Virus record (IMG/VR): IMGVR_UViG_3300032268_000986
Location: 248,001 to 312,000 of that record
Reading direction: 5' to 3' (one strand)
Length of the DNA stretch: 64,000 nucleotides
In this document: positions 1 through 64,000 of the stretch, piece after piece
How positions within the stretch are numbered: position 1 is the stretch's first letter
Layout: each line of letters opens with the position of its first letter
Made by a program: the position numbers and the translations under genes
The notes under the pieces: model-generated
Told to the model about the DNA's origin: nothing
Seen by the model: only the letters and a program-made list of their open reading frames with translations
Databases searched by the model: none

Positions 1-112
1 TGCCTCATCCTATGTGATTTACATCTACATGCCACGGAACCAGCGGGCCCGGGTTGTCGACTCACCCCGCCAGGTCCATTAGATAACACGATTTCCCCGA
101 TCATGCCATGTA

Positions 113-141
113 ATTATACACACAGATCAGTGAAGTGTCAA
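113..141 (-). promoter_or_regulatory. sigma70-type promoter TTGACA-N17-TATAAT driving a transcript that runs off the left edge
   Basis: Minus strand reads TTGACA cttcactgatctgtgtg TATAAT; perfect consensus with 17-nt spacer. Confidence 0.8.
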
Positions 142-157
142 TTGATTTGGAAACTTA

Positions 158-619
158 TTAAGTTTTAGAGTTCTTGCGTGTCATTTCACACACCAGCAAG
201 AATTTGTTGTAGGCTTCTTGCACAGCTGGGTGAGTCATGAGTTTGGCAGCTTCTTTTTGAAGCGCCGTTACACCTGCTTCCACAACGTCATGAGTGCTTG
301 CACCGTTCAAAGTGCAAAGTTCATCGCCAAACTCTTTGGCCAGTTGGTGCCATGCACGTTGTTGACCCAGTGTGAGCGGAGTTCTCTGTGGGCGCAGTTC
401 GCTGGCCTTGCGCATGGCTTCACACATGGCATCTTCGGCCACACGTCCAGCCGCAATCATGGCAGCATAATTGGGATCAATATGGTAACGACGACTCTGT
501 CCGCCGGGGTAGCACATCACAAGATGTGTACCTTGAGAGAAACTGTCCAAGTACTCACTGTCGTACTCACTCACAGGCACATACCTGCGGCCACGTTTTT
601 CATAATAGATCTTTTTCAT
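158..619 (-). CDS. hypothetical phage protein (153 aa)
   Basis: ORF in a tightly overlapping minus-strand run; no motif recognised. Confidence 0.75.
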   Translation of the reverse strand: MKKIYYEKRGRRYVPVSEYDSEYLDSFSQGTHLVMCYPGGQSRRYHIDPNYAAMIAAGRVAEDAMCEAMRKASELRPQRTPLTLGQQRAWHQLAKEFGDELCTLNGASTHDVVEAGVTALQKEAAKLMTHPAVQEAYNKFLLVCEMTRKNSKT

Positions 620-1062
620 CGATATTCTTTATCCAATTTAACATTGGTCAACCCTGCTAGAGTTTGAAATTGATCCCAGGCCGCTTTCACAGCGGGTCGA
701 GTTTCAAGTTCAGAATCCGGCAACACCGTTTCCAACCAGATTTCGCGTCGACGGCTTGGATGCGCACCAAACTTGCGAGGCTGATGTAGCTTGCCAGTTT
801 CCCACAGCTCAATGCTGACACTACGAAATCGATCTTCGTCTTCAAAACCGTAGCTTTCCCATTCAGGATTACTACCGCTGAAAAATCCACGCATGCTCTG
901 CATGCCAGAGCCGCCGCCGTAACCTTGCCAAATTCCTTGCCACTGCTCGTCATCACGTGGGTCAAAATCTGTACGAGTAATCAACACCAACACATCAGAG
1001 ATGTCTACCTTGCCGTCCACAATATCGCGCACACACCGACTGTAACTGAGACCAATTTTCAT
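616..1062 (-). CDS. hypothetical phage protein (148 aa)
   Basis: ORF with 4-nt overlap to the next gene. Confidence 0.75.
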   Translation of the reverse strand: MKIGLSYSRCVRDIVDGKVDISDVLVLITRTDFDPRDDEQWQGIWQGYGGGSGMQSMRGFFSGSNPEWESYGFEDEDRFRSVSIELWETGKLHQPRKFGAHPSRRREIWLETVLPDSELETRPAVKAAWDQFQTLAGLTNVKLDKEYR

Positions 1063-1065
1063 TTT

Positions 1066-1296
1066 TTATCCGCCAAAGTACTTGATCACAGCGTCCAGAT
1101 GGTGAACCATGATTTCGTTATCAACTACATCTTCAGGGTGTAGCCAGTATCCGTCGGGATTGGCTTCTGTGCGAGGATTTTTCTTCCACATCCGAAGTTC
1201 TTCTTTAAGATAGTTTCGTTGTTCTTTCAGTGTGAGCACAGTGATTCGATCCGCGGCTTCACCGTCTAGTGTGATGGGGCCAACACGTTTGCTCAT
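1066..1296 (-). CDS. hypothetical phage protein (76 aa)
   Basis: ORF coupled to the ligase stop (ATGA overlap). Confidence 0.7.
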   Translation of the reverse strand: MSKRVGPITLDGEAADRITVLTLKEQRNYLKEELRMWKKNPRTEANPDGYWLHPEDVVDNEIMVHHLDAVIKYFGG

Positions 1297-2666
1297 ACTT
1301 TTTCTCCTGCGTCAAAATCACGGAATCTCAAGAACCTGGGGAATCGGAGACTGTACGATCCGTCTTGGTTTTGAGTAACTGCGTCCGCTTGGACTTCAAC
1401 CAAGTGACCAAGTAAGTCATCCCTATTGGCCCAATACTCATCACGAAGAGCATCACTAAAGCCAGTACCAACATTAACACGAATTCTACGGTCATTGTCT
1501 TCTCCTTCACAAATTATAGCACCAAGACGATTTAAATTCCTACCGGTGCCAGGTTCAAATCCCACAATGGTCAAATCAACACTAATAGTGGGTTTCCATT
1601 TCATCCACGAATCACTGCGTTTGCAGATGTAGGGTGCATCCATGCTTTTAATCATGATGCCTTCAAAACCTTCGGCCACTGCATCTTCGGCAAAACGTTG
1701 CATGATATCATGTCCCTGGGCAGTGTCCAGGTCCACGTCCAGGCCCGTCATGGCACGTAGACAATCAGTTTCCAACAACCGATCTCGAGCAGATTCAATC
1801 CACTCAACACGCTTGTATTGTTGCATGTTGCAGTGACCTTCTTTGAAAGCATCCAAGGGCAATACATCAAAAATATGATATACCATGTTGTCGGTCTTGG
1901 CATCCGATTTGCGATGTGCCTGCTTCATGAGTTTCTGGAAGCTCTCGCCCACAATCTCACCGTCCAGTACAAAATGACCACCGGTGCCACGGCCGTATTG
2001 AAAGGCCCGGCGGTTGTCTAAAATGGCCTGTGCAATCTGCGGAAAGTTTTCAAACTCTTTACCATTGCGACTGTACAGTGTGCAAGTATTACCAGAAACC
2101 ACGGCCAGCACACGCACACCATCCAGCTTGACTTCCAGCCGCTTGATACCCCGGAGTTTTTTGGGTTGATCAGCAGAGTCCTGGGCCAGCTGGCAAGTAA
2201 ACACCGGAATCTTCCAGGTGGTGTTGCCCAGTACTTTGTTCAAGGTCTTTTCTGAGATGCCACAGCGCAGGTCCTTGATCAGCACACGACGAGCCAACAT
2301 GTTCCACTCTTCGGAGTCAAACTGCTGGCTCATTTGCTCAATGGCTTCTCTAGCACGATTGCCTGTGATTGATCTGGTGCGCAGGCCTTCTAACATGGCC
2401 CAGAACTGCGTCCAAGGATTGTCACGGCCAGTCAGGTTCTCAGTCTCTGGCACTTGCCTGATGCCAAACACATAGAATGGATTGTAGGCTTGATAACAGT
2501 TGAACAAGAAACACTGTGCATCGGCACTGCCCAACTTTGCGGCCATGAGTGCTTTTTCAATCACTTTCTCTTTGTGAATGCGACTGTCTGAACTTTCGAG
2601 ATCGCGTATCCATCCTGCGGCCATTATGGCATCAAACCTTGAGTGGCTGTAATCAGTTTCATTCAT
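1293..2666 (-). CDS. lig: ATP-dependent DNA ligase
   Basis: Motif I EVKLDGVR, motif III VLDGEI, motif IV FEGIMIK, WMKWK, OB domain with VGTGFSD and SLRFPRF. Confidence 0.95.
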   Translation of the reverse strand: MNETDYSHSRFDAIMAAGWIRDLESSDSRIHKEKVIEKALMAAKLGSADAQCFLFNCYQAYNPFYVFGIRQVPETENLTGRDNPWTQFWAMLEGLRTRSITGNRAREAIEQMSQQFDSEEWNMLARRVLIKDLRCGISEKTLNKVLGNTTWKIPVFTCQLAQDSADQPKKLRGIKRLEVKLDGVRVLAVVSGNTCTLYSRNGKEFENFPQIAQAILDNRRAFQYGRGTGGHFVLDGEIVGESFQKLMKQAHRKSDAKTDNMVYHIFDVLPLDAFKEGHCNMQQYKRVEWIESARDRLLETDCLRAMTGLDVDLDTAQGHDIMQRFAEDAVAEGFEGIMIKSMDAPYICKRSDSWMKWKPTISVDLTIVGFEPGTGRNLNRLGAIICEGEDNDRRIRVNVGTGFSDALRDEYWANRDDLLGHLVEVQADAVTQNQDGSYSLRFPRFLRFRDFDAGEKV

Positions 2667-2678
2667 ATACTTAATGCC

Positions 2679-3104
2679 TTACCACGATGAGTTATAGAAT
2701 ACTTTCAAGCCCAGGAACATTTCTGCACGAGCTTCTTGAATGAACTTCAAGTCATTTTTGTAGTAGTGCTGGTCAGAATTGTCGCCAAAGAAGAATCCCG
2801 ACGTTGCTGGCAGTTGACGTTTTTTTACTGCGTACTCTAGCGCATCCAAGTCCTCGGCGGTGAGCTCGAATTCAATGCCGTTGAAGTTGTTCACATCACG
2901 TAGTTCATTGCCTTCACGAGCCAACCATAATCGGGCCATCCAGCCGTGCAGGTTGGGATGTTTACGCCAGTAGGCAATCTCACGTGGCCGGTTCACGTTG
3001 GGATTACGATGCTCTTTGAGATTCTCGTCCCACTCTGCACCTTCATAAAATTCATCTTGTTGGCCTGCCTTGGCGGCCACGTATGCGTACATGTCAAGTC
3101 CCAT
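2679..3104 (-). CDS. conserved hypothetical phage protein (MGLDMY.../YWRKHPNLHGW type)
   Basis: ORF with AAGGT Shine-Dalgarno; N-terminal MGLD and YWRK motifs recur in phage proteins. Confidence 0.75.
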   Translation of the reverse strand: MGLDMYAYVAAKAGQQDEFYEGAEWDENLKEHRNPNVNRPREIAYWRKHPNLHGWMARLWLAREGNELRDVNNFNGIEFELTAEDLDALEYAVKKRQLPATSGFFFGDNSDQHYYKNDLKFIQEARAEMFLGLKVFYNSSW

Positions 3105-3115
3105 GTTCTTACCTT

Positions 3116-3253
3116 TTAGAAATGTAAAGGATTGCGTTTACGAAGGTGTGCCAGTGCGGCCTCTTTGCTGTCAAATCGACCCGAGATGGGTGTTTGATGT
3201 GCGCCACGCACAATGTACCAACCACCCAACACGGCATTGTATACCACTTTCAT
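3116..3253 (-). CDS. small hypothetical protein (45 aa, MKVVYNAVLGGWYIVRGAHQTPISGRF...), below the ORF-track cutoff
   Basis: Read manually; ATG overlaps the stop of 3253..3528 (TAATG) and the ORF fills the gap exactly. Confidence 0.65.
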   Translation of the reverse strand: MKVVYNAVLGGWYIVRGAHQTPISGRFDSKEAALAHLRKRNPLHF

Positions 3254-3528
3254 TATACTGCCTCCAACATGTTAGCAGGCACACGCCACAACATGCCACC
3301 GTCTTTGACTGTGACATACTTGATGGCCACTTTGGTCACAGTACCAGTCACAGCCAGGCCACGTTTGATGCTGTAAAACTTCACAGCATCGCCTGCTTTG
3401 AAAGTTCGAATTTTGGTTTTGCGAAGTTGCTCGCGAGCATACTGTACCGCATTGGTGATACTGGTGAGTTCATCGTTGGTAAAGTTACCAAACATGATTG
3501 CAGAGTTAATGTCTTTGATGTTCATCAC
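3253..3528 (-). CDS. hypothetical early protein, possible SH3-like C-terminus
   Basis: AAGGAG RBS and own sigma70-type promoter upstream. Confidence 0.75.
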   Translation of the reverse strand: MMNIKDINSAIMFGNFTNDELTSITNAVQYAREQLRKTKIRTFKAGDAVKFYSIKRGLAVTGTVTKVAIKYVTVKDGGMLWRVPANMLEAV

Positions 3529-3556
3529 AGGCTCCTTTTTGTTACACTATGCCTAT

Positions 3557-3585
3557 ATTATAGCAAATTGTGAATAATTGGTCAA
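3557..3585 (-). promoter_or_regulatory. early promoter TTGACC-N17-TATAAT
   Basis: TTGACC aattattcacaatttgc TATAAT. Confidence 0.85.
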
Positions 3586-3591
3586 CCGTTT

Positions 3592-3981
3592 TTATACAGG
3601 TTGGCCTGCTACCAGTTTACGGATACGGTGGCCCATATCCTCTGGCGTGTCGCCTTTGCCTGTTAACATGTAGGCACCGTACTCGACCATGTCGGCACTT
3701 TTGAACTCTAGGTCGATGCCCAGGTTCTTGAACACAAGGTTCACTTGCTTTAGTGTTTCTTCCACAGTGCGATGAACAATTTCTTCATGGCCGGGGTCAA
3801 CTTCGTCATCGTCGTAGCCGACTGTATCTGTCAGCACGTTACGAAAAGCCATTTGGTCGTCCATGATACAGAACTTGCCAAAGGCCTTGTTCAGGGTTTC
3901 GTCGCCAAAGTCCTCAATGTACTCACCAATTTCGTTAGTGTCAATGTCGTTAAGGTTTTCTTGTTTTGTGTATGTACGCAT
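3592..3981 (-). CDS. hypothetical acidic early protein (129 aa)
   Basis: AAGGAG RBS and own promoter. Confidence 0.75.
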   Translation of the reverse strand: MRTYTKQENLNDIDTNEIGEYIEDFGDETLNKAFGKFCIMDDQMAFRNVLTDTVGYDDDEVDPGHEEIVHRTVEETLKQVNLVFKNLGIDLEFKSADMVEYGAYMLTGKGDTPEDMGHRIRKLVAGQPV

Positions 3982-4012
3982 TTCTGGGCTCCTTTTTGTT
4001 AAACTATGCTAT

Positions 4013-4041
4013 ATTATAGCAAATTGGCAATTATTGGTCAA
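4013..4041 (-). promoter_or_regulatory. early promoter TTGACC-N17-TATAAT
   Basis: TTGACC aataattgccaatttgc TATAAT. Confidence 0.85.
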
Positions 4042-4057
4042 CCAGCATTTTGTACTA

Positions 4058-4462
4058 CTAAAGTAGTACAGCATTCAGCAGTTGATCTGTGGGCACACCA
4101 TGCACTTGGTATCCTTCCATGACAGTGTCATAGTAGTGCTGGCTGGGCAAGGCCGGATCATTGCCGGGTTGCATGCGATACACCCAGGCCAGCATTTGTC
4201 GGTCTTGTAGACAAATTGTGGCCTGCACACGATCGTAGTACCATGGATAGCCTTCCAGTCTGTCCAGGGCCTGCAGATGATACTGATCAATTCGCCAGGC
4301 CACGCCCTCAACATGGCTGTGCTCACAAGGTACCACGTCGGCATGATGTGCAAACCTAAACGAGTGCCCCAGTAACTGTGCTGGTCCCAGACTCAATGCA
4401 CCACGGCAACGGTGATGCATTTCCTCTCTATTGGTGTTCATTCCATATGCAAAATATATCAT
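4058..4462 (-). CDS. gamma-glutamylcyclotransferase (GGCT/AIG2-like) family protein; start probably 4462 rather than 4501
   Basis: YFAYGMN, LDRLEGYP.YY.R and AWVYRM motifs; the 4501 start lies upstream of the promoter. Confidence 0.85.
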   Translation of the reverse strand: MIYFAYGMNTNREEMHHRCRGALSLGPAQLLGHSFRFAHHADVVPCEHSHVEGVAWRIDQYHLQALDRLEGYPWYYDRVQATICLQDRQMLAWVYRMQPGNDPALPSQHYYDTVMEGYQVHGVPTDQLLNAVLL

Positions 4463-4468
4463 ACAAGT

Positions 4469-4497
4469 ATTATAAGATAAAATGAATATTTGGTCAA
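4469..4497 (-). promoter_or_regulatory. early promoter TTGACC-N17-TATAAT, 6 nt before ATG (leaderless)
   Basis: TTGACC aaatattcattttatct TATAAT acttgt ATG. Confidence 0.8.
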
Positions 4498-4504
4498 CCA
4501 TGAG

Positions 4505-4527
4505 AAACCCTGCACAGGGCAGGGTTT
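4505..4527 (-). terminator. stem-loop terminator after the outer-membrane protein gene
   Basis: AAACCCTGC-ACAGG-GCAGGGTTT inverted repeat. Confidence 0.7.
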
Positions 4528-4561
4528 TGTTGTGAAATTACAACAGTATTAGAACTTGTGT

Positions 4562-5113
4562 TTAGAAACTACGTGTGTAAAATAATCCAACAATGTTTTG
4601 ATCGCTGTCGCCACGCTGTCTGTCAAATCTCATGCCAACTGCATCCTGCTTTGTTAGTGCATAGCTTGCACTTACGCGAGCGGTGTGTGTTTGATCGTTA
4701 TTTGTTTCTGGATCAAAGGATGAACGATAGCGATATCCAACTCGGGTATTGAATGGGCCAATTGGCATGGTTATGCCAGGTTCAACTACCCAGTAACTGG
4801 TGTTGCCTTTGGTACTGAATCTTTCACCAACTGCGCCACGAACATATCCTTTTACACTGCCAAAGAGTGGAGCACTATAGGCCAGGCCGCTTTCGACGCG
4901 GGTGGTTATTGTCATAGCAGCGGTGTCGGCTTGTGTTTGACCGATGACAACATCGCCAGCAAGACTTTTGCTAAAGTCATGTTTGTAAGCCATTCGGTAC
5001 ACAGTAGCGTCAGACGAGTTAATGCCTTGAACGTTTCGTGTCTCTAAAGAAATACTGTCAGCCGCAGCCACAGTGGAAATGGCCAAGGCCAAGATTGCAA
5101 AGATTTTCTTCAT
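4562..5113 (-). CDS. exported outer-membrane beta-barrel-like protein (porin-like); start MKKIF at 5113
   Basis: Sec signal peptide MKKIFAILALAISTVAAA, alternating beta-strand pattern, C-terminal aromatic signature (GLFYTRSF), AAGGAG RBS. Confidence 0.75.
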   Translation of the reverse strand: MKKIFAILALAISTVAAADSISLETRNVQGINSSDATVYRMAYKHDFSKSLAGDVVIGQTQADTAAMTITTRVESGLAYSAPLFGSVKGYVRGAVGERFSTKGNTSYWVVEPGITMPIGPFNTRVGYRYRSSFDPETNNDQTHTARVSASYALTKQDAVGMRFDRQRGDSDQNIVGLFYTRSF

Positions 5114-5143
5114 GTAATTCTCCTTTGATAATGAAGTGTGTCT

Positions 5144-5172
5144 AGTATACAAGATTTGTACACAAGAGTCAA
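5144..5172 (-). promoter_or_regulatory. sigma70-type promoter TTGACT-N17-TATACT for the OMP gene
   Basis: TTGACT cttgtgtacaaatcttg TATACT. Confidence 0.8.
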
Positions 5173-5195
5173 GCTGAGTTGATATTATATCAACA

Positions 5196-7205
5196 TCAAC
5201 ATTGAACCAGGTTTACCGCACTGGGCGGTGTTATTTCGGCATCTGACGGAATTGCCAGAGCCGCAGTGCCAATGCCGGCAGCATCAAGCCGAACTTGATT
5301 CTGTGCCTGGCGTAATGACCCTACCAGAGCTTGTCCAGCCAAGATTGTGGTATCAGCAATTTCAGACAAGAACTGGTTTGGGCCACCGGCAACAGTCTGT
5401 GGACCGTATGTAGCTAGGTTTTGCACCAGGGCCAACACACTGGTTTTTTCACCAGATTGTAGATTGAAGTAATCAATTGAGGCCTGTGTTTGATATGCTT
5501 TTTCAGAACTCAATCTAGCAGCCATGTCATTAAAACAGGTGTTAAGGCTTGCCACTTGTGTGGGATAGCTTGAGACTACTGTGGCAATTTGACCAGTAGC
5601 AGTGGCAATAAGTGATTGCATGGCAGCATCGGATGCCGCGGTCTGCATGCTGTTGTAGGTGGCAGTGAGTGCAGTCAATGCTCCAGCTGTGATAAGACTT
5701 TGCATCACCGCAGTGGCACTGACCAAACACTCGGTATGCGTAAGTCCCAGTGCAGTGCCCAGCACATCGTTGTTGTTGATGGTGCCGTTGGCACCTGATC
5801 CAGTGGCCACCGAGTTGGCAAAATAACTGGTAACTGATGCATCCACCGGTGTGGTTTGTGCTTCAATCAAGGGCAGGTCACACATGGTGTTCAAGCCTCC
5901 CAGGGTAGCAGGTGCCCAGTAACTGGTGTTGGTAATGTCCGTGCCTGGCGGAACATCTTGTTGAGCACGATAGTTAGTGGGTGTTGTTCCAGACACAGCA
6001 ACCACACTGTTGGCTAGATACTCGTTGACTGAGTTCCAGGTCTGCGGTGTGTTTCCCAGTATGGTCTCGGCCAGTTCGGGCAACGTGGTGTTGTTGATGT
6101 TGCCAATTTGTTGCAGGCTGACCTGTATTGCTTTGTTGGCAGTGGCTGTGGATTGTGGGATTATTTTACCAAGTGCATCACAGGCATTGTTGACCGGCAA
6201 GTTGACTTCCACTGCCGGGGCCACTGCCGATGATACTGATTCAGGACCATTGTAGATTGGTATGGGCCCGTTGATGGTGGGTGTTTGCAAGGACTGGTAA
6301 CTCAAGGGAAATACCTTGACTGGATCCAGCAGATCTGCCATGCTGGCAATATTGGGAGTGGTCACATCAAGAATATCCAGCACTTGTGACAAAGCAGTGT
6401 CTTTGACACTGACCATGGCGTTGTAGGCCAGACGCTGAAGTTGATCAAACTCGTTTTGCGTTAGTCCATTGGGATTGAGCAGGCCATAACGGTTGTCATT
6501 GACTAGGTCTGCAATGTTGCTGTCAGTTAGTCCAGTTGCCAGCAATGCAGGTTTGACCAGGGGCAAGGTGTCTCCACGTATTTTTCCCTGTTGTGAAATT
6601 TGTTGCAACAGTCCAGCCGGAGTTCCATACAATTCAAGATTGCTTAGATCCACTAGATTGCCCTGACGTGCTAGATCAATGCCAAAGTTTTCAAGATCAG
6701 GATTCACACTGTAAATGTTGTTGGTCACAAGATCATTCATGTTGGTAAAGAATGGTCCAAGATAGCTGTTGGCATTCACTGCTGACTCAATGAAACTGTT
6801 GGTGGTTCCAAGATAGCCTTGCACTGCCATGAAGCCCTGTGCAAATTTTCCTATATCACCGTCACCAAGGTAGGCATTGCCAGTTTGTTCAATCAGGCCA
6901 GTGAAGCCGGCTGGATCAACCACAGGTGTCAGTGTGGTGTAGGCAGCAGGGATACTGTCGCCCAGGGCAGGGCAGTTGGTGGCGCCCAGACTCTGCAATG
7001 ACAGCAGGGTGGCAGCAGTGGCGTCGGTGGCATAGGTCTTGGCTGCAAAATTGTCAATTGCGGTGCGCAGGTATTGAATAGGTGTTAGACTGTTGAAAGC
7101 CAACAATGCCGCTGTCAAGTCAGCAGGAAGTCCGCCAATGCCGGTGTTGTTGAGAAGTCCAGCGGCTGCTGTGAGTTGAAGTGGTGATGTAACTGATGTT
7201 GTCAT
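5196..7205 (-). CDS. large putative virion/baseplate-associated protein (669 aa)
   Basis: Directly downstream of PAAR gene; Ala/Thr/Asn-rich; small W...Y.A...VP.G......YW module. Confidence 0.5.
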   Translation of the reverse strand: MTTSVTSPLQLTAAAGLLNNTGIGGLPADLTAALLAFNSLTPIQYLRTAIDNFAAKTYATDATAATLLSLQSLGATNCPALGDSIPAAYTTLTPVVDPAGFTGLIEQTGNAYLGDGDIGKFAQGFMAVQGYLGTTNSFIESAVNANSYLGPFFTNMNDLVTNNIYSVNPDLENFGIDLARQGNLVDLSNLELYGTPAGLLQQISQQGKIRGDTLPLVKPALLATGLTDSNIADLVNDNRYGLLNPNGLTQNEFDQLQRLAYNAMVSVKDTALSQVLDILDVTTPNIASMADLLDPVKVFPLSYQSLQTPTINGPIPIYNGPESVSSAVAPAVEVNLPVNNACDALGKIIPQSTATANKAIQVSLQQIGNINNTTLPELAETILGNTPQTWNSVNEYLANSVVAVSGTTPTNYRAQQDVPPGTDITNTSYWAPATLGGLNTMCDLPLIEAQTTPVDASVTSYFANSVATGSGANGTINNNDVLGTALGLTHTECLVSATAVMQSLITAGALTALTATYNSMQTAASDAAMQSLIATATGQIATVVSSYPTQVASLNTCFNDMAARLSSEKAYQTQASIDYFNLQSGEKTSVLALVQNLATYGPQTVAGGPNQFLSEIADTTILAGQALVGSLRQAQNQVRLDAAGIGTAALAIPSDAEITPPSAVNLVQC

Positions 7206-7206
7206 G

Positions 7207-7494
7207 TTAGCCTACGTTTACTGTGCCACTGCCAGATGATCTGGCATGACCACATGTGTCTGAATTGCCGTCCACATTGATGGCAATACCTCCGGCCTTG
7301 ACTGACCCAACACCACCAGAGGTCACTGCACTGCAATGCACTGGTGGACACCCACGACGTCCACAGCAGGGATGCGGTGTCACTGAAGTACCGTCCACAA
7401 CGACTGGGCGATTGTTGACTCTAACCGAGCCAACTCCGCCGCTGGCCACGCCGCCAGCACCGTTGGGATCACCTTGTCGTTGTGCCGCTGGCAT
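7207..7494 (-). CDS. PAAR-motif baseplate spike tip protein (T4 gp5.4-like)
   Basis: N-terminal PAAQRQGD, His/Cys metal-binding residues, DTCGH...GS.TV.VG tail. Confidence 0.85.
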   Translation of the reverse strand: MPAAQRQGDPNGAGGVASGGVGSVRVNNRPVVVDGTSVTPHPCCGRRGCPPVHCSAVTSGGVGSVKAGGIAINVDGNSDTCGHARSSGSGTVNVG

Positions 7495-7495
7495 G

Positions 7496-7804
7496 TTAAC
7501 CCAGTATCAACTTTTTCTCAGGCACCTTGATGCCGGTCACAGCTTCAATGTATTTCATGCGAACTGAATCATCAGTACGAGCATACAGAGCAACACTGTT
7601 GCTGTTCAGTGTGATGGTTTCCTGCGGGTCAGAAGTAAACATCGTGGGCACCAGACCCAGCCCCTGCGGCCCCGGAGCCACGCTGACCGGATCTTCCAGG
7701 GTGGCTGTGCTGCCAACGCACGATGTCACCTTGGCCACTAATTCTTCACCAGAGTTTAATTTAAAGGTATAAACTTTACCTGTTTCAAGTACAAGTTGCA
7801 TCAT
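7496..7804 (-). CDS. Sm-like fold phage protein
   Basis: VYTFKLNSGEELVAKV....L..P pattern typical of T4-like phage Sm-like proteins. Confidence 0.55.
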   Translation of the reverse strand: MMQLVLETGKVYTFKLNSGEELVAKVTSCVGSTATLEDPVSVAPGPQGLGLVPTMFTSDPQETITLNSNSVALYARTDDSVRMKYIEAVTGIKVPEKKLILG

Positions 7805-8022
7805 GTTAATTTCACTTTCAGTTCGTTAAATCCGCCCACTAACTCTTCGTCAATAAAGATCTGTGGCACTGTTCTAGCTGTGGGCACAGCTTCCAACAGT
7901 TGTTCTCGAGTCCAGTCACGACTCATGTTGCGTTCTTCAAATTCAATACCTTTTTGTTTGAGCAGGGCCTTGGCCTGGTCGCAGTAAGGACATTGATCTT
8001 TTGACCATACAATTGCTTTCAT
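7801..8022 (-). CDS. grx: glutaredoxin
   Basis: CPYC active site, TVPQIFID, GGF. Confidence 0.95.
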   Translation of the reverse strand: MKAIVWSKDQCPYCDQAKALLKQKGIEFEERNMSRDWTREQLLEAVPTARTVPQIFIDEELVGGFNELKVKLT

Positions 8023-8042
8023 TTAGTTTCCTCGGTTGTTAA

Positions 8043-9128
8043 TTATTGAAACGGTACTCTTGGGATAGTAATAATACTTGGAAGTGTGTGACTCTTATGG
8101 TCGTGTGGCTTGTGCGGCTTGTGCGGTGCGCCGTGAGGTTTGTTGTGTGCTCTCAAATCAGCTGACCCCAGGGCTTGGTCATAGTTGACTGCGCCTCTAA
8201 AACACCCAACAGCGTATGGAAATTCACGGTTCAAGTGATAGTGATAGATATTCTGCATCTTGCCGTCCCACATCACTGGATGAGTGTGTCCATGACATTC
8301 GTCCAGTTGGGCATTAGTGACCATTTTGCCATCATCGCCTCTGGGACCATAGATGCCAAAGCCGTCTAGGGCATAACCAAATAAAGGTGAATGACCTTCT
8401 GTGCCTTGATTGGGGAAACACTTCCATGAATAACCATGCAAGTGATATTGTTGAGCATAAGGATGACCCCAGCATTGGTCAACTGGCAACACTGAAGCTG
8501 GTGGGTACCATGCTGTGTTGCTGGCGTTTGCAATCTCAGCATGCCACACTGTGCCTGTGAGTGTGACACCAATTGGCAATGCGGCAATGGGATTTGGTTT
8601 GGCACTGACCTTGGGATATTTAGGTAGTTGAATATTTAAAACATAGGGACTAACGCCAATGGCTGCGGCACTGGAATAGTCTGAACCAGGAATGCCTGTT
8701 CTAAAATCGTGTCCACCGGGTGCCACACTGTAATATTTGTAAGCAGGGGTGCCGGGCTGTACTGGAAAGTCGCCCATTGGGGTATTTGGCAATCCATTGC
8801 CCACAAAATAACGATAGTTGGCATCTTCGGTAATGGCAAACACACTGCCTTCCTTGGCATAGTCCGTGGCATATTTGGTACCACTCACATATGGCATCTT
8901 TGCGATGACCACAGTGTTGTTTGTAGTATCCATCCAAGGCTGTGTGCTTAGTTTAAATCTTGTGTTGGCCGGAACTGCCGCAAGAAAATCTGCAGCCATG
9001 AACAGTCCATTGCGTTGGGCCTGGTAAGGACTTATGGTTCCGGCGCTTAACAATGTTGTCGGTGCATCTTGGGCCGCAACCACATGGCTACATAGAGCCA
9101 ATGCAAATGCTAATAAGATTTTTTTCAT
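8043..9128 (-). CDS. exported YHYH-domain protein
   Basis: Signal peptide MKKILLAFALALCSHVVAA; YHLHG, GYALDGFGIYGP, LDECHGH, YHYH motifs; His-rich tail. Confidence 0.85.
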   Translation of the reverse strand: MKKILLAFALALCSHVVAAQDAPTTLLSAGTISPYQAQRNGLFMAADFLAAVPANTRFKLSTQPWMDTTNNTVVIAKMPYVSGTKYATDYAKEGSVFAITEDANYRYFVGNGLPNTPMGDFPVQPGTPAYKYYSVAPGGHDFRTGIPGSDYSSAAAIGVSPYVLNIQLPKYPKVSAKPNPIAALPIGVTLTGTVWHAEIANASNTAWYPPASVLPVDQCWGHPYAQQYHLHGYSWKCFPNQGTEGHSPLFGYALDGFGIYGPRGDDGKMVTNAQLDECHGHTHPVMWDGKMQNIYHYHLNREFPYAVGCFRGAVNYDQALGSADLRAHNKPHGAPHKPHKPHDHKSHTLPSIITIPRVPFQ

Positions 9129-9539
9129 TTAGTTTCCTTTTGTTGGTATGTGGTATGTTTTGGCAAAGATGTCTGTTTTAACAACACCGTAATCACCTGG
9201 GCCATGACGAACAATATAGTCATTGCCTTTGGTGTATTCTAAGTTGCCCCAGCTGGCTTTTACCACACCGTCATGGTCAGCCAGTCGAGCTGTTTTCATG
9301 ATCTTCTTGGGAGTAGCTGTGCCATCACCGTTGTCGTCGTAGTACGCAGAGAACTTGATGGGACTCACAGGATACCGCTCGCCCTTGGGGCCTGTGATGA
9401 TCTTGTGACCCACAGTGTAGTTCACAGGACCTTCTAGGGTGTCTACTGTGCCGTTGTCTGTGGCAGTTTCATAGCTAATGGGCGTTGGATGCTTGTAGGT
9501 TGTAAATCCACCTTGCTTGAACCAGTTGTCGTCAATCAT
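9129..9539 (-). CDS. PGDYG-family protein
   Basis: Internal duplication with GERYPV...F and PGDYGVV...IFAKTY motifs. Confidence 0.7.
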   Translation of the reverse strand: MIDDNWFKQGGFTTYKHPTPISYETATDNGTVDTLEGPVNYTVGHKIITGPKGERYPVSPIKFSAYYDDNGDGTATPKKIMKTARLADHDGVVKASWGNLEYTKGNDYIVRHGPGDYGVVKTDIFAKTYHIPTKGN

Positions 9540-10636
9540 AAATTAGGCAATTCCTCGTAGTCAATGGCATCTCCCATGACACCAATAACATAGTTAGTTG
9601 ATTCGTTTTCCTGGAGCGCAGTTTGTTTCTTGCTGGTGTCCACATGCTTGTTGAACCACGGTATGGGTGTGCTTCTGGGTGCTGGTTCTAAATACTTGAT
9701 ACCAATTTCCTTGAGAGCATTGGCTGCTGTATAATCCACAAAGTCACGCAAGATGTTGGCATTGAGACCAATCACTGGACCATACTTGAACAAGTGGTTG
9801 GCCCAGTCTTTTTCTTCACGAATTACATCCAAGTATAACTGATACACTTCTCGCTCACACTCGGCTTTGGCTGCGGCAAAGCGTGGATCTTCTTTTACAA
9901 CTTGATTGATCAACCACCCTGTCCAGTCCCGGTGCAGGATTTCGTCTTGTAAAATCAACTGAATGATGTTGCCATTGCCAATAAAGATACGGTTCTCTAC
10001 CATGGCCAAGCTGGTGGCAAACGATACCATGAAACGGAATGCTTCCAATGCATAGCTGGCATTGAGTGCCAACCAAATTGCTCGGATGTGTTCACTCTCT
10101 GTGATTAGTTCGCCTGCTTCTTTACGACAGTTGATCACATGCAATGCATCGTAGTAGTTGCCCACACTGCTTGCCATGTCCACAATCTCTTGTGTGTCGT
10201 GAATGGTGTTGAACACATCCTTGGGCACGTTGTAGATGTTACGGATAATATGACTGTAGCTGCGACTATGAATATTGGTTTCAAAGAAGCTCCAGTTGAA
10301 CATCAAGGCTTCCAGTTCAGGAATGCCCACCACAGGAGTAAACACCTGTGCTGGTCCACGACCTTGCAAACTATCTAGAGCTGTTTGACGCAACAGGTTT
10401 GATGTAAAGATGTGTTTCACAGTGTCTGACGCTTCCTTGAAGTCATTGGCATCTTTGGTCAACGATACTTCTTCTGGCACCCAAAAGAACCCCCGGGCCT
10501 CTTGTTCAAATTTCACAAGTTTGTTGTACTTGACTTCTTCAAATCGTTGAATGGTCACGGGACCGGCAGGGTCCAAGAACATTTTACGATTGAGATAATC
10601 TGTTTTTGTTGATAAATTATATTGTTCTTTGCTCAT
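9536..10636 (-). CDS. nrdB: ribonucleotide reductase class Ia beta subunit
   Basis: FFWVPEEV, E-IHSRSY (radical Tyr), LEAFRF, DEILH diiron ligands. Confidence 0.95.
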   Translation of the reverse strand: MSKEQYNLSTKTDYLNRKMFLDPAGPVTIQRFEEVKYNKLVKFEQEARGFFWVPEEVSLTKDANDFKEASDTVKHIFTSNLLRQTALDSLQGRGPAQVFTPVVGIPELEALMFNWSFFETNIHSRSYSHIIRNIYNVPKDVFNTIHDTQEIVDMASSVGNYYDALHVINCRKEAGELITESEHIRAIWLALNASYALEAFRFMVSFATSLAMVENRIFIGNGNIIQLILQDEILHRDWTGWLINQVVKEDPRFAAAKAECEREVYQLYLDVIREEKDWANHLFKYGPVIGLNANILRDFVDYTAANALKEIGIKYLEPAPRSTPIPWFNKHVDTSKKQTALQENESTNYVIGVMGDAIDYEELPNL

Positions 10637-11578
10637 TTATGTTTCCAGTGAATACTTAATTATGCCGCTGCGAACACTGTGTTCAACAACCAAGTTGTGC
10701 TGTGGCTTGACCAAGATAACAGGGTTTTCCCCAGGTCCCCAGTGTCCGGTGTCCAGGTAAAGTTTGTCTGAATCTTGTTGCATGCCCATGCGAGGCACAA
10801 CCAACACTGTTTTATCACGCCAGTTGTCAGTGGGTATTTCAAGCACCAACGAACGTGTGTCTTTGTTCCAGGTCATGACACAGTAACTGGCCACACAGGT
10901 GCCTGCTTGTACTGCTCGCATGTATGGAATCCAATTCCAAATAGTGGAAACTTCTCGATCAAATTGCATAATGCCATTGGTTAGTTCTATTGGCGGTGTG
11001 GGCAAGAACGTACAATCGTATGTTTTACATAATAATTCATTTACTGTGCGCACAAACTCCGAATCAATATCTACTCCTGGATTGAATATCCTGTTGACTT
11101 CTTCTTGTTGTTGTATGCCACATGCAAAACTATCTGGAACTTCTACTGCCCACATTTCTAAAAAATACTTGCCGGGTAAAAACGTAGATTTTTCATCACG
11201 TGGCAAACTATTCCACAATCCTTCCCACCACAAGTTGCCATTCACAGTCTCTGTAAATGTAATAGGCGTGGGCTGATAGTTGTGATCATAACGTTCATTG
11301 ATCAACTCAATTCGATCTGCCAGTTTTAATTGTTTAATAATTTCGCAACCAAGTTGATAACGATCATGGTCAATTTCGAATGCACGAATATGTCTGGCAC
11401 CATGTTTTAGTGCCAACATTGATAACAATCCTGTGCCAAACCCAATGTCGGTACAGTGTTGATTGGCCACATAACGAGAGAGAATTCTCTCGTAAAATTG
11501 ATTGCGAACAAAGTCATTGATCATGTTGAGGTTAACACCATCGTGTTGATACCAATCAATCTTGTTTAAAAAATCCAT
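10637..11578 (-). CDS. SAM-dependent methyltransferase, PRMT-like; start probably MDFL at 11578
   Basis: MIND..RN..Y, DIGFGTGLLS.LA..HGA, E-x8-E loop (ETVNGNLWWE), late TGHW motif; TAATG coupling to the upstream ORF. Confidence 0.75.
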   Translation of the reverse strand: MDFLNKIDWYQHDGVNLNMINDFVRNQFYERILSRYVANQHCTDIGFGTGLLSMLALKHGARHIRAFEIDHDRYQLGCEIIKQLKLADRIELINERYDHNYQPTPITFTETVNGNLWWEGLWNSLPRDEKSTFLPGKYFLEMWAVEVPDSFACGIQQQEEVNRIFNPGVDIDSEFVRTVNELLCKTYDCTFLPTPPIELTNGIMQFDREVSTIWNWIPYMRAVQAGTCVASYCVMTWNKDTRSLVLEIPTDNWRDKTVLVVPRMGMQQDSDKLYLDTGHWGPGENPVILVKPQHNLVVEHSVRSGIIKYSLET

Positions 11579-11769
11579 TACCAGTGCCTTATTGTGTTTG
11601 CCATGATAAACAAACATGTGATCACATGCAGTATCACCCAGAATGTTTTTAAAAACAATGCTATTCGGGCTTCGCGTAGTGTCAAGATAGGCACATCGGG
11701 CCTATCACTGTCAGACTTGCCCATCAAATGACCAGTGGCTCTGGCCCAGATTCGTTCAATACTGTTCAT
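11578..11769 (-). CDS. small membrane protein (63 aa); start probably MNSIE at 11769
   Basis: Hydrophobic C-terminal helix; stop overlaps the next ATG. Confidence 0.65.
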   Translation of the reverse strand: MNSIERIWARATGHLMGKSDSDRPDVPILTLREARIALFLKTFWVILHVITCLFIMANTIRHW

Positions 11770-11773
11770 GTGT

Positions 11774-12094
11774 TTATATTCTAAAACTTTCGCCGCAACC
11801 ACATCGGTCGCGTTCATTGGGATTGACAAATTCAAATCCTTCGTTTAAACCATTGCGCACATAGTCCACTTGCATGCCGTCAAGATACACATGGCTTTTG
11901 GGATCCACAAACAGTTTACACTGTGCGGAATCAATACAGATGTCATCGGGGGCAGGAGTATCTACATATTCTAACACATAAGCCAGGCCCGAGCAACCAG
12001 TGGTTCTAACGCCCAGACGTATGCCAAGCCCGCGACCTCGTTTGCTCAGTACTCGTGTGACCTGAGATTCAGCTGCGGGAGTCAGCGTTATCAT
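11774..12094 (-). CDS. iscA: A-type Fe-S carrier protein IscA
   Basis: [16 protein letters not shown] and C-terminal RCGCGESF. Confidence 0.92.
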
Positions 12095-12402
12095 ACGCCA
12101 AAACTGCTGCCGCAGCCACAGGTGGTAGTGGCGTTGGGATTGTTGATAACAAACTGACTGCCATTTAGGTCGTCTTTGAAATCTACCATGGCCCCGGCCA
12201 GGTACTGCATGCTCATGGCATCGGCTAGAACACCATCAATTTCAAAGTCGTCTTCGTTTTTGACTTCATCAAATGTGAATCCATACTGGAATCCTGAACA
12301 TCCACCGCCCTGCACAAACACTCGGACTTTTAGATTGGGATTGTTTTCTTCAACCAAGAGGTCAGAGATTTTTGATTTTGCTGATTCAGTTATGGTTATC
12401 AT
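12091..12402 (-). CDS. erpA: A-type Fe-S carrier protein ErpA/HesB-like
   Basis: [20 protein letters not shown] and TCGCGSSF. Confidence 0.9.
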
Positions 12403-12778
12403 GTTTTTCTCGGTAATCTTTTACAGCCGCCTTTATGGCATCTTCGGCCAGTATTGAGCAGTGTATCTTCACTGGCGGTAATGCTAGTTCTTCGGCGATT
12501 TGGGAGTTTTTGATGGCGCCTGCTTGGTCAAGTGTTTTTCCTTTGACCCATTCTGTAACAAGGCTGCTTGACGCAATCGCCGATCCGCAGCCATACGTTT
12601 TGAAGCGAGCATCTGTAATAATACCTGTATCATCATCTACCTTTATTTGTAGTTTCATAACATCGCCACAGGCTGGAGCACCCACCATGCCGGTGCCTAT
12701 GTCTGTGTCGTCCTTGCCAAACGATCCCACATTGCGTGGATTCTCATAGTGATCAATAACTTTGTTAGAATAAGCCAT
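12386..12778 (-). CDS. iscU: Fe-S scaffold protein IscU
   Basis: [43 protein letters not shown]. Confidence 0.96.
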
Positions 12779-12804
12779 GTGATATTTCCTTGTTGATTAT
12801 AACA

Positions 12805-12810
12805 TATTTA
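12805..12810 (-). promoter_or_regulatory. TAAATA late-promoter-like motif upstream of iscU
   Basis: Motif in the short gap before iscU; same motif precedes virion genes. Confidence 0.5.
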
Positions 12811-12823
12811 CTGGGCCAATACA

Positions 12824-13525
12824 TTATTTGGTTATCCAGTCGCACAGTGTTTGTGCAATTAATTCATGGCCTAGCTCGTTTGGGTGGCCACAGGTCCGCA
12901 AATATGGGTTTGATGGACTGTCTAGATCATCCAAATAGTCTGTCATGTCTTTGTATCCAAATAGTTGCACACAAGATTTGTGGTATATCCTATCAGTGTT
13001 AACACCTGGTAAATTTAGATCAATATCACTCCATCCAACAATGTAATAATCTTGTATTTTGTACTGTTGACATATTGCCTGCATGCTCAATACGTTTTTG
13101 TGTAGATTAAAATCTACCCCAGAAATTGAACTAAAATATTTTGTATAACTCCGAGACGCTTCATCAGTTTGGCCAGACCTCAAATCAACCACCTTGAACC
13201 CAGCAAGGTCCTTGGAAACAGTGATGTGTTTATTTACATCAGGAATGGGACTGTATAAATCCAATAGCACACAGTCTCTTGCCGGAGTAGTAATTAAAAA
13301 AACTGCCATTGAATTTTCCACATCTACATCGGTGCGCCGAACATAGTCCAGCAGTTGCAATACTGATCTGCTGTTGCTGGATCCGTTTATACCCAAATTG
13401 GTAAAATTGGTAGTGGATAATTTAACAGCCAGGCGTGCTCCAAATGTATCTGTTGGCAGAACTCCGGCACCTGCGGTCCAGCTGCATCCAAACACTGCCA
13501 ATGCAGGCATGGTCACAACTTGCAA
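12824..13525 (-). CDS. SGNH/GDSL-like hydrolase or acyltransferase
   Basis: VFGCSWTAG, N.GINGSSN, GHPNELGH blocks. Confidence 0.75.
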   Translation of the reverse strand: MQVVTMPALAVFGCSWTAGAGVLPTDTFGARLAVKLSTTNFTNLGINGSSNSRSVLQLLDYVRRTDVDVENSMAVFLITTPARDCVLLDLYSPIPDVNKHITVSKDLAGFKVVDLRSGQTDEASRSYTKYFSSISGVDFNLHKNVLSMQAICQQYKIQDYYIVGWSDIDLNLPGVNTDRIYHKSCVQLFGYKDMTDYLDDLDSPSNPYLRTCGHPNELGHELIAQTLCDWITK

Positions 13526-15834
13526 GCCTCGCAGTCCTCGACATCATCAAAATCAATTTGTTCCAATGATGCGGCTACTTCTTCGGGTTTCATTTTACTG
13601 CCTGCTTTGTTGATCAAGCTGTAGTAGAATGTTTTCAGTCCCCAGTAGTGGGCTTGCATTAAATTTTTAGCAATCAGAGTTGTGGGCACTTTGCGATCAG
13701 CCCAGTGTGCTGGGTTGTAAAATGTATTGGTTGATATGCTTTGATCCACATACGCTGCCAACACGGCTGCTGTTTTCAAGTAGCCGTCACAGTCTTTCTG
13801 TGCCCACATCAGTTGATATCGATTCTTGAGTCTTTGATAATCTGGCACCACTTGTGTGAGTGATCCAGCCTTGCTTTCTTTTACAGAGATTAGACTCATG
13901 GGCATTTCAATGCCATTGGTAGAATTGATCACAACTGAACTGGATTCCACCGGTGCAATGGCCATTTGGGTGGCATTGCGAACACCATGTTCTTTCATTT
14001 GTGCTCTCAACGGTTCCCAATCCAGTTCAGGAGCAAAGTCTGCTAGATCGTTTACACCCTGAGCTCTTAATTCCCAGGGGAATACACCTTGTCCATATCG
14101 TGTTTGGTCACTGCCTTCACAACGGCCACGTTCCCGGGCCAGCTCAACACTGGCTTCGGTCAAATAGTATGCCTGGTGTTCGGTCCATGTTTTGACATCT
14201 TGCAGGGCATCCTTTTCACCGTACTTGAACCCACGTTTGGCATGCCAGTATGACAAATTGGTAACCCCAATACCCAAGGGACGAATTTCATCATTGCTTA
14301 ATTTGGACTGAATGCTTAAAAAGTCTTGATAGTCCAATATATTATTGAGACTACGGTGTAGGATGCGACAAGCACGGCGCATGTCTTCAGGATTACGAAA
14401 TGCGCCCCAGTTGATTGAGCCCAAGGTGCAAAGTGCAATACGGCCAGACTCGTCATCCAAACGTTTAAAAGACTTGGTAGGAAGTAGAATTTCACAGCAG
14501 AGGTTACTCTGGTAAATGGTGTGGTACTCAGGATCAAACGGACCTTGCTTCATGACATTGTCAATGAACACTAGATAGATACGTCCTGTATCTGTTCTCT
14601 CTTTTAATATGCCACCCTTGAACACTTCTTCCGCAGCCATTACTTTCTTTCGAAGTCCACCCTGCTTTTCGTATTTGACATACAGTTCTTCAAACAGTGC
14701 AGTGTTTGTGTAGAACGCTTCGTACAAATCAGGAACTTCGTTGGGGTCAAAGAAACTTATGTTTTCTCGGTTTTTAAATCGTCTCCAGAAGAAAGCACTA
14801 AGCACAACCCCATAATCCATATGACGGACTCGGGTTTCTTCGGTTCCTTGGTTGTTTTTAAGTACAATAAGATCATCAAACTGATGATGCCAAATAGGAT
14901 AGAATACAGTAGCACTTGCATTACGAATACCTCCCTGTGAACATGATCGTAAATCTCCGAACCATTTTTTCAGGAAAGGTATCATACCTGTGTGCATAAT
15001 CTCACCACCACGGATGGGACTACCCAATGGTCGTAGTCGACCAATCTCCAACCCAATGCCGGCTCGCTTGCTGGCATACTTGGCCATCATTTCCCCGGAC
15101 GCAAAAATACTGTCCAGATCATCATCCGAGCGAATAAGAACGCAACTACTAAATTGCTTAGTAGGTGTACCAAGTCCTGCCAGCACCGGCGTGGCCAATG
15201 TAAATAATCCGTCACTGGCTGCTGTGTAGTACTCTTTGATGTAGCGCATTCTCGCTGTGTTCGGTTCTTCTGAGTGAAATACAGTAGCGGCCGCGACCAT
15301 GTATCTAACTTGTGGAGTTTCATATATTTCCTTTGTGGCACGATTGCGTACCAGATATTTTTCAATCAACTGCTCAATGGCTGCATAACTGTATTGTTCA
15401 TCTTTGTCATGATCAATCATGGCCTCCATCTTGTTCCAGTCTTCTGGTGTGTACCACTCCAACAACTCGGGAGTGTAAAGACCAATTTCTACATTGCGTT
15501 TGACAATCTCGTAAAGATGCGGGGGCTGGTATGAACCATACACATCTTTGCGCAACATGCTCAAGCGTTGTTTGCCGGCCACATACTGATAGTTGACATG
15601 TCCAACATCAGGATTGGCTTCCACATCAATCAAGTCCACGATGGCACGTAAGGTAATGCCATCAATTTCACGAGTAGAGATTCCATCGTAAAAATGCATC
15701 TGAGCTTTGATTTCGATCATGCTCTGACTCACATCTGCTGTGCCCTTGCACACCTTGGCCACTTGATTTTGCCACTTTTCAATATGCAGCAGTTCTCGGC
15801 TGCCGTTGCGCTTTTGTACAGAGATTGTTTTCAT
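13513..15834 (-). CDS. nrdA: ribonucleotide reductase class Ia alpha subunit with ATP cone
   Basis: VQKRNG ATP cone, QFSSC, QSNLCCEI, LCTLG, APVESSS, C-terminal CEACKL. Confidence 0.97.
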   Translation of the reverse strand: MKTISVQKRNGSRELLHIEKWQNQVAKVCKGTADVSQSMIEIKAQMHFYDGISTREIDGITLRAIVDLIDVEANPDVGHVNYQYVAGKQRLSMLRKDVYGSYQPPHLYEIVKRNVEIGLYTPELLEWYTPEDWNKMEAMIDHDKDEQYSYAAIEQLIEKYLVRNRATKEIYETPQVRYMVAAATVFHSEEPNTARMRYIKEYYTAASDGLFTLATPVLAGLGTPTKQFSSCVLIRSDDDLDSIFASGEMMAKYASKRAGIGLEIGRLRPLGSPIRGGEIMHTGMIPFLKKWFGDLRSCSQGGIRNASATVFYPIWHHQFDDLIVLKNNQGTEETRVRHMDYGVVLSAFFWRRFKNRENISFFDPNEVPDLYEAFYTNTALFEELYVKYEKQGGLRKKVMAAEEVFKGGILKERTDTGRIYLVFIDNVMKQGPFDPEYHTIYQSNLCCEILLPTKSFKRLDDESGRIALCTLGSINWGAFRNPEDMRRACRILHRSLNNILDYQDFLSIQSKLSNDEIRPLGIGVTNLSYWHAKRGFKYGEKDALQDVKTWTEHQAYYLTEASVELARERGRCEGSDQTRYGQGVFPWELRAQGVNDLADFAPELDWEPLRAQMKEHGVRNATQMAIAPVESSSVVINSTNGIEMPMSLISVKESKAGSLTQVVPDYQRLKNRYQLMWAQKDCDGYLKTAAVLAAYVDQSISTNTFYNPAHWADRKVPTTLIAKNLMQAHYWGLKTFYYSLINKAGSKMKPEEVAASLEQIDFDDVEDCEACKL

Positions 15835-15835
15835 G

Positions 15836-16267
15836 TCAGGTAATTTGCTTTTTTATTATTTGTTGTGTCAATCGACACTTGGACCGTTTTGGTTTTAACT
15901 TTGAGTTGATATTTACAATCTCGTCTTTATCCCAATTCAGTATATATTTCCCCCCAGACACTTGGACTAAATTGTCCGATCCTACTTCGATAAGTTCAGC
16001 ATCTTGAATGTCTGGTTGGTCTAATATACTAATAGTATACATGATTCCCAAGCCACGAGCAATATCACAATAGATGTTGTCGCTCAAAAGTTGCCAGGGA
16101 TCTGGCCAGGTGGACTGGTCATCCCAGTGCAGATGATACGGAACCCAGGGAGTTTGGAACCACCAGGCGTTGATGCGCTGCAAAGCAGTTTCAACATCCA
16201 CGGTGGCGACTTGTTGTCGTAGTTGGACCCAAGAGTCCAACCTCTGTTCAAATGTTCGAGGCCACAT
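15836..16267 (-). CDS. hypothetical protein, possibly transglutaminase-like Cys-protease fold
   Basis: WPDPWQLL....YCDIA..IMYTI resembles the W.TP.E.L...G.CEDYA..KY pattern. Confidence 0.45.
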   Translation of the reverse strand: MWPRTFEQRLDSWVQLRQQVATVDVETALQRINAWWFQTPWVPYHLHWDDQSTWPDPWQLLSDNIYCDIARGLGIMYTISILDQPDIQDAELIEVGSDNLVQVSGGKYILNWDKDEIVNINSKLKPKRSKCRLTQQIIKKQIT

Positions 16268-18099
16268 CAGGCAAGGTGTGTAACGCTGAAATGTATAGTG
16301 CCATTGACACCAGTTGAAGAAGCCGTGTAACTCACTGTGATATCACCACCAGCCGAGGCTTCAGCTGGTGTAAGTGTAATGCCAGTGCTGTCATTTTCTT
16401 GATAGTCGTCGGTGTAGCTAAACCCACCTGATGCATCGCTTTTGCCGCGCACCACAATCAGCGTACCAGTTCGAACATCTACATCACGCAAGATGGTGTA
16501 GTCCATTTTGAATGCTTGGACCTGTGCAGCAGTTGATGTGTCAACCACAAACAAACTGGCAGTGCTGTTGTCAGTCAATGCGTCTCGCAGGCCAGCTTCA
16601 CGCACATAGGTTCCCAGACTCATTTGATTGGCAATGGTCAAACTGCTGACACCACCTGGAGTGTAGGTCACAGCCGGAGTGTTGTTCATGCCCAGAGCAA
16701 TTGCTGTGGTATTGTTGGTCTCCACACGAGGATAGTATGAGCCACCGCGTAGACACTGTGCTGTGGTACGTGCAAACAGGTCACCAATGCTGGCACAGGT
16801 GTCACTGTTGATATCAATCACTGGAGTATAGGCCAATGTGTTGCCGTTGAAATGGTTGCCCACATCATAAAACGCATTATATGCCGACATGTTCATGCCT
16901 GCGGTGTCAAACACAATGCCCTCGTTGTACACATTGTCAAATGTACAGTGCATGACACGAACGCCAGTGGGTCCACCATTGACCAAGGTAGAGTCGCCCA
17001 GTACCACACCTTGATACAGAGTGTCAAAATAACTGCTGGAAATCACACAGCCCACAATTTGTTCGTCAGTGTCAACTGCATAAGTTGCTCCGCCAAACCA
17101 GCAGTTGTCAAAATTGATCTGTGTGCAAGGCAGTGACACACTGCCTGAAAAACGAATACAGCTTAGATCTTCTGTCTGTGTGTTGCCATCACTGACCGCA
17201 AATGGACCTTCAAATCGTGCAGAACTAAATTTGACTTGGCTGGCTTTTTCAATCAAGCCCACGTTGTGGGACACTGCCGAGTCAGTACCTGATTCAGTGG
17301 TGGCAAATGCCATGTTGACAATTTCAATGTCTCTTGGCGGTGTGGCCCCATTGGTGGCAATGTTGGCTCCAGTTTGTTGCAAACTGTCAGCGGTGTTAAA
17401 CACATAGTTGGGCAGGGCTTCTTCAGTCCAGTATGGTTGACTGCTGGGAGATATATCACCAATGTTGGTATTGGGCGGCACAGCAATGTTGGCTCGATAA
17501 TATTCACCAGTAGCAGTGTAGTACACTAGAGTACCAGCCGGCCAAGCCGCGGCAAAATTCCAATCAGCCACTGTGAACAGTATCTTGGTGCTGTCGGCAC
17601 CTTCGCCGTATAAAAATGCAAATGGAGGAATATTGATTGTGTCTGTGACAATGTATGTGCCAGCTGGAAAGAACAAGCCACGTCGAATTTGCGGGTTGAT
17701 TTCTCGGCAGTACAGTTGATAAAGTGCGCGGTTAATGGCCGCAGTCACATCGGTCACACCGTCACCGGTGGCACCAAAGTCTGTGATCACTGCAAAGCTG
17801 TCTAGGCGTTGCTGTATGCTTTGAGTAACAGGAACACCAACTGATGCACCGGTTTGAACACTGTAGCCTGCGGCAGCACCTTGATAGGTATAGCCCGTGG
17901 TGAAATTTAAGATGTCTGAATATTCAGTGAGAATTTCAGTGTTGCCAACCACTGGCGAACCCTCTTCCAGGGTACCGTTGCCAATGAACAGTCTGCGTTC
18001 GTCCACGGCCCAGCCCATTTCAGCTGGTGCCAGTGGTTGTGGCAAGTCGGTGTAAAGACCCTTGCGCTGGGTGATTCTAGAAATTTGTACTATTGCCAC
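16267..18099 (-). CDS. tail spike/fibre with pectate-lyase-like beta-helix
   Basis: N-terminal LAPAEMGWAVDERRLFIGNG anchor, DFGATGDGVTD..AIN.A, FFPAGTY, beta-helix repeats. Confidence 0.8.
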   Translation of the reverse strand: MAIVQISRITQRKGLYTDLPQPLAPAEMGWAVDERRLFIGNGTLEEGSPVVGNTEILTEYSDILNFTTGYTYQGAAAGYSVQTGASVGVPVTQSIQQRLDSFAVITDFGATGDGVTDVTAAINRALYQLYCREINPQIRRGLFFPAGTYIVTDTINIPPFAFLYGEGADSTKILFTVADWNFAAAWPAGTLVYYTATGEYYRANIAVPPNTNIGDISPSSQPYWTEEALPNYVFNTADSLQQTGANIATNGATPPRDIEIVNMAFATTESGTDSAVSHNVGLIEKASQVKFSSARFEGPFAVSDGNTQTEDLSCIRFSGSVSLPCTQINFDNCWFGGATYAVDTDEQIVGCVISSSYFDTLYQGVVLGDSTLVNGGPTGVRVMHCTFDNVYNEGIVFDTAGMNMSAYNAFYDVGNHFNGNTLAYTPVIDINSDTCASIGDLFARTTAQCLRGGSYYPRVETNNTTAIALGMNNTPAVTYTPGGVSSLTIANQMSLGTYVREAGLRDALTDNSTASLFVVDTSTAAQVQAFKMDYTILRDVDVRTGTLIVVRGKSDASGGFSYTDDYQENDSTGITLTPAEASAGGDITVSYTASSTGVNGTIHFSVTHLA

Positions 18100-18123
18100 A
18101 GTTGTAATCCTTGAGTGATCACA

Positions 18124-18129
18124 TATTTA
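18124..18129 (-). promoter_or_regulatory. TAAATA late-promoter-like motif before the tail spike gene
   Basis: Motif at the start of the intergenic gap upstream of a virion gene. Confidence 0.55.
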
Positions 18130-18888
18130 GCGTGTGAGATAGTACAGCTCGACTCGTTTCAACCACTCATTGTTCCAGTACGCAAACTCGTCGCCTTGGA
18201 TCACGAATTCCAAGTACTGTGGTGTGCTGTAGCTGCCATCATCCTGTAATTTGGGCTGTACAGCCATTAATATCACGCCAGTGTTGATTTCGGTGCCGTG
18301 CATCTCGTTGTGGGCCGCGGCATAGGCTGCTAACTGAATAAAATAGTCATCAATGTACTCACGCTTTTTGACCTTGTTGCTCTGCTTGAAATCCATGATA
18401 GCAGGCTGGCCTTTCCACAGCCCAACACAGTCTGTGGTACCTGCATATAACCCACTGTAATATACAGGAACTTCTGTGCCCCAGAATTCATCCACATGAC
18501 ACAGCCCTTTGAGAATGATTTCTGCTGCCATGAACCATGATGGATGTGCAAATGGGTTGCCGGGCAAGGGTTTCATGTCTTCTTGAAGAATGTAATGCTC
18601 AAGATAGGCATGCATGCGAGTGCCACGATTGGCAGCTTCTGTGGTGATTTCTTGTGCTCGCTGTTCGCCCACGGCCTTTCTCCAATTGGCCAGGGCTTCG
18701 CGAGCTTCACGAGGTTTTGTTTTGTCCAGTATGGTAGTGACACTGGGAACATTGCTGCCATTGGGCAAACAGTAATGACGTTTACCCTCAATTGTGGTTC
18801 TGGTCAGTGGCTGGTAGTCATAGCGTGGAGTAATCATTGTGTTAGTTTTCGATCTTGTAGATAGTTTATTGGGTTGAGGTTTCTCCAC
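18127..18888 (-). CDS. PD-(D/E)XK exonuclease (start may be 18834)
   Basis: PSVTTIL, RGT.MH..LE, YAGTTDC, IMDFKQS, QLAAYA.A. Confidence 0.88.
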   Translation of the reverse strand: MEKPQPNKLSTRSKTNTMITPRYDYQPLTRTTIEGKRHYCLPNGSNVPSVTTILDKTKPREAREALANWRKAVGEQRAQEITTEAANRGTRMHAYLEHYILQEDMKPLPGNPFAHPSWFMAAEIILKGLCHVDEFWGTEVPVYYSGLYAGTTDCVGLWKGQPAIMDFKQSNKVKKREYIDDYFIQLAAYAAAHNEMHGTEINTGVILMAVQPKLQDDGSYSTPQYLEFVIQGDEFAYWNNEWLKRVELYYLTR

Positions 18889-18903
18889 AATGGATAATTC
18901 AAC

Positions 18904-18932
18904 AGTTTAACACAAAATTGTCAGTGTGTCAA
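18904..18932 (-). promoter_or_regulatory. sigma70-type promoter TTGACA-N17-TAAACT
   Basis: TTGACA cactgacaattttgtgt TAAACT. Confidence 0.7.
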
Positions 18933-20215
18933 CCGCGAACTTGGTAATATGATTCTTGGTCAGATTCGGACAACAGATCCCACAACCTTGAATTGTAATC
19001 TTTCATTTCAATTCGAGTACGGTTGTCAAAATCTGCTGCCATGGTGAGATATTCATTCCACAAACGGTTATTGTCCGGACTATCACCCAAGCAAAATGCA
19101 TGCAGTCCTTCGATAAAAGTTCTAAATGTGTTCCATCCTGGATTGTCTGACGCCTGTGCAATTTGCAATGCACGATTGCATCTTTGGGCTAGTTCAAGTC
19201 GACATCGTTTTGGCATGACTTCCACGGCTGCATATTCGGGCCAGTGCAAATACATGATGCTAAAGTCTGGTTGTTGGTTGTGAGTTTTACCCCATTGATC
19301 CCAGTATTCAGCAATGCTGTCAATGTAAAACACATTACTCACGCTGATAACCAAATTGATGTTGAAATCAAATTGACCCGGATTGGCCTTTTTCAGATCC
19401 AGAGCTTGTTGTACAGTGCGTTCTATTCTTTCAAAACGTGCTGGCCAACGCACATAGTGATAGTTTTCCCCAACACTGTCAATGCTGAAGTTCAAGAACA
19501 CTCGACGAAATTTAGGAATAGCATCCACAAACATTTGATTGATACTGGTGCCATTGGTCGTGGCACTGAGGATCACTCGTTGTGAAAAGTCTTCGCCTAG
19601 ACTGTCCAAGAACTCCATTAGTCGATCCAGTCCAGGCTGTATCATGGATTCTCCGCCAGTCAAATTGATTTCAACAAATCGGTACGTGTTCAACACATCC
19701 ACTAGATACTGTTTAACAGTTGACCATATCACAGGATCATCGGTGATGTCCTGAACAAAATGATCCAGTGCTGGCTGTTTTAATACATCGGCTAGTAGGC
19801 TGCTGAATTCTGGTTGGCAACTTCGGCAAGCAAGATTACAAAGATTACTGAATTTGATAGTGACTCTGTTGGAGTCAGTTTGAGGAGAAAATTCTAAATT
19901 ACTGCTGAGTGTATTAACTGAATCTCGCATGCGCTCTGACACACTGTTGTGCTGTTCGCTGTGAACACATACATGACACTGACTGTTGGTTTTTTGATCC
20001 AGTACATCTTGCTTGATCTCTTGAAACAATTCTGAGAAAGGGCGACCAAATTCCAAATCATTTTCGCGCCAATTGCAACAGGGAATTGCTCGCATGCCAC
20101 GACTGCCTTGCAGTAAGAAAAGATTCTGAAATGGCTTTGCGCAGGCGCTGGGATTCTGCTTGAGCCAAACTATTTTTTGGTCGTATAAGGATGCGGGGTC
20201 GTTGTTGATTGCCAT
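18929..20215 (-). CDS. radical SAM enzyme with N-terminal twitch/SPASM-like Cys cluster
   Basis: C.KPF...PCC and C..C at N-terminus; CNLACRSC; TGGE; TTNGT; SIDSVG..Y.YVRW. Confidence 0.88.
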   Translation of the reverse strand: MAINNDPASLYDQKIVWLKQNPSACAKPFQNLFLLQGSRGMRAIPCCNWRENDLEFGRPFSELFQEIKQDVLDQKTNSQCHVCVHSEQHNSVSERMRDSVNTLSSNLEFSPQTDSNRVTIKFSNLCNLACRSCQPEFSSLLADVLKQPALDHFVQDITDDPVIWSTVKQYLVDVLNTYRFVEINLTGGESMIQPGLDRLMEFLDSLGEDFSQRVILSATTNGTSINQMFVDAIPKFRRVFLNFSIDSVGENYHYVRWPARFERIERTVQQALDLKKANPGQFDFNINLVISVSNVFYIDSIAEYWDQWGKTHNQQPDFSIMYLHWPEYAAVEVMPKRCRLELAQRCNRALQIAQASDNPGWNTFRTFIEGLHAFCLGDSPDNNRLWNEYLTMAADFDNRTRIEMKDYNSRLWDLLSESDQESYYQVRG

Positions 20216-20230
20216 GCCATGATTTATGTG

Positions 20231-20593
20231 TTAACCGGGACTGCGGTCTTTTTTCATGGCCGATTTGGCAGCTGTGGCCACAATGTCTTGTGCTTTGTTA
20301 ACTGGCATTTCTGTAGGAGCTGGTTCGCCCGAAGACTTAAATGTGATTGTGGTTGCACCAGGTTCCATGGGATTCAGCACCTGACTCAAGGGAGGTTGTC
20401 CCACTAGATCAGCCACGTTGTCCTGGCTGACATCTATGTCCAGGCTCTGTGCTAGATTGATAAAAGCGGCAACACTGATTTGTTTTTTGGCGCCGGTATC
20501 TTCGGCACGCCCATCAAGAAACTGCACCAGGCCCAACAATTGCTCAGGATCAGGTGTGGCCCCTGGAAAGTCTGCAACTTCAAATATTTTCAT
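20231..20593 (-). CDS. hypothetical late/virion protein (MKIFE...)
   Basis: Within late cluster; coupled to upstream gene. Confidence 0.7.
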   Translation of the reverse strand: MKIFEVADFPGATPDPEQLLGLVQFLDGRAEDTGAKKQISVAAFINLAQSLDIDVSQDNVADLVGQPPLSQVLNPMEPGATTITFKSSGEPAPTEMPVNKAQDIVATAAKSAMKKDRSPG

Positions 20594-21513
20594 CAGCGAC
20601 GAGCGCGACCTAGGCCTGCGCCACCTGCAGGTTCTTCAGCGTCCATGTCTGCGCCAGCATCGGCAGCAGCAGCGTCAAGATCATCCATGCCAGGTTCAGC
20701 ACCGGCTTCGGCACCAGCAACACCGGCAGCAGCCATGTCACCGGCAGCAGCGTCAACACCAGCGGCAGCAGCCGCCATGTCACCAGCCATGGCACCTGCA
20801 GGTGCTTGCCCAGTAACTACGCCTAGAGCAGCATCAAGTTGTTGCTTGGCACCTTGAATATTTTGCAACATTCCAGTGAGAGCCGCAGTGGCGTCAGAGT
20901 TGAATTGTGCTGCTTGATCAACACCAATTTGGTTCTTGATCGAGTCGACTAGGGCAGGCAGTTCTTTGAACTGTAATTCACTGACATCTTCCAGCATGCC
21001 TTGCATTTTGTCCACCATGTCTTGAGCAGCCAAGACAACTTGAGCTTGTTGAACTTCACTTTCTTTCAGCATGCGGTATGCATTGCGCAAACGACTTTCA
21101 GCTTTCATGAGAGCAGCACCGGCTACCATTTTTTGTTCATCAGGATTCAGTGTTTGGCCAGCAGCTGATTTTTTAAGAGCAGCAGCCAATTTGGGGTCTT
21201 TGACCTTGGCCACGGCCTGTGCAGGATCTGTTTGCTGTGCTTGTTGTCCAGGTGGGATTGGCAGGTCTTCTGATAACCTAGTTATCAATGCTTGTTCCAT
21301 CATGACCAATTGCAGATATTGAGGATTTTGTTCGCTGGTGTGGCGAGCACTGCTCTTGCGAGCTTCGCCAAGAATACCACGTACCTTGGTCAACATGGCA
21401 CGAGTTTGACCAGTGGTGAGACGGTCAAACTTGATGTTGTTACCAAAGTAACTTTCAAATACTTTAGCTATTTGCTTTGCTGGCTTGGGAGCCGAGAGTT
21501 CTTGCAGTTTCAT
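20593..21513 (-). CDS. putative head-internal/scaffold-like protein (MKLQE...), Ala-rich acidic tail
   Basis: GAGG RBS, TAAATA upstream, helical with several (L/M)xE sites. Confidence 0.6.
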   Translation of the reverse strand: MKLQELSAPKPAKQIAKVFESYFGNNIKFDRLTTGQTRAMLTKVRGILGEARKSSARHTSEQNPQYLQLVMMEQALITRLSEDLPIPPGQQAQQTDPAQAVAKVKDPKLAAALKKSAAGQTLNPDEQKMVAGAALMKAESRLRNAYRMLKESEVQQAQVVLAAQDMVDKMQGMLEDVSELQFKELPALVDSIKNQIGVDQAAQFNSDATAALTGMLQNIQGAKQQLDAALGVVTGQAPAGAMAGDMAAAAAGVDAAAGDMAAAGVAGAEAGAEPGMDDLDAAAADAGADMDAEEPAGGAGLGRARR

Positions 21514-21961
21514 TATTGAATCCTCTAATTTGCAGGTATTTAGCCTGATTTATACATTTTTCCAATTCAGTATTTACATAACGTAGTCGCTGAATCTTGG
21601 GCTCTAGCTTGGTTGTCACTGTTTCTTTAAACTCAGTGTCACGGCTGCGATCACGCAGAGTCATGCGACAGTGCAGGTCATTGACCAATCCTTGACGTCG
21701 CTGATCCAATTGTTGTATTTCTCGAGCTAGATTGTATTTTTTAAACTTGTCAGCTGTACACCAACTCATTGCAGTGCGTTGATTACTGAATTTGCCATGA
21801 TCTTGATCTGGTGTAGAAACTGTGACAGATTCACGAGTTTGATGTATTACATAAACACCAAATGCCACTACAGTACCGTTGCCATTGTCAACCACCATGT
21901 GCTGTATGTTTCGACGCAGTTCACGGTCAGCAAATCGTTCTAGCTTTTCTGTTGGGGTCAT
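21464..21961 (-). CDS. hypothetical protein (165 aa)
   Basis: ORF coupled by ATGA overlap. Confidence 0.7.
   Translation of the reverse strand: MTPTEKLERFADRELRRNIQHMVVDNGNGTVVAFGVYVIHQTRESVTVSTPDQDHGKFSNQRTAMSWCTADKFKKYNLAREIQQLDQRRQGLVNDLHCRMTLRDRSRDTEFKETVTTKLEPKIQRLRYVNTELEKCINQAKYLQIRGFNNETARTLGSQASKANS
21537..21542 (-). promoter_or_regulatory. TAAATA late-promoter-like motif
   Basis: 23 nt upstream of the 20593..21513 start. Confidence 0.5.
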
Positions 21962-22221
21962 TTCAAAACATATTGTTGCAGCATCCAGGCCACGGCAGCA
22001 AGCAAACTACCAATGATAGCTACTCCCCAGCCAATGATCTGATCATTGCGTTTGCTGGACATTGAGTCTATTTTTGTGCCAATGCCGTCGAGATTTTCTT
22101 TGACTTCGTTTACTGAGAACTCCACAACTCCCAGTTTGTGCTCCAGCATTTTATAACGTTCGGCGCACAGCTCAACATGAGCCTCCAAACTGTGTTTTTC
22201 AATTTCTGTGGTTTCAGACAT
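21958..22221 (-). CDS. small coiled-coil protein with C-terminal transmembrane helix
   Basis: SLEAHVELCAERY coiled coil; IIGWGVAIIGSLLAAVAWML. Confidence 0.7.
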   Translation of the reverse strand: MSETTEIEKHSLEAHVELCAERYKMLEHKLGVVEFSVNEVKENLDGIGTKIDSMSSKRNDQIIGWGVAIIGSLLAAVAWMLQQYVLK

Positions 22222-22657
22222 GAGAATTCTCCATTGCTGTATTTACCAATTCAAACCAAATGTTTTGTGTTTGTCCCTGGATAATCAAGCAAGGGTCAAT
22301 GCCGTATTCTTCATCTAGATTGATGATCATGGGCACACGGTCACAATCATGTTTGAGACCAGCCAAGGGATCATCACTGTCTGACAATCCGTAAACACCT
22401 TCAGATTCTGTGATAAAAGTAAATTCCCAGGTTCCGGCGTCACACACAGGATTGGATAACTCAAACGGTTGTGTTCTCAAACCAATGATTTGCAATAGTG
22501 TTTCCCAGTTGCGTTGTTGATTGCGACTCTTGTTCCAGTCATGTTGATTGCGCACCCACTGTCCAGCATGATCTTGAAACGGCATGGCTGTGGCTTTGAA
22601 ATGTCCAGTGACACCGGTGCGGCTGCAATCAAAAAGGGTACGACACAATATTTTCAT
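22214..22657 (-). CDS. hypothetical late protein (147 aa)
   Basis: TAAATA 8 nt upstream of ATG. Confidence 0.7.
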   Translation of the reverse strand: MKILCRTLFDCSRTGVTGHFKATAMPFQDHAGQWVRNQHDWNKSRNQQRNWETLLQIIGLRTQPFELSNPVCDAGTWEFTFITESEGVYGLSDSDDPLAGLKHDCDRVPMIINLDEEYGIDPCLIIQGQTQNIWFELVNTAMENSHV

Positions 22658-22665
22658 TCTGCCAG

Positions 22666-22671
22666 TATTTA
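22666..22671 (-). promoter_or_regulatory. TAAATA late-promoter-like motif, 8 nt before ATG
   Basis: TAAATA ctggcaga ATG. Confidence 0.5.
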
Positions 22672-22677
22672 ACGGTC

Positions 22678-22706
22678 AAAGAAAAGCCCTGGAATATTCC
22701 AGGGCT
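22678..22706 (-). terminator. Rho-independent terminator
   Basis: Perfect palindrome AGCCCTGGAATATTCCAGGGCT followed by TTTTCTTT on the minus strand. Confidence 0.85.
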
Positions 22707-22724
22707 GTTCGGTACTAGCGCGGA

Positions 22725-23123
22725 TTAAACGTTAGTGAAAGTAGCTGAGCCAGCAACGTTGGCAGTTGGGATACCAATAGCAGCGTTGGCTGTTTGAGCA
22801 GCAGCAACTAGAGTAGCTGTGGTGTATGCGCCTGTTGGGAACAGAGCGATATTCAACACAGTAGGAGCACTGGGAGTAACTTGATACATTGCCACAGTAG
22901 CAGTTTGTTGAACTGCTTGGATAACGTTGGCGATATAGCCGTTAACACCACCTTGAGCAATCAGAGTAGCGTTGGCGGTCAAGCTGAAAAATTCCAGCTT
23001 TGGACCAGCTGGTTGTACTGGACCGTTGGCAGCAATGTTGCTGGTTGGAGCCAAGGGACCGTTTTGTACGTCCAATGCAAATACTGGTTGTGCATCACCA
23101 TTAACACGAGTAAAATAAGCCAT
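22725..23123 (-). CDS. putative abundant virion protein (capsid decoration-like, 132 aa)
   Basis: Own TAAATA motif, AAAGGAAA RBS, strong terminator, Ala/Thr/Val-rich composition. Confidence 0.55.
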   Translation of the reverse strand: MAYFTRVNGDAQPVFALDVQNGPLAPTSNIAANGPVQPAGPKLEFFSLTANATLIAQGGVNGYIANVIQAVQQTATVAMYQVTPSAPTVLNIALFPTGAYTTATLVAAAQTANAAIGIPTANVAGSATFTNV

Positions 23124-23166
23124 GATAAAATTTCCTTTAAGTTTATAGGCGTTTAAGCCCTACACT

Positions 23167-23172
23167 TATTTA
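23167..23172 (-). promoter_or_regulatory. TAAATA late-promoter-like motif
   Basis: Intergenic, upstream of 22725..23123. Confidence 0.55.
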
Positions 23173-23193
23173 GTCATTTGGTAAAAATCATGC

Positions 23194-25119
23194 CTATTGA
23201 GGGTTGTTTCGGGCACGATTTCTAGCTGTGAAATCAAAGCGGTTCACAGCCTTGGCATAGCCGCTGGGGGTGGCCATGACCCAACCTTCATTGCCCGGAC
23301 TCTGTCGATCCAGCTGTTGTAGCACATCCATTTTGAGATCATGCAACAACAAGAACAGTGTAAACGCCGCTGCCATGCCTTCGGTGTTGGAACTGGGGCT
23401 CTTGAGATATTCAATAATATTGGCGAATTTTCTAGGGCTGACCTTGCTCTGCAGCCACTTGCCAAACTCGCCCAGGAGATTTTCAAAGTGTCCAGTTCCA
23501 ATTCTGTAGTTGATATAGTCCACACACAACTTGGCCAAGTCAGTGATCTGCTGTGATCGTAATTCTGCAGGATTAAACAAGGTGTCAATTGCAGCACCTT
23601 GAGTGCTCAACAGTGATTTGATTTCTTTGATCAACGGTTTGTCGGGCGTGATTTCATTGCCGTATATGGGTTCAATCAACAACAGGCCTGGAACATCCGC
23701 AAACTTCACACCACTGAGTGGTTGTCGAGCATCACCTTGATCTGCATACATGCTGTGCATGGCAATGCCCACTGTGCTGGCTCCAATGCGCTGACCCAAG
23801 GAACTTTGAGCTGGAATTCTGTACTCAACAGTGTTGGGTTGGAACACATAGTTGCCCGACACTTCGGGTGGGGTGTCCATGTACAACAGGTCGCCTTTGG
23901 CATAGCCCCGGAAGTTGGCAGGAGTTGCTGCTTCCAGCATGGGCCACAGTGTGGCATACAGCTGAATCAATTCCCGACGATCACCTGATCTCATGTTCAT
24001 GAATTGTGCCAGTTGATCTACGCTGGTGGCAAGTCCGTCATAGCCCTTGGCTTCAAATCCTGATCCGTCAGTGAGCACAAACTCGCCTGTGCTGGGTTTG
24101 CGCCCAAATATGATAGCAGGCTTGCCGTCCCACTTCACTGTGGTGGTGCCGCCGGGGTTGGCAGCCGCTGCATCAATGATGGACAGAGCTTCGCGCACAC
24201 CCTGTGACCCTTTACGGAACACCAAATCTTCCAAGTGTTCAATGCCCTTGGCTCTGCCGCCTACACCGGCAGCTTCTGCTTCGTACAAACGATAGGGATC
24301 AGCAGAAACCGGAGCTTCGACTATGGCCTGCATGCCTTGATTCACAATGCGGTCACGCAAGCGGGCCAGGAAATTCACATCATTCTCTTTGACCACTTCA
24401 GGTTCGCTGGCACCCTCTCTCTGAAGGTATTCACGAAAATCTGCCAGCTTGGCATCACGCTGGGGATCAGCCGACAGAGCATTGTAAATGGTTTCTACGT
24501 TTTTTAAACTTTTACGGTCATGCCCTTTGCCCAACAGCACTGATGCCACATAGTCGGGATCCAGACCATGGTTGACCAGTTGATTGGTTGCACGACTAAA
24601 CATGCCATTGGCGCCGACCTTGAGTCCCAGACTCTTGGCCACGGAACTTACAAGTACATTGCGCATGACACCCTTGTAGGCAGAATCTGTGCCACCGCCA
24701 TAGTAGTATGTGCCCCAGTCCACGTTGGGGAAAAACATAAAGTCTGTTTGCACAAAGCCTTGATCAGGGTCACCGTTGATGGGAGTTTTGAAATGTACTT
24801 CGCCGGCTTTTTTCACCCACTCACGCGGATCCTGTCCCTGACTGGTGACAAACTGTGTTAGCTTGGCGGCAACGGCTTCCTTGGAGGCTTCGTTGGTGTC
24901 AATGGCAATGTCAAGATCGCCCGACGATTCTTTTTTGCCGGTGCTGCCCAACCAGCGGCTGGGATATCCTGTGTCAGTGTCCTCTGGCCCCGACAGGTCC
25001 ATGTTCAACACTGATTCCAACCACTGAATGGTTCCAGGAATGTCGGCCTGGTTGATTCTCTGGGTCAGTGGTAGGCCCATTTTGTCTTTGAATACGTTGC
25101 CACCTTCAAATACGTTCAT
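23194..25119 (-). CDS. two-domain protein: Pol beta/Pol X-like nucleotidyltransferase fused to ligase-like KxDG domain (DUF6267-like)
   Basis: LGSTGKKESSGDLD (G58,S59,D68,D70) plus VQTD126; second domain IEHLED, TVK329WDG, KGDLLY. Confidence 0.7.
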   Translation of the reverse strand: MNVFEGGNVFKDKMGLPLTQRINQADIPGTIQWLESVLNMDLSGPEDTDTGYPSRWLGSTGKKESSGDLDIAIDTNEASKEAVAAKLTQFVTSQGQDPREWVKKAGEVHFKTPINGDPDQGFVQTDFMFFPNVDWGTYYYGGGTDSAYKGVMRNVLVSSVAKSLGLKVGANGMFSRATNQLVNHGLDPDYVASVLLGKGHDRKSLKNVETIYNALSADPQRDAKLADFREYLQREGASEPEVVKENDVNFLARLRDRIVNQGMQAIVEAPVSADPYRLYEAEAAGVGGRAKGIEHLEDLVFRKGSQGVREALSIIDAAAANPGGTTTVKWDGKPAIIFGRKPSTGEFVLTDGSGFEAKGYDGLATSVDQLAQFMNMRSGDRRELIQLYATLWPMLEAATPANFRGYAKGDLLYMDTPPEVSGNYVFQPNTVEYRIPAQSSLGQRIGASTVGIAMHSMYADQGDARQPLSGVKFADVPGLLLIEPIYGNEITPDKPLIKEIKSLLSTQGAAIDTLFNPAELRSQQITDLAKLCVDYINYRIGTGHFENLLGEFGKWLQSKVSPRKFANIIEYLKSPSSNTEGMAAAFTLFLLLHDLKMDVLQQLDRQSPGNEGWVMATPSGYAKAVNRFDFTARNRARNNPQ

Positions 25120-25967
25120 AGTAACTTTGCTGCTTTCAAAAGACTGTCCACCATGGGAGAACCTGTGCTGGTGATATTTAATTTTTGTCCTGACTGTTTT
25201 ACCTCGGCATTGAGCTTCATGAGTCCGGCAGCATCAACTCCCATGGCCTGCATGGCAGCATTGAGTTGAGGATCTGCGGCTGGGTTGGTTGCGGCGGCTC
25301 TAGTAGAAGCATCACGCTGAAACTGTGCCATGCTTGTGGCTGTGTGCATCAGCCCGGCTAATTCCTGCCAGGACTTTTGATTTAAATCTTTCAAGGTCTT
25401 GGCGGTGTTGCCAGGATCCTTTGCCGTGTTGATCAGCTTGGTAATTGCATTGTCAATTCGTTGCACAATGTCTCGGGCCATTTGTTGGCCTTTTCCGCCC
25501 ATGCTGGCAGGATCAACGCTGGCTGCTAGCTTTTTATAATCATTTCCCAGAGCTTTTAGATCATTGTTGACCATTTTTGTTGCAATGGCAGTTAAATTAT
25601 TGCCGTCTAATTGACTTATGTCAGTAGTTTTTTCATTGTTCATGGCAGCGGCCAAGGTCTGATCCCACAGCTGGGCTTTTTCCTGGGCCATTTGCTTGAT
25701 CAAGGGTGCTGTTGCGCCAGTGGCTGCTTGTTGAGCATAGCCTGGAGCCACAGTGGCACCAGCTGTGGCACCACCAATATTGGTGCCTAAATTTTGATTC
25801 ATGCTCTGCGCTAGAGCCGATGCAACTGGATTCTGCGCTATGCGATCGCCAATCTTACCGGCAGCTGATTTCACTTGATTGCCAATCTTGCCAGCAGCTG
25901 ATTTTATGTTGCTCAAAGATATTGCTTCATTGGTTTGTCGGGGGCGAGTTAGTTCATGAATCTGCAT
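25116..25967 (-). CDS. putative head-internal protein (MQIHE...); start probably 25967
   Basis: GGAG RBS before MQIHEL; Ala/Gln-rich helical; short internal repeat KSAAGKIG x2. Confidence 0.6.
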   Translation of the reverse strand: MQIHELTRPRQTNEAISLSNIKSAAGKIGNQVKSAAGKIGDRIAQNPVASALAQSMNQNLGTNIGGATAGATVAPGYAQQAATGATAPLIKQMAQEKAQLWDQTLAAAMNNEKTTDISQLDGNNLTAIATKMVNNDLKALGNDYKKLAASVDPASMGGKGQQMARDIVQRIDNAITKLINTAKDPGNTAKTLKDLNQKSWQELAGLMHTATSMAQFQRDASTRAAATNPAADPQLNAAMQAMGVDAAGLMKLNAEVKQSGQKLNITSTGSPMVDSLLKAAKLL

Positions 25968-26202
25968 GTGTTCTCCGTACTGATCTAGCAAACTTGCCGG
26001 TGTCTCGAGTGCGTATTGCATTCAACAATTTACGAGTGAGATTTTCTGCTTGCTCAGGTGTGTACTCTGCATCAATTTGTTCCAGCAAACGTATAGCAGT
26101 CTCGATGAGGGTGCTGGCACGATTTTCGATGATCAATCTACGATCACGCTCAACGTACATGCTATCAAGTTCTTCAAGAATGCTGCGGGTTCTTTTTTGC
26201 AT
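25954..26202 (-). CDS. small helical late protein (MQKRTRSILEE...); start probably 26202
   Basis: TAAATA at 26220..26225 upstream. Confidence 0.65.
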   Translation of the reverse strand: MQKRTRSILEELDSMYVERDRRLIIENRASTLIETAIRLLEQIDAEYTPEQAENLTRKLLNAIRTRDTGKFARSVRRTHADS

Positions 26203-26219
26203 TATATCAGCCTTTTGAT

Positions 26220-26249
26220 TATTTAGCGCATTGGGGCTAACGATAAATA
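26220..26249. promoter_or_regulatory. divergent pair of TAAATA motifs (minus 26220..26225, plus 26244..26249)
   Basis: Back-to-back motifs in the 68-nt gap between divergent late genes. Confidence 0.6.
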
Positions 26250-26270
26250 TCTGCAACACAAGGATCTCAA

Positions 26271-27203
26271 ATGACCAGCGCAATCAACCCCAACAACATC
26301 GACGGTGCTTATCCCATTGCCGGGCAGCCCAACAACACCCAAGGCATGCGGGACAACTTCACCGCCACAAAAACCAATTTTCAGTATGCAGCCGACGAAA
26401 TCACTGACTTGCAGAGCAAGGTTGTGGTTAAATCTGCTCTAACCGGCGGTACTATAGACAACAACATGAATGACAACCTCATTTATGCTGTCAAACTCAA
26501 TGATGTCAGTTACACTTATTTGCAAAATACAGCCACTGCGGGCACAGTCACAATAGACTATTCTGCAGGACAATATCAATTCCTTACAACTACAGGCAGC
26601 GTTTCCCTGAGTTTTGCCAACTGGCCCGTGGCCGGTGATACTGGCAGCGTGGACATTGCTGTGAACATCACCAACACTGCTTACACATTGACCCTGCCCT
26701 CGGCAGTCAGCCTGGGCACCGCCGGAGTTCAAGGCTACAGCGCAAATGTGATCACATTTGCTGCCACTGGCACCTATCAGTTCCGTTTCTCCACAGCCGA
26801 CAGCGGCACCACCATAACCATATTTGATTTGAATCGTCCTTTGTTAGCAGCCGAAGGGCAAACAATTGGATATCAGGGAGCAGCTGGTACAGGCGGCACA
26901 GTAACACAAGCAACCAACAAAGCCACAGGTGTAACGTTAAACAAACCTGTTGGACAAATTACCCTAAACAATGCATCGCTAGCGGCTGCCACTACAGTGA
27001 ATTTTACCTTGACCAATTCCTACATTGGCAACACTGACCTGCTGATAATCAATCAAACCAGCACAGCCAACGCAGGCGGTTACTATTTTAATGCAATATG
27101 TAATGCGGGCAATGCACAAGTGTCTGTGCGCAATATCATGGCAGCATCAGCAAGTGATGCTGTGGTGGTACGTTATGCTGTGGTCAAGGGCGAAATAGCT
27201 TAA
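26271..27203 (+). CDS. putative tail/fibre structural protein
   Basis: N-terminal NN.QG.RDNF..TK.N..YA..EI..LQ; C-terminal GG.VTQAT.K.TGVTLNK.VGQITLNNA.LAA module; Thr/Asn/Gly-rich. Confidence 0.65.
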   Translation: MTSAINPNNIDGAYPIAGQPNNTQGMRDNFTATKTNFQYAADEITDLQSKVVVKSALTGGTIDNNMNDNLIYAVKLNDVSYTYLQNTATAGTVTIDYSAGQYQFLTTTGSVSLSFANWPVAGDTGSVDIAVNITNTAYTLTLPSAVSLGTAGVQGYSANVITFAATGTYQFRFSTADSGTTITIFDLNRPLLAAEGQTIGYQGAAGTGGTVTQATNKATGVTLNKPVGQITLNNASLAAATTVNFTLTNSYIGNTDLLIINQTSTANAGGYYFNAICNAGNAQVSVRNIMAASASDAVVVRYAVVKGEIA

Positions 27204-28642
27204 TTTGATTTGATCTGTCCCAGCAGTTGTTTGAGCTTGGCGCTTTGAACATCTGCTGTTACTTTAGACCCCTGCTCCCATGCAGGGGTTCCTGTGGCAC
27301 GTTCCCAAGGCTGGTTGGCGGTTTCTCCCTCAGTAGCACTGCCTTGGGCAGGTTTTGCACTACTACGTGCCTTGATTGAATCCATGATTGAACTTTGTGG
27401 GCGGTTGGCTTCTTCTCCGCCTTCGTCAGTAATGCGCATTGTTTCAACATTGTACTCCAGATCAATTTTTTGACCAACGCCGGTCGAGCTTCGAGATTTC
27501 ATGCACTGTATCTGATACTTGCCACGTTCACGCATGGCGCGACTTGTAAAGATACCAAACACATTGTCAGCTGTGTTGATTTTACTGATACCACCCGAAA
27601 TGTGCGAGTGATCAAATTCAATCTCTTCCACAGCCGATCGATTCAACTGTGACGCTGTGACCATCAAGATACCCAGCTCTTTGGCCAAGTTACGCAATTC
27701 TTCCGATACATACTTGTCTTTGACAAACAAGTCGTTGGGACTGACCTTGGCACTCACAGGCATCAACAAGTCCAGGTAGTCAATCATCATGAAGTCCACT
27801 CGATGCCCAGTCTTGATCTGATATTCTTTCAAGAAACTGCGAATGTCGTTGATGTTGCTCTGCGCCGGCAAGGCCTTGACTTGATAGCTGCCGGCCTTTT
27901 TGCCCACCAGCTTGATCTTGAGTGCTGCTGTTTCTTTTTCTTTGCGAATGTCCTTGGTTGACATATTGGTCAACATGGCTGCTGTTCTCAAACCTGTGAG
28001 CTCTTCACTCAGTTCCAGAGTGATGTATACACCATGCAAGCCCAGTTGTACCCAGTTCAGGGCAATGTTCATCATCACAAGTGATTTGCCCGAGCCTGAT
28101 CCGCCGGCAAAGATATTGAGTTCACCACGGCTGAATCCGCCGTACAACAGTCGATCCATTTGTGGCCATCCTGTTGATACTTGGCCGCCTGCATCAAAGT
28201 ACCGGGCAAACATGGCTTCAGGATCAAGCCAAAAATCAGTGCCTAGATCCTTGGTCAAACTGATCTGTACAGCATCCTTTATGAGCTTTTCCACTGGATC
28301 AAACTCGCCCTTTTCCAGCAAGTCTGCGGCCTTGAGGATTGCACGTTCAAGCTCTTGGCGCTTGGTAAAGTTTTCAAATTCTTGCAAGAACCACTCGTAG
28401 TGTCCTTCATTCAAGTCTGGCACAGCTTCTAGTTTGACCCCGGTGGCCGCCGAGATCTGTGTGCGTTCAGGCAAGGTCTTGAACTTGTCTGAGTGCTCAA
28501 GAATGAACTTGGCGGCTGGACGTAGGCTGCGATCAAAGTTTTCTGGATTGTAGATGTTTTGAACACGCACATAGCTCTGTGCATCTTCTAGCATCATTTC
28601 TAGAAACAGTTTTTGTACTTCAATTCCGAATTCTTTTAACAA
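27200..28642 (-). CDS. gp41: replicative DnaB-like helicase (T4 gp41-like)
   Basis: Walker A GGSGSGKS, YITLELSE, IDYLDL, TASQLNR, SGGISKINTAD. Confidence 0.93.
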   Translation of the reverse strand: MLKEFGIEVQKLFLEMMLEDAQSYVRVQNIYNPENFDRSLRPAAKFILEHSDKFKTLPERTQISAATGVKLEAVPDLNEGHYEWFLQEFENFTKRQELERAILKAADLLEKGEFDPVEKLIKDAVQISLTKDLGTDFWLDPEAMFARYFDAGGQVSTGWPQMDRLLYGGFSRGELNIFAGGSGSGKSLVMMNIALNWVQLGLHGVYITLELSEELTGLRTAAMLTNMSTKDIRKEKETAALKIKLVGKKAGSYQVKALPAQSNINDIRSFLKEYQIKTGHRVDFMMIDYLDLLMPVSAKVSPNDLFVKDKYVSEELRNLAKELGILMVTASQLNRSAVEEIEFDHSHISGGISKINTADNVFGIFTSRAMRERGKYQIQCMKSRSSTGVGQKIDLEYNVETMRITDEGGEEANRPQSSIMDSIKARSSAKPAQGSATEGETANQPWERATGTPAWEQGSKVTADVQSAKLKQLLGQIKSN

Positions 28643-29349
28643 AGTCTATCCTTTATACTGGTTTCAAAAAAATAACTGTTTCCAGCAGGTCCGTGATGAC
28701 CCATCCATCCGTATTGTTTAAAATCTGCAGGCTCGTGCTTGTTTAAGTTTGTGCTATAGTATGTATTTTCAAACAGTATGCATCGTTTATGTTCTTGGCA
28801 ATATGGCAACACAAAATCGCTTGGTCCCCATTTGTTTTCAGGATCAAATGGTTTTGACAGATTGACAATGAGATAGTTGGCATTTTTTGAATCTAACCAG
28901 GTTGTTAATAAAAACAAAGTTCTCAATGTTTGTGTCTCTAGCCAGGAGCGATCGCTGTGAATAACTAACTGTTTGTCATTTCCGTAATTGTGCTCAGATA
29001 CCAGTCCATGATGACTAGTTATTTTAAATTTATGGTCATCCCATGTATCAGTGTCAAACTTGTAACCAGTGTATTCAGTGTCTTTGAAATTGTCAAATAT
29101 AGTAATTCTTTCCAAAGGAGGAATACCAATCAAGAATACATCTTTGTCCCAGTTATATTGATCTTGCATGCTGATTAACATATGACATACACTGTCAAGA
29201 CTGTTGCCATCTCTTGAGCAATTCTTAATAGCTGGTATCCCAAGATATTGTGCAGCCAATCCCCAGAAACTTTCTTGTGGGGTTACACAGCGATGTGGAG
29301 TGGTGTAACTATCACCAAAAACCCAAAGATTATTGTATTCTTTTGACAA
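28636..29349 (-). CDS. SGNH/GDSL-like hydrolase or acyltransferase
   Basis: VFGDSYT, NCSRDGNS, GHHGPAGN. Confidence 0.7.
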   Translation of the reverse strand: MSKEYNNLWVFGDSYTTPHRCVTPQESFWGLAAQYLGIPAIKNCSRDGNSLDSVCHMLISMQDQYNWDKDVFLIGIPPLERITIFDNFKDTEYTGYKFDTDTWDDHKFKITSHHGLVSEHNYGNDKQLVIHSDRSWLETQTLRTLFLLTTWLDSKNANYLIVNLSKPFDPENKWGPSDFVLPYCQEHKRCILFENTYYSTNLNKHEPADFKQYGWMGHHGPAGNSYFFETSIKDRLC

Positions 29350-30316
29350 GTTGACGTTTCCTTAACTCAATTTTGATACGGCTGGTTTCCCGAGCCTGCA
29401 TGATAGTTAGCAGTGTGGCCAGGCCACCATATTTCTTCACAGCATCGTTGACATCTTTGACATCATTGCCCCAGTCGGGTATGCTCACAGCCCAACCTAG
29501 ATCCAAGGCACGATCAATCAGTGCAACGCCAGCAGCGTCCTGATCTGGTACCACTGTGACTGTGCGGCCCAGACTGCGAATCAATCTGGCCTGTTGATCA
29601 CTGATGTCATTGTGCATCACAGCCAGGCCCTGTATACTGAGTGCATCAAAGATGCCTTCCATGACCAAGACATGTTGCCAGTTGTCCGGCTGTTGGTCTA
29701 TGCCAAACACATATCCGGGCTGAGTGTTGGATATAAATTTAGGCGCCCTCTGATCCAGCATGCGAGCAGTCCAGCCCACTATCTTTCCATCATGAGTGAA
29801 TGGTATGATCACCTGGGGGCGAATCCAATGTATGCCATCATTCTCTTTCACAGTCAATACTGGAAAGTCGTCAGGCACATGTCGGCTGCGTAGATAATTC
29901 CATTCATAAGTGTGTGCCGGAGTAACTGTTTCGGCTCGTGGAGGGAATTCATCAACTTCATCAAACTCAATACCCTGTAGCGAATTTGACACACGCATGC
30001 GATCATCCAAGATACCGTTGATGTTACGATGTCGCATGCTTTCAAGATTTAGCATGTCAATTTCTCGCTCTGGCACACCCATCCAGCCCAAGAGCCTACG
30101 GGCCTTGAAGCTCAACAAGCGGCCAAGGATAAAGCTGGCAGTGTACCCACAATTGAAGCAGTGATAGCTCCAGTTTTGATCAGTTGTTTTGAGTCCGCCA
30201 CGTTGTCGGGCGTCTCGTGAATTACCATTGTGTTCGCAACACACAGCATCAAAGCTGATCCAGCCCGAAGGAGTGGTCTTTTTTCGGGCAGGCAGATATT
30301 CAAGGATGTCTAGCAT
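29330..30316 (-). CDS. gp61: DNA primase (T4 gp61-like)
   Basis: Zn ribbon (CC...HCFNCG), Toprim VMEGIFDA, PDQD, KDVND. Confidence 0.9.
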   Translation of the reverse strand: MLDILEYLPARKKTTPSGWISFDAVCCEHNGNSRDARQRGGLKTTDQNWSYHCFNCGYTASFILGRLLSFKARRLLGWMGVPEREIDMLNLESMRHRNINGILDDRMRVSNSLQGIEFDEVDEFPPRAETVTPAHTYEWNYLRSRHVPDDFPVLTVKENDGIHWIRPQVIIPFTHDGKIVGWTARMLDQRAPKFISNTQPGYVFGIDQQPDNWQHVLVMEGIFDALSIQGLAVMHNDISDQQARLIRSLGRTVTVVPDQDAAGVALIDRALDLGWAVSIPDWGNDVKDVNDAVKKYGGLATLLTIMQARETSRIKIELRKRQLVKRIQ

Positions 30317-30322
30317 CTAAAC

Positions 30323-30351
30323 ATTGTAACACTGTTGCATGGCAAATGCAA
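30323..30351 (-). promoter_or_regulatory. sigma70-type promoter TTGCAT-N17-TACAAT, 6 nt before primase ATG
   Basis: TTGCAT ttgccatgcaacagtgt TACAAT gtttag ATG. Confidence 0.7.
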
Positions 30352-30353
30352 CG

Positions 30354-31427
30354 TTATCGGTATTGTGCGTTGAGTATTAGGCCGTTTGATATTACCACAG
30401 TGGCTGCTGTACCATTGTTGGCAAACTGCAAGGGCAAGTAGCCTGAGCCACCACGAGTCACCGTGATGCCGCTCACTGTACCACCGGCATTGATAGTGGC
30501 CACTGCTTCGGCACCCACACCATTGCCCAGAATTTGAACATAAGGTGGTGCCACATAGTAATTGCCCAAGTTGTTGAGAGAGATGCCAGTGACCACTCCA
30601 TCACTCACAGTGGCACTGGCTGTGGCACCATAGCCAATGGAGTTGTTGAGAGCCAGTCTCAACAGTGGATAATAGCCCGTGATGTTGATGTAATCACTTT
30701 GTGAAGCATCAAGATATTCCTTGAGTTCACTGACATCTGTCCAAACTGCTTCGTAATTTTCAGCGCCTTGCACCTTGACTGTGCCGGTGTAGTGTACCAG
30801 ATCATACTTGACTGTGGTGAAACTGGATTCGTTGCTTTCCATGAAGCTGGAATAAAATTCAGTCATCTGAATTGAGTTAATGGGCTGTGGGTTCAAGGCC
30901 CAGTCTGGCCAACCAGTGGGTGCTGTGCCCACGTACTGATTTTTACCATATAAGTCTGGAATGGTAACTACTTGGCTGGGGACGAATTCAGGCATGATGG
31001 AATCAACAATGTTGACGTCAGCGCGAGCTCCCGAGTTGGCGTCAACATAGGCAGCTTGAACATAGTTGCCGGCTGTGCGTTCAATGCTGTAACTGGCAGG
31101 TTGTGCAGTGATATTGATGGTGTCAGAGGTATCCAAAACTACCTTGACTCGACCAAGACCGGCGCTAAGTATATCCATGGGCTTGGACACAAGAACTTTG
31201 TCTCCAGCTTGACTGATCACTCGAAACACAAAGGTGCTTCCGGTGATGTTGACGGGCTTTTGATCTTGATTGATAAATTCAAACAACAATACGTTGTCAA
31301 CGCCTTTGTTGATGGTGAGTGTTTTTGCGTACACAGGGTCATACCTCGCAGTGAAATAGCCACCACTGGTGTCAATCAATAAAATTCGGGCAATTTGCTG
31401 ATATAAGTATGCAGTGGTAGAATACAT
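30354..31427 (-). CDS. putative baseplate/tail structural protein (BppU-like N-terminus)
   Basis: F.FINQDQKPVNITG; C-terminal A.A.V..G.V..I.......GY repeats; TAAATA at 31446..31451. Confidence 0.6.
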   Translation of the reverse strand: MYSTTAYLYQQIARILLIDTSGGYFTARYDPVYAKTLTINKGVDNVLLFEFINQDQKPVNITGSTFVFRVISQAGDKVLVSKPMDILSAGLGRVKVVLDTSDTINITAQPASYSIERTAGNYVQAAYVDANSGARADVNIVDSIMPEFVPSQVVTIPDLYGKNQYVGTAPTGWPDWALNPQPINSIQMTEFYSSFMESNESSFTTVKYDLVHYTGTVKVQGAENYEAVWTDVSELKEYLDASQSDYINITGYYPLLRLALNNSIGYGATASATVSDGVVTGISLNNLGNYYVAPPYVQILGNGVGAEAVATINAGGTVSGITVTRGGSGYLPLQFANNGTAATVVISNGLILNAQYR

Positions 31428-31450
31428 GGGATCCTCGATAACAACTATTT

Positions 31451-31825
31451 ATGGGCAGTAGCATCTTTGAAACACTAACGGAAAAATATCCGTTTATAAC
31501 CCTGTGCGTGTACGCCAGTGTGGAATACGTGGGCGTGATACAGAACAGAGACGATGCTGTAACCACCATCTACGACTTTGGCACGGTGGTCACACCTGAA
31601 GATAAACTGCTGTTTCTGGAACTGGCTGCTGTTTGGTGGTGGGAGAGCAATCGCAGCATTCCCATCAACATATTCTTGCGTCAGGACTGGGAACCATTTC
31701 GTTACACTTTGCGCACATTTGTCAACAAGGATCTTGACATACTGCACGGACCCATTTGCAGTCTTAGCGACATTGTGCGCAAGAAAAGCAAACGTAAATC
31801 AATCACCCTGGTGCGCAAGCTCTAA
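31451..31825 (+). CDS. conserved hypothetical protein (WWWESNRSIPINIFL motif)
   Basis: Plus-strand ORF filling the gap between converging/diverging genes. Confidence 0.7.
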   Translation: MGSSIFETLTEKYPFITLCVYASVEYVGVIQNRDDAVTTIYDFGTVVTPEDKLLFLELAAVWWWESNRSIPINIFLRQDWEPFRYTLRTFVNKDLDILHGPICSLSDIVRKKSKRKSITLVRKL

Positions 31826-32382
31826 TCCAGAAGATTCATGTGCAGAGCCACCAAGGCAGCATAACTCACTGCATGTGATTTTTTAAACACAAATCCACGG
31901 CTGGCGTCGCCGTCCCACACCGAATCAAACACTTGATCCCAGGGTCGTCCCTGCAGGTGTGCCTTGCCCGGTCTAATAATTGAAATAAAAGCAGCCATTC
32001 TAGGCACAGAATCTGGTCGCATCTGTTTCAACAAATCTGTGTAGTTGCCCACATGCACCAGTTGTTGTGCCCAGGTGGTGTCAGTCCACAATCGTTTCCA
32101 GTCTGGCGATTGACTCAACAGTTGTTCATAGTGATCAACGTCACGTATCTGCTGGTACACACTCATGTTCAACAGATCAATTTTGAAATATCCACGCTGG
32201 TCAGCCGTCTCATAATCCAAGGCCGCACACTCATTAACAGGATCCCAGGGTATGTCAGTGACGTATATGCCCGAGTTGTGTCGTCGTATTGTGCCGTTGG
32301 ATTCCTGGCTGGCCGCGGTGTGGCGAATCAGTGCCAACACACGACTTCGATCAGGAACGTCGATGTCAATATCTGCGCTCAT
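31822..32382 (-). CDS. dnaE: minimal DNA polymerase III alpha (DnaE, family C)-like catalytic core, 186 aa
   Basis: ADIDID (PDxDxD), RHNSGIY (H..G..I), GYFKIDLL (G..KxD.L), FKKSHAVSY (F.KSH..Y). Confidence 0.8.
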   Translation of the reverse strand: MSADIDIDVPDRSRVLALIRHTAASQESNGTIRRHNSGIYVTDIPWDPVNECAALDYETADQRGYFKIDLLNMSVYQQIRDVDHYEQLLSQSPDWKRLWTDTTWAQQLVHVGNYTDLLKQMRPDSVPRMAAFISIIRPGKAHLQGRPWDQVFDSVWDGDASRGFVFKKSHAVSYAALVALHMNLLD

Positions 32383-32726
32383 TTTACATCACACAATGCC
32401 ACAGCAATACGCACAGCATCCTCTGCACGATCTCTAGCCAGCAAGGCATCTGCCACAGTGGGATGTTTTTTTGCCAACTCATTCATCTTCTTTTCTTCTT
32501 CCATTTTCTGTCGTACCCACTGAATGGCTTCTTGAGTTACACCGTCAAGTTCAATCTGTGGTATACTTGCACTCAACATCAACCATGAACTGCCGTCATA
32601 CACTTCCATGCTTGATCCATTGCATCGAACCATACCTGCACTAGGGCGGCTCATGTCAACATAAGGTGTACTGTAACTGTTGCCGGCAATGTGTATGCCC
32701 AGACCTTGTGTGATGTTTCTAATCAT
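32379..32726 (-). CDS. hypothetical protein (115 aa)
   Basis: ORF coupled to the mini-DnaE start. Confidence 0.7.
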   Translation of the reverse strand: MIRNITQGLGIHIAGNSYSTPYVDMSRPSAGMVRCNGSSMEVYDGSSWLMLSASIPQIELDGVTQEAIQWVRQKMEEEKKMNELAKKHPTVADALLARDRAEDAVRIAVALCDVK

Positions 32727-32727
32727 G

Positions 32728-33402
32728 TCACCATCCTGCTTTCTTTAAAAGATCCTTGGTCCATTCCTGGTCGGCCATGTAGTTGCGAAACTTGGTTTGC
32801 CAGCGATCTGAGTCAATGTAAGGCCAGATCATGGCAATTTGTTCTGAATTGAGTTGGCTTAGAAACTCTTGGCCGGACTCTGAATTGTAAATGCACCAAG
32901 CACTGAGTCTACCAGCCACTATGTCATGACACAGGGCATTGTGGTTGCCATATCTCAACATGTCGTGACTGGGATGTGTGGTGTGTTCTTGCCAGGCCAA
33001 GCTGAGGTTCAGAGCACGTTCCAATGCATCTTGTGGTGCTTCCAGCAACAGATAATCCAACAAGTATTCAGTGTACAACTTGTCACTGCACCAGTTGTCA
33101 ATTTTTTTCTGTGCTCGCAACAACCATATCAAAAATTGCGAGGGATTGATCACTCGGGTGTTAACACAGTATCTTCCCCATTTCACAAATGCTCGATAGT
33201 AGGGCGAGTCCGCAAAGTCTTCAAACGTTTTGTTACGAGCCGATCCCTGCATGGTTTCATAAAACTTTACATAGGCCTGGAACCCCAAGCGAACACCTGC
33301 TTCGTGCTGTTCCAGTCGGCGTCGTTTGGGTTCACACATGTGAACAGCAACCGAACTTTCTTTAAAAAATTCTTTTTTGCAAAACTCACACGTATAATTC
33401 AT
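32728..33402 (-). CDS. hypothetical protein with N-terminal zinc finger
   Basis: YTCEFCKKEF......VHMC. Confidence 0.7.
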   Translation of the reverse strand: MNYTCEFCKKEFFKESSVAVHMCEPKRRRLEQHEAGVRLGFQAYVKFYETMQGSARNKTFEDFADSPYYRAFVKWGRYCVNTRVINPSQFLIWLLRAQKKIDNWCSDKLYTEYLLDYLLLEAPQDALERALNLSLAWQEHTTHPSHDMLRYGNHNALCHDIVAGRLSAWCIYNSESGQEFLSQLNSEQIAMIWPYIDSDRWQTKFRNYMADQEWTKDLLKKAGW

Positions 33403-34121
33403 TCTAGTATTGTATTACGTTTGATATAGTCTGTCAAGTATTCATTGACCCGGCCATGATGTCCAGGTCTACGATGGCGAAACTCCGGTGGGGGAGGAGG
33501 ATCATTGCGTATGGCCGATTGTGGTACGCCTTGTTGATGTTGCCAGTGAACAGCCGGCCAACGATACCGATCAACAAACAGCACGGGGTCACCAAAAATG
33601 TCCAATCGAGGATCTTCCAGATGCTGCAACATTTCTTGTTCGGGTTGATCGCTTATCTGCCGAAACACCAACAATCGATGTCCGTACGGTTCTAACAACA
33701 GCCTCAACGACAACAATTGATAACTCAAATGTTCCAGCATGTCCAACATACCATACACATGAGCGTCAAAATTTAGATCCGCCCATTCATGAGTTTTTTC
33801 CTGCGTCCAAGGACCTAGATATTTTTCTTGATGTCTTGATTGTGGATTGATCCAGGTGCCTTCAAATTTATCATCAGACGGGGACACTGGTATTTCCCAA
33901 CGATTCATAAAGCTCATGCCCAGCAAGTAAAACGACGGTCGGCGATTGTTCTGATGTGCATGCTTGGCAGTGGTTCTTATGATTCTTGAATTGCAACTAC
34001 CCCCCAGGGCCAGATTTTCACATGATTGCATGCCCAGACGATCAACTAGGTCATGAGCCCCGCCACCACTGGCATACACATCCATGTAACTGCATCCATT
34101 GACTACCAAATGCTTTATCAT
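33399..34121 (-). CDS. SGNH/GDSL-like protein
   Basis: VNGCSYM, NLALGGSCN.RI, C-terminal His motif HRRPGHH. Confidence 0.65.
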   Translation of the reverse strand: MIKHLVVNGCSYMDVYASGGGAHDLVDRLGMQSCENLALGGSCNSRIIRTTAKHAHQNNRRPSFYLLGMSFMNRWEIPVSPSDDKFEGTWINPQSRHQEKYLGPWTQEKTHEWADLNFDAHVYGMLDMLEHLSYQLLSLRLLLEPYGHRLLVFRQISDQPEQEMLQHLEDPRLDIFGDPVLFVDRYRWPAVHWQHQQGVPQSAIRNDPPPPPEFRHRRPGHHGRVNEYLTDYIKRNTILE

Positions 34122-34561
34122 TTGACATCTCGTCCCAATTGTCGATCGTGATCGTCCAGGTCTTTGGTAGAAACCACAGTCATCATGACATCCAGTTCGT
34201 CATCTCGATAAGTGGGATACAACTCCTGTAGACGCTTTCGTTTGGCACCGGCTCCGGCTTCTTTTTTCTTGGGCGCAACCCAGTTGTGCTTCATTGCCCC
34301 CAAGCCCGGGCTCACGGCAGTGGCACACAACCACTGCAATTTGGGGTGCCGGCCAATTGTGAAGAAGTGTTTGTTCAAGTAGTGGTTACAACTTTGCACA
34401 TAGTACTCTTGCAACTCCTGAGCACCGTCCACACAACTACCCCAACGGATCATGAGAAAAGTACTGAACTTCTTGAGCTCTTCTGTGGTAAGACTGTTGT
34501 AGAACTCTCGGTTCTTGACGTCCAGTTGACGCATCTCGTTGTGTATTGATAGCTTATCCAT
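34118..34561 (-). CDS. probable clamp-loader small subunit (T4 gp62-like); start probably MDKLS at 34561
   Basis: Size, position in the replication module, F.MIRW.S...N..LN.H...HPKLQW...W.APKK pattern. Confidence 0.55.
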   Translation of the reverse strand: MDKLSIHNEMRQLDVKNREFYNSLTTEELKKFSTFLMIRWGSCVDGAQELQEYYVQSCNHYLNKHFFTIGRHPKLQWLCATAVSPGLGAMKHNWVAPKKKEAGAGAKRKRLQELYPTYRDDELDVMMTVVSTKDLDDHDRQLGRDVK

Positions 34562-35612
34562 ACTTGAAAATTTTCCTATAGACCTGTTGTTGGACTGGCA
34601 AATGTTGAAACCATCCCTCACCCCGGGTGTGATCCATCATGAGCTGGCGTGCTGTGAACTTCCACCAGGCCTGAGTATTGTCCACTGTGCGCAGTACATC
34701 AATAGCTCGATCAATGTTGACATGCCGATGTGGTGCTGTTTCCAACTTGGCAATCAAATTGTCTCGAAATTCCCAGGGAATCAAGCCCAGTCCCTCTGCA
34801 CCATCAGGATTGGCCAATACTGGTTGGAACGCATGTTCCGTGACCTGTTGCTGTGAAAGATAGTCAAACAATTGATCTATCCACCAAACATTAATGGCAC
34901 TGATCACTGGTGCATAGGATAATTGTACATAAGATTGTGATTTACACCAAGCAATATTTTCTTCAATTTGACTCCATTTGGTGCCACTGCGAACTATTTC
35001 GGCAATCTCTCCCACGGCATCAATGCTGGCATTGACATTGATATACTTGAACTTGGACCAGTAGTCTTTCACGTGTTTGTTCTTGTAGCCCAACACAGTC
35101 ATATTGGTGCTGTACATCACACGAGGTTGCACCCGAGCTGCAATCAATTTTTCCAACAGCTGATAGTGCTGTGGATTCAGCAGTGGTTCACCGCCGGCAA
35201 AATACACCTGTTGACAATGACTCAAGTCAATGTCGCCCAATTCAACTTCTTCGTGTAAATGAATCACCTGTTGACCCAGTTCACTGGCCCAGCTGGTGCT
35301 GAATCCTGGACCACAACTGCGACATTTCAAATTGCAGAGATTGTTGTTTCTAAAATCCAAGAAGTGAACCTGCAAGTTGGTCAAGTCAGTGGGATAGTGC
35401 TGAAACATCTTACGCCAGCCTTCTCGCTCAGGTGGGCATGAGTTCATGCACTCCTGAGGAATTTCACCTCGCAAAAAAGCACCGCCTACTACGTCACGAA
35501 CCTGTTCAGGACTGTCAAAGTGATCGCCGCCCCAGCTGCAACAGGGTGTGAACTTGCCGCCAGGCATGTAGGTGACTGCGGTCCATGGAGCCTTGCAATA
35601 GATTTCACTCAT
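34554..35612 (-). CDS. radical SAM enzyme with N-terminal twitch-like Cys cluster
   Basis: CKAPW...PCC, CNLKCRSC, AGGEPL, YSTN.T, ASIDAVG..AEIVRSG. Confidence 0.9.
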   Translation of the reverse strand: MSEIYCKAPWTAVTYMPGGKFTPCCSWGGDHFDSPEQVRDVVGGAFLRGEIPQECMNSCPPEREGWRKMFQHYPTDLTNLQVHFLDFRNNNLCNLKCRSCGPGFSTSWASELGQQVIHLHEEVELGDIDLSHCQQVYFAGGEPLLNPQHYQLLEKLIAARVQPRVMYSTNMTVLGYKNKHVKDYWSKFKYINVNASIDAVGEIAEIVRSGTKWSQIEENIAWCKSQSYVQLSYAPVISAINVWWIDQLFDYLSQQQVTEHAFQPVLANPDGAEGLGLIPWEFRDNLIAKLETAPHRHVNIDRAIDVLRTVDNTQAWWKFTARQLMMDHTRGEGWFQHLPVQQQVYRKIFKYG

Positions 35613-35856
35613 GTGTTTTCCTCAAATTATACAGCACAAACAACTTGTCCAGCAACTCTTTCATGTCGGGATGTTGTTCACACATGACCAAGACATCATT
35701 GATTTGATTCATCATGCGTCTGGTGGGTTCACTCACCGTGGATGAGTTCTGCTCAATGCCAATTAATCTGCGTTTGGTCTGACCAAATTCACGTGCATAG
35801 ATTCTGTTGTCCACACGTTCATAAATGTAAGTGGCTCCGGGGGTCAAGGTTCCCAT
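35605..35856 (-). CDS. hypothetical protein (83 aa)
   Basis: L.PGATYIYER....IYARE motif; coupled ORF. Confidence 0.7.
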   Translation of the reverse strand: MGTLTPGATYIYERVDNRIYAREFGQTKRRLIGIEQNSSTVSEPTRRMMNQINDVLVMCEQHPDMKELLDKLFVLYNLRKTHE

Positions 35857-35857
35857 G

Positions 35858-36358
35858 TCACCAGGCCTTGTTGTAATCCACTATCTCACAGTTACGACTT
35901 ACGTCCTTGGCAAAATAAATGCAGTCAGGATCAGGATCATCAGTGAGGGGTACGGCCAACAATTGTCCGTTCTTGAGCTTGGGTGCATACCATACCACTT
36001 CATGATATACATCCAAGATTTCAATGTCGGGAAAACTGGGTCTAAAACTGCTGAGTGGGTTGAATTGAAACACTCGGAATCCACGATCGTTGATTGATGT
36101 CAAGGGCAGCATTTCCAGGTCGCCAATTTCGGGCTCCCCAATCAAGATTTGCCAGTCCATAGGCATTTTGATCACATTGTCTCCAATGCGCAGTACTAGA
36201 GCAGGACTGTTAAAACTCTCTAGAAATATCAAAGGAATGTAAAAATAATCTGGGTTGTTGGGATCTGAGTTGTCTAGTATTGCAAACCTCATGTCATCGA
36301 TTTCATCCGGAAGATGGTCTAGATCAAAGTGCGTGTTTTCTAATGTTAATATTCTCAT
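35858..36358 (-). CDS. conserved hypothetical protein, possibly degenerate Hint fold
   Basis: Beta-rich; segments resembling intein blocks B and F but no catalytic termini. Confidence 0.4.
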   Translation of the reverse strand: MRILTLENTHFDLDHLPDEIDDMRFAILDNSDPNNPDYFYIPLIFLESFNSPALVLRIGDNVIKMPMDWQILIGEPEIGDLEMLPLTSINDRGFRVFQFNPLSSFRPSFPDIEILDVYHEVVWYAPKLKNGQLLAVPLTDDPDPDCIYFAKDVSRNCEIVDYNKAW

Positions 36359-36364
36359 GGTTCT

Positions 36365-37834
36365 TTACTTGATGATCATCCATTCCAGTTTTTCCTGGGT
36401 GAATGGATAATTTGCTTCGCGATAAAACTGCTTGCGCTTGGTAAGATGTCGCTTGGCAAATTTGCATGTAGAGGTGATGTCCCAGATCTCCACATGGTCT
36501 TTGTCTTCGGCCTTTCTAATGCCTCGTCCAATACTTTGTATAACTCTAACAAAACTCTTGCCAGGTTCTACCAGTACTAGATTAAAGATACGGGGTATAT
36601 TGATGCCCACAGCAGCCACGCCGTATGTGGCCACAATGATTTTGTCTGTTGCATCGGCCACTGCATCGTATTCGGCCTGGCGCTTGGTTCCCTTGGTGGC
36701 GCCTGACACAAACACCGCCCGGTCGCCCAGCCGCTCGACCAGTTGACGACCGCATTCAGTTCGATCAACCAAGACCAGGGTGTTGCCAGTTTCATTCACT
36801 CGAGTGACCAAGGCCGCCATGGTGTCCAAGCGCCCGGACTCTTCCAACAAGTATTTGAGTTCGCTTTGATAGTCTTTGTACTCCACATGGTCAACCAACT
36901 GTACAATGTTCACATGACAGTTGGCCAGTACACCACGATCCTGTAGCTCACTTGCAGCCAGGCGGCTCACCACTGGTCCTAAACTTACCAACAATGCCTG
37001 ACTTTCAAACTTTTCCTTGGGCACAGTTCCAGTCAACCCCCAACGAATCGGCACTCTTGACAACACCCCGGCCAACAAGGTCTTGAGCGCATCAGCCTTG
37101 GCCATGTGTACTTCGTCTACAATTACACAGCAAACATCCTCAATAAAGTCATGTATGGTAAAGTTGGCTAAACCGCTTTGTGTGGTTTTCATCAAGTTGT
37201 TGAGACTCTGCCAGGTACAGATGGTGTGCTTTTTGCCCAGGTCTTTGCGGTCGCCAAAGTAAACACCCACGTCTAGCCCCAAGTTCACGTAGTCTTTCTC
37301 AGTCTGTGTCACAAGGCTTTTGTTGGGCACAATCACAAGACTGCGGCCATAGGGCTCAATGCTGGCACTCATGGCCGCTGTCATTAGGGTTTTGCCGGCG
37401 CCTGTGGCCACTTCCTGAATGCACTGTGGGTTCTCTAAGAAGTTGTTGATGATTTCAATTTGATAATCACGCAACATCACAGGCTCACCGGCTGCTGGGT
37501 GTCCTGGGGGCCAGGTCTTGTGTGAGAACGAGTGTTCCTCAAACGGAGAGAACTCAAATTGTATGGAATAATCTCTCTGATCATCCAGCTCAATGTCATA
37601 ACCATAGTGTTCTAGAATAGGCACAACCTCGGGCAGTAAGTTCACATAGGTTGATCCGCCCAATTGAAAATATGCTACCTTGCCATCCCAGCGGCCTAGC
37701 CTCACAGCCGGCAGATATCGTGCAGCCGGATTCTCATACTTGAATGTGTTCACTAGCTTTTTGCGAACGTCAAGGTCAAGTCCTTCGACTTTGATATTGA
37801 CTTCGTCTCGAATAATTATGGTTGCAGTTTTCAT
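36365..37834 (-). CDS. uvsW: UvsW-like SF2 DNA helicase
   Basis: LRDYQ, ATGAGKT, IVDEVH, GLTGT, ATYGVAAVGINIP, QSIGRGIR. Confidence 0.93.
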   Translation of the reverse strand: MKTATIIIRDEVNIKVEGLDLDVRKKLVNTFKYENPAARYLPAVRLGRWDGKVAYFQLGGSTYVNLLPEVVPILEHYGYDIELDDQRDYSIQFEFSPFEEHSFSHKTWPPGHPAAGEPVMLRDYQIEIINNFLENPQCIQEVATGAGKTLMTAAMSASIEPYGRSLVIVPNKSLVTQTEKDYVNLGLDVGVYFGDRKDLGKKHTICTWQSLNNLMKTTQSGLANFTIHDFIEDVCCVIVDEVHMAKADALKTLLAGVLSRVPIRWGLTGTVPKEKFESQALLVSLGPVVSRLAASELQDRGVLANCHVNIVQLVDHVEYKDYQSELKYLLEESGRLDTMAALVTRVNETGNTLVLVDRTECGRQLVERLGDRAVFVSGATKGTKRQAEYDAVADATDKIIVATYGVAAVGINIPRIFNLVLVEPGKSFVRVIQSIGRGIRKAEDKDHVEIWDITSTCKFAKRHLTKRKQFYREANYPFTQEKLEWMIIK

Positions 37835-37841
37835 TACTGCA

Positions 37842-37870
37842 ATTATATATTAGTCAATTGCAAAAGTCAA
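37842..37870 (-). promoter_or_regulatory. sigma70-type promoter TTGACT-N17-TATAAT, 7 nt before uvsW ATG
   Basis: TTGACT tttgcaattgactaata TATAAT tgcagta ATG. Confidence 0.8.
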
Positions 37871-37880
37871 ATTATCTGAC

Positions 37881-37911
37881 AAAAAAACAGGCACCTTTTT
37901 AGGGGTGCCTG
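37881..37911 (-). terminator. Rho-independent terminator
   Basis: CAGGCACC/GGTGCCTG stem followed by a T7 run on the minus strand. Confidence 0.85.
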
Positions 37912-37964
37912 CTGTAAAGCCTGGGCCGGAGCCAACCGTTTTTGCCCAGGAAAACTTTAAAGTC

Positions 37965-38189
37965 TCATTCTTTTGTGCTGACTGTGGTCTTGAACAAAAA
38001 GCCACACAATATTGTCAAGCCCCAGGCCTGCAACCAGCTGACTTCGCCAACACCTGCCACAGCACCCACCAAGCACCCGTTCCACAACATGTACACAGGC
38101 CAACTCAGCAAGAAACTGATCAATACCAAGGTTGCTAGACCCAACACAACTGCACCAACAATCACTGCAATTTTTTCCATTTTAGGCAC
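37965..38189 (-). CDS. small membrane protein with two TM helices
   Basis: Two hydrophobic stretches. Confidence 0.7.
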   Translation of the reverse strand: MPKMEKIAVIVGAVVLGLATLVLISFLLSWPVYMLWNGCLVGAVAGVGEVSWLQAWGLTILCGFLFKTTVSTKE

Positions 38190-39204
38190 TCTTCATAACA
38201 GTGGTTTCTGCCATGCGTTTCCAGTTGCCTGGAAAGCTCTTGCGCAAGTCTGCAATCTTCAGCGCCATGCGCAGGCTCATCTCACGCAACCGAGCTTGGT
38301 TGGTGTTCATGAACTCAATGATGTCGTCCTGTACGCACTCTTCAAAGTCGTAGTCAGCAAACAACACACCGTCCTTGGCAATCTGCTTGATACGCAGGAT
38401 CTTGTCACGCATGGTGTCCAAGGTCAAGTCTAGGTAGTGACAGCGTGACTGCAATGCATCCAAGTGATCACGAAGTTTCTGGCTCTTCATGCTGTCAAAC
38501 TTCAAGTTAGTGATAAAGATCACCGAACCCTTGAACTCAAAACTGTCTGGAATGCCTTCGCGACGCAGAGTGCTGGACTCTGACAACCAGGAAATCTTGC
38601 GCTTCTTGCCGGAGTCAAGAGCGCCCTTGAGCAAGTTCAAGCTGACATCGTCAAGCAAGATTGAGTCACAGTCATCAAACACCACCACACAATTGGTGTC
38701 AGAATATTTGTACAAGGTCTGGTACAGGCCAATTGGGGTTGCCGAGCCTTTAACAACTTCGGCACGGAGTCGCTTGCCAGCCAGCTTGTCCAGCAATGTG
38801 GCTTTTTCAATTTCTTGTTCCACACCAAAGCTCTTGCCCACGCCGGGAGGACCTGACACAATCATAGCACGGATGTCGCCGTTGACACAGGCCTTGCTCA
38901 TCTCATGCAAGATGTCAAAACGCTCGCGAATGCGATCCATTGCTTCGTCTTCAGTTTCCGCTGTTACCACGGGCTTTTTTAATTGTACGGTGTTGTCTTG
39001 TATCATGCCGTTAGTATACTCTAGATCTCGAATGCTGTCAACCCGCACTCTTACCACATCAAACTCGGCACCAAAATAGCCGTTGCTCTTGACAGTGACG
39101 TAGCCGCCTTTGGCTCCAGTTTGGAACCCTTTGACAAGTTCAAAAGTGGCACCTTTTACAGGCTGGTTGCGATAAACACCGTTTAAAATACGAATTGCGC
39201 TCAT
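38182..39204 (-). CDS. AAA+ ATPase
   Basis: Walker A GPPGVGKS, Walker B VVFDDCD, sensor FITN, ALQSRC. Confidence 0.88.
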   Translation of the reverse strand: MSAIRILNGVYRNQPVKGATFELVKGFQTGAKGGYVTVKSNGYFGAEFDVVRVRVDSIRDLEYTNGMIQDNTVQLKKPVVTAETEDEAMDRIRERFDILHEMSKACVNGDIRAMIVSGPPGVGKSFGVEQEIEKATLLDKLAGKRLRAEVVKGSATPIGLYQTLYKYSDTNCVVVFDDCDSILLDDVSLNLLKGALDSGKKRKISWLSESSTLRREGIPDSFEFKGSVIFITNLKFDSMKSQKLRDHLDALQSRCHYLDLTLDTMRDKILRIKQIAKDGVLFADYDFEECVQDDIIEFMNTNQARLREMSLRMALKIADLRKSFPGNWKRMAETTVMKSA

Positions 39205-39249
39205 TTGTTGGCTCCTTGTGAGTGCGGGTTATTTACTTACTAAGCTTCT

Positions 39250-39278
39250 ATTATAACAAATCTGGGTTTATTGGTCAA
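39250..39278 (-). promoter_or_regulatory. early promoter TTGACC-N17-TATAAT
   Basis: TTGACC aataaacccagatttgt TATAAT. Confidence 0.85.
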
Positions 39279-39450
39279 CCGGAGCAAACATTTTTTGCCC
39301 GTGTTGCATAAAAACAACAAACGCTGCCATGGTTTTTTCACTGTAGACCATGCTACCATGTCGCTGAATGTCTTGCAAGAGTTCCAAAAATCCCATGCCC
39401 AAAAACTCTTGTTCTTTGTTGAGTTGGGCAATTGCTGTGGCTATTTGCAT
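39268..39450 (-). CDS. small early hypothetical protein (60 aa)
   Basis: GGAG RBS and own promoter. Confidence 0.7.
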   Translation of the reverse strand: MQIATAIAQLNKEQEFLGMGFLELLQDIQRHGSMVYSEKTMAAFVVFMQHGQKMFAPVDQ

Positions 39451-39479
39451 ACTGGCTCCGTTTTGTTAATCTATGCTAT

Positions 39480-39508
39480 ATTATAGCAAAATGGCGAATT
39501 TTGGTCAA
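39480..39508 (-). promoter_or_regulatory. early promoter TTGACC-N17-TATAAT
   Basis: TTGACC aaaattcgccattttgc TATAAT. Confidence 0.85.
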
Positions 39509-39544
39509 CCACTCTAATTGTGGCTTTTTTACAACAAAAATTGC

Positions 39545-39754
39545 TTATTTTTTAAGCACTTCGTAGAATTGCAGGTTGATAGCATCCATTTCCTCTTGGG
39601 AAACGTAGAAATCTGTGGTGGGATCGTAGTAGGCGCCCTCTTTGTTGTCATAATACAACACTCTGCCCGAGAAGTTAAACGGGCCTTCAAGGCCTTTACG
39701 CGGTTCATATTTGGTACGCATCATGTCCACTGTGTCAACGACCTTGTAACCCAT
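39545..39754 (-). CDS. small early hypothetical protein (MGYKV..., LYYD.KEG.YYDP motif); start probably 39754
   Basis: AAGGAG RBS; the 39826 start lies upstream of the promoter. Confidence 0.75.
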   Translation of the reverse strand: MGYKVVDTVDMMRTKYEPRKGLEGPFNFSGRVLYYDNKEGAYYDPTTDFYVSQEEMDAINLQFYEVLKK

Positions 39755-39784
39755 TGCTGGCTCCTTGTTGCTGTCTATGTGTAT

Positions 39785-39813
39785 ATTATAGCAAAATGGC
39801 GAATTTTGGTCAA
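39785..39813 (-). promoter_or_regulatory. early promoter TTGACC-N17-TATAAT
   Basis: Identical to the 39480 promoter. Confidence 0.85.
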
Positions 39814-39816
39814 CCA

Positions 39817-40554
39817 CTATTTCCACAAGTTTTTTATCAGCGGGTCACTGACTTGATGTGGCTTGGGAGTTCCGTGAAACACAATGACCGAAGCTTCAGG
39901 GTCAATCACAGCACCTGCACCGGGTTTGCTGAATGTGCGTGACGGAAATTGCATGCCACCGTCCTGTACCTGCCAGCGATAACTTTGCACATGTTTTTCA
40001 GGATAGAAGCGGCGTTTGTTGTGATCAATTACTGCACCAATGTAGTCTTGGTCCCCGGCATGTCGACGCATGACATCTTCAAGGTTCTCGCCGCGAAACT
40101 TTTGCCACACCCAGTCAAACTGAACTGTGTTCCAGTACATGAGACTGCTGTTCATGCCCGAATACCCAGTGCGTTGTAGATATCTAAAATCACGCAAGGT
40201 CCAAAAATAATCAGTATGGCCAGCTGTGGCCCAGGTCATGTCATTGAATACCACAACATCTAGGTCTAAATACAACAGAGGTCCTTGCCAGTGCTCACTG
40301 TTGAACAACTGCATCTTGTACCACCAGGACTTTTTGGGACCAGACACGCCGGCCCAGTCTTCTAATATGTGTTTGATCATGTGTGGTGGTACTGATCGGT
40401 CATGTTCAGTGTACACATGCATGCGGGCACCACCTGGCAGCTGTCGGTTCAACATGCTGTGCAGTCGTTCCACATACTGCCAGTCGTATCCTGACCCGTG
40501 TATCACACAGGCACACTCGGTTACTCTAGGGCTGGTGCCAATCTTTTTAGCCAT
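39817..40554 (-). CDS. GT-A glycosyltransferase (GT8-like)
   Basis: WWYKMQLF, YLDLDVV (DxD), NSSLM, GDQDYI, IVFHG.PKP. Confidence 0.8.
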   Translation of the reverse strand: MAKKIGTSPRVTECACVIHGSGYDWQYVERLHSMLNRQLPGGARMHVYTEHDRSVPPHMIKHILEDWAGVSGPKKSWWYKMQLFNSEHWQGPLLYLDLDVVVFNDMTWATAGHTDYFWTLRDFRYLQRTGYSGMNSSLMYWNTVQFDWVWQKFRGENLEDVMRRHAGDQDYIGAVIDHNKRRFYPEKHVQSYRWQVQDGGMQFPSRTFSKPGAGAVIDPEASVIVFHGTPKPHQVSDPLIKNLWK

Positions 40555-41369
40555 AAACCTTGGGCAATTTCTTCAATGGTGTATTCAGTGTGTGCAATTT
40601 CAATCAACCAACGGTCACGATCAACTGTGTAGGGCTGGTTGATGTCTTGAATGGCCACGCTGACTGGATGTGCAAGACTGGACACATCCACCATGGGTCT
40701 TGCACCTGCCATGGCTGCTTGAACGCCTGGTCCTGAATTGTAGTTCAACACAGCATGATAACCATAGTCAATGTTGAAACTGTCGTAGCTGCCGGGGATC
40801 TGTCGTGGATACTCAATCTCAGCACCACCGGGCAATAGAGTGATATCCAGGGGGCATCTGGGGTGTGGTCTTATCACAATGGGTCGGTCTGACACAGCAC
40901 GTATTTCACGCACACGTTCGGCAATCCAGCGTTCTTGACAAGGAACATTGGCCAATTGCAGACTTTTTTTGTGTTGTGCGGCCACCAGTATGGCTGGTCG
41001 CAAATTGGGGTTGCGTTGCAGTTGCATGCCCAGTTGTCCGGGGCGGTCTGGATCTAGATCCTGCTGATGCCCGTAGTAGCCTTCGGCATTGATGTTGTTT
41101 ACTGCTATTTTCCAAGTTGTGCCCCGTGATATTGCACCAACGTCAACTACTATGACAGGCCGTCCAGACTCACGATAGTGCTGATAAATGGCTTGATTTC
41201 CTGCCATGCGCCCGTTCCACAGCACACTCCAAACAATCACAGCATCAGCACTCATGCCACGTTCTTGTGCATGAATACCAGAGGATTTTAAACCAGCCAG
41301 TACAGCATCCATGACCGGGCGTGAATTTAATGCACAGTAAGAAGGAAAGTAGGCTACGGAACGGATCAC
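40521..41369 (-). CDS. capsule polysaccharide biosynthesis (KpsS/KpsC-like) GT-B protein
   Basis: IVIRPHP, H..LNYNSG.GVQA.MAG.P, W...IA..EYT..EI..G. Confidence 0.6.
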   Translation of the reverse strand: MIRSVAYFPSYCALNSRPVMDAVLAGLKSSGIHAQERGMSADAVIVWSVLWNGRMAGNQAIYQHYRESGRPVIVVDVGAISRGTTWKIAVNNINAEGYYGHQQDLDPDRPGQLGMQLQRNPNLRPAILVAAQHKKSLQLANVPCQERWIAERVREIRAVSDRPIVIRPHPRCPLDITLLPGGAEIEYPRQIPGSYDSFNIDYGYHAVLNYNSGPGVQAAMAGARPMVDVSSLAHPVSVAIQDINQPYTVDRDRWLIEIAHTEYTIEEIAQGLWLKRLAPALE

Positions 41370-41375
41370 TAAATA
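41370..41375 (+). promoter_or_regulatory. TAAATA late-promoter-like motif, 5 nt before ATG of the plus-strand glycosyltransferase operon
   Basis: TAAATA tccct ATG. Confidence 0.55.
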
Positions 41376-41380
41376 TCCCT

Positions 41381-42181
41381 ATGAAATATAGTGTAGTTAC
41401 CACTTTCAACGCAGAAGGTTATGAGAAATACGGGCGCAGAATGATTGAAACATTCATTCAAAACTGGCCTGCCACTGTGCAGTTGACCGTTTATGCCGAA
41501 GGCTGCAGAGTAAATGAAACGGCCGCCAACCTTGAAGTCTGTGACATTGCAGTGGTCACTGAACTCACTGCATTCAAGCAACAGTGGCAGGGCGTGGCCC
41601 GAGCCAACGGCGATGTCAGTGCTGATCCTGTTAGATCAAAACGTCGGGATGCCGGCAAAGGATTCAAGTGGGACGCTGTGAGATTTTCACACAAAGTCTA
41701 CAGTATTTTTCACTGTGCAAAAAATACACACACTGACTGGTTAATTTGGATGGACGCAGACACTGTGTGTCACAGTCCCGTGACTGAACAGGATCTAACA
41801 AGACTATGTCCCGACAATCGAGATCTTTGTTTTCTTGGGCGCCGGGGCAAGTTCAGTGAGTGCGGACTGTATGCAATGAATCTTGGCAGACCCAATACGA
41901 GAGATTTTTTAACTAAATTTCAAAAGTATTATGACGACGCTGAACAAGGAATTTTTACTCTAGACGAATGGCATGACAGTTTTGTTTTTGATGCTGTTCG
42001 TCGGCAGACTAGTTTATACGAACTAGACTGGAGCAGTCATTTGATCACCGGAGAAGGTCATCCCTTGATCAATTCAGACTGGGGTGCATATCTAGATCAT
42101 CTCAAAGGCAAGCGCAAGACCACAGGACGCAGTCCTGCCACAGACTTAAAAGTTCAACGAACCGAGGCATACTGGCAATGA
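41381..42181 (+). CDS. GT-A glycosyltransferase; start probably MKYSV at 41381
   Basis: RFSHKVYSI, WLIWMDADT (DxD), ECG, EWHDSFVFD, HLKG. Confidence 0.75.
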   Translation: MKYSVVTTFNAEGYEKYGRRMIETFIQNWPATVQLTVYAEGCRVNETAANLEVCDIAVVTELTAFKQQWQGVARANGDVSADPVRSKRRDAGKGFKWDAVRFSHKVYSIFHCAKNTHTDWLIWMDADTVCHSPVTEQDLTRLCPDNRDLCFLGRRGKFSECGLYAMNLGRPNTRDFLTKFQKYYDDAEQGIFTLDEWHDSFVFDAVRRQTSLYELDWSSHLITGEGHPLINSDWGAYLDHLKGKRKTTGRSPATDLKVQRTEAYWQ

Positions 42182-42978
42182 CCTGGATATTTCTCAACAA
42201 GAAAAACAGTGACGAGTACATAGAAATGTTTGCTCGTGGATGCAGTGCAGTGCCCACTGAGTTAGAAACCTGGCAGTACCAAGACAGTGATGCGCCCTTG
42301 GTGATCCGAGGCATCATGAAACACAAGATTATCAAACAGTGCTGGGCAGACAACCGACCATTCTGGTACATGGATTCCGGCTATGTTGGCAATAGACCCA
42401 GTACTCAAAATCCTCATGGTTGGAAACAGTGGCATAGGATAGTGCCCAACAACCTGCAACATGGTGCAGTGATCCCAAGGCCTGCTGATCGTTGGCAGCG
42501 GCATGACATTGCCATGCCTCGACGTCGGCATGGCAGCAAAATATTACTAGCAGCACCAGACGAAAAACCCTGTGTGTTTTATGACATCACTCTGTCTGAC
42601 TGGATTGCACAAACCGTTGCCACAATCAAACAATACACTGACCGAGAAATTGTCATACGTGAGCGCAACCCCAATCGCCAGGCACGTGTGGCCAGTGACT
42701 TGCAATCAGCACTGATGGATGTGCATGCCGTGGTCACATTTAATTCTATTGCAGCCACCGAAAGTGTGCTGGCTGGTGTGCCGGCATTTGCTCTGGCACC
42801 GTCAAATGCTGCCATTCCAGTGTCCAACACTGACTTATCCAAAATCAACAACCCATGGTACCCTGATCGAGATCAAATTCATGATTGGGCGTGCCATTTG
42901 GCCTATGGGCAGTTTCACAATTCTGAACTGCAGAATGGCACAGCGCACCGAATACTACAGGAGACTCTCAATGCGTGA
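42178..42978 (+). CDS. KpsS/KpsC-like GT-B protein
   Basis: YMDSGY, IVIRER, HAVVTFNSIAATESVLAGVP, WACHLAYGQF. Confidence 0.6.
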   Translation: MTWIFLNKKNSDEYIEMFARGCSAVPTELETWQYQDSDAPLVIRGIMKHKIIKQCWADNRPFWYMDSGYVGNRPSTQNPHGWKQWHRIVPNNLQHGAVIPRPADRWQRHDIAMPRRRHGSKILLAAPDEKPCVFYDITLSDWIAQTVATIKQYTDREIVIRERNPNRQARVASDLQSALMDVHAVVTFNSIAATESVLAGVPAFALAPSNAAIPVSNTDLSKINNPWYPDRDQIHDWACHLAYGQFHNSELQNGTAHRILQETLNA

Positions 42979-43621
42979 ACACTATGGCTGGTATTTCCCA
43001 GATGTTGACACACACTTTCCACAAATGCTAAAGAAAAGTGTTGATCGCGGTGGCCCCGCAGAATATCAATTACCTGTGCGCCGTCGCAGTATTGAATTGT
43101 GTGCTGGACATGGCACTGCCTTGGACATTGGAGCCAATGTGGGCCTGTGGAGTCGTGACCTAGTGGACAACTTTTCCCAGGTGATTGCGTTTGAGCCCGT
43201 GGCCATCTTTAGAGAATGTCTGGAACGCAATGTGTCTGGCTCTAACTTTTCTATCAGCCCCTTGGCTCTGGGAAATCAAGAAACTCAGGCCACCATGATC
43301 ATCACTCCAGGCAATACTGGACACAGTCACCTGGATCCTGCCAGCATGGGCACCGGTGATGTGAAAGTGGTGACTCTTGACAGCTTGAACATACCCAATG
43401 TTGACTATGTCAAGATTGACTGCGAAGGGTACGAGTATCGTGTGTTGCAAGGTGCAGAACAAACCATTAAAACCTGTCGTCCTGTTGTGGTAGTGGAACA
43501 AAAACCGCATGCAGCCTACAGTGATCAATACGCACAGCATGCAGCCGTCGAGTTGCTGAAATCCTGGGGCATGACCCGGCTGGACCAAGTCAAGGATGAC
43601 TGGATCATGGGATGGAACTGA
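42971..43621 (+). CDS. FkbM-family SAM methyltransferase; start probably MREHY at 42971
   Basis: ALDIGANVGLW, FEPV, ALG, VKIDCEGYE..VLQGA. Confidence 0.88.
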   Translation: MREHYGWYFPDVDTHFPQMLKKSVDRGGPAEYQLPVRRRSIELCAGHGTALDIGANVGLWSRDLVDNFSQVIAFEPVAIFRECLERNVSGSNFSISPLALGNQETQATMIITPGNTGHSHLDPASMGTGDVKVVTLDSLNIPNVDYVKIDCEGYEYRVLQGAEQTIKTCRPVVVVEQKPHAAYSDQYAQHAAVELLKSWGMTRLDQVKDDWIMGWN

Positions 43622-43648
43622 TAATAAAATTTTAAAATAGGAAATAGC

Positions 43649-44179
43649 ATGCCATCAAGTAATAAAGAAGGTAAGTCAGTGATAAGAGAATGGGTTACAG
43701 AATTTGGTCCTGACGTAAAAACTGTACTAGATCTTGGAGTCGGGAACGGAACTTATCATAGGCTGTATACCAGGAAGTCGCCAGCTCTTAAAGAAGCATA
43801 CTGGATTGGCGTCGAGGCATGGGAGCCCTATATTCGTGAATTTGATTTGTTAACAAGATATAATAAGATTGTCAATGAAGATATTAGAACAGTAGATTTC
43901 AACACCTTGGGTCCAATCGATTTAGTGTTTGCAGGTGATGTATTGGAACATATAACCAAAGAAGAAGCAATTAAAGTAGTTGACAATCTATTAAAGGTTG
44001 CTAAGAAAATTATTGTTAGTATTCCTATTGTGCATTTTCCACAAGGCAAAGAAGAAGGAAATCCCTACGAAGCACATGTAAAGGATGATTGGTCACACAC
44101 AGAAATGTTGGAAACTTTCCCTCAAATTAAACGATCATGGACCGGTAACATCATTGGAGTGTACCTATTAGAGTTATGA
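43649..44179 (+). CDS. class I SAM-dependent methyltransferase
   Basis: VLDLGVGNG.Y, GVEAWE, GDVLEH. Confidence 0.85.
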   Translation: MPSSNKEGKSVIREWVTEFGPDVKTVLDLGVGNGTYHRLYTRKSPALKEAYWIGVEAWEPYIREFDLLTRYNKIVNEDIRTVDFNTLGPIDLVFAGDVLEHITKEEAIKVVDNLLKVAKKIIVSIPIVHFPQGKEEGNPYEAHVKDDWSHTEMLETFPQIKRSWTGNIIGVYLLEL

Positions 44180-44877
44180 AAGCATACATAATTAGACTGA
44201 AAAACAACGCCATGTCTGAGAAATACGCAGACCTTGGTGTTGCCCAGGCTCGCAAGTTTGGCATTGATGTTGAATACTTTGACGGCATCAACGGATTGGA
44301 ATATCAACAGCATGTGACTGAATTGGGCATTGCGCCAAGATACAAATTCAAAAAAGGTCGAGCCGGGGTTTTTGGTTGCTTTCTAAGTCATTACTACCTA
44401 TGGCAACAGTGTGCAGCAGGTGATCAGCCTTTTTTGATTCTTGAACACGACGGATATTTTGTCAAGACCTTGCCCAACAACATACTTGACACATTTACAG
44501 ATGTGCTCAAACTTGATGATCAGGATCCTTATTCCAAGCACTACGACACCACAGTCACGTCTCAACTCAATCAACCCGTAGTTGTAAACAAATATCACAA
44601 CCCGCAAGCCAAGACTGTGAATGACGGATCAGATTTTGTTGACAAAATTGGCACAGGCAACTACATTCGCGGCGCCTACAGTTACATCATCAAACCACAT
44701 GCAGCACAACGGCTGATTGGCTGGATCAAACAAAATGGATTTGTTCCTGCCGATCAACAGATCGGCGATGCCGTGGTCGATATACAAGTAACCGTGCCCA
44801 CCATAGCAAGGTTGCACCCTGACTATCACAACCGAATCAAAGAAATGTCTTTGACCGGGAATCCCGACCTGTTGTGA
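44176..44877 (+). CDS. GT25-family (LPS biosynthesis-type) glycosyltransferase
   Basis: AYII.L, F.GING, GCFLSHY.LW, ILEHD, GAY.YII.P.AA..L, PAD. Confidence 0.82.
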   Translation: MKAYIIRLKNNAMSEKYADLGVAQARKFGIDVEYFDGINGLEYQQHVTELGIAPRYKFKKGRAGVFGCFLSHYYLWQQCAAGDQPFLILEHDGYFVKTLPNNILDTFTDVLKLDDQDPYSKHYDTTVTSQLNQPVVVNKYHNPQAKTVNDGSDFVDKIGTGNYIRGAYSYIIKPHAAQRLIGWIKQNGFVPADQQIGDAVVDIQVTVPTIARLHPDYHNRIKEMSLTGNPDLL

Positions 44878-44878
44878 T

Positions 44879-45823
44879 TTATTTTGTGCGATTTATTGTT
44901 TTGAGAAAAGGCAAAAACTTCTGATAGATGCTGCCATTACGAGCATCCTCATCGCTCCAATGTGCAGCCGCTAGATCATACACCCATTGAGTTCGATCAA
45001 ACACCACCGGAGTGTTGATCTGAGAGATGTCATGGTTGGCCACTGCCCAGCTCACACAACTGCTGTCATCCGCAAACACTGGAACTCCGGCCAACACAGC
45101 AGCCACACTGGCCGAACTATTGAATACCACCGCGGCATGAGCATGAGAAAGATTGTCTTTTAGTGTTGCGGACAATGGGTCAAGTACATGCACGTTGAGC
45201 TGTCGACGATAATGCCGATTCCTAAAAATTGAAAAATCATCACTGGCATAGGTTCCTGGATGCGGTCGTATCATAATGGGTAGATCACTGTGTTGCCTTA
45301 TCTCAGTGATCTTTTGATTGATCCAGGCTGTTGGATCCAGGGACTTCATTGCAAACCCACCATCTCGTTGCACACACAACAGTATGTAATTGCCAGACAA
45401 CTTGGGAGGTGCCATGACAATGTTTAAATCACTGCTGATTCGTTGCCATTGGTCAGGACTGCTGTTGTGATTGGCATATTCGGCTTTGTCGTAGAACGGG
45501 CCTCCTAGACTGTAGCGCAAGTAACTGCCATGATCATCTAGATACTTGAAACAACTGGCATCAATACACATGGTATGCCGACCGGTTCGCCGTTGTTCAG
45601 CAATGATTTGTTTGCGTAGTTCAATGTTTCGGCCGCCAGTGTTGGTGGTAGCCCAGCCCAAGATCACAGCCAAGTGACTGGGGGTATACCGATTTTCCCA
45701 CTCTATTGCAACTGACGCTCCTTGGGCCCGTGCTCCTTCAGCAAAGGCTTCCAGGCATGCAATCTTGCGAGTGTGTTTGCGCGGGTTTGCCACCGAGCTG
45801 ACATAAACAACAACATCAGCCAC
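44879..45823 (-). CDS. KpsS/KpsC-like GT-B protein; start probably GTG at 45823
   Basis: IMIRPHP, HAAVVFNSSASVAAVLAGVP, W...LAAAHW; GGAG RBS. Confidence 0.6.
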   Translation of the reverse strand: MADVVVYVSSVANPRKHTRKIACLEAFAEGARAQGASVAIEWENRYTPSHLAVILGWATTNTGGRNIELRKQIIAEQRRTGRHTMCIDASCFKYLDDHGSYLRYSLGGPFYDKAEYANHNSSPDQWQRISSDLNIVMAPPKLSGNYILLCVQRDGGFAMKSLDPTAWINQKITEIRQHSDLPIMIRPHPGTYASDDFSIFRNRHYRRQLNVHVLDPLSATLKDNLSHAHAAVVFNSSASVAAVLAGVPVFADDSSCVSWAVANHDISQINTPVVFDRTQWVYDLAAAHWSDEDARNGSIYQKFLPFLKTINRTK

Positions 45824-46802
45824 CGTTGAGAATTCTCCAAGCAGTTCCGTCTCGCATTTCTGGTTCAGTAAATTGACAATAAGACAAGTGTGCAGCCCAG
45901 GCCACAACTTCATCCAACGTGGGAATCTTGGGGGTTTCAATTTCACTCAGTGATTGGCTGCACAAGGCTGCGGCAGCATTAGGACCCAGTGTGATTGCTG
46001 GTTTGCCCAGTAACAATGCTTCCCCGGCTGCAATACTGGAAAATGTAACCAAGCAATGTACATCTCGGTCTAGTGCCATTTCCATAGTATCGTCGTTTAC
46101 TCGTGTTGATCTACCTTGTTTAGTACGTATTACAATTTCTCGGTCAGTGTGTTGCTTGATTTCATTGATGGTGGAATCCAACCAAGATTCAAGATTGATG
46201 TTATACAGATTCAAGAGTTTTTGACTGGGAGGAGCCAACAACACCTTGGACCCGGGTCTGAATTTTGTCAACTGTATTCCGGTGCGTTCCAGTCTGTCAT
46301 GGGGCCTGTCTATGACTGGACCAAACTTTTGTACATCATTCAGTGTAACGCGATGAAACGTCTTCTTTTTGCCGTTGCCAAAATATCCAGTGTCAACGTA
46401 ATAAAAATCACGATTGGCTGCTCGGCAGGCTGCCATTTCTTTCCTTTTGCTAATACCACGCAACACACACGGTATCATGGAGTTAGCGTCCCGCTCCCAG
46501 CTACTGATTTGTCCGCCAGCTCCTTGCACAAAGCTCTGTAAAATAGGATCGTACATGTGCCCCTTTTCCTTGTATTTGACTTCGCCTGGATCTGACGCAA
46601 TTGCCACCACTGTTTGCAATGCAACGGCGTTGCAGGACTGATGTATCTTGGCCGCGGTTATTCCATAGTATGCGCCCGACGGATCCACACGGAACTTGAG
46701 GATATCTTCAAACAGTTGTCGCACATCTGGTGGCACCATGTCAAATGGCGACCTTGGCAATGGAGCCGGTTCTTGTTCTTGATCTTGATCTTGATCACTC
46801 AT
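45816..46802 (-). CDS. KpsS/KpsC-like GT-B protein with N-terminal extension
   Basis: YVDTGY, IVIRTK, HCLVTFSSIAAGEALLLGKP, WAAHLSYCQF. Confidence 0.6.
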   Translation of the reverse strand: MSDQDQDQEQEPAPLPRSPFDMVPPDVRQLFEDILKFRVDPSGAYYGITAAKIHQSCNAVALQTVVAIASDPGEVKYKEKGHMYDPILQSFVQGAGGQISSWERDANSMIPCVLRGISKRKEMAACRAANRDFYYVDTGYFGNGKKKTFHRVTLNDVQKFGPVIDRPHDRLERTGIQLTKFRPGSKVLLAPPSQKLLNLYNINLESWLDSTINEIKQHTDREIVIRTKQGRSTRVNDDTMEMALDRDVHCLVTFSSIAAGEALLLGKPAITLGPNAAAALCSQSLSEIETPKIPTLDEVVAWAAHLSYCQFTEPEMRDGTAWRILNGG

Positions 46803-47484
46803 GAGTTATTTGCTGACAATGCAGTGTGAGTTTGTGTTCTTGATGCCAGGCTTCATTCTGAGGAGTGTTGGCAAACTCATCAAAGCAGGGCGTTCCCAAG
46901 GTGTAGTGCAACAACTTGGCATTGGCATTGGGTCCAAACTCATCAGGTAACCAATTCCATTCTATTGGCAGTTCACCGATGCGTGAATCATCGATCCAAG
47001 AAAATCTGTGCAGTTCTGCTCCGGTGGCCTTCTGCACGTATTCAGGAGTTAGTTTTCGATTTGGAAAACTGTTGCAGTTCCAGAGAATTACACTGCTCCA
47101 ATTCTTGCGTGGGTAATCTTCGTTTTTGGCACCCAGGTACTTTGTTGGCATGCGTGTTTTATAGTTGTGTTTGACCACTTGCACATCCATGTAAGGATTT
47201 CTCATGTCCCAAAGTTCAGCAATGTCGCCACGCACAATCATGTCACCGTCGATAAAAATAGCCGAACCAGTAAATCCCATCAGGTAAGGTACTAGGAAAC
47301 GTGTGTAGATAAAGTGGTTGCTACCGTCGGTGTGTGTTTCGTCGTAATCTTTAAATAGATTAAGTGCCACTGGCACAATACTCACAGGACGACTTGCATT
47401 TCTAATAATACTGTTAACGCAGGTATGATATGCTATGGCCTCACGTGGATCATAGCCAATAAAAATTGGTATGATCTCTTTCAT
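46795..47484 (-). CDS. GT-A glycosyltransferase (GT8-related phage family)
   Basis: IFIGYDPRE, FIYTRFLVP, FIDGDM (DxD), YPRKNWSS, WNWL, LHYTLG.P. Confidence 0.8.
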   Translation of the reverse strand: MKEIIPIFIGYDPREAIAYHTCVNSIIRNASRPVSIVPVALNLFKDYDETHTDGSNHFIYTRFLVPYLMGFTGSAIFIDGDMIVRGDIAELWDMRNPYMDVQVVKHNYKTRMPTKYLGAKNEDYPRKNWSSVILWNCNSFPNRKLTPEYVQKATGAELHRFSWIDDSRIGELPIEWNWLPDEFGPNANAKLLHYTLGTPCFDEFANTPQNEAWHQEHKLTLHCQQITHE

Positions 47485-48245
47485 CGACGCTCAATGTCCT
47501 CTTCAACACAATCTTCACCGTATTGAATTTCAATTAGTCGCAAGGGCTTGTCAGTTTCGTTGCACAACTGGTGCCACTCGTTAAGTTTGATCCAAGTACT
47601 CTGATGACGGGCAGGACTGGCCATTAGATCACGATCAGTTGAGTGTGGATCCACGGTGTACACTGTGGCTTCACCTTCGGCCACAAACCAAAACTCAGCA
47701 CGTTTTTCATGCCGTTGCATGCTCAAGCATGTCTTGGGACTCACAGTGAGTTCTTTGAGTTTGACATGATTTCCAACTTCGTGCAACACACGATAATAGC
47801 CCCAGGCACGACTGGTACGGGGTTTTTTCCAGTCTTCAAGTATCCAGCTAGAACTATTTTTCTTGTCCGCACCGCCAACACCAAACGCAAATGTCAATTG
47901 ATCATCGACAACATCCATTTCTGGAATGTTCAGGTGTGTGCGATCACCACCATTGGCAAACACCAAGGTTGCGTCAGGGTAGTGTGCTCTGACTTGACGT
48001 ATGAACTCCTTGGCCGAACCATCAGCATCGTCAAATGTGTACACTTCGTCCACCATGGCAAGATTGTTTATCACACACAATCTTTCTGTCCAGGGCATGA
48101 ATGGGCGACCTTTTTTGCGTGTGAGCCATTCGTCTGAATTGAGTCCCACAATCAGCATGTCGCCTAGAGCGCGGGCAGCTTTGAAATACGCAATATGCCC
48201 AGAATGCAGCGGATCAAAGCCGCCAGTTACAAGTACAATTTTCAT
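47481..48245 (-). CDS. cytidylyltransferase (HxGH) fused to mannose-6-phosphate-isomerase-type cupin; start probably MKIVL at 48245
   Basis: TGGFDPLHSGH, GLNSD, FANGGDR; RAWGYY, LSMQRH..RAE.W.V, WHQL.N, IEIQ.G..C.E.DI.R. Confidence 0.88.
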   Translation of the reverse strand: MKIVLVTGGFDPLHSGHIAYFKAARALGDMLIVGLNSDEWLTRKKGRPFMPWTERLCVINNLAMVDEVYTFDDADGSAKEFIRQVRAHYPDATLVFANGGDRTHLNIPEMDVVDDQLTFAFGVGGADKKNSSSWILEDWKKPRTSRAWGYYRVLHEVGNHVKLKELTVSPKTCLSMQRHEKRAEFWFVAEGEATVYTVDPHSTDRDLMASPARHQSTWIKLNEWHQLCNETDKPLRLIEIQYGEDCVEEDIERR

Positions 48246-48250
48246 ACAGG

Positions 48251-48256
48251 TATTTA
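48251..48256 (-). promoter_or_regulatory. TAAATA late-promoter-like motif, 5 nt before ATG of the cytidylyltransferase operon
   Basis: TAAATA cctgt ATG. Confidence 0.55.
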
Positions 48257-48706
48257 CACCTGTATATCTTCCATGCCAGCAGTTCTTAGACGAACCACAT
48301 GGCCCATTTGCCACTGTTTGGTGTCCAGGCCTTTGAGGATGCCCAACCAGCGGTTGCGCAGATATGCCACTTCGTTGATTATGGTTTCATAGTCAATTAC
48401 TTCGTCTTCACCGTCCACGTACTTTTCAGCATCCCTGGATGTCAGTGCGCGAGCATATCCTTCAAGATACTTTTGAAAGTGTTTTCTGCGTATCTTACGC
48501 AACTGGATGTTAAGGTAATTGAGCACAGCTTCGATCTCTTGCAACTGATTGAATCTCTGCTCTGTGATACCTGGCAAGGCCGTGATGTTTTTCTCTACCA
48601 AGCCGCCAATCTTGCAGTCTTTTTTAGCTGACTCAAGTTCGTTCTCGTAGTGAGATATGAAATCAGGAATGAGTCCTAGATCAGCTACTACGCGACTGTA
48701 CCACAT
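48254..48706 (-). CDS. uvsY: recombination mediator UvsY-like
   Basis: Helical ~150 aa, ALTSRDAEKYVDGE..V; downstream of uvsX. Confidence 0.75.
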   Translation of the reverse strand: MWYSRVVADLGLIPDFISHYENELESAKKDCKIGGLVEKNITALPGITEQRFNQLQEIEAVLNYLNIQLRKIRRKHFQKYLEGYARALTSRDAEKYVDGEDEVIDYETIINEVAYLRNRWLGILKGLDTKQWQMGHVVRLRTAGMEDIQV

Positions 48707-48960
48707 CAGTTTTCCCAGTCATGGTCGTCTTCTTCTTCAACGTCGTCTTCTTCTTCGCTGCCTTCGTCATGCCCTTGATCCATGTAGTCAGTAAGAGCAC
48801 GTTTGATATCCGAATCTCCCTTGAAGGCATCACGGATGTCTTCTACAGAACAATCATTGTCAACCATGACTGATACCACAATGTCAGCAGCTTCGCTACG
48901 ATCCACTGAGTTTATGTATCGCTTGAGCTCACTCCAAATTTCACTTACGATATGTTCCAT
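48706..48960 (-). CDS. small acidic hypothetical protein
   Basis: Coupled between uvsX and uvsY; acidic tail. Confidence 0.7.
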   Translation of the reverse strand: MEHIVSEIWSELKRYINSVDRSEAADIVVSVMVDNDCSVEDIRDAFKGDSDIKRALTDYMDQGHDEGSEEEDDVEEEDDHDWEN

Positions 48961-50015
48961 TATTCTTCCTCAACGTCAACAACAGGTGTGGCATCCTTTT
49001 GATTGCCAAAATCTTTCATCACAGTGTCAAGACAGCCGTCAGTATTGGCTTCCCATGCCTTGCGAAACTTCTTGATGATCTCGCCATCGCTTGTGGTAAA
49101 CACTAGACTGTTGCCTTCGCGTTTGAGCAGGCCTTTTTTCTCAATCAAGTCCACAAGACCTGAGTAAGGGCTCATGCCTGTTTCATAAGGAATCTTGACT
49201 TGCACTCCCTCGAACGGCTTGGCATAGCGTGTTTTCATTACTTTACAGCCAGCACGAATACCAGTTACATCTGAAATCTTGTTGCCGTCTTCGTCCTCTT
49301 TGAGTTTCATCTTCTTCATGGCCACCACAATTGAGCTGGCGTAAATGAAACCTTGACCACCTGAAATCTTGTCGTCTGGATCAAACATGTCTTGACTGGC
49401 GTATGTGTGATTGGTACAAACCAGGCCCACGTTGTAACTACCAAACATGTTGACACAGTTACGCACCAAGGCGGTAAGAGCTTTGGGCTTGCGACCTAGG
49501 TCACCTTTCATTTCGCCTGCATCAAATTGATTCACATCAGTGGGTGTCAGCAACATGCCCAGGCTGTCAATTACAAACATGACCTTGGGTCGCTCGGCAG
49601 GATCAAGAGCTTTGTAGTCGCTCATGAATGTAGAGATAGTTTTAGCTACATCGTCAATCATGGCCATTGACAATTTGAGTAACTTGCTGTCACTGGTATC
49701 AACTCCCAGGGCCTTGAGCCAGTCTTCGTCCAAGGCATTTTCGCTGTCAATCAACACTACAAAGATGCCTTGCTGTTGTGCATGTTTGATAATGTTGCCA
49801 CTACAGATGTAACTTTTACCTGCGCCCGAGTCACCGGCAAACACCGTGACCTTGCCCAAGGGGATACCTCGATCAAAGTCTCCTGAGATCAAGTAGTTCA
49901 AAGCATAGTTGCCTGTGGAGATCCAGTCTGTGGGATCATTGAATCCAATCGACAATCCGTCGATACTTTTTGTAATTTCCTTGCGGAATTTTGATACGTC
50001 AAATGGTTTAGCCAT
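48960..50015 (-). CDS. uvsX: RecA/UvsX recombinase
   Basis: STGNYALN, GDSGAGKS, IDSEN, VIDSLG, TNHTY, SGG.G..YASS. Confidence 0.95.
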   Translation of the reverse strand: MAKPFDVSKFRKEITKSIDGLSIGFNDPTDWISTGNYALNYLISGDFDRGIPLGKVTVFAGDSGAGKSYICSGNIIKHAQQQGIFVVLIDSENALDEDWLKALGVDTSDSKLLKLSMAMIDDVAKTISTFMSDYKALDPAERPKVMFVIDSLGMLLTPTDVNQFDAGEMKGDLGRKPKALTALVRNCVNMFGSYNVGLVCTNHTYASQDMFDPDDKISGGQGFIYASSIVVAMKKMKLKEDEDGNKISDVTGIRAGCKVMKTRYAKPFEGVQVKIPYETGMSPYSGLVDLIEKKGLLKREGNSLVFTTSDGEIIKKFRKAWEANTDGCLDTVMKDFGNQKDATPVVDVEEE

Positions 50016-51606
50016 GGTATTTTCCTTTGTAAATGATATCTGCTATTTCTGGATGTGTCTGATTAAATTTTTGATCTCTTATATTGTCTAATTTTAGCAT
50101 GAATTTTGATAGTTCGTCAATTAAATCTGGTGAATATTTGTTCTGTTTGAGTAAGGCAATGATAGGAAATACATTGTGTTTTATTAACTTGTCATGATCA
50201 ATTTGAGATAATTTGTCAATGACTTGAGTTGTTAATTCCGTATTCATTGCTGTTATGCTTAAAAATTTTGGGTGTTCTAATAAATTAAAATTTAATTTGT
50301 TAAATTTTTTTGTATCTACCCAGGTTATTAACTGATCAAGATAATAAACATTTTGAACATTAACTGTGGTAAAAATACTAAGGATCATGTTTGGTAGTTT
50401 GTTTTCTAAGAATTTATCTAAGTTAACATTGACCAAATCCCATTTCCCCCCGCGCTCTAATTCAAACCGTGTACCTATGTTATCTATGCTAAATGCAATG
50501 TCAACTTGTCGGAACAACTTCCATTTTTCAAACAAATGTGCTGGGTACACAGACCCGTTTGAATTGTAATGTAGTCTAATTTTGTGTGCCAGGTCATGCT
50601 CTATTAGATAATCTAAAAATGTCTCTTGTTGCTTGATGAGAAACGGCTCGCCACCATAAAAATCAATGTTAACCAGCTGATTTCCCAACGTGTTAAACAT
50701 TTTCCAAATTTGATCATTTTTGACCCACTGTCCTTTTCGATTGAGATTTTTGAGATCAATAATAGAGTCAAAGTGTCGTGCCTGTTCTTCTGCTATTTTT
50801 GAACTAGCGTCTGAATTGCATATTCTGCATGCAAAATTACAAAGATTTCCTAGTTTTAAATCTAGACTAACTAAATTTTCAAGTTGATCTTGCTCTATGT
50901 CTAAACATTGCGCATCAATCCCAAGACAATCACTGAACCACTGTCGATTTGATTGCCCTTTATGTTGTTCTTTCATCCAGCAGCTCGAACATCCGGCAGG
51001 ACGATCCCCGTCGAGAAATTGTGTTCTTAACCTTGTTAAATAGTCACTGTGGTAGACTTCTTCAATACTATTAGTATTGATATTGTAGGGAACATTGTTG
51101 GAATCCGTTATTGATTCTTTATACACACAACAAGGTCTAAATTCGCCTTGTGACGAAATTTCTAAATGTGCCCATGGACTAAAACAAAATGTGTCAGGCA
51201 AGGTAATTGCAGGATTCTTAACAACCTCAGGTGCGACGTCACTAAATTTTATGTCCAGTGTTGAAAAAATACAATCATCTGTTGAATAGTTGCGTCTAAC
51301 TAATTCAAGATGATCTTGATCAATGTCAGAACCAGAACTACAAATTAAAATAAAAAAGTTAGATATATCTAACAGCGTTGCGCTTTTTTGTATGTGTATT
51401 AAAGTTTCAACTGATATCAAATTTCTACTGTACAGAACTATTCGACTATGATCACTGTATTCTGGTTGGTACCATTGTTTAAATAATTTATACAGTGTTT
51501 TTCGAGGTTGACCAAGTAATTGATCTAGGTCGATTACACCAACTATTTGATAGTTGTAATGTTGTTCTAAATACTGTTTTAGGTCAGTTGAGGGTATCGG
51601 TGTCAT
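50008..51606 (-). CDS. radical SAM enzyme with twitch-like Cys cluster and extra N-terminal domain; AT-rich gene
   Basis: CFSPW.HL.I...G..RPCC, C.SCW, CNFACRIC, YGGEPF, YNSNG, FSIDNIG. Confidence 0.9.
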   Translation of the reverse strand: MTPIPSTDLKQYLEQHYNYQIVGVIDLDQLLGQPRKTLYKLFKQWYQPEYSDHSRIVLYSRNLISVETLIHIQKSATLLDISNFFILICSSGSDIDQDHLELVRRNYSTDDCIFSTLDIKFSDVAPEVVKNPAITLPDTFCFSPWAHLEISSQGEFRPCCVYKESITDSNNVPYNINTNSIEEVYHSDYLTRLRTQFLDGDRPAGCSSCWMKEQHKGQSNRQWFSDCLGIDAQCLDIEQDQLENLVSLDLKLGNLCNFACRICNSDASSKIAEEQARHFDSIIDLKNLNRKGQWVKNDQIWKMFNTLGNQLVNIDFYGGEPFLIKQQETFLDYLIEHDLAHKIRLHYNSNGSVYPAHLFEKWKLFRQVDIAFSIDNIGTRFELERGGKWDLVNVNLDKFLENKLPNMILSIFTTVNVQNVYYLDQLITWVDTKKFNKLNFNLLEHPKFLSITAMNTELTTQVIDKLSQIDHDKLIKHNVFPIIALLKQNKYSPDLIDELSKFMLKLDNIRDQKFNQTHPEIADIIYKGKYHG

Positions 51607-51627
51607 TTGAGTTTAATCAGAGAAATT

Positions 51628-51652
51628 ACAAGGGGCCTTAAAGGCCCCTTGT
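51628..51652 (-). terminator. stem-loop after gp32 (probable terminator)
   Basis: ACAAGGGGCCT-TAA-AGGCCCCTTGT 11-bp stem; U-tract short. Confidence 0.65.
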
Positions 51653-51665
51653 GTCTACTATCTGC

Positions 51666-52667
51666 TTATTGCTTCTGACGACTACGAATCATGGCCAAGA
51701 TGTCTTCGGCCTTTTGTGGTGGTTTGTTGGCTGCTACAGGTGCCGACGCTGCCGGAACATCATCCACATCAAATGGAGGATCTTCGTTGACCACGTCTGG
51801 CTTGGCTGCCACTGGTGCTGGACGGCTAGCAGGCTTTGCTGGCGCATCTTCGTCAGTGCTGGCTGCGGCACCACCAGGTGCTTGAACGCCAGCTGGACGG
51901 AAGTACTGGCCCCAACGTTCTGTGTCGTAAGGTTGTCCATCCACACTTGCTTCAAACATCTCTTTGATGACCTTGAGTTCGACCTCGCCGGGCTTCTTGG
52001 GCAGGAATGTGCTGAGATCAAACAGACCATGTTTTTCAACAGCGGCTGCTTCCTCTTCAGACAAGGCCGATTCCTTACGTGCCCACTTTGAGCCGTTGTA
52101 GTCGGCAAATCCACCCTTGGCACCTTTGCTGATGCGGAAGTCTAGACCACGCAGGTAGTCAGTTGGCAATTCTTCCAACTCAGGATCCATCAGCGCACCC
52201 TTGATGGTGGTAAAGATCTGCGGGCCAATGATGAATCTGCGGATTGGGTTTTCTGGTGTTTTGTCCTCACCAATGGGATTTTCGCGAACAAAGCCTTGGA
52301 AAATATAACTGCGTTTTTTCCAGTACTTGCGACCCATTTCTTCAAGGCTCTTGTCCTTGAACCAGGTGCGTACTTCGGCCAGGATGGGGCATGCCTCGCC
52401 CCACATTTCCACGCAGGGTACTTGTACCATGACCTGCTTGGATTCCATCTCTCCTTTGATGCCATTAAAGGGCAAACGAATCATGGCTCGTTCTTGCCAA
52501 AAGAAAGTGTTTTTAGAGTTACCATCAGGGAGGAAGCGTAGTGTGGCCGATTGGCCTTCTTCCATGTTCCAGTGCGGGTAGATAGAATTATCACCGCCTG
52601 TGCTTTGGCCGCCTTGTTTGTTGTCAGCTGCCTGTAGTCGTGCTCGAATTTCTGCTAGAGATGCCAT
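51666..52667 (-). CDS. gp32: single-stranded DNA-binding protein (T4 gp32-like)
   Basis: A.LRFLPD, C....GE.CP, YWKKRSY, G.DF.I.K...G.FADY..S.W; acidic/Pro-rich tail. Confidence 0.9.
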   Translation of the reverse strand: MASLAEIRARLQAADNKQGGQSTGGDNSIYPHWNMEEGQSATLRFLPDGNSKNTFFWQERAMIRLPFNGIKGEMESKQVMVQVPCVEMWGEACPILAEVRTWFKDKSLEEMGRKYWKKRSYIFQGFVRENPIGEDKTPENPIRRFIIGPQIFTTIKGALMDPELEELPTDYLRGLDFRISKGAKGGFADYNGSKWARKESALSEEEAAAVEKHGLFDLSTFLPKKPGEVELKVIKEMFEASVDGQPYDTERWGQYFRPAGVQAPGGAAASTDEDAPAKPASRPAPVAAKPDVVNEDPPFDVDDVPAASAPVAANKPPQKAEDILAMIRSRQKQ

Positions 52668-52685
52668 AGTATGTTTCCTTTATAA

Positions 52686-52736
52686 GTTGCCTATGTGTGT
52701 TGCCTATCTAAATTAATTAGATCAATTGTTGCCTGT
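52686..52736 (-). repeat. three AGGCAAC direct repeats in the gp32 5-prime leader
   Basis: Plus-strand GTTGCCT at 52686, 52699 and 52728. Confidence 0.8.
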
Positions 52737-52767
52737 GCCACAAAAGAAAAAGCGCAAACACAGTAGT

Positions 52768-52796
52768 AGTATATGCGCTTTTGTCCGCTGTGTCAA
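52768..52796 (-). promoter_or_regulatory. sigma70-type promoter TTGACA-N17-TATACT for gp32, overlapped by an AAAAGCGCA/TGCGCTTTT inverted repeat (52748..52782)
   Basis: TTGACA cagcggacaaaagcgca TATACT. Confidence 0.8.
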
Positions 52797-52807
52797 GTTT
52801 ATTTATA

Positions 52808-54568
52808 TCATTTGAGCAAAGCCAGTGATTTTATTCTTGCCAGTTCGTCTGACTCGTAGTAGCTGCCTGTGATTGCGGCATTGTAGTTCATGGGGTCGTC
52901 GTTGCCTTCGTCCATGACCGGAGCCATGCCGCCGGCCACTGTGCCCATTTCATACATGCCTCCACATTCGGCCAGGCCATGTTCGGGACAATAAGCACCT
53001 TCGGCAGTCATGTTGCAGGCGCTGCCTTCTGTAGTGACTGGCATGGCCATGGGAGAGATGAGATTTTCAGCTAAGCCGCGATCTTGAGCAAATCGATCTG
53101 ATATCCATTCATATGGATCACCATCACGTGCTTTCTTTGTGCCATATGGCATGTCATCAAAATAATAGTCATACAGGGCATGGTACAAATCATCACTCAT
53201 GTCCCCGGTGGCTTCAAAGTCACGCACCTCTTTGCCAAATCTGTTACAGATGTGATCCAAGGTGCTGCCAGTAGAATCAGTCAGCACACCTTCGTTTAGG
53301 TCATCGTACTCGCCTTCTTGCTCTTCGGGTGGTGTGTTGCCCTGTGGAACGTCAACACCTAGTTCATTCAACCGATCCATGATGGCAGGATTTTCCCAGA
53401 TGCTGACGTTGGGATCTTGTTCAGCTTGGTCGCCAATGAGATCAAACAGCTGATCATCGCCCACAAGGTCATACAACTGCTCAGTGGCATTGGTACCATC
53501 GGGGCCGGCTTCCAGCGGCTGACTCATCAGTTGTTTCAAACGATTCTGTTGTTCTGGAGTTTCGGGCAACGCCCAGGTTCCCTCGGCTAGATTATTGATC
53601 CAGTTTTCAAAGATTTGTGCTTCTTTCATGTCTTGTCCTTGTTGTTGTATTCTTGCCAGCAAGGGCAAGGCCTCTTCGATACGTGCATCCAGTGTTTGTT
53701 CCACAAACAAACTCTTGATGTCTTCAACCAAAGATTCATGATCGGCCACTTGCATGGGCGACCATGATTCAAAATATGCTGAGTAACCACGATGGGTGCC
53801 CATGTGTTTGAGATTTTCTCGCAGTTGTTGATAATAGGTATTGGCTTGCTCAATGACTGATTGTTTCACGCTTTCGGCCACGGCATCATGGCTGGCTCGA
53901 CGAAAACGACTCAAGACCTTGAGTTCAGTCACTGTTTCTGTGATATGACTGCCGCGAACATCGTAGGGTTTGCCGCCCTGACGCACATGCTCTAACATGG
54001 CTCTGCCGCCGGCCATGTTGACAAACGGCAACTTGAATCGCTCTTGATCAGCTGTTTCAATAAACAAACTTTCAACGTAGCGGAATCTTGCATCGTTTTC
54101 GCCCAGCACACGATTGTGACGGATCATGAGTCTGGCTTCAGTGGGTTCGCCTGCGTAGCTGACCTTGCGTGTGCCATAGTAGCCTTCAAACAGGCCTTCT
54201 TGTATGGCAGCAATACCAGCTTGTACTCGTTTGAGTTTGTTGAGATTTGTCAGTGTGCCGGTCCAGCGATTGCGGTTGGCCAACTGCATGAGTTGCTGTT
54301 GAAAATCAAAGAACTCATTGCGGTCCTGGGCATCTTCAATGGTTTTGCCCAGATTGTCACCGTACATGATCATCATTTCGTTGTCATTGCCCAGTACAAT
54401 CACCATGGTGCCATAGTTTTTACCCGAGCCAGATACATAGTCAAAGCTGAATGTCTTGGCATCTTCGGTGTCGCAGGGACGGCCGTCTCGACCCAGAGTT
54501 TCAGGATGAAAGTCCCGAGTATCCAGTAAATCACTTAGTTGTTGTTCAAAATTGAGGGTTTGTGCCAT
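52808..54568 (-). CDS. large putative head-internal/late protein (586 aa) with multiple xxE-G/S sites
   Basis: TAAATA 7 nt before ATG; LFE-G, LAE-G, LNE-G, MDE-G, YYE-S sites; C-terminal ELARIKSLA. Confidence 0.55.
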   Translation of the reverse strand: MAQTLNFEQQLSDLLDTRDFHPETLGRDGRPCDTEDAKTFSFDYVSGSGKNYGTMVIVLGNDNEMMIMYGDNLGKTIEDAQDRNEFFDFQQQLMQLANRNRWTGTLTNLNKLKRVQAGIAAIQEGLFEGYYGTRKVSYAGEPTEARLMIRHNRVLGENDARFRYVESLFIETADQERFKLPFVNMAGGRAMLEHVRQGGKPYDVRGSHITETVTELKVLSRFRRASHDAVAESVKQSVIEQANTYYQQLRENLKHMGTHRGYSAYFESWSPMQVADHESLVEDIKSLFVEQTLDARIEEALPLLARIQQQGQDMKEAQIFENWINNLAEGTWALPETPEQQNRLKQLMSQPLEAGPDGTNATEQLYDLVGDDQLFDLIGDQAEQDPNVSIWENPAIMDRLNELGVDVPQGNTPPEEQEGEYDDLNEGVLTDSTGSTLDHICNRFGKEVRDFEATGDMSDDLYHALYDYYFDDMPYGTKKARDGDPYEWISDRFAQDRGLAENLISPMAMPVTTEGSACNMTAEGAYCPEHGLAECGGMYEMGTVAGGMAPVMDEGNDDPMNYNAAITGSYYESDELARIKSLALLK

Positions 54569-54575
54569 GGTAGTA

Positions 54576-54581
54576 TATTTA
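54576..54581 (-). promoter_or_regulatory. TAAATA late-promoter-like motif, 7 nt before ATG
   Basis: TAAATA tactacc ATG. Confidence 0.55.
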
Positions 54582-56168
54582 GCGCATTATGGAAATAAAG
54601 GGCATGGGTTCAACTATGACATCGCCATGATCTTTGAGGTGACTGTCCAATTCAGAGTGATAGGTTTGCAACAACATCAACATGCGCACTGCCAACAAAC
54701 TGCTCATCACAAGATCATCAGTTTCCCCGGGTTTGGCAGAGTAACTGGTGCCAGCTGCCACAAAGGTCTTGAGCTCAGAAATCAAGGGCTTGCTGTACAG
54801 TTTCATGCGGCCCGATTCCACAAGGATTTTGAACTTGTTGCAGGCTGTGATCTTGGCCTTGTGTGTGGTGTTGAAACCTTTGCGGAATCTGCGACCTGTG
54901 GTGCCTGTCACAGAGTTGTCGCTGAGAAAGTACCCAGGAATATTTTCTTCACCGTATTCTGCAATAGAGATCAAGGCTGCTTCTCCCAGGGTGTTGTTTT
55001 CCACCGAGTAATACACGCTCTTGTCGTTCTTGGTCACTGCTTTTATTTCCTTGATGATGTCCACCAGTATGCGAACTTGACTGGGCACATCAGTTTTGTT
55101 GTGGCGCCACTCGGCTACTTGTTCTGTGGTGTCGGCCTCAAAAACCTGTATAGCTGCTGGATCACCTCCGGTGCCCAGGCTGGGATCCAAGGCAACAATG
55201 TACATTTTACCTGGGTTGATTGGCTTGTACCAGCGCACTTGACCGGTACGGTGTATGGGGTCAACTCCTTCTATCTCCAGCAGTTTGATAGGGGATATCA
55301 AAGTTTCATCGTTGATAACAAACTCACAGTCCATTTCTCTGCGGAAACGTTCTTCACCCAGCTGAGCTCGTTGTTCATTGGCCCAGGCATCATCACGATC
55401 TGGGTGTTCTCTCCAATAGGCGCGGTACGCACGGAAGCCATTGATGCCTAGACCGTCGGGTCTGGGATTGCCGTACTCGTCTTCAATCTTGTTGGCACCT
55501 TTCCAGATATAAGCAAATTGATCTTCGTCTGAGTTGGGAGTTGATGTGATAATGGCTTTACCACCAGTGCTCAATGTGGGAGTGATGGAAGTCCAAAACT
55601 CCTTGGCAATTGTGGGTCGCACAAACGCAAACTCATCAAGATACAGCAAGGTGATACTCATACCACGGCCGGTGTTTTCAGTTGTGGTCTGACTTACAAT
55701 ACGGCTACCGTTGTCAAACTCTAGGCTTCCTTTGTTGTAGCTGGTGGCGCCGGCACGAATGTGATTGGGGCACAACTCATAAGCATATCTTATGCGTTGC
55801 ATGATTTCCTGGGCGCCTAGATACTTGTGTGCAGCAATCAAGATTGTGCTGTCGGGAATAAACATGGCATACCACAGCAGGTATCCAGCTGCTGATGTTG
55901 ATTTGCCTGTTTGTCGAGGCATGAGACTGATACTAAATCTATTGGTGTGATAGTTGTCAATCAGCTTTTTTTGATAGTCATAAGCATGGTACAACATCTT
56001 GCCACGTGTGGGATGCTGAATGTGAAAAAAGTTGTCCATGAAGTATGCCGGGCCCGTGACAGGGTCGGCGCACAGTGCAAATTCTTGTAGTTCTTGATTG
56101 GTGTAGGTCTCTCGTCTGTGTGGCGATTTGACCAGTACAGTGTCCAGTGTTGGTTTCATTCCAATCAT
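54579..56168 (-). CDS. terL: terminase large subunit (T4 gp17-like)
   Basis: PRQTGKST, RGMSITLLYLDEFAFV, IITSTPN, ALDPSLG.G.D, DDLVM. Confidence 0.96.
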   Translation of the reverse strand: MIGMKPTLDTVLVKSPHRRETYTNQELQEFALCADPVTGPAYFMDNFFHIQHPTRGKMLYHAYDYQKKLIDNYHTNRFSISLMPRQTGKSTSAAGYLLWYAMFIPDSTILIAAHKYLGAQEIMQRIRYAYELCPNHIRAGATSYNKGSLEFDNGSRIVSQTTTENTGRGMSITLLYLDEFAFVRPTIAKEFWTSITPTLSTGGKAIITSTPNSDEDQFAYIWKGANKIEDEYGNPRPDGLGINGFRAYRAYWREHPDRDDAWANEQRAQLGEERFRREMDCEFVINDETLISPIKLLEIEGVDPIHRTGQVRWYKPINPGKMYIVALDPSLGTGGDPAAIQVFEADTTEQVAEWRHNKTDVPSQVRILVDIIKEIKAVTKNDKSVYYSVENNTLGEAALISIAEYGEENIPGYFLSDNSVTGTTGRRFRKGFNTTHKAKITACNKFKILVESGRMKLYSKPLISELKTFVAAGTSYSAKPGETDDLVMSSLLAVRMLMLLQTYHSELDSHLKDHGDVIVEPMPFISIMR

Positions 56169-56749
56169 GTGATATTGGGCTTTAATAATGTGTACGAGGT
56201 CAGTCTAAATGTGCCCACAGGCACAGGGTTGAGCATGCCATGAAACAAGCCAGTGGTTTCAGCATTGTTTAAAGGGTTGGTCATTATGTATCCTGTGTTG
56301 GCCTGAGATTCAAACTGTTTTCTCACTTGCTGGCCTTGACTGTCATGATAAAAACAGGTGCCCTGTTCAGAATGGCCTATCCAATACATCTGCATGGCGC
56401 CCGGCAACGCACCGTCGGTATGTATAGGGCAATCAAACCCTTCATGATCCAACCAAAACACAGTATGTCCATGATGATGACTGAGTAAAGGCATGTTGAT
56501 CATGGTGCTGATACGAAACCATATCTGTTGTTGATTGGTTGTCCATTGGTCTCCCCAGGACAGATCATGAAGTTCAATTCTGCGTCGAGGCCAGGTTTCT
56601 TGGCAAGGTTGAGTACTGTGTGGGACATTCAACCAGTCCGTGGCAAGTATTTGTTGCAAAAGATCTGAGGGCACCAGGTCAGTTACCTGGAACAGATTTG
56701 GAACACTGTCAACTGCGGTTATTTGCATAGGTGTGATAACTCTGGCCAT
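56165..56749 (-). CDS. 2OG-Fe(II) oxygenase-like protein
   Basis: HTD...FHG...R facial triad and 2OG-binding Arg pattern. Confidence 0.7.
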   Translation of the reverse strand: MARVITPMQITAVDSVPNLFQVTDLVPSDLLQQILATDWLNVPHSTQPCQETWPRRRIELHDLSWGDQWTTNQQQIWFRISTMINMPLLSHHHGHTVFWLDHEGFDCPIHTDGALPGAMQMYWIGHSEQGTCFYHDSQGQQVRKQFESQANTGYIMTNPLNNAETTGLFHGMLNPVPVGTFRLTSYTLLKPNIT

Positions 56750-57861
56750 AGCTTTTCAAACTCACCTGCTTTGTCAGGATGGAACACAGTTTCGTTGTCC
56801 ACTATGTGTTGTTTGAATTGTTTTTCAATTCCAGGTCGGGCCTGTTTTATGTCACGATACATATTTAATGAGTTATCAAAAAATGCACGTTCAGCCGGAG
56901 TGGAGATCCCTAGATTGTAAAAACGTTCTATCTCAGAAATTGCTGCGGCTGCAACTTCTGGACCATGCAGAAATGGATCAAGATACTCTGGTTGAAACAG
57001 GTTCTGCCACAACACTGTGGTACCAGTTTGCTCGGCAAATTCGCGCAGTTCACAAATGCGTGTGGCATTGTAGATGTTGTACACTGCATGTATGCCACCC
57101 CACTGTCCTTGCGTTTTCATCAAGTCCTTGATCAGTTGCAAGTTGTGTTGAATTGTGCTCCAGGTGGCACCATGTCGCACATATTCAAGGCGATCACCGG
57201 TGTTATCAAAGCTCATGCTCCAGCCCACTTTGTTTCTAGTTGATAACTTTTGAAATATCTTGTTTGATTCTAGATCAACATTCAAGTTTGTAATCAGTGT
57301 GACAATTGCGTCCTTGGGTATGACATCCAACAAACGATTGTTTTCTGGCAACAACAAGGGCTCGCCGCCTACCAGCGCAACTTCATGTATGTGTTCGTAG
57401 TGCTGTTCAATGAAGTCACACACTGAATCGTAGTAGGGTCTTGCACCACTCTTGAATGGAATACCTTTGATGCCGGCCCATTTTGAGCTGCATGATTCAC
57501 CGCAGTAGTTACAACTCAGGTTACAAGTGGTATTCCAACGCACATCCACAATCACAGGATAGTGATATTTGTCTCCTGCTGTGGCATAATCAAAGTTGGG
57601 ATTTACATTGTTGTGCCAGGCCCGTTCAGAATCAGCACCAAATCGTTCTGCTCGCACACAATTGCTGCAATACTCATGTGGGATTCCTTGTGCAAGACTA
57701 TTGCGTATCTTGCCCATGAGATCAGAGTTTAAAATCTCAACAATGCTCTGTGAGTTCAAGTTGCCCAGCATGTTGGGATTGCCGGCACAGCAGGTTTTTA
57801 CATCGCCCCTGGGATTGATATGTAGGCCGCGCCAGGGAGCGGCACAATAGAAATTTGTCAT
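56719..57861 (-). CDS. radical SAM enzyme with N-terminal twitch-like Cys cluster
   Basis: CAAPW.GLHI.P.G.V.TCC, CSNC, CNLSCNYC, VGGEPL, ITN, SFDN.G.R.EYVRHG. Confidence 0.92.
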   Translation of the reverse strand: MTNFYCAAPWRGLHINPRGDVKTCCAGNPNMLGNLNSQSIVEILNSDLMGKIRNSLAQGIPHEYCSNCVRAERFGADSERAWHNNVNPNFDYATAGDKYHYPVIVDVRWNTTCNLSCNYCGESCSSKWAGIKGIPFKSGARPYYDSVCDFIEQHYEHIHEVALVGGEPLLLPENNRLLDVIPKDAIVTLITNLNVDLESNKIFQKLSTRNKVGWSMSFDNTGDRLEYVRHGATWSTIQHNLQLIKDLMKTQGQWGGIHAVYNIYNATRICELREFAEQTGTTVLWQNLFQPEYLDPFLHGPEVAAAAISEIERFYNLGISTPAERAFFDNSLNMYRDIKQARPGIEKQFKQHIVDNETVFHPDKAGEFEKLWPELSHLCK

Positions 57862-57875
57862 CCCGTATTTACGGG
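57862..57875 (-). promoter_or_regulatory. TAAATA late-promoter-like motif in a CCCGT-AAAT-ACGGG inverted repeat, 4 nt before the radical SAM ATG
   Basis: cccg TAAATA cggg ATG. Confidence 0.55.
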
Positions 57876-57879
57876 TGTT

Positions 57880-58317
57880 TTAGTTGCACCAAGATGTTTT
57901 GGCTTCGCCGTAGTATTCGCGGGCAAACCCGTTGGCAATCAGTTGCTGACGTAGGCTAACACCGTTTAACAGCACATCTCCCAGCACACGGCCACCATAC
58001 TTGTCCCAGTCCATGAGCACAATCTGTCGCTTTTGACTGGCAGCAATCAGTTGCTTGGTAAATGCTGTGGCAGCTTCACCACGTTGAGCTTCACTGGCAC
58101 ATTGAGCACGATGGCCCTTTTCAGGAGTGTCAACTCCGAACACACGGATACTGAGTTCCTGTTTGAGTGGTGCAGGCAACCATGTGGCTTGTATGCCCAC
58201 TGTGTCACCGTCTATGACTCTGGTGATTACGGCGTCATATGTGACACCGGGTTTTTGTCGGGGTTGTGCTAATACTAACACAGGAACGACGAGTAAGAGT
58301 AGGATGAGTTTTTTCAT
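57880..58317 (-). CDS. thermonuclease (SNase) family protein with signal peptide
   Basis: RVIDGDT, IR..GVDTPE, DKYGGRVL, L...G.AR.Y; N-terminal MKKLILLLLVVPVLVLA. Confidence 0.9.
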   Translation of the reverse strand: MKKLILLLLVVPVLVLAQPRQKPGVTYDAVITRVIDGDTVGIQATWLPAPLKQELSIRVFGVDTPEKGHRAQCASEAQRGEAATAFTKQLIAASQKRQIVLMDWDKYGGRVLGDVLLNGVSLRQQLIANGFAREYYGEAKTSWCN

Positions 58318-58324
58318 ATGGTAT

Positions 58325-58933
58325 TTAAGCTACTTGATATGTGCCAGAAAGATCAAAATGTGCGCCCGATTGCCAGGCGCCTGTGGCCGGAGTGTTGAAT
58401 TTCCAAACTAGATCGGTAGTGCTACCAGAATAATACAGTTTCATAACTGTGGTGCTGTCAATGACATCTGTGATTCCGGCAATATGGTATAAGGCAGGAG
58501 AACCAGCACCGGCTGTTTGATGCAGGCTGCCTCCGGCCAGTCTAAATGTGTTTAGTGCGGGGGTGGGCAGTGTAATCTGATATCCTGTGCTGCCAAAGTT
58601 GGTAACTCCTGTAAAATCCACATACACATGTATATACATCAGCGGACCCATACGCACATAAGATGCTGTAGCAGTGCCGCCGGCAAATGTGCCCGATCCG
58701 TCAGTGAACTGTGGGTTGAATGTTGTGGTGCTGGTAACGCCAGATCCGTATGCTACTAAATTTAAATTTCCGTTGACGTTGCCCACATAGATATCTTGTG
58801 TGAGTTGGTTGACTACTAATTCACTTGGGCGAGCAACACCATTGTAATCGCCAATGGTTTCTTGTGCATTGTCTTTCATCACAGCACGGCTTATGCCTGT
58901 GATGTTGTCGTATGGTGGGGGTGGATTGGCCAT
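58325..58933 (-). CDS. putative virion fibre-like structural protein
   Basis: Tandem TAAATA upstream (58958, 58966); YNG.ARP.ELVV....IYVG anchor; beta-sandwich-like C-terminus. Confidence 0.55.
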   Translation of the reverse strand: MANPPPPYDNITGISRAVMKDNAQETIGDYNGVARPSELVVNQLTQDIYVGNVNGNLNLVAYGSGVTSTTTFNPQFTDGSGTFAGGTATASYVRMGPLMYIHVYVDFTGVTNFGSTGYQITLPTPALNTFRLAGGSLHQTAGAGSPALYHIAGITDVIDSTTVMKLYYSGSTTDLVWKFNTPATGAWQSGAHFDLSGTYQVA

Positions 58934-58973
58934 GATCTCTAACTTTCCTTGTTAGAGTATTTAGCTATTTATG

Positions 58974-59354
58974 TTAATAGCCATTAAAGGGTCGGACTGG
59001 ACTCTGTGTGTCCACAAACGTGGGTTCTGTGCTGTCAGGGGTTGATACTAGTTGTTTGCCGTCCGGAGTGTTGGTCATGGTCAGTGCAGTATCAATTATT
59101 TGTGCGATTCCTGCGTTCATGCCAGCAATGACCCCGTGTTCGCCAAATGCAGTTTCACCGCTCCATGCTGGCAGGTTGTCGGTTAATCCATCTGTGCCTG
59201 CATCACTTCTGGCTCGTGCCATGGCCACACTGAATCTATAGTTGTTGTAGGGATCAGCAGCACTGAGCCCGGGAATCACATAGGTATGACGCATGGGATT
59301 GGCCTGCTCAGGTGGCAGGGATTTATGCTCGGTTACAAATTCACGGGCTCGCAT
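58974..59354 (-). CDS. putative head-internal protein, MRAREFVTE paralog 2
   Basis: N-terminus resembles T4 capsid-targeting sequence; paralog of 59354..59719. Confidence 0.6.
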   Translation of the reverse strand: MRAREFVTEHKSLPPEQANPMRHTYVIPGLSAADPYNNYRFSVAMARARSDAGTDGLTDNLPAWSGETAFGEHGVIAGMNAGIAQIIDTALTMTNTPDGKQLVSTPDSTEPTFVDTQSPVRPFNGY

Positions 59355-59719
59355 CAGTAACCCCCAAACGCCTTGACTGGACTTTGTTTGCCAGTGCTTG
59401 CTAGTTCTTCTGAATCCATGTCACCTGAATTCAAATCAGTATACTCAGCACCAGCTGCCTTGAATGCTTGTTTCAGCATTTCGTGTTCAATTTCTGTGTA
59501 AGGATAGGCACCACGTTTTTTTCCTATCCAACTTTTTTCATCCATGTCCAACACATCGCCTGATCCGTCGGCCATGGCCACTGCCATCATCACACGATTG
59601 AGAGTGTAGTCACTGTTGGTGCGTTCGCCATCGCTAAACGTGGTCAAGCCCACCGTGGCGGCTTGACGACGGTTGCCTATAGTACCATCGCGCTCAGTGA
59701 TAAACTCTCGTGCTCGCAT
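59354..59719 (-). CDS. putative head-internal protein, MRAREFITE paralog 1
   Basis: Shares MRAREF.TE start and QSPV..F.GY end with neighbour. Confidence 0.6.
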   Translation of the reverse strand: MRAREFITERDGTIGNRRQAATVGLTTFSDGERTNSDYTLNRVMMAVAMADGSGDVLDMDEKSWIGKKRGAYPYTEIEHEMLKQAFKAAGAEYTDLNSGDMDSEELASTGKQSPVKAFGGY

Positions 59720-60000
59720 TACGGTGTGTACACGCTGGACAGTGCCGAACTTGCTGTGCCCAGTTCAGTTGCTGTCCAATTTGAACCAGTCACAGTGACT
59801 TTGTTGCCAGCACCTGAGTATATTTCAACTGTGCTGTTGGCAGGTACTTGCACAGCAACAGTGTATAAATTTCCCACGGCAGCAGCCGATCCCAAGGCAA
59901 CTGCATACACATTGTAAGTCACTGCGGTGTTGCCTGTGGCAATACTGAGCTTGTCAGTGTAAACTGTGGCATTGGACAGTGTGGTGTATACGTTGGCCAT
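59719..60000 (-). CDS. small beta-rich virion-type protein (93 aa)
   Basis: Thr/Ala/Val-rich, coupled in late cluster. Confidence 0.6.
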   Translation of the reverse strand: MANVYTTLSNATVYTDKLSIATGNTAVTYNVYAVALGSAAAVGNLYTVAVQVPANSTVEIYSGAGNKVTVTGSNWTATELGTASSALSSVYTP

Positions 60001-60185
60001 TATTTCTTGTCCTGTGGAGGAGTTTGTGGAGGGATAGCAACCACTGGTTGAAACAAGTTACGAGTCTGATCCAACACACCAGGAATGTTTACAGGCTGTT
60101 GCTTGTAACCCTGTGTTGCAGGGCTGTGTGGATTCAACACTGGTAGTGTTGTCAGTACTGATTCTTTAATAATTTTTTGTGTCAT
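60000..60185 (-). CDS. small late protein (MTQKIIKES...); start probably 60185
   Basis: GGAG RBS, 1 nt after the upstream stop. Confidence 0.6.
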   Translation of the reverse strand: MTQKIIKESVLTTLPVLNPHSPATQGYKQQPVNIPGVLDQTRNLFQPVVAIPPQTPPQDKK

Positions 60186-60186
60186 A

Positions 60187-62289
60187 TCAAACTCCGTGTT
60201 TGCCTTTGTACTCTTTCCAAAGACCAGCCACGCTCTCACGTACTTTTTCCATGTCGCCGTCGCCGTCTAGGTCAGCTTCTTTCTTGCCATCGGCACGGGC
60301 CTTGGCCAGATTGCCAGTGAACTTGTTGCCTTCTTCGGTCTTTTCTTCGTCAACTTCTTTTTTCTTGACGCCGGCCATTTCCATCATGCGCTTGATGGCA
60401 TCTTCTTCTTCGGCAGCATAGCTTTGCTGACGTTCTTCTTGACTGGCCAGCACAGGTACTGTGCTCTGACCAGTTGACTTGGGACCGTTCAAGCCACCTG
60501 AGTATTCAAAGTTGTTGTCAGCCTGTTCAGTCTTGGTGGGATAGTCAGGAGAATTTTCATCCACCATGTCTGAACAACCACATGGGGCTTGATTGCAAGT
60601 TGGACAGGCTTCTTCACCGTGATCATGACCATGATCTTGTCCGCCACCAATACCGGCCATTTTGAGGATTTCTGCCAACTTGGCTGCATCTTCTTCAGTG
60701 GCTGTGACTGTTAGAGAACTGCCACCTTCGGTTGAGCTGCTCATGTTGATGCTCATGCTTTCAGCAATCATGCTTTCTAGTTCACGATTCATTGAATCAT
60801 AGATGCCCTTGCCAAAACTCATGCTGCCCTTGCCACCAGCAGCTGGAGCCACGCTGCCTGCTGTGGTGCTGGATTCGTCAACTTCTTTTTCTTTCTTCTT
60901 GCCTTCGGATTTTTTCTTTTCAGGCAAGCCCTTGTGCTTGGTGCTGGCAAAATCTTCAGCATCTTTTTTCTTCATGGTCTTGGCAACTTTGGCAACTTCT
61001 TTGCTGGGGGCTTTTTCGCCCTTTTGTGTTGCATGTACCATGCCCATGAACTTCTGCTGCTTCTTGCTTACTGCTTTTTCATCAAGCTCTTGTTCACCGT
61101 CTTTGCTGATTTTGTAGCCGGCTTTTTTCAGCAACTTCATAGCTGCTTTAACGTCGTCACCTTCTTCTTTGAGATTGTATTCTGGTCCAGAAGCAGTACC
61201 GCCCACACGTTGTGCCATTGGTCGCATACCAGCTCTATTAATCATCTGAGTTTGCTTGAGTCTTTGTGGATTTTTTTGTGCAAAGGCTAGCAGTTGACGA
61301 GCTGTGTTTTCATCGTAAGTTTCGACACTACCTGCGTCAGGATCAACTTCGGCGCCATTCATAGCAGCAATCTGATCAATCAATGTGTCATCTAAGATAG
61401 CAAAAGTTTGTTTCATTCCGCCGCTTTCTTTAGTCATTAACTTTGATCGGCCGCTTGGTCCCTTGGCACCGGTGCGATTGCTTGTGCCTTTGGGTCGGCC
61501 ACGACTGCGTTTTTCTCCGGCTGCTGGAGTTTCATCACCTGTGTTGGTTTCACCAGTCTTGGCATCGTAGGCACGTGTGTGACGAATACCAGTTGCTGTT
61601 TTTTCAATTTCGCCCTTGCTGGTCTTGACACGATCGCCCACACGCATGCCGCTGTGGTCGCCGGCACGGCGCTTGACGTCGGCCATCATGTCGTCCCAAC
61701 CTTCGTCCATTTCTGAGTTACGACCTCGGCCGCCGCCCAGGGCTGACTTCATGGCTTCTGCAGCCACATCGCCCAGCATCTCGTCAACTTCTTTCTTGGC
61801 GCCGGCAATTTTGTCGGCAAAAGTGATCTTGTCTTTTGGTTCGGCTAGTGCAGCAAAGCTCTTGGCCTTGGCCGGTGACATTTTTTCTTTGACTACCTTG
61901 GGATTTGGTTCACGGCCAGGCTTCATGCCAGTTTGTGGTACGCCCATTCTTTTCTGCAGGTCACGCATCATGTCTGCATCGCTGCCATGTCCCAGTGTGT
62001 CCAGGGCCTTGGAGCCCAGCTTTTTGGCAGCACCACCCACTTTCTTGACAATGTTGCCCAGGCCTTCGTCAACTTCGGTGTTGTCATATTTGTCATATTT
62101 GGCACGTACTGGGTCAAGGTCTTTGCCTTCACGTCCGGCCTTGGCCAAGGCTTCCATGCCTTCTTTGCCGTATTTTTCATAGCCCTTGGCAGCACGGCTC
62201 ATGTCACGCTCATTGAGCTGACCATGTGTTTTGCTTGGTGTGGCGCGGATCTCGTCCAGCTTTTTGTTTAAGTCGTAAAAAAATGTCAT
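60187..62289 (-). CDS. highly charged polyprotein-like head-internal protein with DUF3008-like module
   Basis: About 12 (V/L/M)xE sites; AVSKKQQKFMGMV...DFASTKHKGLPE module. Confidence 0.65.
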   Translation of the reverse strand: MTFFYDLNKKLDEIRATPSKTHGQLNERDMSRAAKGYEKYGKEGMEALAKAGREGKDLDPVRAKYDKYDNTEVDEGLGNIVKKVGGAAKKLGSKALDTLGHGSDADMMRDLQKRMGVPQTGMKPGREPNPKVVKEKMSPAKAKSFAALAEPKDKITFADKIAGAKKEVDEMLGDVAAEAMKSALGGGRGRNSEMDEGWDDMMADVKRRAGDHSGMRVGDRVKTSKGEIEKTATGIRHTRAYDAKTGETNTGDETPAAGEKRSRGRPKGTSNRTGAKGPSGRSKLMTKESGGMKQTFAILDDTLIDQIAAMNGAEVDPDAGSVETYDENTARQLLAFAQKNPQRLKQTQMINRAGMRPMAQRVGGTASGPEYNLKEEGDDVKAAMKLLKKAGYKISKDGEQELDEKAVSKKQQKFMGMVHATQKGEKAPSKEVAKVAKTMKKKDAEDFASTKHKGLPEKKKSEGKKKEKEVDESSTTAGSVAPAAGGKGSMSFGKGIYDSMNRELESMIAESMSINMSSSTEGGSSLTVTATEEDAAKLAEILKMAGIGGGQDHGHDHGEEACPTCNQAPCGCSDMVDENSPDYPTKTEQADNNFEYSGGLNGPKSTGQSTVPVLASQEERQQSYAAEEEDAIKRMMEMAGVKKKEVDEEKTEEGNKFTGNLAKARADGKKEADLDGDGDMEKVRESVAGLWKEYKGKHGV

Positions 62290-62294
62290 TTGAT

Positions 62295-62903
62295 TTATCC
62301 TCTTGGGTGTGCGCCTGTAGTAGGCTTTGGCGGACGCTTGACCTTGCTGAACGGGCTGTTGTTGCCCATTGGCAGATCATTTGTGGTTTTTGCCGGAGGT
62401 GTCTTGCCGCCAGCCACTGTGAAATCACTACGGTATGCATTTTTCAGCACAACATGATTGTATGGATCAGCTGAGTAATCTTTCTTCAATGCACGTTGCT
62501 CGGCATCGTCGGCAGGATAATCAGTGTCTTTCAACAGATCTTTGTTTTGATCTGTGATCTTTTCACTTTCTTGACGTAGACTTTCATCATGAGCACGAGT
62601 GCCCATGACAATACGATTTGGATCCATGCCTAGAATCTGTGCCAACTGTTTGATCTGTGGCTCGATTGCAGGGTAACGGAAGTCTACGTCAATAATGGTA
62701 ACAGGCTCGTTTTCAAAGGCCGGAAACTCTGGAATGCTTTTACGCACCGGAGTTGTCTTGGGGTCAGTCATCTTGGCGATGTCAAACTGAGCCAGTCGGG
62801 CTTTGAGCTGACGTACAAAGTCAGCTGGAGCGTCACCAACAATTTTAATGCGATATGTGTATACACGTTCGCTTTCAGCAAGATATTGTGCAAATGGTCT
62901 CAT
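62295..62903 (-). CDS. putative head protein (MRPFAQYLAE-S...)
   Basis: Capsid-targeting-like N-terminus; TAAATA at 62921..62926. Confidence 0.6.
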   Translation of the reverse strand: MRPFAQYLAESERVYTYRIKIVGDAPADFVRQLKARLAQFDIAKMTDPKTTPVRKSIPEFPAFENEPVTIIDVDFRYPAIEPQIKQLAQILGMDPNRIVMGTRAHDESLRQESEKITDQNKDLLKDTDYPADDAEQRALKKDYSADPYNHVVLKNAYRSDFTVAGGKTPPAKTTNDLPMGNNSPFSKVKRPPKPTTGAHPRG

Positions 62904-62923
62904 GGCGATTTCCTATTGAGTAT

Positions 62924-63412
62924 TTATTCTTTTTTGTCGTTTTGATCCACAGGAGGGCGCAAACGTGCCAGTAGATCATTACGACTAAGCACCACACTGG
63001 TGCCAGTTTGTGACACAGTTGCTTCAGGCGGTGTGGCTTGGTCTAGACGTGCTTTTTTCAGCTGCAAATCAATCATTTTGAGTTTTTTGTCTAGCTTGGC
63101 TGTTTTGGCTGTGATTGCATGTCCCAGCATGTTCGAAGCCACACTGAAGATATCACTGGCAAATCTTGAATCAACTTGCATGCCAAGATCCATGAGATCT
63201 CGATAGCTTTCGGTTGCCAGGCCAGCAAGTTCGTCCATTTCAGTGTCGGTTGCATCAAGGCCATTGACCGCAGGCAGTGCATTGTCAATTTTGTCAATGG
63301 CTTGATCAATGGCCTGAATCTGTTCACGCTGTTCTTCCACAGCAACAGGCAGATCTGTGTCAGGTGCAGCACCTGGGGGTAAATTAAACAGTTCTTCGAG
63401 TTTGCGAGTCAT
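62924..63412 (-). CDS. probable terminase small subunit (gp16-like)
   Basis: Helical ~160 aa, SR..DIFSVA..ML......, C-terminal V.LSRNDLL; TAAATA 4 nt before ATG. Confidence 0.55.
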   Translation of the reverse strand: MTRKLEELFNLPPGAAPDTDLPVAVEEQREQIQAIDQAIDKIDNALPAVNGLDATDTEMDELAGLATESYRDLMDLGMQVDSRFASDIFSVASNMLGHAITAKTAKLDKKLKMIDLQLKKARLDQATPPEATVSQTGTSVVLSRNDLLARLRPPVDQNDKKE

Positions 63413-63427
63413 GCCATATTTATGGGC

Positions 63428-63859
63428 TTACTGACGGCCGTTGTGAAACATGTCGGTCTCGGTGATGACTCTAAACATCATGCCGTTGCGGCGTGCCCAC
63501 TTGGTGGCAGCATCCCATTTGGCATAGTTGATGGCTATCACAGCACGATCACGACTGCTCATCTTGCTCTCTATAACACTTTGTTTTTTGGGTTTGATTT
63601 CAATCAGCTCGGCTCGCACAGTGTTGTCTCTGGTGCGATATGTGATCAAAAAATCCGGGATGTAGTTGGCTGTTTTGCCTGTGAGTGGGTGGCGATAGGG
63701 TATGGCTATGCTTTCACTGGCCCACTGCAAGATATGATCATTGGTGTCACAAAATCGCATGAAGCTGTGTTCCCAGCCTGATCGATAGTGAGGTGCGCCG
63801 CGGCCCACATACTTGGCTGGATTGACAACTTGGTAGTCGCCTTGTGCCCACTTGGCCAT
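63428..63859 (-). CDS. head completion nuclease (T4 gp4-like, PD-(D/E)XK)
   Basis: YRSGWE..FM.FCD, WASE.I.IPY, YIPDF, IEIKP, NYAKW.AA. Confidence 0.88.
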   Translation of the reverse strand: MAKWAQGDYQVVNPAKYVGRGAPHYRSGWEHSFMRFCDTNDHILQWASESIAIPYRHPLTGKTANYIPDFLITYRTRDNTVRAELIEIKPKKQSVIESKMSSRDRAVIAINYAKWDAATKWARRNGMMFRVITETDMFHNGRQ

Positions 63860-64000
63860 TATTGAACCACTGCTCGTGCAGCATAATAGTTGGGGGCCAC
63901 TGGAGCACCCACTCCCAACAAGGTCTCACGACTTCGAATACTGTTGAGGTAGTAGGCCAGGTTTACATCTAGATCCATGCCTCGAGGGCCTTGCAGTTGT
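63859..64000 (-). CDS. 3-prime end of a gene truncated by the window edge (...LAYYLNSIRSRETLLGV...)
   Basis: Open frame ending TAA overlapping the gp4-like ATG (TAATG). Confidence 0.65.
   Translation of the reverse strand, partial: QLQGPRGMDLDVNLAYYLNSIRSRETLLGVGAPVAPNYYAARAVVQ

What the first reader, a model, noticed from the sequence alone, without database searches (positions are those of the whole stretch)
10637..11578. Protein arginine methyltransferase (PRMT)-like enzyme in a bacteriophage
Beyond the generic SAM motif, the ORF has features typical of eukaryotic PRMTs: the pre-motif-I helix MIND..RN..Y, DIGFGTGLLS.LA...GA, a double-E loop with exact E-x8-E spacing (ETVNGNLWWE vs EWMGYCLFYE in PRMT1), and a late TGHW resembling the THW loop. 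It is translationally coupled between the isc cassette and nrdB. Inference: it methylates arginines on phage or host proteins, a modification barely described in phage biology.
Basis: partly seen in the sequence, partly recalled or inferred. Interest (0 to 1): 0.7.

Follow-up and report, generated by a model that had tools for sequence, protein, structure and literature searches.

The report
Phage-encoded PRMT-type arginine methyltransferase family
A 343-kb freshwater jumbo phage carries, just upstream of its ribonucleotide reductase small-subunit gene, a well-conserved enzyme that by sequence and predicted structure belongs with the arginine methyltransferases (PRMTs) known mainly from eukaryotes; it represents a large phage gene family that current annotation does not recognise, and its target is still unknown.

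Summary
Window 10637-11578 (minus strand) encodes a 313-aa protein under strong purifying selection (dN/dS about 0.1). Pfam, PHROGs, NCBIfam and PADLOC give nothing above their cut-offs. Sequence searches of the PDB return almost only PRMTs (PRMT9 1e-10 with the single protein; PRMT7 5e-32 with a profile of 126 diverse relatives). The two glutamates of the double-E loop align exactly. The AlphaFold model (pLDDT 86) matches PRMT cores over both domains (Z 15.2, 262 residues). The C-terminal barrel is divergent: on its own it still ranks PRMT barrels first, but only weakly. The family is large (96 clusters at 50% identity with E<=1e-30). It occurs in viral or phage-like contigs and was absent from 50,697 GenBank phage records. 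In 44 of 55 IMG/VR loci the gene lies between nrdA and nrdB, usually abutting nrdB. The target is unknown. SznE, a bacterial enzyme that methylates free arginine, matches the model about as well as eukaryotic PRMTs do, so a small-molecule substrate stays open. The NrdB complex prediction gave no answer.

The parts
10637..11578 (-). PRMT-like methyltransferase gene, 313 aa plus stop
   Evidence: ORF and translation. 431 homologue clusters in metagenomes. dN/dS 0.08-0.14 against orthologues. PDB sequence hits are nearly all PRMTs.
11189..11578 (-). N-terminal SAM-binding Rossmann domain (residues 1-130)
   Evidence: HMM alignments to PRMT7, PRMT9 and TbPRMT7 cover residues about 11-150. The model has alternating strands and helices at high pLDDT.
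11492..11524 (-). Pre-motif-I helix MINDFVRNQFY (residues 19-29). It holds M19, D22 and R25, which align with the M..D..R of PRMT helix alpha-Y.
   Evidence: It aligns with MLNDTKRNTIY of PRMT9 and MMNDEERNNFY of TbPRMT7. R25 126/126, M19 115/126, D22 115/126.
11423..11449 (-). Motif I DIGFGTGLL (residues 44-52), the glycine-rich SAM loop
   Evidence: G48 and G50 are invariant in 126 relatives and G46 is present in 125/126. It aligns with DIGAGTGIL of PRMT9.
11375..11383 (-). Post-I AFE (residues 66-68). E68 is the acidic residue expected to bind the SAM ribose.
   Evidence: E68 126/126. It aligns with the A(C/V)E of PRMT9 and TbPRMT7.
11222..11251 (-). Double-E loop ETVNGNLWWE (E110...E119)
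   Evidence: It aligns with ETVDAGLFGE (PRMT9), ELFDTELIGE (PRMT7) and EIFGTMMLGE (TbPRMT7). E110 125/126; E119 is E 110 and D 9 of 126. Low pLDDT at 112-116, as expected of a mobile loop.
10640..11188 (-). C-terminal domain (residues 131-313): a divergent beta-barrel with an inserted helical arm
   Evidence: The whole model aligns with PRMT cores through to the last residue. Alone, the Foldseek top 28 are all PRMTs but with E 0.02-0.3. VIA wide gives Z 5.3-5.4 to the PRMT9, PRMT6 and CePRMT7 barrels. PF22528 does not detect it.
10979..11140 (-). Helix-loop-helix insertion (residues about 147-200) in the place of the PRMT dimerisation arm. This is the most variable part of the protein.
   Evidence: Helices 149-155 and 173-186 lie between strands 137-146 and 202-205. 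Indels among orthologues fall here. Its role as an arm is inferred, not tested.
10739..10750 (-). TGHW (residues 277-280), a THW-like loop followed by three terminal strands
   Evidence: H279 and W280 are invariant in close relatives. W280 is invariant in A2 and is W 112 and F 11 of 126; H279 is H 56, S 24, C 8 and N 8 of 126. A weak HMM alignment pairs it with the SHW of PRMT9. Low pLDDT at 279-282.
10634..10639 (-). Junction TAA-ATG: the stop of the methyltransferase abuts the start of nrdB
   Evidence: Sequence. A gap of 10 nt or less, or an overlap, in about 27 related loci.
9536..10636 (-). nrdB (ribonucleotide reductase small subunit), the conserved downstream neighbour
   Evidence: Pfam PF00268, 2.8e-41. 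It lies downstream of the methyltransferase in 44 of 55 IMG/VR loci.
11578..11769 (-). Conserved 63-aa ORF with a hydrophobic C-terminus. Its stop overlaps the methyltransferase start (TAATG).
   Evidence: 24 other loci, about 80-90% identical. 399 homologues, some in bacterial contigs next to katG. No family match.
13513..15834 (-). nrdA (RNR large subunit), the upstream boundary of the conserved interval
   Evidence: Pfam PF02867, PF00317 and PF03477. Synteny.
11774..12778 (-). isc cassette (IscU and two A-type carriers). This is cargo specific to this phage's nrdA-nrdB interval.
   Evidence: Pfam PF01592 and PF01521 twice. In other loci the isc genes lie upstream of nrdA.

Best explanation
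The gene encodes an active, SAM-dependent guanidino-N-methyltransferase of the PRMT superfamily. It belongs to a large family seen so far only in phages. SAM is expected to bind the Rossmann domain through the glycine loop 46-50, E68 to the ribose and R25 to the carboxylate. The guanidinium group of an arginine would be clamped between E110 and E119 of the double-E loop, under the H279/W280 loop contributed by the C-terminal barrel, and would be methylated on an omega nitrogen. The most likely substrates are arginine residues of one or more host or phage proteins, modified during the early or middle phase of infection. The gene sits in, and is probably co-translated with, the nucleotide-metabolism operon (nrdA ... 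nrdB). Shown here: homology, conservation of the catalytic residues, fold, purifying selection, phage restriction and synteny. Inferred: SAM use, arginine as acceptor, protein rather than free arginine, dimerisation, timing, and the type of product (mono- or dimethyl).
For: PDB sequence hits are almost only PRMTs: 1.3e-10 with the single sequence, 2e-14 with the close profile, and 5e-32 to 1e-17 with the diverse profile, where all 60 listed hits are PRMTs. The double-E glutamates, motif I, the post-I Glu and the M..D..RN..Y helix align residue for residue with PRMT7, PRMT9 and TbPRMT7. These residues are conserved in 126 relatives that share only 18-54% identity with the query. The AF2 model has pLDDT 86. 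The Foldseek PDB top 50 are all PRMTs over about 350 columns. VIA-align gives Z 15.2 with 262 of 313 residues aligned to TbPRMT7 residues 58-374. AFDB clusters and Swiss-Prot top hits are PRMTs. dN/dS is 0.08-0.14. The family is viral: ESM Atlas clusters are 86-100% Viruses, there are 55 IMG/VR loci, distant members lie in phage-like contigs, and no relative was found in 185,579 prokaryote species genomes apart from one 668-bp contig. The gene diverges faster (43-78% identity) than the flanking NrdA and NrdB (81-91%), and its C-terminal domain diverges faster than the catalytic domain. This pattern fits a protein that recognises a changing target. Arginine methylation of phage and host proteins during infection was recently observed by proteomics in phages without methyltransferases of their own (PMC13288928).
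Against: No activity, substrate or expression data exist, and no RNA run was listed. The C-terminal barrel is divergent: PF22528 does not detect it, and alone it scores only E 0.02 and Z 5.4. The PRMT fold does not prove a protein substrate. SznE, which methylates free L-arginine, matches the model as well as eukaryotic PRMTs do (E 3.8e-11, TM 0.54). No RGG/GAR-rich candidate substrate is encoded in the 343-kb genome. The complex prediction with NrdB gave no answer. The other genes in the nrdA-nrdB interval are metabolic cargo, which would also suit a small-molecule enzyme.
Confidence: 0.5

Rival explanations
1. It is a small-molecule guanidino methyltransferase. Like SznE/StzE of the streptozotocin pathway, it would methylate free L-arginine, or another free guanidino or amidino compound, and so alter host metabolism rather than host proteins.
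For: SznE (UniProt A0A411EW25) is an arginine-guanidino methyltransferase acting on free arginine. It matches the model over residues 19-311 with E 3.8e-11 and TM 0.54/0.48, on a par with eukaryotic PRMTs. Bacterial two-domain proteins carrying PRMT_C exist. The genes that share the nrdA-nrdB interval in related phages are metabolic: isocitrate lyase, class II aldolase, fatty-acid desaturase, a Vut_1 transporter and the Isc proteins.
Against: No partner enzyme that would use methyl-arginine was seen next to the gene in any locus. The family sits in replication and early regions of many unrelated phages, including small ones. The substrate-side C-terminal domain evolves quickly, which is unexpected for an invariant small substrate. 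By sequence the nearest solved relatives are PRMT7 and PRMT9.
Confidence: 0.2
2. It is a PRMT dedicated to the ribonucleotide reductase module. It would methylate an arginine of NrdB, NrdA or an accessory protein, which would explain the tight and conserved coupling to nrdB.
For: The gene lies between nrdA and nrdB in 44 of 55 IMG/VR loci. It abuts or overlaps the nrdB start in about 27 of them, even where its own sequence has diverged to 43% identity. Here the junction reads TAAATG.
Against: Eleven more divergent family members lie in other contexts without RNR genes nearby, as do distant representatives. In 17 loci other genes are inserted between it and nrdB. The interval is a general cargo hot spot. 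The complex prediction of two copies plus NrdB scored 0.00, which the tool says is no evidence either way.
Confidence: 0.07
3. It is a methyltransferase for a different acceptor: a ribosomal protein lysine or N-terminus (like PrmA), rRNA (like RsmD), or a modified DNA base. The PRMT-like features would then be a retained scaffold.
For: There are weak hits confined to the motif-I region: Pfam PrmA 0.006, NCBIfam PrmA and RsmD and PADLOC mad2. JGI named a few homologues RsmD. A Vut_1 (queuosine-precursor transporter family) gene is the upstream neighbour in L001 and L004.
Against: All of those hits are far below the curated cut-offs (16.5 against 22 bits; 25.5 against 188; 21.6 against 117.5) and cover only about 50 residues. 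No PrmA or RsmD structure appears among the 60 best PDB profile hits or the top 50 structural hits. The arginine-clamping glutamates are nearly invariant. The known dPreQ1 methylase DpdM is an unrelated DUF3109 protein, and the genome has no TGT/DpdA.
Confidence: 0.08
4. It is a catalytically dead PRMT-like scaffold (a 'prozyme') that binds rather than modifies.
For: Inactive PRMT paralogues exist, for example the TbPRMT1 prozyme, which is among the PDB hits (6dnz_B). H279 is replaced by Ser, Cys or Asn in many distant relatives.
Against: In this protein and its close relatives every SAM-binding and catalytic position is intact and invariant. Across 126 relatives, G48, G50, E68 and R25 are invariant and E110 is present in 125/126. 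A Ser-Trp pair at the THW position also occurs in active PRMT5 (own knowledge).
Confidence: 0.03

Closest known systems
Eukaryotic PRMT7 / PRMT9 (including Trypanosoma brucei PRMT7, PDB 4m38 and 5eku)
   Same: Best sequence and structure matches: profile E 5e-32 (PRMT7), about 1e-27 (PRMT9) and 5e-26 (TbPRMT7), and Z 15.2 over both domains. Shared features are the M(I/L/M)ND..RN..Y helix, motif I, the post-I Glu, the double-E loop ending in G-E-G/S, and an (S/T/G)HW loop before the last three strands.
   Different: About 15% identity. It is a single 313-aa module with no tandem second module and no TPR or other accessory domain. The barrel is too divergent for Pfam PRMT_C, and its arm region differs. 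It is encoded by phages rather than eukaryotes. Product type and substrates are unknown.
Type I PRMTs (PRMT1/Hmt1, PRMT3, PRMT6, PRMT8, CARM1)
   Same: Same two-domain core, with profile E 1e-25 to 1e-18 and Z about 14-15. The catalytic residues are conserved.
   Different: Slightly weaker sequence matches than PRMT7 and PRMT9. Nothing here indicates asymmetric dimethylation.
SznE/StzE, the free L-arginine N-omega-methyltransferase of Streptomyces (UniProt A0A411EW25)
   Same: A prokaryotic enzyme with the same two-domain fold. It matches the model over residues 19-311 (E 3.8e-11, TM 0.54) and methylates a guanidino nitrogen.
   Different: SznE works inside a biosynthetic gene cluster with SznF. 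No such partner was seen next to the phage gene. 17% identity.
Bacterial 'PrmA-family' proteins carrying PRMT_C (Actinomycetota, Pseudomonadota, Acidobacteriota)
   Same: They are structural neighbours of a phage family cluster in the ESM Atlas (TM 0.6-0.65) and show that PRMT-type two-domain proteins exist in bacteria.
   Different: Pfam PRMT_C recognises them but not the phage protein. The relationship was not resolved here because no tree was built.
Phage enzymes that modify host proteins after infection, such as the T4 arginine ADP-ribosyltransferases Alt, ModA and ModB (own knowledge)
   Same: Enzymes made by a phage that put a chemical group on arginine side chains of host proteins early in infection. 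This is the kind of role proposed here.
   Different: Different chemistry (ADP-ribose from NAD, not methyl from SAM), an unrelated fold and no homology. The comparison concerns the likely role only.
PrmA (ribosomal protein L11 methyltransferase)
   Same: A class I SAM fold with a similar glycine-rich motif I. This is the only family that standard libraries report.
   Different: The scores are far below the cut-offs and confined to residues 32-92. PrmA lacks the double-E loop, the THW loop and the barrel, and no PrmA structure is among the best hits.

Membership tests
PRMT superfamily (protein arginine N-methyltransferase catalytic core) | Class I Rossmann SAM-binding domain with motif I (D/E-x-G-x-G-x-G) and a post-I acidic residue | tested here: met
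   DIGFGTG (44-50) and E68 align with PRMT7, PRMT9 and TbPRMT7. G48, G50 and E68 are invariant in 126 relatives.
PRMT superfamily (protein arginine N-methyltransferase catalytic core) | Pre-motif-I helix (alpha-Y) carrying the conserved Met, Asp and Arg (M-x-x-D-x-x-R...Y) | tested here: met
   MINDFVRNQFY aligns with MLNDTKRNTIY (PRMT9) and MMNDEERNNFY (TbPRMT7). R25 126/126, M19 and D22 115/126.
PRMT superfamily (protein arginine N-methyltransferase catalytic core) | Double-E loop: two glutamates eight residues apart that hold the guanidinium group | tested here: met
   E110 and E119 align with both glutamates of PRMT7, PRMT9 and TbPRMT7. E110 125/126; E119 is E or D in 119/126.
PRMT superfamily (protein arginine N-methyltransferase catalytic core) | THW loop in the C-terminal domain | tested here: inconclusive
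   GHW (278-280) lies before the last three strands, as THW does. W is W or F in 123/126, but His is kept in only 56/126. The HMM alignment to the SHW of PRMT9 is below significance. No residue-level structural alignment was available.
PRMT superfamily (protein arginine N-methyltransferase catalytic core) | C-terminal beta-barrel with an inserted dimerisation arm | tested here: inconclusive
   The whole model aligns with PRMT cores over both domains (Z 15.2, 262 residues). The domain alone ranks PRMT barrels first, but weakly (E 0.02; Z 5.4 against 5.0 for an unrelated chain). Pfam PF22528 gives no hit on it. A helix-loop-helix insertion lies at the position of the arm.
PRMT superfamily (protein arginine N-methyltransferase catalytic core) | Head-to-tail homodimer (or pseudo-dimer) needed for activity | not tested
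   The one complex job contained two copies, but only the NrdB partner was scored.
PRMT superfamily (protein arginine N-methyltransferase catalytic core) | Transfer of methyl from SAM to arginine omega-nitrogen in proteins | not testable with these tools
   Needs an enzyme assay or methyl-arginine proteomics.
SznE-type free-arginine N-omega-methyltransferases | PRMT-type two-domain fold | tested here: met
   A0A411EW25 matches residues 19-311, E 3.8e-11, TM 0.54/0.48.
SznE-type free-arginine N-omega-methyltransferases | Location in a biosynthetic cluster with enzymes that use N-methyl-arginine (such as SznF) | not tested
   No such neighbour appeared in the annotated contexts, but the genome was not searched for SznF-like proteins.
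PrmA (L11 methyltransferase, PF06325 / NF001785) | Full-length match above the curated cut-off, including the N-terminal substrate domain | tested here: not met
   16.5 bits against a cut-off of 22, residues 39-92 only. 25.5 against 188 bits.
RsmD (16S rRNA m2G966 methyltransferase, TIGR00095 / PF03602) | Match above the curated cut-off | tested here: not met
   21.6 against 117.5 bits. 14.5 against 24 bits.
DpdM (dPreQ1 DNA methyltransferase) | DUF3109 fold with a CxxxCxxCC metal site, and a DpdA/TGT partner in the genome | tested here: not met
   DpdM is a DUF3109 protein. There is no TGT in the 343-kb genome, although the control rang in 14 of 14 genomes.

The most novel reading that the evidence does not exclude
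Phages of many lineages encode their own PRMT-type enzymes that methylate arginines of host proteins, or of their own proteins, during infection. This would be a phage-driven protein modification with no described example. It would also give a source for the arginine methylation recently seen in infected cells, and a prokaryotic-virus branch of an enzyme family regarded as eukaryotic. In the jumbo-phage clade, the conserved coupling to nrdB could mean that the ribonucleotide reductase module is itself a target.
Probability: 0.45. Interest if true: 0.75.

Novelty: new variant of a known kind. Interest (0 to 1): 0.62.

Why it matters
Arginine methylation by PRMTs is a central regulatory modification in eukaryotes. 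It is barely known in bacteria, and in the searchable literature it has not been attributed to any phage enzyme: five full-text searches found no phage-encoded PRMT. A 2026 proteomics study found methyl-arginine on phage and host proteins in infected cells, in phages not known to encode methyltransferases. This work identifies a large, strongly conserved phage family with an intact PRMT catalytic site that Pfam, PHROGs, NCBIfam and PADLOC all miss. It gives a concrete gene to express and assay. If the targets are host proteins, this is a new kind of host take-over or counter-defence chemistry. If the substrate is free arginine, it is a new auxiliary metabolic gene. Either way it bears on the origin and spread of PRMTs outside eukaryotes.

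Tried and rejected
1. DNA hypermodification. A Vut_1 (queuosine-precursor transporter family) gene lies next to the orthologue in L001 and L004. This suggested methylation of a 7-deazaguanine. I rejected it because the known enzyme DpdM is an unrelated DUF3109 protein and the genome has no TGT/DpdA.

2. PrmA, RsmD and mad2 labels. All are motif-I-only hits far below their cut-offs.

3. Longer 326-aa N-terminus from ATG 11617. I rejected it because of in-frame stops in orthologues; the conservation there belongs to the overlapping 63-aa ORF in another frame.

4. Complex with NrdB (two copies of the methyltransferase plus NrdB). The score was 0.00, and the tool says this is no evidence either way.

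5. A phage-encoded RGG/GAR-rich substrate. None was found among 2,627 ORFs.

6. Expression evidence. No RNA run was listed, and the DNA runs are freshwater or lake metagenomes.

7. A cultured phage carrying the family. tblastn with four family members spanning its diversity found nothing in 50,697 GenBank phage records. megablast of the region also found nothing.

8. Cellular homologues. Two scans of 185,579 species genomes with narrow motif patterns gave only one 668-bp Clostridium contig.

9. A link between the 233-aa ORF upstream of the isc cassette (12824-13525) and the DUF6071 neighbour of the L049 homologue. There was no similarity.

10. Promoter and terminator scan. The counts were at or below the shuffled expectation, so it was not used.

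11. Contexts of divergent members. They lie among replication or early genes (redoxin, NAD synthase, 5'-3' exonuclease, DnaB, HNH, metallophosphatase), with no recurrent partner.
Full report
**What is there.**
- The minus strand of the window carries an ORF that ends with TAA at 10637-10639.
- A longer 326-aa reading from ATG 11617 is possible on paper but unlikely. Almost all homologues start at the equivalent of 11578, and three orthologous loci have in-frame stop codons in the extension.
- The nucleotide conservation upstream belongs to another gene. This is a 63-aa ORF (11578-11769) in a different frame, whose TAA overlaps the methyltransferase ATG as TAATG.
- Downstream, the TAA abuts the ATG of nrdB (TAAATG).

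**The genome is a phage.**
- The window encodes a large terminase, a DnaB-like helicase, another helicase and virion proteins.
- It is part of a 342,865-bp IMG/VR virus record estimated 99% complete.
- The terminase is 52% identical to that of the Pseudomonas jumbo phages of the PA5oct group.
- Near-identical DNA occurs in freshwater and lake metagenomes.

**The gene is real and constrained.**
- There are 431 homologue clusters at E<=1e-3 in metagenomes, 56-98% identical among those listed. None has an informative name.
- dN/dS against ten orthologues is 0.08-0.14, with synonymous sites saturated.

**Homology to PRMTs.**
- Standard libraries fail. Pfam gives only a sub-threshold PrmA hit on residues 39-92. 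PHROGs gives nothing. NCBIfam and PADLOC give only weak motif-I hits.
- A phmmer search of all PDB sequences returns 56 hits, almost all PRMTs. The best is PRMT9 at 1.3e-10, with ETVNGNLWWEG aligned to ETVDAGLFGEG.
- A profile of 37 close relatives improves this to about 2e-14.
- An exhaustive profile search of 1.84 billion representatives found 96 clusters (at 50% identity) with E<=1e-30 and 199 with E<=1e-10.
- A profile of 126 of these, which share 18-54% identity with the query, hits PRMT7 at 5e-32, PRMT9 at about 1e-27, TbPRMT7 at 5e-26, and PRMT1, 3, 8, CARM1, 6 and 2 at 1e-25 to 1e-17. All 60 listed hits are PRMTs.
- In those alignments the helix M-I-N-D-x-x-R-N-x-F-Y, motif I, the post-I glutamate and both glutamates of the double-E loop pair with their PRMT counterparts.
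- Across the 126 relatives:
  - R25, G48, G50, E68 and P135 are invariant.
  - E110 is present in 125.
  - E119 is E in 110 and D in 9.
  - M19 and D22 are each present in 115.
  - W280 is W in 112 and F in 11.
  - H279 is less conserved: H in 56, S in 24, C in 8 and N in 8.

**Structure.**
- The AlphaFold model from the 37-sequence alignment has mean pLDDT 86 and pTM 0.82. Its only very low-confidence stretches fall in the double-E loop (112-116) and the GHWG loop (279-282).
- Foldseek against the PDB returns only PRMTs in the top 50, aligned over about 350 columns (E about 1e-13).
- VIA-align gives Z 15.2 to TbPRMT7, with 262 residues aligned, model 1-312 to chain 58-374. All 50 listed entries are PRMTs.
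- AFDB cluster representatives and Swiss-Prot models agree.
It is therefore not met.
- I tested the barrel separately by folding residues 131-313 alone (pLDDT 86).
  - The Foldseek top 28 hits are again all PRMTs, but with E of only 0.02-0.3.
  - A Foldseek-independent search puts the barrels of PRMT9, PRMT6 and C. elegans PRMT7 first, at Z 5.3-5.4. That is barely above an unrelated chain at Z 5.0.
  - Pfam PRMT_C does not detect the domain.
- The C-terminal domain is therefore best described as a strongly diverged PRMT barrel. It has a helix-loop-helix insertion (about 147-200) where the dimerisation arm sits, and this is the most variable part of the protein.

**Distribution and context.**
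- The family looks viral.
  - ESM Atlas clusters nearest the protein are 86-100% Viruses.
  - 55 IMG/VR loci encode relatives.
  - Distant representatives lie in phage-like contigs with HNH, DnaB or metallophosphatase genes and many small unannotated ORFs.
  - BFVD holds one full-length match, from an uncultured phage and named only 'AdoMet_MTases domain'.
- Two scans of 185,579 prokaryote species genomes with narrow motif patterns gave only a 668-bp contig.
- tblastn with four family members found nothing in 50,697 GenBank phage records.
- In 44 of the 55 IMG/VR loci the gene lies between nrdA and nrdB.
  - In about 27 of them its stop is within 10 nt of, or overlaps, the nrdB start.
  - In 17 loci other genes are inserted between the two.
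- The nrdA-nrdB interval is a cargo hot spot. It holds the isc cassette here, isocitrate lyase plus Vut_1 in L001 and L004, and a fatty-acid desaturase and a class II aldolase in L014.
- The methyltransferase is the constant resident of this interval, yet it diverges much faster (43-78% identity) than NrdA and NrdB (81-91%).
- L037 has two tandem paralogues.
- Eleven more divergent members (28-42% identity) sit in other contexts, near redoxin, NAD synthase or 5'-3' exonuclease genes, without RNR.

**Mechanism and substrate.**
- The conserved residues are the ones that bind SAM and clamp the guanidinium group in PRMTs. This assignment rests on established PRMT structures, is my own knowledge, and was not re-derived here.
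- An active arginine-guanidino N-methyltransferase is therefore strongly indicated.
- Whether the arginine is in a protein is not settled.
- SznE/StzE of Streptomyces methylates free L-arginine. It has the same fold and matches the model as well as eukaryotic PRMTs do (E 3.8e-11, TM 0.54).
- I favour protein substrates, for four reasons:
  - The family is spread over many phage types, in early or replication regions.
  - No enzyme that would use methyl-arginine accompanies it.
  - Its substrate-side domain evolves fast.
  - By sequence it is closest to PRMT7 and PRMT9.
- No candidate substrate was found. No RGG-rich protein is encoded in the genome, and the complex prediction with NrdB gave no answer.
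- No RNA run was listed.

**Novelty.**
- Five full-text searches found no report of a phage-encoded PRMT.
- A 2026 study detected lysine and arginine methylation on phage and host proteins during infection. It noted that those phages are not known to encode methyltransferases.
- Another 2026 study describes methylation of a phage tail protein that depends on a host enzyme.
- PRMT-type two-domain proteins do exist in bacteria and archaea: the PRMT_C-bearing 'PrmA family' clusters, and SznE and MJ1452.
- The fold in prokaryotes is therefore not new. What is new is a large, divergent, phage-restricted branch that annotation does not recognise.
- I rate it a new variant of a known kind, with interest 0.62.

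Noticed in passing
window 11578-11769 (minus strand): An unannotated 63-aa ORF (MNSIERIWARATGHLMG...ANTIRHW) with a hydrophobic C-terminal stretch. It starts 4 nt after the iscA stop, and its TAA overlaps the methyltransferase ATG. It is more conserved (about 80-90%) than the methyltransferase in 24 other loci. It has 399 homologues, some at about 80% identity in Pseudomonadota MAG contigs of up to 1.16 Mb, where it lies beside katG and a DUF6552 gene. It is probably a host-derived small membrane protein, possibly linked to oxidative stress, and it gives a hint about the host. No family match.
   Followed up: partly
window 9536-15834; L001, L004, L014: The interval between nrdA and nrdB is a hot spot for variable auxiliary genes in this jumbo-phage clade. 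It holds IscU, two A-type carriers and a 233-aa ORF here, isocitrate lyase and a Vut_1 transporter in L001 and L004, and a fatty-acid desaturase, a class II aldolase and a 211-aa ORF in L014.
   Followed up: partly
window 11774-12778, 18929-20215, 50008-51606: The phage encodes its own Fe-S assembly proteins (IscU and two IscA/ErpA-like) and two large radical SAM proteins, one with a SPASM domain. This suggests a phage pathway that depends on Fe-S enzymes and also consumes SAM.
   Followed up: no
L037:3269-5184: Two tandem PRMT-like paralogues (59% and 38% identical to the window protein) lie between nrdA and nrdB.
   Followed up: no
L051:2301-3944: A 547-aa family member with a long acidic insertion or fusion after the catalytic domain. 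It could be a chimeric ORF call.
   Followed up: no
window 8043-9128 and 9129-9539 (minus strand): Downstream of nrdB lie a PGDYG-family protein (conserved next to nrdB in many loci) and a 361-aa YHYH-domain protein. The YHYH protein has a signal-peptide-like N-terminus and a His/Pro/Lys-rich C-terminus, and it is present only in this phage's arrangement.
   Followed up: no
G000:C1:1-60 (outside the window): The virus record begins with tandem copies of an 18-bp unit (GGGTGCTGCTCCGCCACT). This could be an assembly end or a repeat-rich gene.
   Followed up: no
Swiss-Prot Q58847 (MJ1452, Methanocaldococcus jannaschii): An uncharacterised 259-aa archaeal protein matches the whole model (E 1.7e-11, TM by hit 0.58). 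It ranks among the eukaryotic PRMTs and may be an unrecognised archaeal member of the fold.
   Followed up: no

What the first reader, a model, noticed from the sequence alone, without database searches (positions are those of the whole stretch)
10637..57861. Candidate late-expressed virion-decoration system: phage Fe-S assembly + four radical SAM enzymes + glycosyltransferase cluster
Seen in sequence: IscU/ErpA/IscA, four radical SAM enzymes, three SGNH-like proteins, a 2OG-Fe(II) oxygenase, three methyltransferases, eight glycosyltransferase-like genes and a cytidylyltransferase-cupin. The TAAATA motif found before virion genes also sits before iscU (12805), both arms of the glycosyltransferase cluster (41370 +, 48251 -) and the 57861 radical SAM gene; a TAAATC variant precedes the 20215 one. 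Established: radical SAM enzymes need 4Fe-4S clusters, and T4 late promoters are TATAAATA. Inference: one distributed pathway builds and chemically tailors a glycan late in infection, most plausibly on virion proteins (or the host envelope), with its own Fe-S supply. DNA modification would be expected earlier. I know of no characterised phage system like this.
Basis: partly seen in the sequence, partly recalled or inferred. Interest (0 to 1): 0.85.

Follow-up and report, generated by a model that had tools for sequence, protein, structure and literature searches.

The report
Jumbo-phage late glycan-tailoring gene set
An uncultured freshwater jumbo phage carries a conserved sugar-chain-building gene island, four related iron-sulfur "radical SAM" enzymes and its own iron-sulfur cluster helpers. 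Part of this set sits behind late-type promoters, but what gets decorated (virus particle, phage DNA or host surface) is still open.

Summary
The window comes from a 343-kb IMG/VR jumbo phage, distantly related to PA5oct and Atu_ph07. IscU, ErpA and IscA are genuine. All four radical SAM proteins are paralogues of one uncharacterised family (NCBIfam N_Twi_rSAM, with an N-terminal twitch domain). The 8.4-kb sugar island (39817-48245) holds a nucleotidyltransferase-cupin, GT8, GT25, a weak GT2, two methyltransferases and four paralogues with the fold of retaining beta-Kdo transferases (KpsC/WbbB).

TAAATA is a real upstream element: 16 of 79 genes carry it, against 1-4 for control hexamers. In relatives it is conserved before virion-like genes, before radical SAM #4 and before both arms of the island.

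The 47-kb span is not one late unit. It is the replication, recombination and packaging region with these genes scattered through it. Radical SAM #2 lies in a sigma70-type (early) UvsW operon. iscU has a sigma70-type promoter overlapping TAAATA.

The radical SAM-to-glycosyltransferase link has independent support: adjacency in relatives, glycan-gene neighbours of cellular homologues, and an interleaved cluster in cultured Vibrio phage K566 behind a canonical TATAAATA.

The target remains undecided. Late DNA glycosylation is now known, so late timing does not exclude DNA. Phage Fe-S genes alongside many radical SAM genes were already reported in 2017.

The parts
12386..12778 (-). iscU, Fe-S scaffold
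   Evidence: Pfam NifU_N at 1e-54. TIGR01999 at 223 bits against a cutoff of 192. Cys37, Cys63, Cys106 and LPPVK are present. More than 600 viral contigs carry copies at 84-91% identity.
12091..12402 (-). erpA, A-type Fe-S carrier
   Evidence: NF010147 at 154 bits against a cutoff of 117. The C...CGCG motif is present. Only a few relatives have it.
11774..12094 (-). iscA, A-type Fe-S carrier
   Evidence: TIGR02011 at 150.3 bits against a cutoff of 150.6. It follows iscU in most relatives.
12796..12810 (-). Overlapping promoter-like elements before iscU: TAAATA (12810-12805) directly followed by the extended -10 TGTTATAAT (12804-12796)
   Evidence: Relatives show TTGACA/TTGACT-17-TATAAT/TATACT at the same distance in 12 of 70 unique upstream regions, often with TAAATA in the spacer.
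18929..20215 (-). Radical SAM #1 (N_Twi_rSAM paralogue)
   Evidence: NF033640 at 188 bits against a cutoff of 170. TAAATC lies at 20226-20221, 5 nt before the ATG. In relatives it sits beside iscU-iscA (L113, L136).
34554..35612 (-). Radical SAM #2 (N_Twi_rSAM paralogue), inside the UvsW operon
   Evidence: NF033640 at 199 bits. It overlaps the upstream gene. The operon promoter is TTGACT (37870-37865), a 17-nt spacer, then TATAAT (37847-37842). The gene is missing from this slot in most relatives.
50008..51606 (-). Radical SAM #3 (N_Twi_rSAM paralogue with an extra 137-aa N-terminus)
   Evidence: NF033640 at 314 bits. The gene has low GC, 0.373. It follows the SSB terminator hairpin at 51652-51628 and has no TAAATA.
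56719..57861 (-). Radical SAM #4 (N_Twi_rSAM paralogue)
   Evidence: NF033640 at 206 bits. At least 118 viral contigs carry copies at 72-100% identity. TAAATA at 57871-57866 is conserved in 43 of 51 relatives.
56165..56749 (-). Fe(II)/2-oxoglutarate oxygenase, overlapping and always following radical SAM #4
   Evidence: AlphaFold pLDDT 85. Foldseek matches HalD, PolD, LH3, P4H and OGFOD1 from E = 3e-6. H-x-D...H and an Arg are invariant. The gene pairing with radical SAM #4 is conserved.
47481..48245 (-). First gene of the minus arm: nucleotidyltransferase (RfaE domain II / TagD-like) fused to a ManC-type cupin
   Evidence: TAAATA at 48256-48251 lies 5 nt before the ATG and is conserved in 42 of 55 relatives. 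The N-terminal domain is 50-56% identical to genes of cyanomyoviruses S-SSM7 and P-TIM68.
46795..47484 (-). GT8-family glycosyltransferase
   Evidence: Pfam PF01501 at 3.5e-7.
45816..46802 (-). beta-Kdo-transferase-like GT paralogue (no HP motif)
   Evidence: Homologues occur fused to GT8.
44879..45823 (-). beta-Kdo-transferase-like GT paralogue (RPHP motif present)
44176..44877 (+). GT25-family glycosyltransferase
   Evidence: Pfam PF01755 at 3.6e-17.
43649..44179 (+). Class I SAM methyltransferase (MT11/MT25)
42971..43621 (+). FkbM-family methyltransferase
   Evidence: PF05050 at 9e-21. Gene call taken.
42178..42978 (+). beta-Kdo-transferase-like GT paralogue (the modelled one)
   Evidence: AlphaFold pLDDT 89. 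The top 23 PDB hits, apart from one, are KpsC, WbbB or KrkA, from E = 3e-6 at probability 1.0. Relatives match DUF6716, 'putative glycosyltransferase'. Viral structural relatives include Tetraselmis virus 1 capsule-synthesis-like proteins and a CcrColossus protein.
41381..42181 (+). First gene of the plus arm: weak GT2-like
   Evidence: PF00535 at 22.5 bits against a cutoff of 23.3. TAAATA at 41370-41375 lies 5 nt before the ATG. In relatives it is TAAATA in 10 of 28 and TAAGTA in 10 of 28.
40521..41369 (-). beta-Kdo-transferase-like GT paralogue (RPHP motif present)
39817..40554 (-). 245-aa ORF with a DxD-like motif; glycosyltransferase status unverified
   Evidence: No Pfam or PDB hit. It is conserved at the end of the island in relatives.
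10637..11617 (-). Weak methyltransferase-like ORF between iscA and nrdB
   Evidence: PrmA at E = 0.006; RsmD and PrmA models at low scores.
12824..13525 (-). SGNH-like ORF (GCS motif), between nrdA and iscU
   Evidence: Motif only. No profile hit.
28636..29349 (-). SGNH-like ORF (GDS motif)
   Evidence: Motif only. No profile hit.
33399..34121 (-). SGNH-like ORF (GCS motif)
   Evidence: Motif only. No profile hit.

Best explanation
Shown. The window is the replication, recombination and packaging part of an uncultured 343-kb freshwater jumbo phage. It contains a clade-conserved but compositionally variable sugar island: a nucleotidyltransferase-cupin, GT8, GT25, a GT2-like gene, four KpsC/WbbB-like transferases and two methyltransferases. 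All of its products are soluble. Both divergent arms of the island begin 5 nt after a conserved TAAATA element. The same element precedes virion-like genes and the operon of radical SAM #4 plus the 2OG oxygenase. The four radical SAM proteins are paralogues of one family, each with a radical SAM [4Fe-4S] motif and an N-terminal twitch-type Cys cluster.

Inferred. The island activates a sugar (NT-cupin) and builds a short methylated glycan in the cytoplasm late in infection. This glycan possibly contains an ulosonic acid. The twitch radical SAM enzymes and the 2OG oxygenase tailor either the sugars or the acceptor. IscU, ErpA and IscA, working with host IscS, raise the capacity to load about eight [4Fe-4S] clusters. 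They are expressed from early-type as well as late-type signals, so clusters are ready in time. The acceptor is a phage-made macromolecule. I rank virion protein first (about 0.35-0.4), phage DNA second and a host envelope lipid or glycan third. The set is a loose functional network, not one co-regulated 47-kb unit. Radical SAM #2 is early, and the radical SAM paralogues and the isc cassette move around between relatives.
For: Family assignments.

TAAATA: enrichment; association with virion-like genes; conservation in relatives against diverged flanks, and even where the island is inverted.

Link between the radical SAM family and glycosyltransferases:
- An N_Twi paralogue lies within 3 kb upstream of the NT-cupin gene in 14 of 47 relatives.
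- Cellular homologues have GT1, GT2, epimerase or carbamoyltransferase genes within 8 kb in 29 of 79 loci, PhyH dioxygenases in 10 loci, and often 2-6 tandem paralogues.
- Cultured Vibrio phage K566 has radical SAM, GT8, radical SAM, radical SAM and a GT4-like gene on one strand, and radical SAM and GT8 on the other. The minus-strand operon starts 38 nt after a canonical TATAAATA.

Link between Fe-S genes and radical SAM genes:
- The radical SAM genes are the only Cys-rich Fe-S candidates in the window. The PD-(D/E)XK nuclease has 3 Cys.
- The order iscU-iscA-radical SAM #1 occurs in relatives.
- The same pairing was reported in marine T4-like genomes (PMC5332604).

Cytoplasmic assembly: the window has no flippase, polymerase or ABC transporter, and island proteins have no transmembrane segments.
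Against: - No expression data exist. 'Late' rests on resemblance to the T4 motif and on which genes carry it. The full TATAAATA occurs once in the window. No gp55/gp33 homologue was looked for outside the window.
- Radical SAM #2 is in a sigma70-type operon. Radical SAM #3 has no recognisable promoter.
- iscU carries sigma70-type signals.
- Cultured phages with N_Twi-like radical SAM genes have no IscU.
- Two cellular homologues inspected in detail have no glycan genes nearby.
- No acceptor was identified. The island lies among DNA-metabolism genes, not next to capsid or tail genes.
- Catalytic residues of the KpsC-like proteins could not be mapped. Two of the four lack the HP motif.
Confidence: 0.45

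Rival explanations
1. The island and the tailoring enzymes hypermodify phage DNA. Sugars are transferred onto a hydroxylated or hydroxymethylated base in replicated DNA shortly before packaging, as protection against host nucleases.
For: - The island lies between UvsX/SSB/TerL and the clamp-loader-like AAA/UvsW genes.
- Published work places such group transfers late, 'leading up to packaging' (PMC13326640).
- GT-A enzymes related to WaaJ/WaaO (GT8) glycosylate 5hmC in phage DNA and are found next to terminase, clamp and helicase genes (10.1101/2023.12.21.572611).
- The variable content of the island fits an arms race.
- All enzymes are soluble.
Against: - The window holds no thymidylate-synthase homologue, C5-cytosine methyltransferase, TET/5mYOX, dCTPase or dNMP kinase.
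- The 2OG oxygenase matches prolyl/lysyl hydroxylases and sugar-nucleoside oxygenases. No TET/JBP structure is among its top 50 hits.
- The methyltransferases are FkbM and MT11 types, not DNA methyltransferases.
- KpsC-like transferases are known only on lipid or glycan acceptors (established knowledge).
- The other 280 kb of the genome could not be inspected.
Confidence: 0.22
2. The glycan is built on a host envelope molecule (lipid A-core, a phosphatidylglycerol-Kdo linker, or O-antigen/capsule). This would change the cell surface during infection, for superinfection exclusion or to stop progeny sticking to debris, as proposed for cyanophage LPS-like gene clusters.
For: - GT8, GT25 and KpsC/WbbB-like folds and an RfaE-like nucleotidyltransferase are typical LPS and capsule families.
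- The nucleotidyltransferase domain is shared with cyanomyoviruses that carry such clusters.
- Host exporters could take over a lipid-linked product (inference).
Against: - The window has no flippase, polymerase, transporter or priming transferase, and the island has no membrane segments.
- Late-type promoters leave little time for a surface change to matter (inference).
- The island is conserved in a strictly lytic-looking jumbo-phage backbone.
Confidence: 0.12
3. There is no system. The isc genes, the four radical SAM genes, the sugar island and the SGNH-like genes are independent accessory genes that happen to lie in one variable genome arm. The isc genes serve general host or phage Fe-S demand. 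The radical SAM paralogues do something unrelated to sugars, for example peptide or cofactor chemistry.
For: - The genes are scattered among core replication genes and have different promoter types.
- The isc cassette and the radical SAM paralogues change position between relatives.
- isc genes sit between nrdA and nrdB here.
- Cultured phages with N_Twi-like radical SAM genes lack IscU.
- Some cellular homologues have no glycan context.
- SPASM/twitch enzymes are often peptide maturases (weak NCBIfam hits).
Against: - Radical SAM and GT genes are repeatedly adjacent in three independent settings: clade relatives, cellular genomes and Vibrio phage K566.
- The radical SAM #4 plus 2OG oxygenase pair is conserved.
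- The same conserved promoter element precedes radical SAM #4 and both island arms.
Confidence: 0.2

Closest known systems
Fe-S assembly genes with many radical SAM genes in marine T4-like environmental viral genomes (Nishimura et al. 2017, PMC5332604)
   Same: Viral IscU and/or A-type carriers occur together with multiple radical SAM genes, up to 12 in one 183-kb genome. That study made the same inference, that the phage supplies clusters for its own Fe-S enzymes.
   Different: This phage is a freshwater jumbo phage of the PA5oct/Atu_ph07 supergroup. IscU, ErpA and IscA occur together here. The radical SAM genes are shown to be one family (N_Twi) and linked to a glycosyltransferase island. 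No Cas4-type Fe-S nuclease is present.
Mycobacteriophage virion glycosylation (Freeman et al. 2023, cited in PMC12619734; details from my own knowledge)
   Same: Phage-encoded glycosyltransferases and methyltransferases decorate capsid and tail-tube proteins.
   Different: In those phages the genes lie next to the structural genes, and no radical SAM, 2OG oxygenase, KpsC-like GT or Fe-S genes are involved. Here the island lies in the DNA-metabolism region, and glycosylation of virions is untested.
Phage DNA glycosylation pathways (Pyle et al., 10.1101/2023.12.21.572611; Lee et al. 2026, PMC13326640)
   Same: They combine several GTs (GT-A/GT8-like and GT-B), sugar-nucleotide synthesis genes and sometimes a 2OG dioxygenase. 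They sit close to replication and packaging genes and act late on DNA.
   Different: The defining base-activating enzymes (a ThyA homologue, or C5-MT plus TET) are not in this window. The oxygenase here is not TET-like. Radical SAM enzymes and KpsC-like GTs are not part of the described pathways.
Retaining beta-Kdo transferases KpsC/KpsS (GT107), WbbB (GT99) and KrkA
   Same: They are the best fold matches, E = 3e-6 at probability 1.0. They are also the only, weak, PDB profile hit, and it covers the HP motif and the T-x-N-S...E-A segment.
   Different: Sequence identity is 10-13% and TM-score about 0.5. Two of the four paralogues lack HP. No CMP-Kdo synthetase (KdsB type) is present. The phage nucleotidyltransferase belongs to the RfaE/TagD class. 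Donor and acceptor are unknown.
Giant-virus glycan machinery (chloroviruses, Mimivirus; review PMC9614988), including Tetraselmis virus 1 'capsule polysaccharide biosynthesis' proteins
   Same: These are virus-encoded cytoplasmic GTs and methyltransferases that decorate virions. TetV-1 has four proteins with the same KpsC-like fold. Viral prolyl and lysyl hydroxylases are among the structural matches of the 2OG oxygenase.
   Different: These are eukaryotic viruses with no homologous gene order and no radical SAM or Fe-S component.
Radical SAM / GT8 cluster of cultured KVP40-like Vibrio phage K566 (OZ196521)
   Same: Four N-terminal-SPASM or radical SAM genes are interleaved with GT8 and GT4-like genes. 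A canonical T4 late promoter, TATAAATA, lies before one operon.
   Different: Identity is only 21-23%. K566 has no IscU, no KpsC-like GT and no NT-cupin, and its cluster is uncharacterised.

Membership tests
NCBIfam NF033640 N_Twi_rSAM (twitch domain-containing radical SAM protein) | Whole-protein score above the curated cutoff (170 bits), covering the full model | tested here: met
   Scores are 188, 199, 314 and 206 bits over model positions 2-396/398.
NCBIfam NF033640 N_Twi_rSAM (twitch domain-containing radical SAM protein) | CxxxCxxC radical SAM motif plus an N-terminal Cys cluster (twitch/SPASM-like) ahead of the core | tested here: met
   C113, C117 and C120, plus C6, C24, C25 and C65, are invariant in all four. 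The Pfam SPASM hit is N-terminal to Radical_SAM. The N-terminal part aligns to the BtrN twitch region.
IscU scaffold (TIGR01999) | Equivalog score above cutoff; three cluster-ligand Cys and the LPPVK chaperone motif | tested here: met
   223 bits against 192. The PACGD, YGCGS, LPPVK and HCS segments are present.
A-type carriers ErpA / IscA | Equivalog score above cutoff; C-x(n)-C-G-C motif | tested here: met
   ErpA scores 154 against 117. IscA scores 150.3 against 150.6, marginally below. The CGCG motif was seen in ErpA.
Complete ISC machinery | Cysteine desulfurase IscS, HscA/HscB chaperones and ferredoxin | tested here: not met
   None was found in the window. The phage supplies only the scaffold and carriers.
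T4-type late promoter | TATAAATA at -10, with no -35 element | tested here: inconclusive
   Only the six-base core TAAATA is shared. The full octamer occurs once in the window. The core is strongly enriched upstream of genes and conserved in relatives.
T4-type late promoter | Drives virion structural genes | tested here: met
   It lies before 52808-54568 and 20593-21513 (PHROG 'virion structural protein'), 30354-31427 (baseplate-like) and 16267-18099 (pectate-lyase-like).
T4-type late promoter | Dependence on gp55/gp33/sliding clamp, and late timing | not testable with these tools
   No expression data exist. The rest of the genome is not available. The PA5oct study reports only sigma70-type promoters.
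Retaining beta-Kdo glycosyltransferases (GT99/GT107) | Characteristic two-Rossmann fold | tested here: met
   Foldseek matches KpsC, WbbB and KrkA at E = 3e-6 to 2e-3 and probability at least 0.97.
Retaining beta-Kdo glycosyltransferases (GT99/GT107) | HP motif and catalytic Asp nucleophile | tested here: inconclusive
   RPHP is present in 2 of 4 paralogues and aligns to the WbbB RAHPG segment. The Asp could not be mapped.
Retaining beta-Kdo glycosyltransferases (GT99/GT107) | CMP-beta-Kdo as donor | not testable with these tools
   This needs enzymology.
Fe(II)/2OG-dependent oxygenase | DSBH fold with the H-x-D/E...H triad and a 2OG-binding Arg/Lys | tested here: met
   There is no Pfam or PDB sequence hit, and the profile comparison with the cellular PhyH neighbours was negative.
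SGNH/GDSL hydrolase | Blocks I (GDS), II (G), III (GxN) and V (DxxH); profile match | tested here: inconclusive
   A block I-like G(D/C)S and a C-terminal GHH/GHP are present. There is no Pfam, NCBIfam or PDB-profile hit.
Phage DNA glycosylation pathway | A base-activating enzyme (ThyA-type hydroxymethylase or hydroxylase, or C5-MT plus TET/5mYOX) encoded with the GTs | tested here: not met
   None was found in the 64-kb window. The rest of the genome was not available.
Mycobacteriophage-type virion glycosylation | GT/MT operon adjacent to capsid and tail genes; glycans detected on capsid and tail-tube proteins | tested here: not met
   For adjacency, the island lies between UvsX and the AAA/UvsW genes. 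Glycan detection is not testable here.

The most novel reading that the evidence does not exclude
N-terminal-twitch radical SAM enzymes, a partner 2OG oxygenase and KpsC-like transferases make a radical-SAM-tailored glycan, possibly containing an ulosonic acid. This glycan is attached late in infection to virion proteins of an abundant freshwater jumbo-phage clade, and a related version exists in KVP40-like vibriophages. The phage boosts Fe-S cluster delivery to run the pathway. This would be the first radical-SAM-dependent glycan pathway in a virus and the first function for the N_Twi_rSAM family.
Probability: 0.3. Interest if true: 0.8.

Novelty: new variant of a known kind. Interest (0 to 1): 0.6.

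Why it matters
The N_Twi radical SAM family and the phage KpsC-like transferases have no known function, as far as these searches show, yet both are very common in freshwater viral contigs. At least 118 contigs carry radical SAM #4, more than 600 carry IscU or the NT-cupin, and more than 3600 proteins belong to the KpsC-like family. Linking these enzymes to a late-expressed sugar island gives a concrete hypothesis. The cluster in cultured Vibrio phage K566 makes that hypothesis testable at the bench. It also gives a physiological reason for the long-noted viral Fe-S 'auxiliary' genes. If the product coats virions or DNA, it bears on phage recognition by hosts, grazers and defence systems.

Tried and rejected
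- Megablast of the region against cultured phages found nothing. tblastn with radical SAM #4 found nothing.
- PDB sequence searches gave only noise for the KpsC-like family with four sequences, the 194-aa oxygenase, the SGNH-like profile, the 245-aa ORF and the GT2-like ORF.
- hhalign of the 194-aa family against the PhyH neighbours of cellular homologues was negative.
- Profile search with the four radical SAM paralogues returned only close orthologues of radical SAM #4, so it gave no cellular context. One exact-sequence look-up failed on start-codon choice.
- I tested whether the PD-(D/E)XK nuclease next to the isc genes in relatives is a Cas4-type Fe-S client. I rejected this because it has only 3 Cys.
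- I tested whether TAAATA before the AAA gene (39230) is functional. I rejected this because it is not conserved (1 of 24), whereas TGCTATAAT is.
- Phyletic profiling of isc genes against radical SAM and GT genes over whole genomes was not possible.
- The PA5oct omics paper gave no late-promoter motif to compare.
- Rfam and tRNA scans of the window were empty.

Full report
**What the window is**

The window matches IMG/VR contig IMGVR_UViG_3300032268_000986 (342,865 bp) at 100%. It has no near match among cultured phages. Its large terminase is 52% identical to that of PA5oct-like Pseudomonas jumbo phages, about 50% to Atu_ph07 and Phosso, and 45% to GAP32. It is therefore an uncultured jumbo phage of the T4-distant PA5oct/Atu_ph07/Rak2-like supergroup. 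Hundreds of related contigs come from the same metagenome collections.

Almost all genes lie on the minus strand.
- nrdB at 9536-10636 and nrdA at 13513-15834
- a DnaB-like helicase at 27200-28642 and a Toprim protein at 29330-30316
- a UvsW-like helicase at 36365-37834 and an AAA protein at 38182-39204
- a RecA/UvsX homologue at 48960-50015 and a gp32-like SSB at 51666-52667
- TerL at 54579-56168 and DNA ligase at 1293-2666

The genes of interest are scattered through this backbone.

**Checking the observation**

The Fe-S genes are genuine IscU, ErpA and IscA, with the ligand motifs intact. No IscS, HscAB or ferredoxin is present, so the phage supplies only the scaffold and carriers.

All four radical SAM proteins pass the curated cutoff of a single NCBIfam subfamily, NF033640 'twitch domain-containing radical SAM protein'. 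They score 188, 199, 314 and 206 bits against a cutoff of 170. They are paralogues at 22-26% identity. The CxxxCxxC motif and four N-terminal Cys are invariant. The auxiliary-cluster domain lies before the radical SAM core, not after it. No member of this family has a solved structure; the nearest PDB sequences are generic SPASM/twitch enzymes such as BtrN and SkfB.

The sugar island spans 39817-48245.
- Minus arm: nucleotidyltransferase-cupin, GT8 and two members of a four-member paralogue family.
- Plus arm: a weak GT2, another member of that family, an FkbM methyltransferase, an MT11 methyltransferase and GT25.
- Beyond the divergent point: the fourth paralogue and a 245-aa ORF.

The paralogue family has no Pfam hit here, but relatives match DUF6716 'putative glycosyltransferase', and some are fused to GT8. 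An AlphaFold model (pLDDT 89) finds the retaining beta-Kdo transferases KpsC, WbbB and KrkA as its best PDB matches (E = 3e-6, probability 1.0, TM about 0.5). A 30-sequence profile finds WbbB as its only, weak, PDB hit, across the HP and T-x-N-S...E-A motifs. Two of the four paralogues keep RPHP and two have a deletion there.

The 194-aa ORF that overlaps the end of radical SAM #4 has a DSBH Fe(II)/2OG oxygenase fold with an invariant H-x-D...H triad. It follows radical SAM #4 in all relatives examined.

The three SGNH-like ORFs rest on short motifs only. The 245-aa ORF and the GT2-like gene remain weak.

**The TAAATA motif**

The total count (34) is unremarkable. However, 16 of 79 genes have TAAATA within 40 nt upstream on the coding strand. 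Composition-matched hexamers that do not overlap it score 1-4. Carriers include PHROG 'virion structural protein' genes (52808-54568, 20593-21513), a baseplate-like gene and a pectate-lyase-like gene.

The motif survives in related contigs where the flanking sequence has diverged.

| Gene | Unique upstream regions with TAAATA |
|---|---|
| vir586 (52808-54568) | 28 of 28 |
| u202 (62295-62903) | 28 of 28 |
| u162 (62924-63412) | 23 of 26 |
| radical SAM #4 | 43 of 51 |
| NT-cupin | 42 of 55, plus 3 TAAGTA |
| GT2 arm | 10 of 28, plus 10 TAAGTA |
| terL, SSB, recA, u150 | 0 |
| AAA gene | 1 of 24 |

The AAA gene has a conserved TGCTATAAT instead. For the NT-cupin the motif persists even in lineages where the island is inverted and the upstream sequence is unrelated. 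TAAATA is therefore a real, position-specific element. It resembles the core of the T4 late promoter TATAAATA (established knowledge), and it marks the virion-like genes, radical SAM #4 with its oxygenase, and both island arms.

**Where 'all late' fails**

- Upstream of iscU, TAAATA is immediately followed by an extended -10, TGTTATAAT. In relatives, 12 of 70 unique iscU upstream regions carry TTGACA/TTGACT-17-TATAAT/TATACT at a fixed distance, often with TAAATA inside the spacer. The other gene sets have 0-2. This looks like overlapping early and late signals.
- Radical SAM #2 overlaps its upstream gene. It is the fourth gene behind TTGACT-17-TATAAT, just after a terminator upstream of UvsW.
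- Radical SAM #3 follows the SSB terminator and has no TAAATA. It also has markedly lower GC than its surroundings (0.373).
- Radical SAM #1 has the TAAATC variant 5 nt before its ATG. It could also be read through from the TAAATA at 21537.
- Strong sigma70-type promoters also precede SSB and occur three times in tandem at 39250-39813.

**Are the parts functionally linked?**

Radical SAM and GT genes are linked in three independent settings.
1. In relatives the island keeps its place between recA-u84-u150 and the AAA/UvsW genes, but it varies in content and orientation. An extra N_Twi paralogue lies within 3 kb upstream of the NT-cupin gene in 14 of 47 loci.
2. Cellular homologues occur in Bacteroidota, Bdellovibrionota and Hyphomicrobiales, often as 2-6 tandem paralogues. 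Their commonest neighbour families are GT1/GT4, PhyH dioxygenase, an ABC ATPase, carbamoyltransferase, NAD-epimerase/dehydratase and GT2. Of 79 loci, 29 have at least one glycan gene within 8 kb. Two loci inspected in detail do not.
3. The cultured KVP40-like Vibrio phage K566 has the order radical SAM, GT8, radical SAM, radical SAM, GT4-like on one strand. On the other strand it has radical SAM (with an N-terminal SPASM domain) and GT8. The minus-strand operon begins 38 nt after a canonical TATAAATA, the only one in 19 kb.

For Fe-S and radical SAM, the radical SAM proteins are the only clear Fe-S clients in the window. In relatives the isc cassette moves within a conserved backbone and in some sits directly beside radical SAM #1. 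The same pairing was described in marine T4-like genomes (PMC5332604). However, cultured phages with N_Twi-like enzymes have no IscU, so the pairing is facultative. A whole-genome phyletic test was not possible with the capped scans.

**What is the target?**

No island protein has a membrane segment, and the window has no flippase, polymerase or transporter. Assembly is therefore cytoplasmic, on a soluble or inner-leaflet acceptor.

Late-type promoters fit a virion protein, but they fit DNA equally well. Recent work places most DNA hypermodifying group transfers late, before packaging (PMC13326640). It also shows that GT-A/GT8-like enzymes next to terminase, clamp and helicase genes glycosylate DNA (10.1101/2023.12.21.572611).

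Against DNA, the window has no ThyA homologue, C5-methyltransferase or TET-type enzyme. The oxygenase resembles prolyl/lysyl hydroxylases and sugar-nucleoside oxygenases, not TET/JBP. The remaining 280 kb could not be read. The KpsC-like fold also occurs four times in the giant Tetraselmis virus 1 and in Caulobacter jumbo phages.

I rank virion protein first, DNA second and host envelope third, none with high confidence.

**Comparison with what is known, and novelty**

Three pieces have precedent:
- Viral Fe-S genes with many radical SAM genes (2017)
- Phage GT/MT operons that glycosylate virions (mycobacteriophages)
- Phage DNA glycosylation

As far as the searches show, these points are new:
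- All the phage radical SAM genes here belong to one uncharacterised N-twitch family.
- That family is recurrently tied to glycosyltransferases in phages and cells.
- Phages carry KpsC/WbbB-like transferases. No paper in the library links KpsC-type enzymes to phages.
- The island and one radical SAM/oxygenase pair share a conserved late-type promoter element.

I rate this a new variant of a known kind, a virus-encoded glycan pathway. Interest is moderate to high because a cultured model (K566) makes it testable.

Noticed in passing
window 57862-57875, 48243-48262, 63413-63428, 20213-20230: Where TAAATA lies only 4-6 nt before the ATG, it is often set in a short palindrome whose arms co-vary between relatives (CCCG..CGGG, CCTG..CAGG, GCAGA..TCTGC). 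This applies to radical SAM #4, the NT-cupin, u162 and radical SAM #1. Of the upstream 27-mers of radical SAM #4 and u162, 43-62% fold at -4 kcal/mol or lower, against 0% for six other genes. Transcripts from these sites would be nearly leaderless. The layout recalls the T4 e/soc hairpins that allow translation only from late transcripts (that comparison is from my own knowledge).
   Followed up: partly
window 10637-15834; loci L087-L160: In this phage the isc cassette sits between nrdA and nrdB. In relatives it sits elsewhere in the same backbone (u120-[iscU-iscA]-(radical SAM #1)-PD-(D/E)XK-pectate lyase-u143-nrdA-nrdB). erpA is present in only a few relatives.
   Followed up: partly
window 52668-52717: The SSB upstream region carries a direct repeat, ATAGGCAAC twice, that is conserved across relatives. 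It may be an autoregulatory operator like the one for T4 gp32.
   Followed up: no
window 39250-39813: Three tandem, near-identical strong sigma70-type promoters (TTGACC, 17 nt, TGnTATAAT) lie in a stretch with only tiny ORFs, between the sugar island and the AAA gene.
   Followed up: no
window 50001-52000: GC drops to 0.373 over the radical SAM #3 gene, against about 0.47 elsewhere. The slot between SSB and recA is filled variably in relatives, which suggests recent acquisition.
   Followed up: no
window 4058-4501; loci L165, L170, L182, L184, L197: A GGACT/AIG2-like gamma-glutamyl cyclotransferase gene lies 35 kb from the island here. In several relatives it sits right beside the 245-aa ORF at the island's end.
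   Followed up: no
loci L191, L214, L217, L218, L221, L224, L225, L227, L237: The segment from the NT-cupin to the KpsC-like gene at the island's end is inverted relative to its flanks in some relatives. Numbers of KpsC-like, FkbM, MT11 and GT25 genes also differ between relatives, so the island behaves as a hypervariable locus.
   Followed up: partly
L440 (Vibrio phage K566, OZ196521, 161.5-171 kb): This cultured KVP40-like phage has four radical SAM genes interleaved with GT8 and GT4-like genes. A canonical TATAAATA lies 38 nt before one operon. These phages have no IscU.
   Followed up: partly
window 57880-58317 and 8043-9128: A staphylococcal-nuclease homologue and a YHYH-domain protein both begin with a hydrophobic, signal-like segment. 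The nuclease also has TAAATA 4 nt before its ATG, overlapping the stop codon of the upstream gene.
   Followed up: no
window 37960-38175 (minus strand): A small ORF of about 71 aa, visibly hydrophobic in the DNA read (probably a membrane protein), lies between the AAA gene and the terminator/promoter that precedes UvsW.
   Followed up: no
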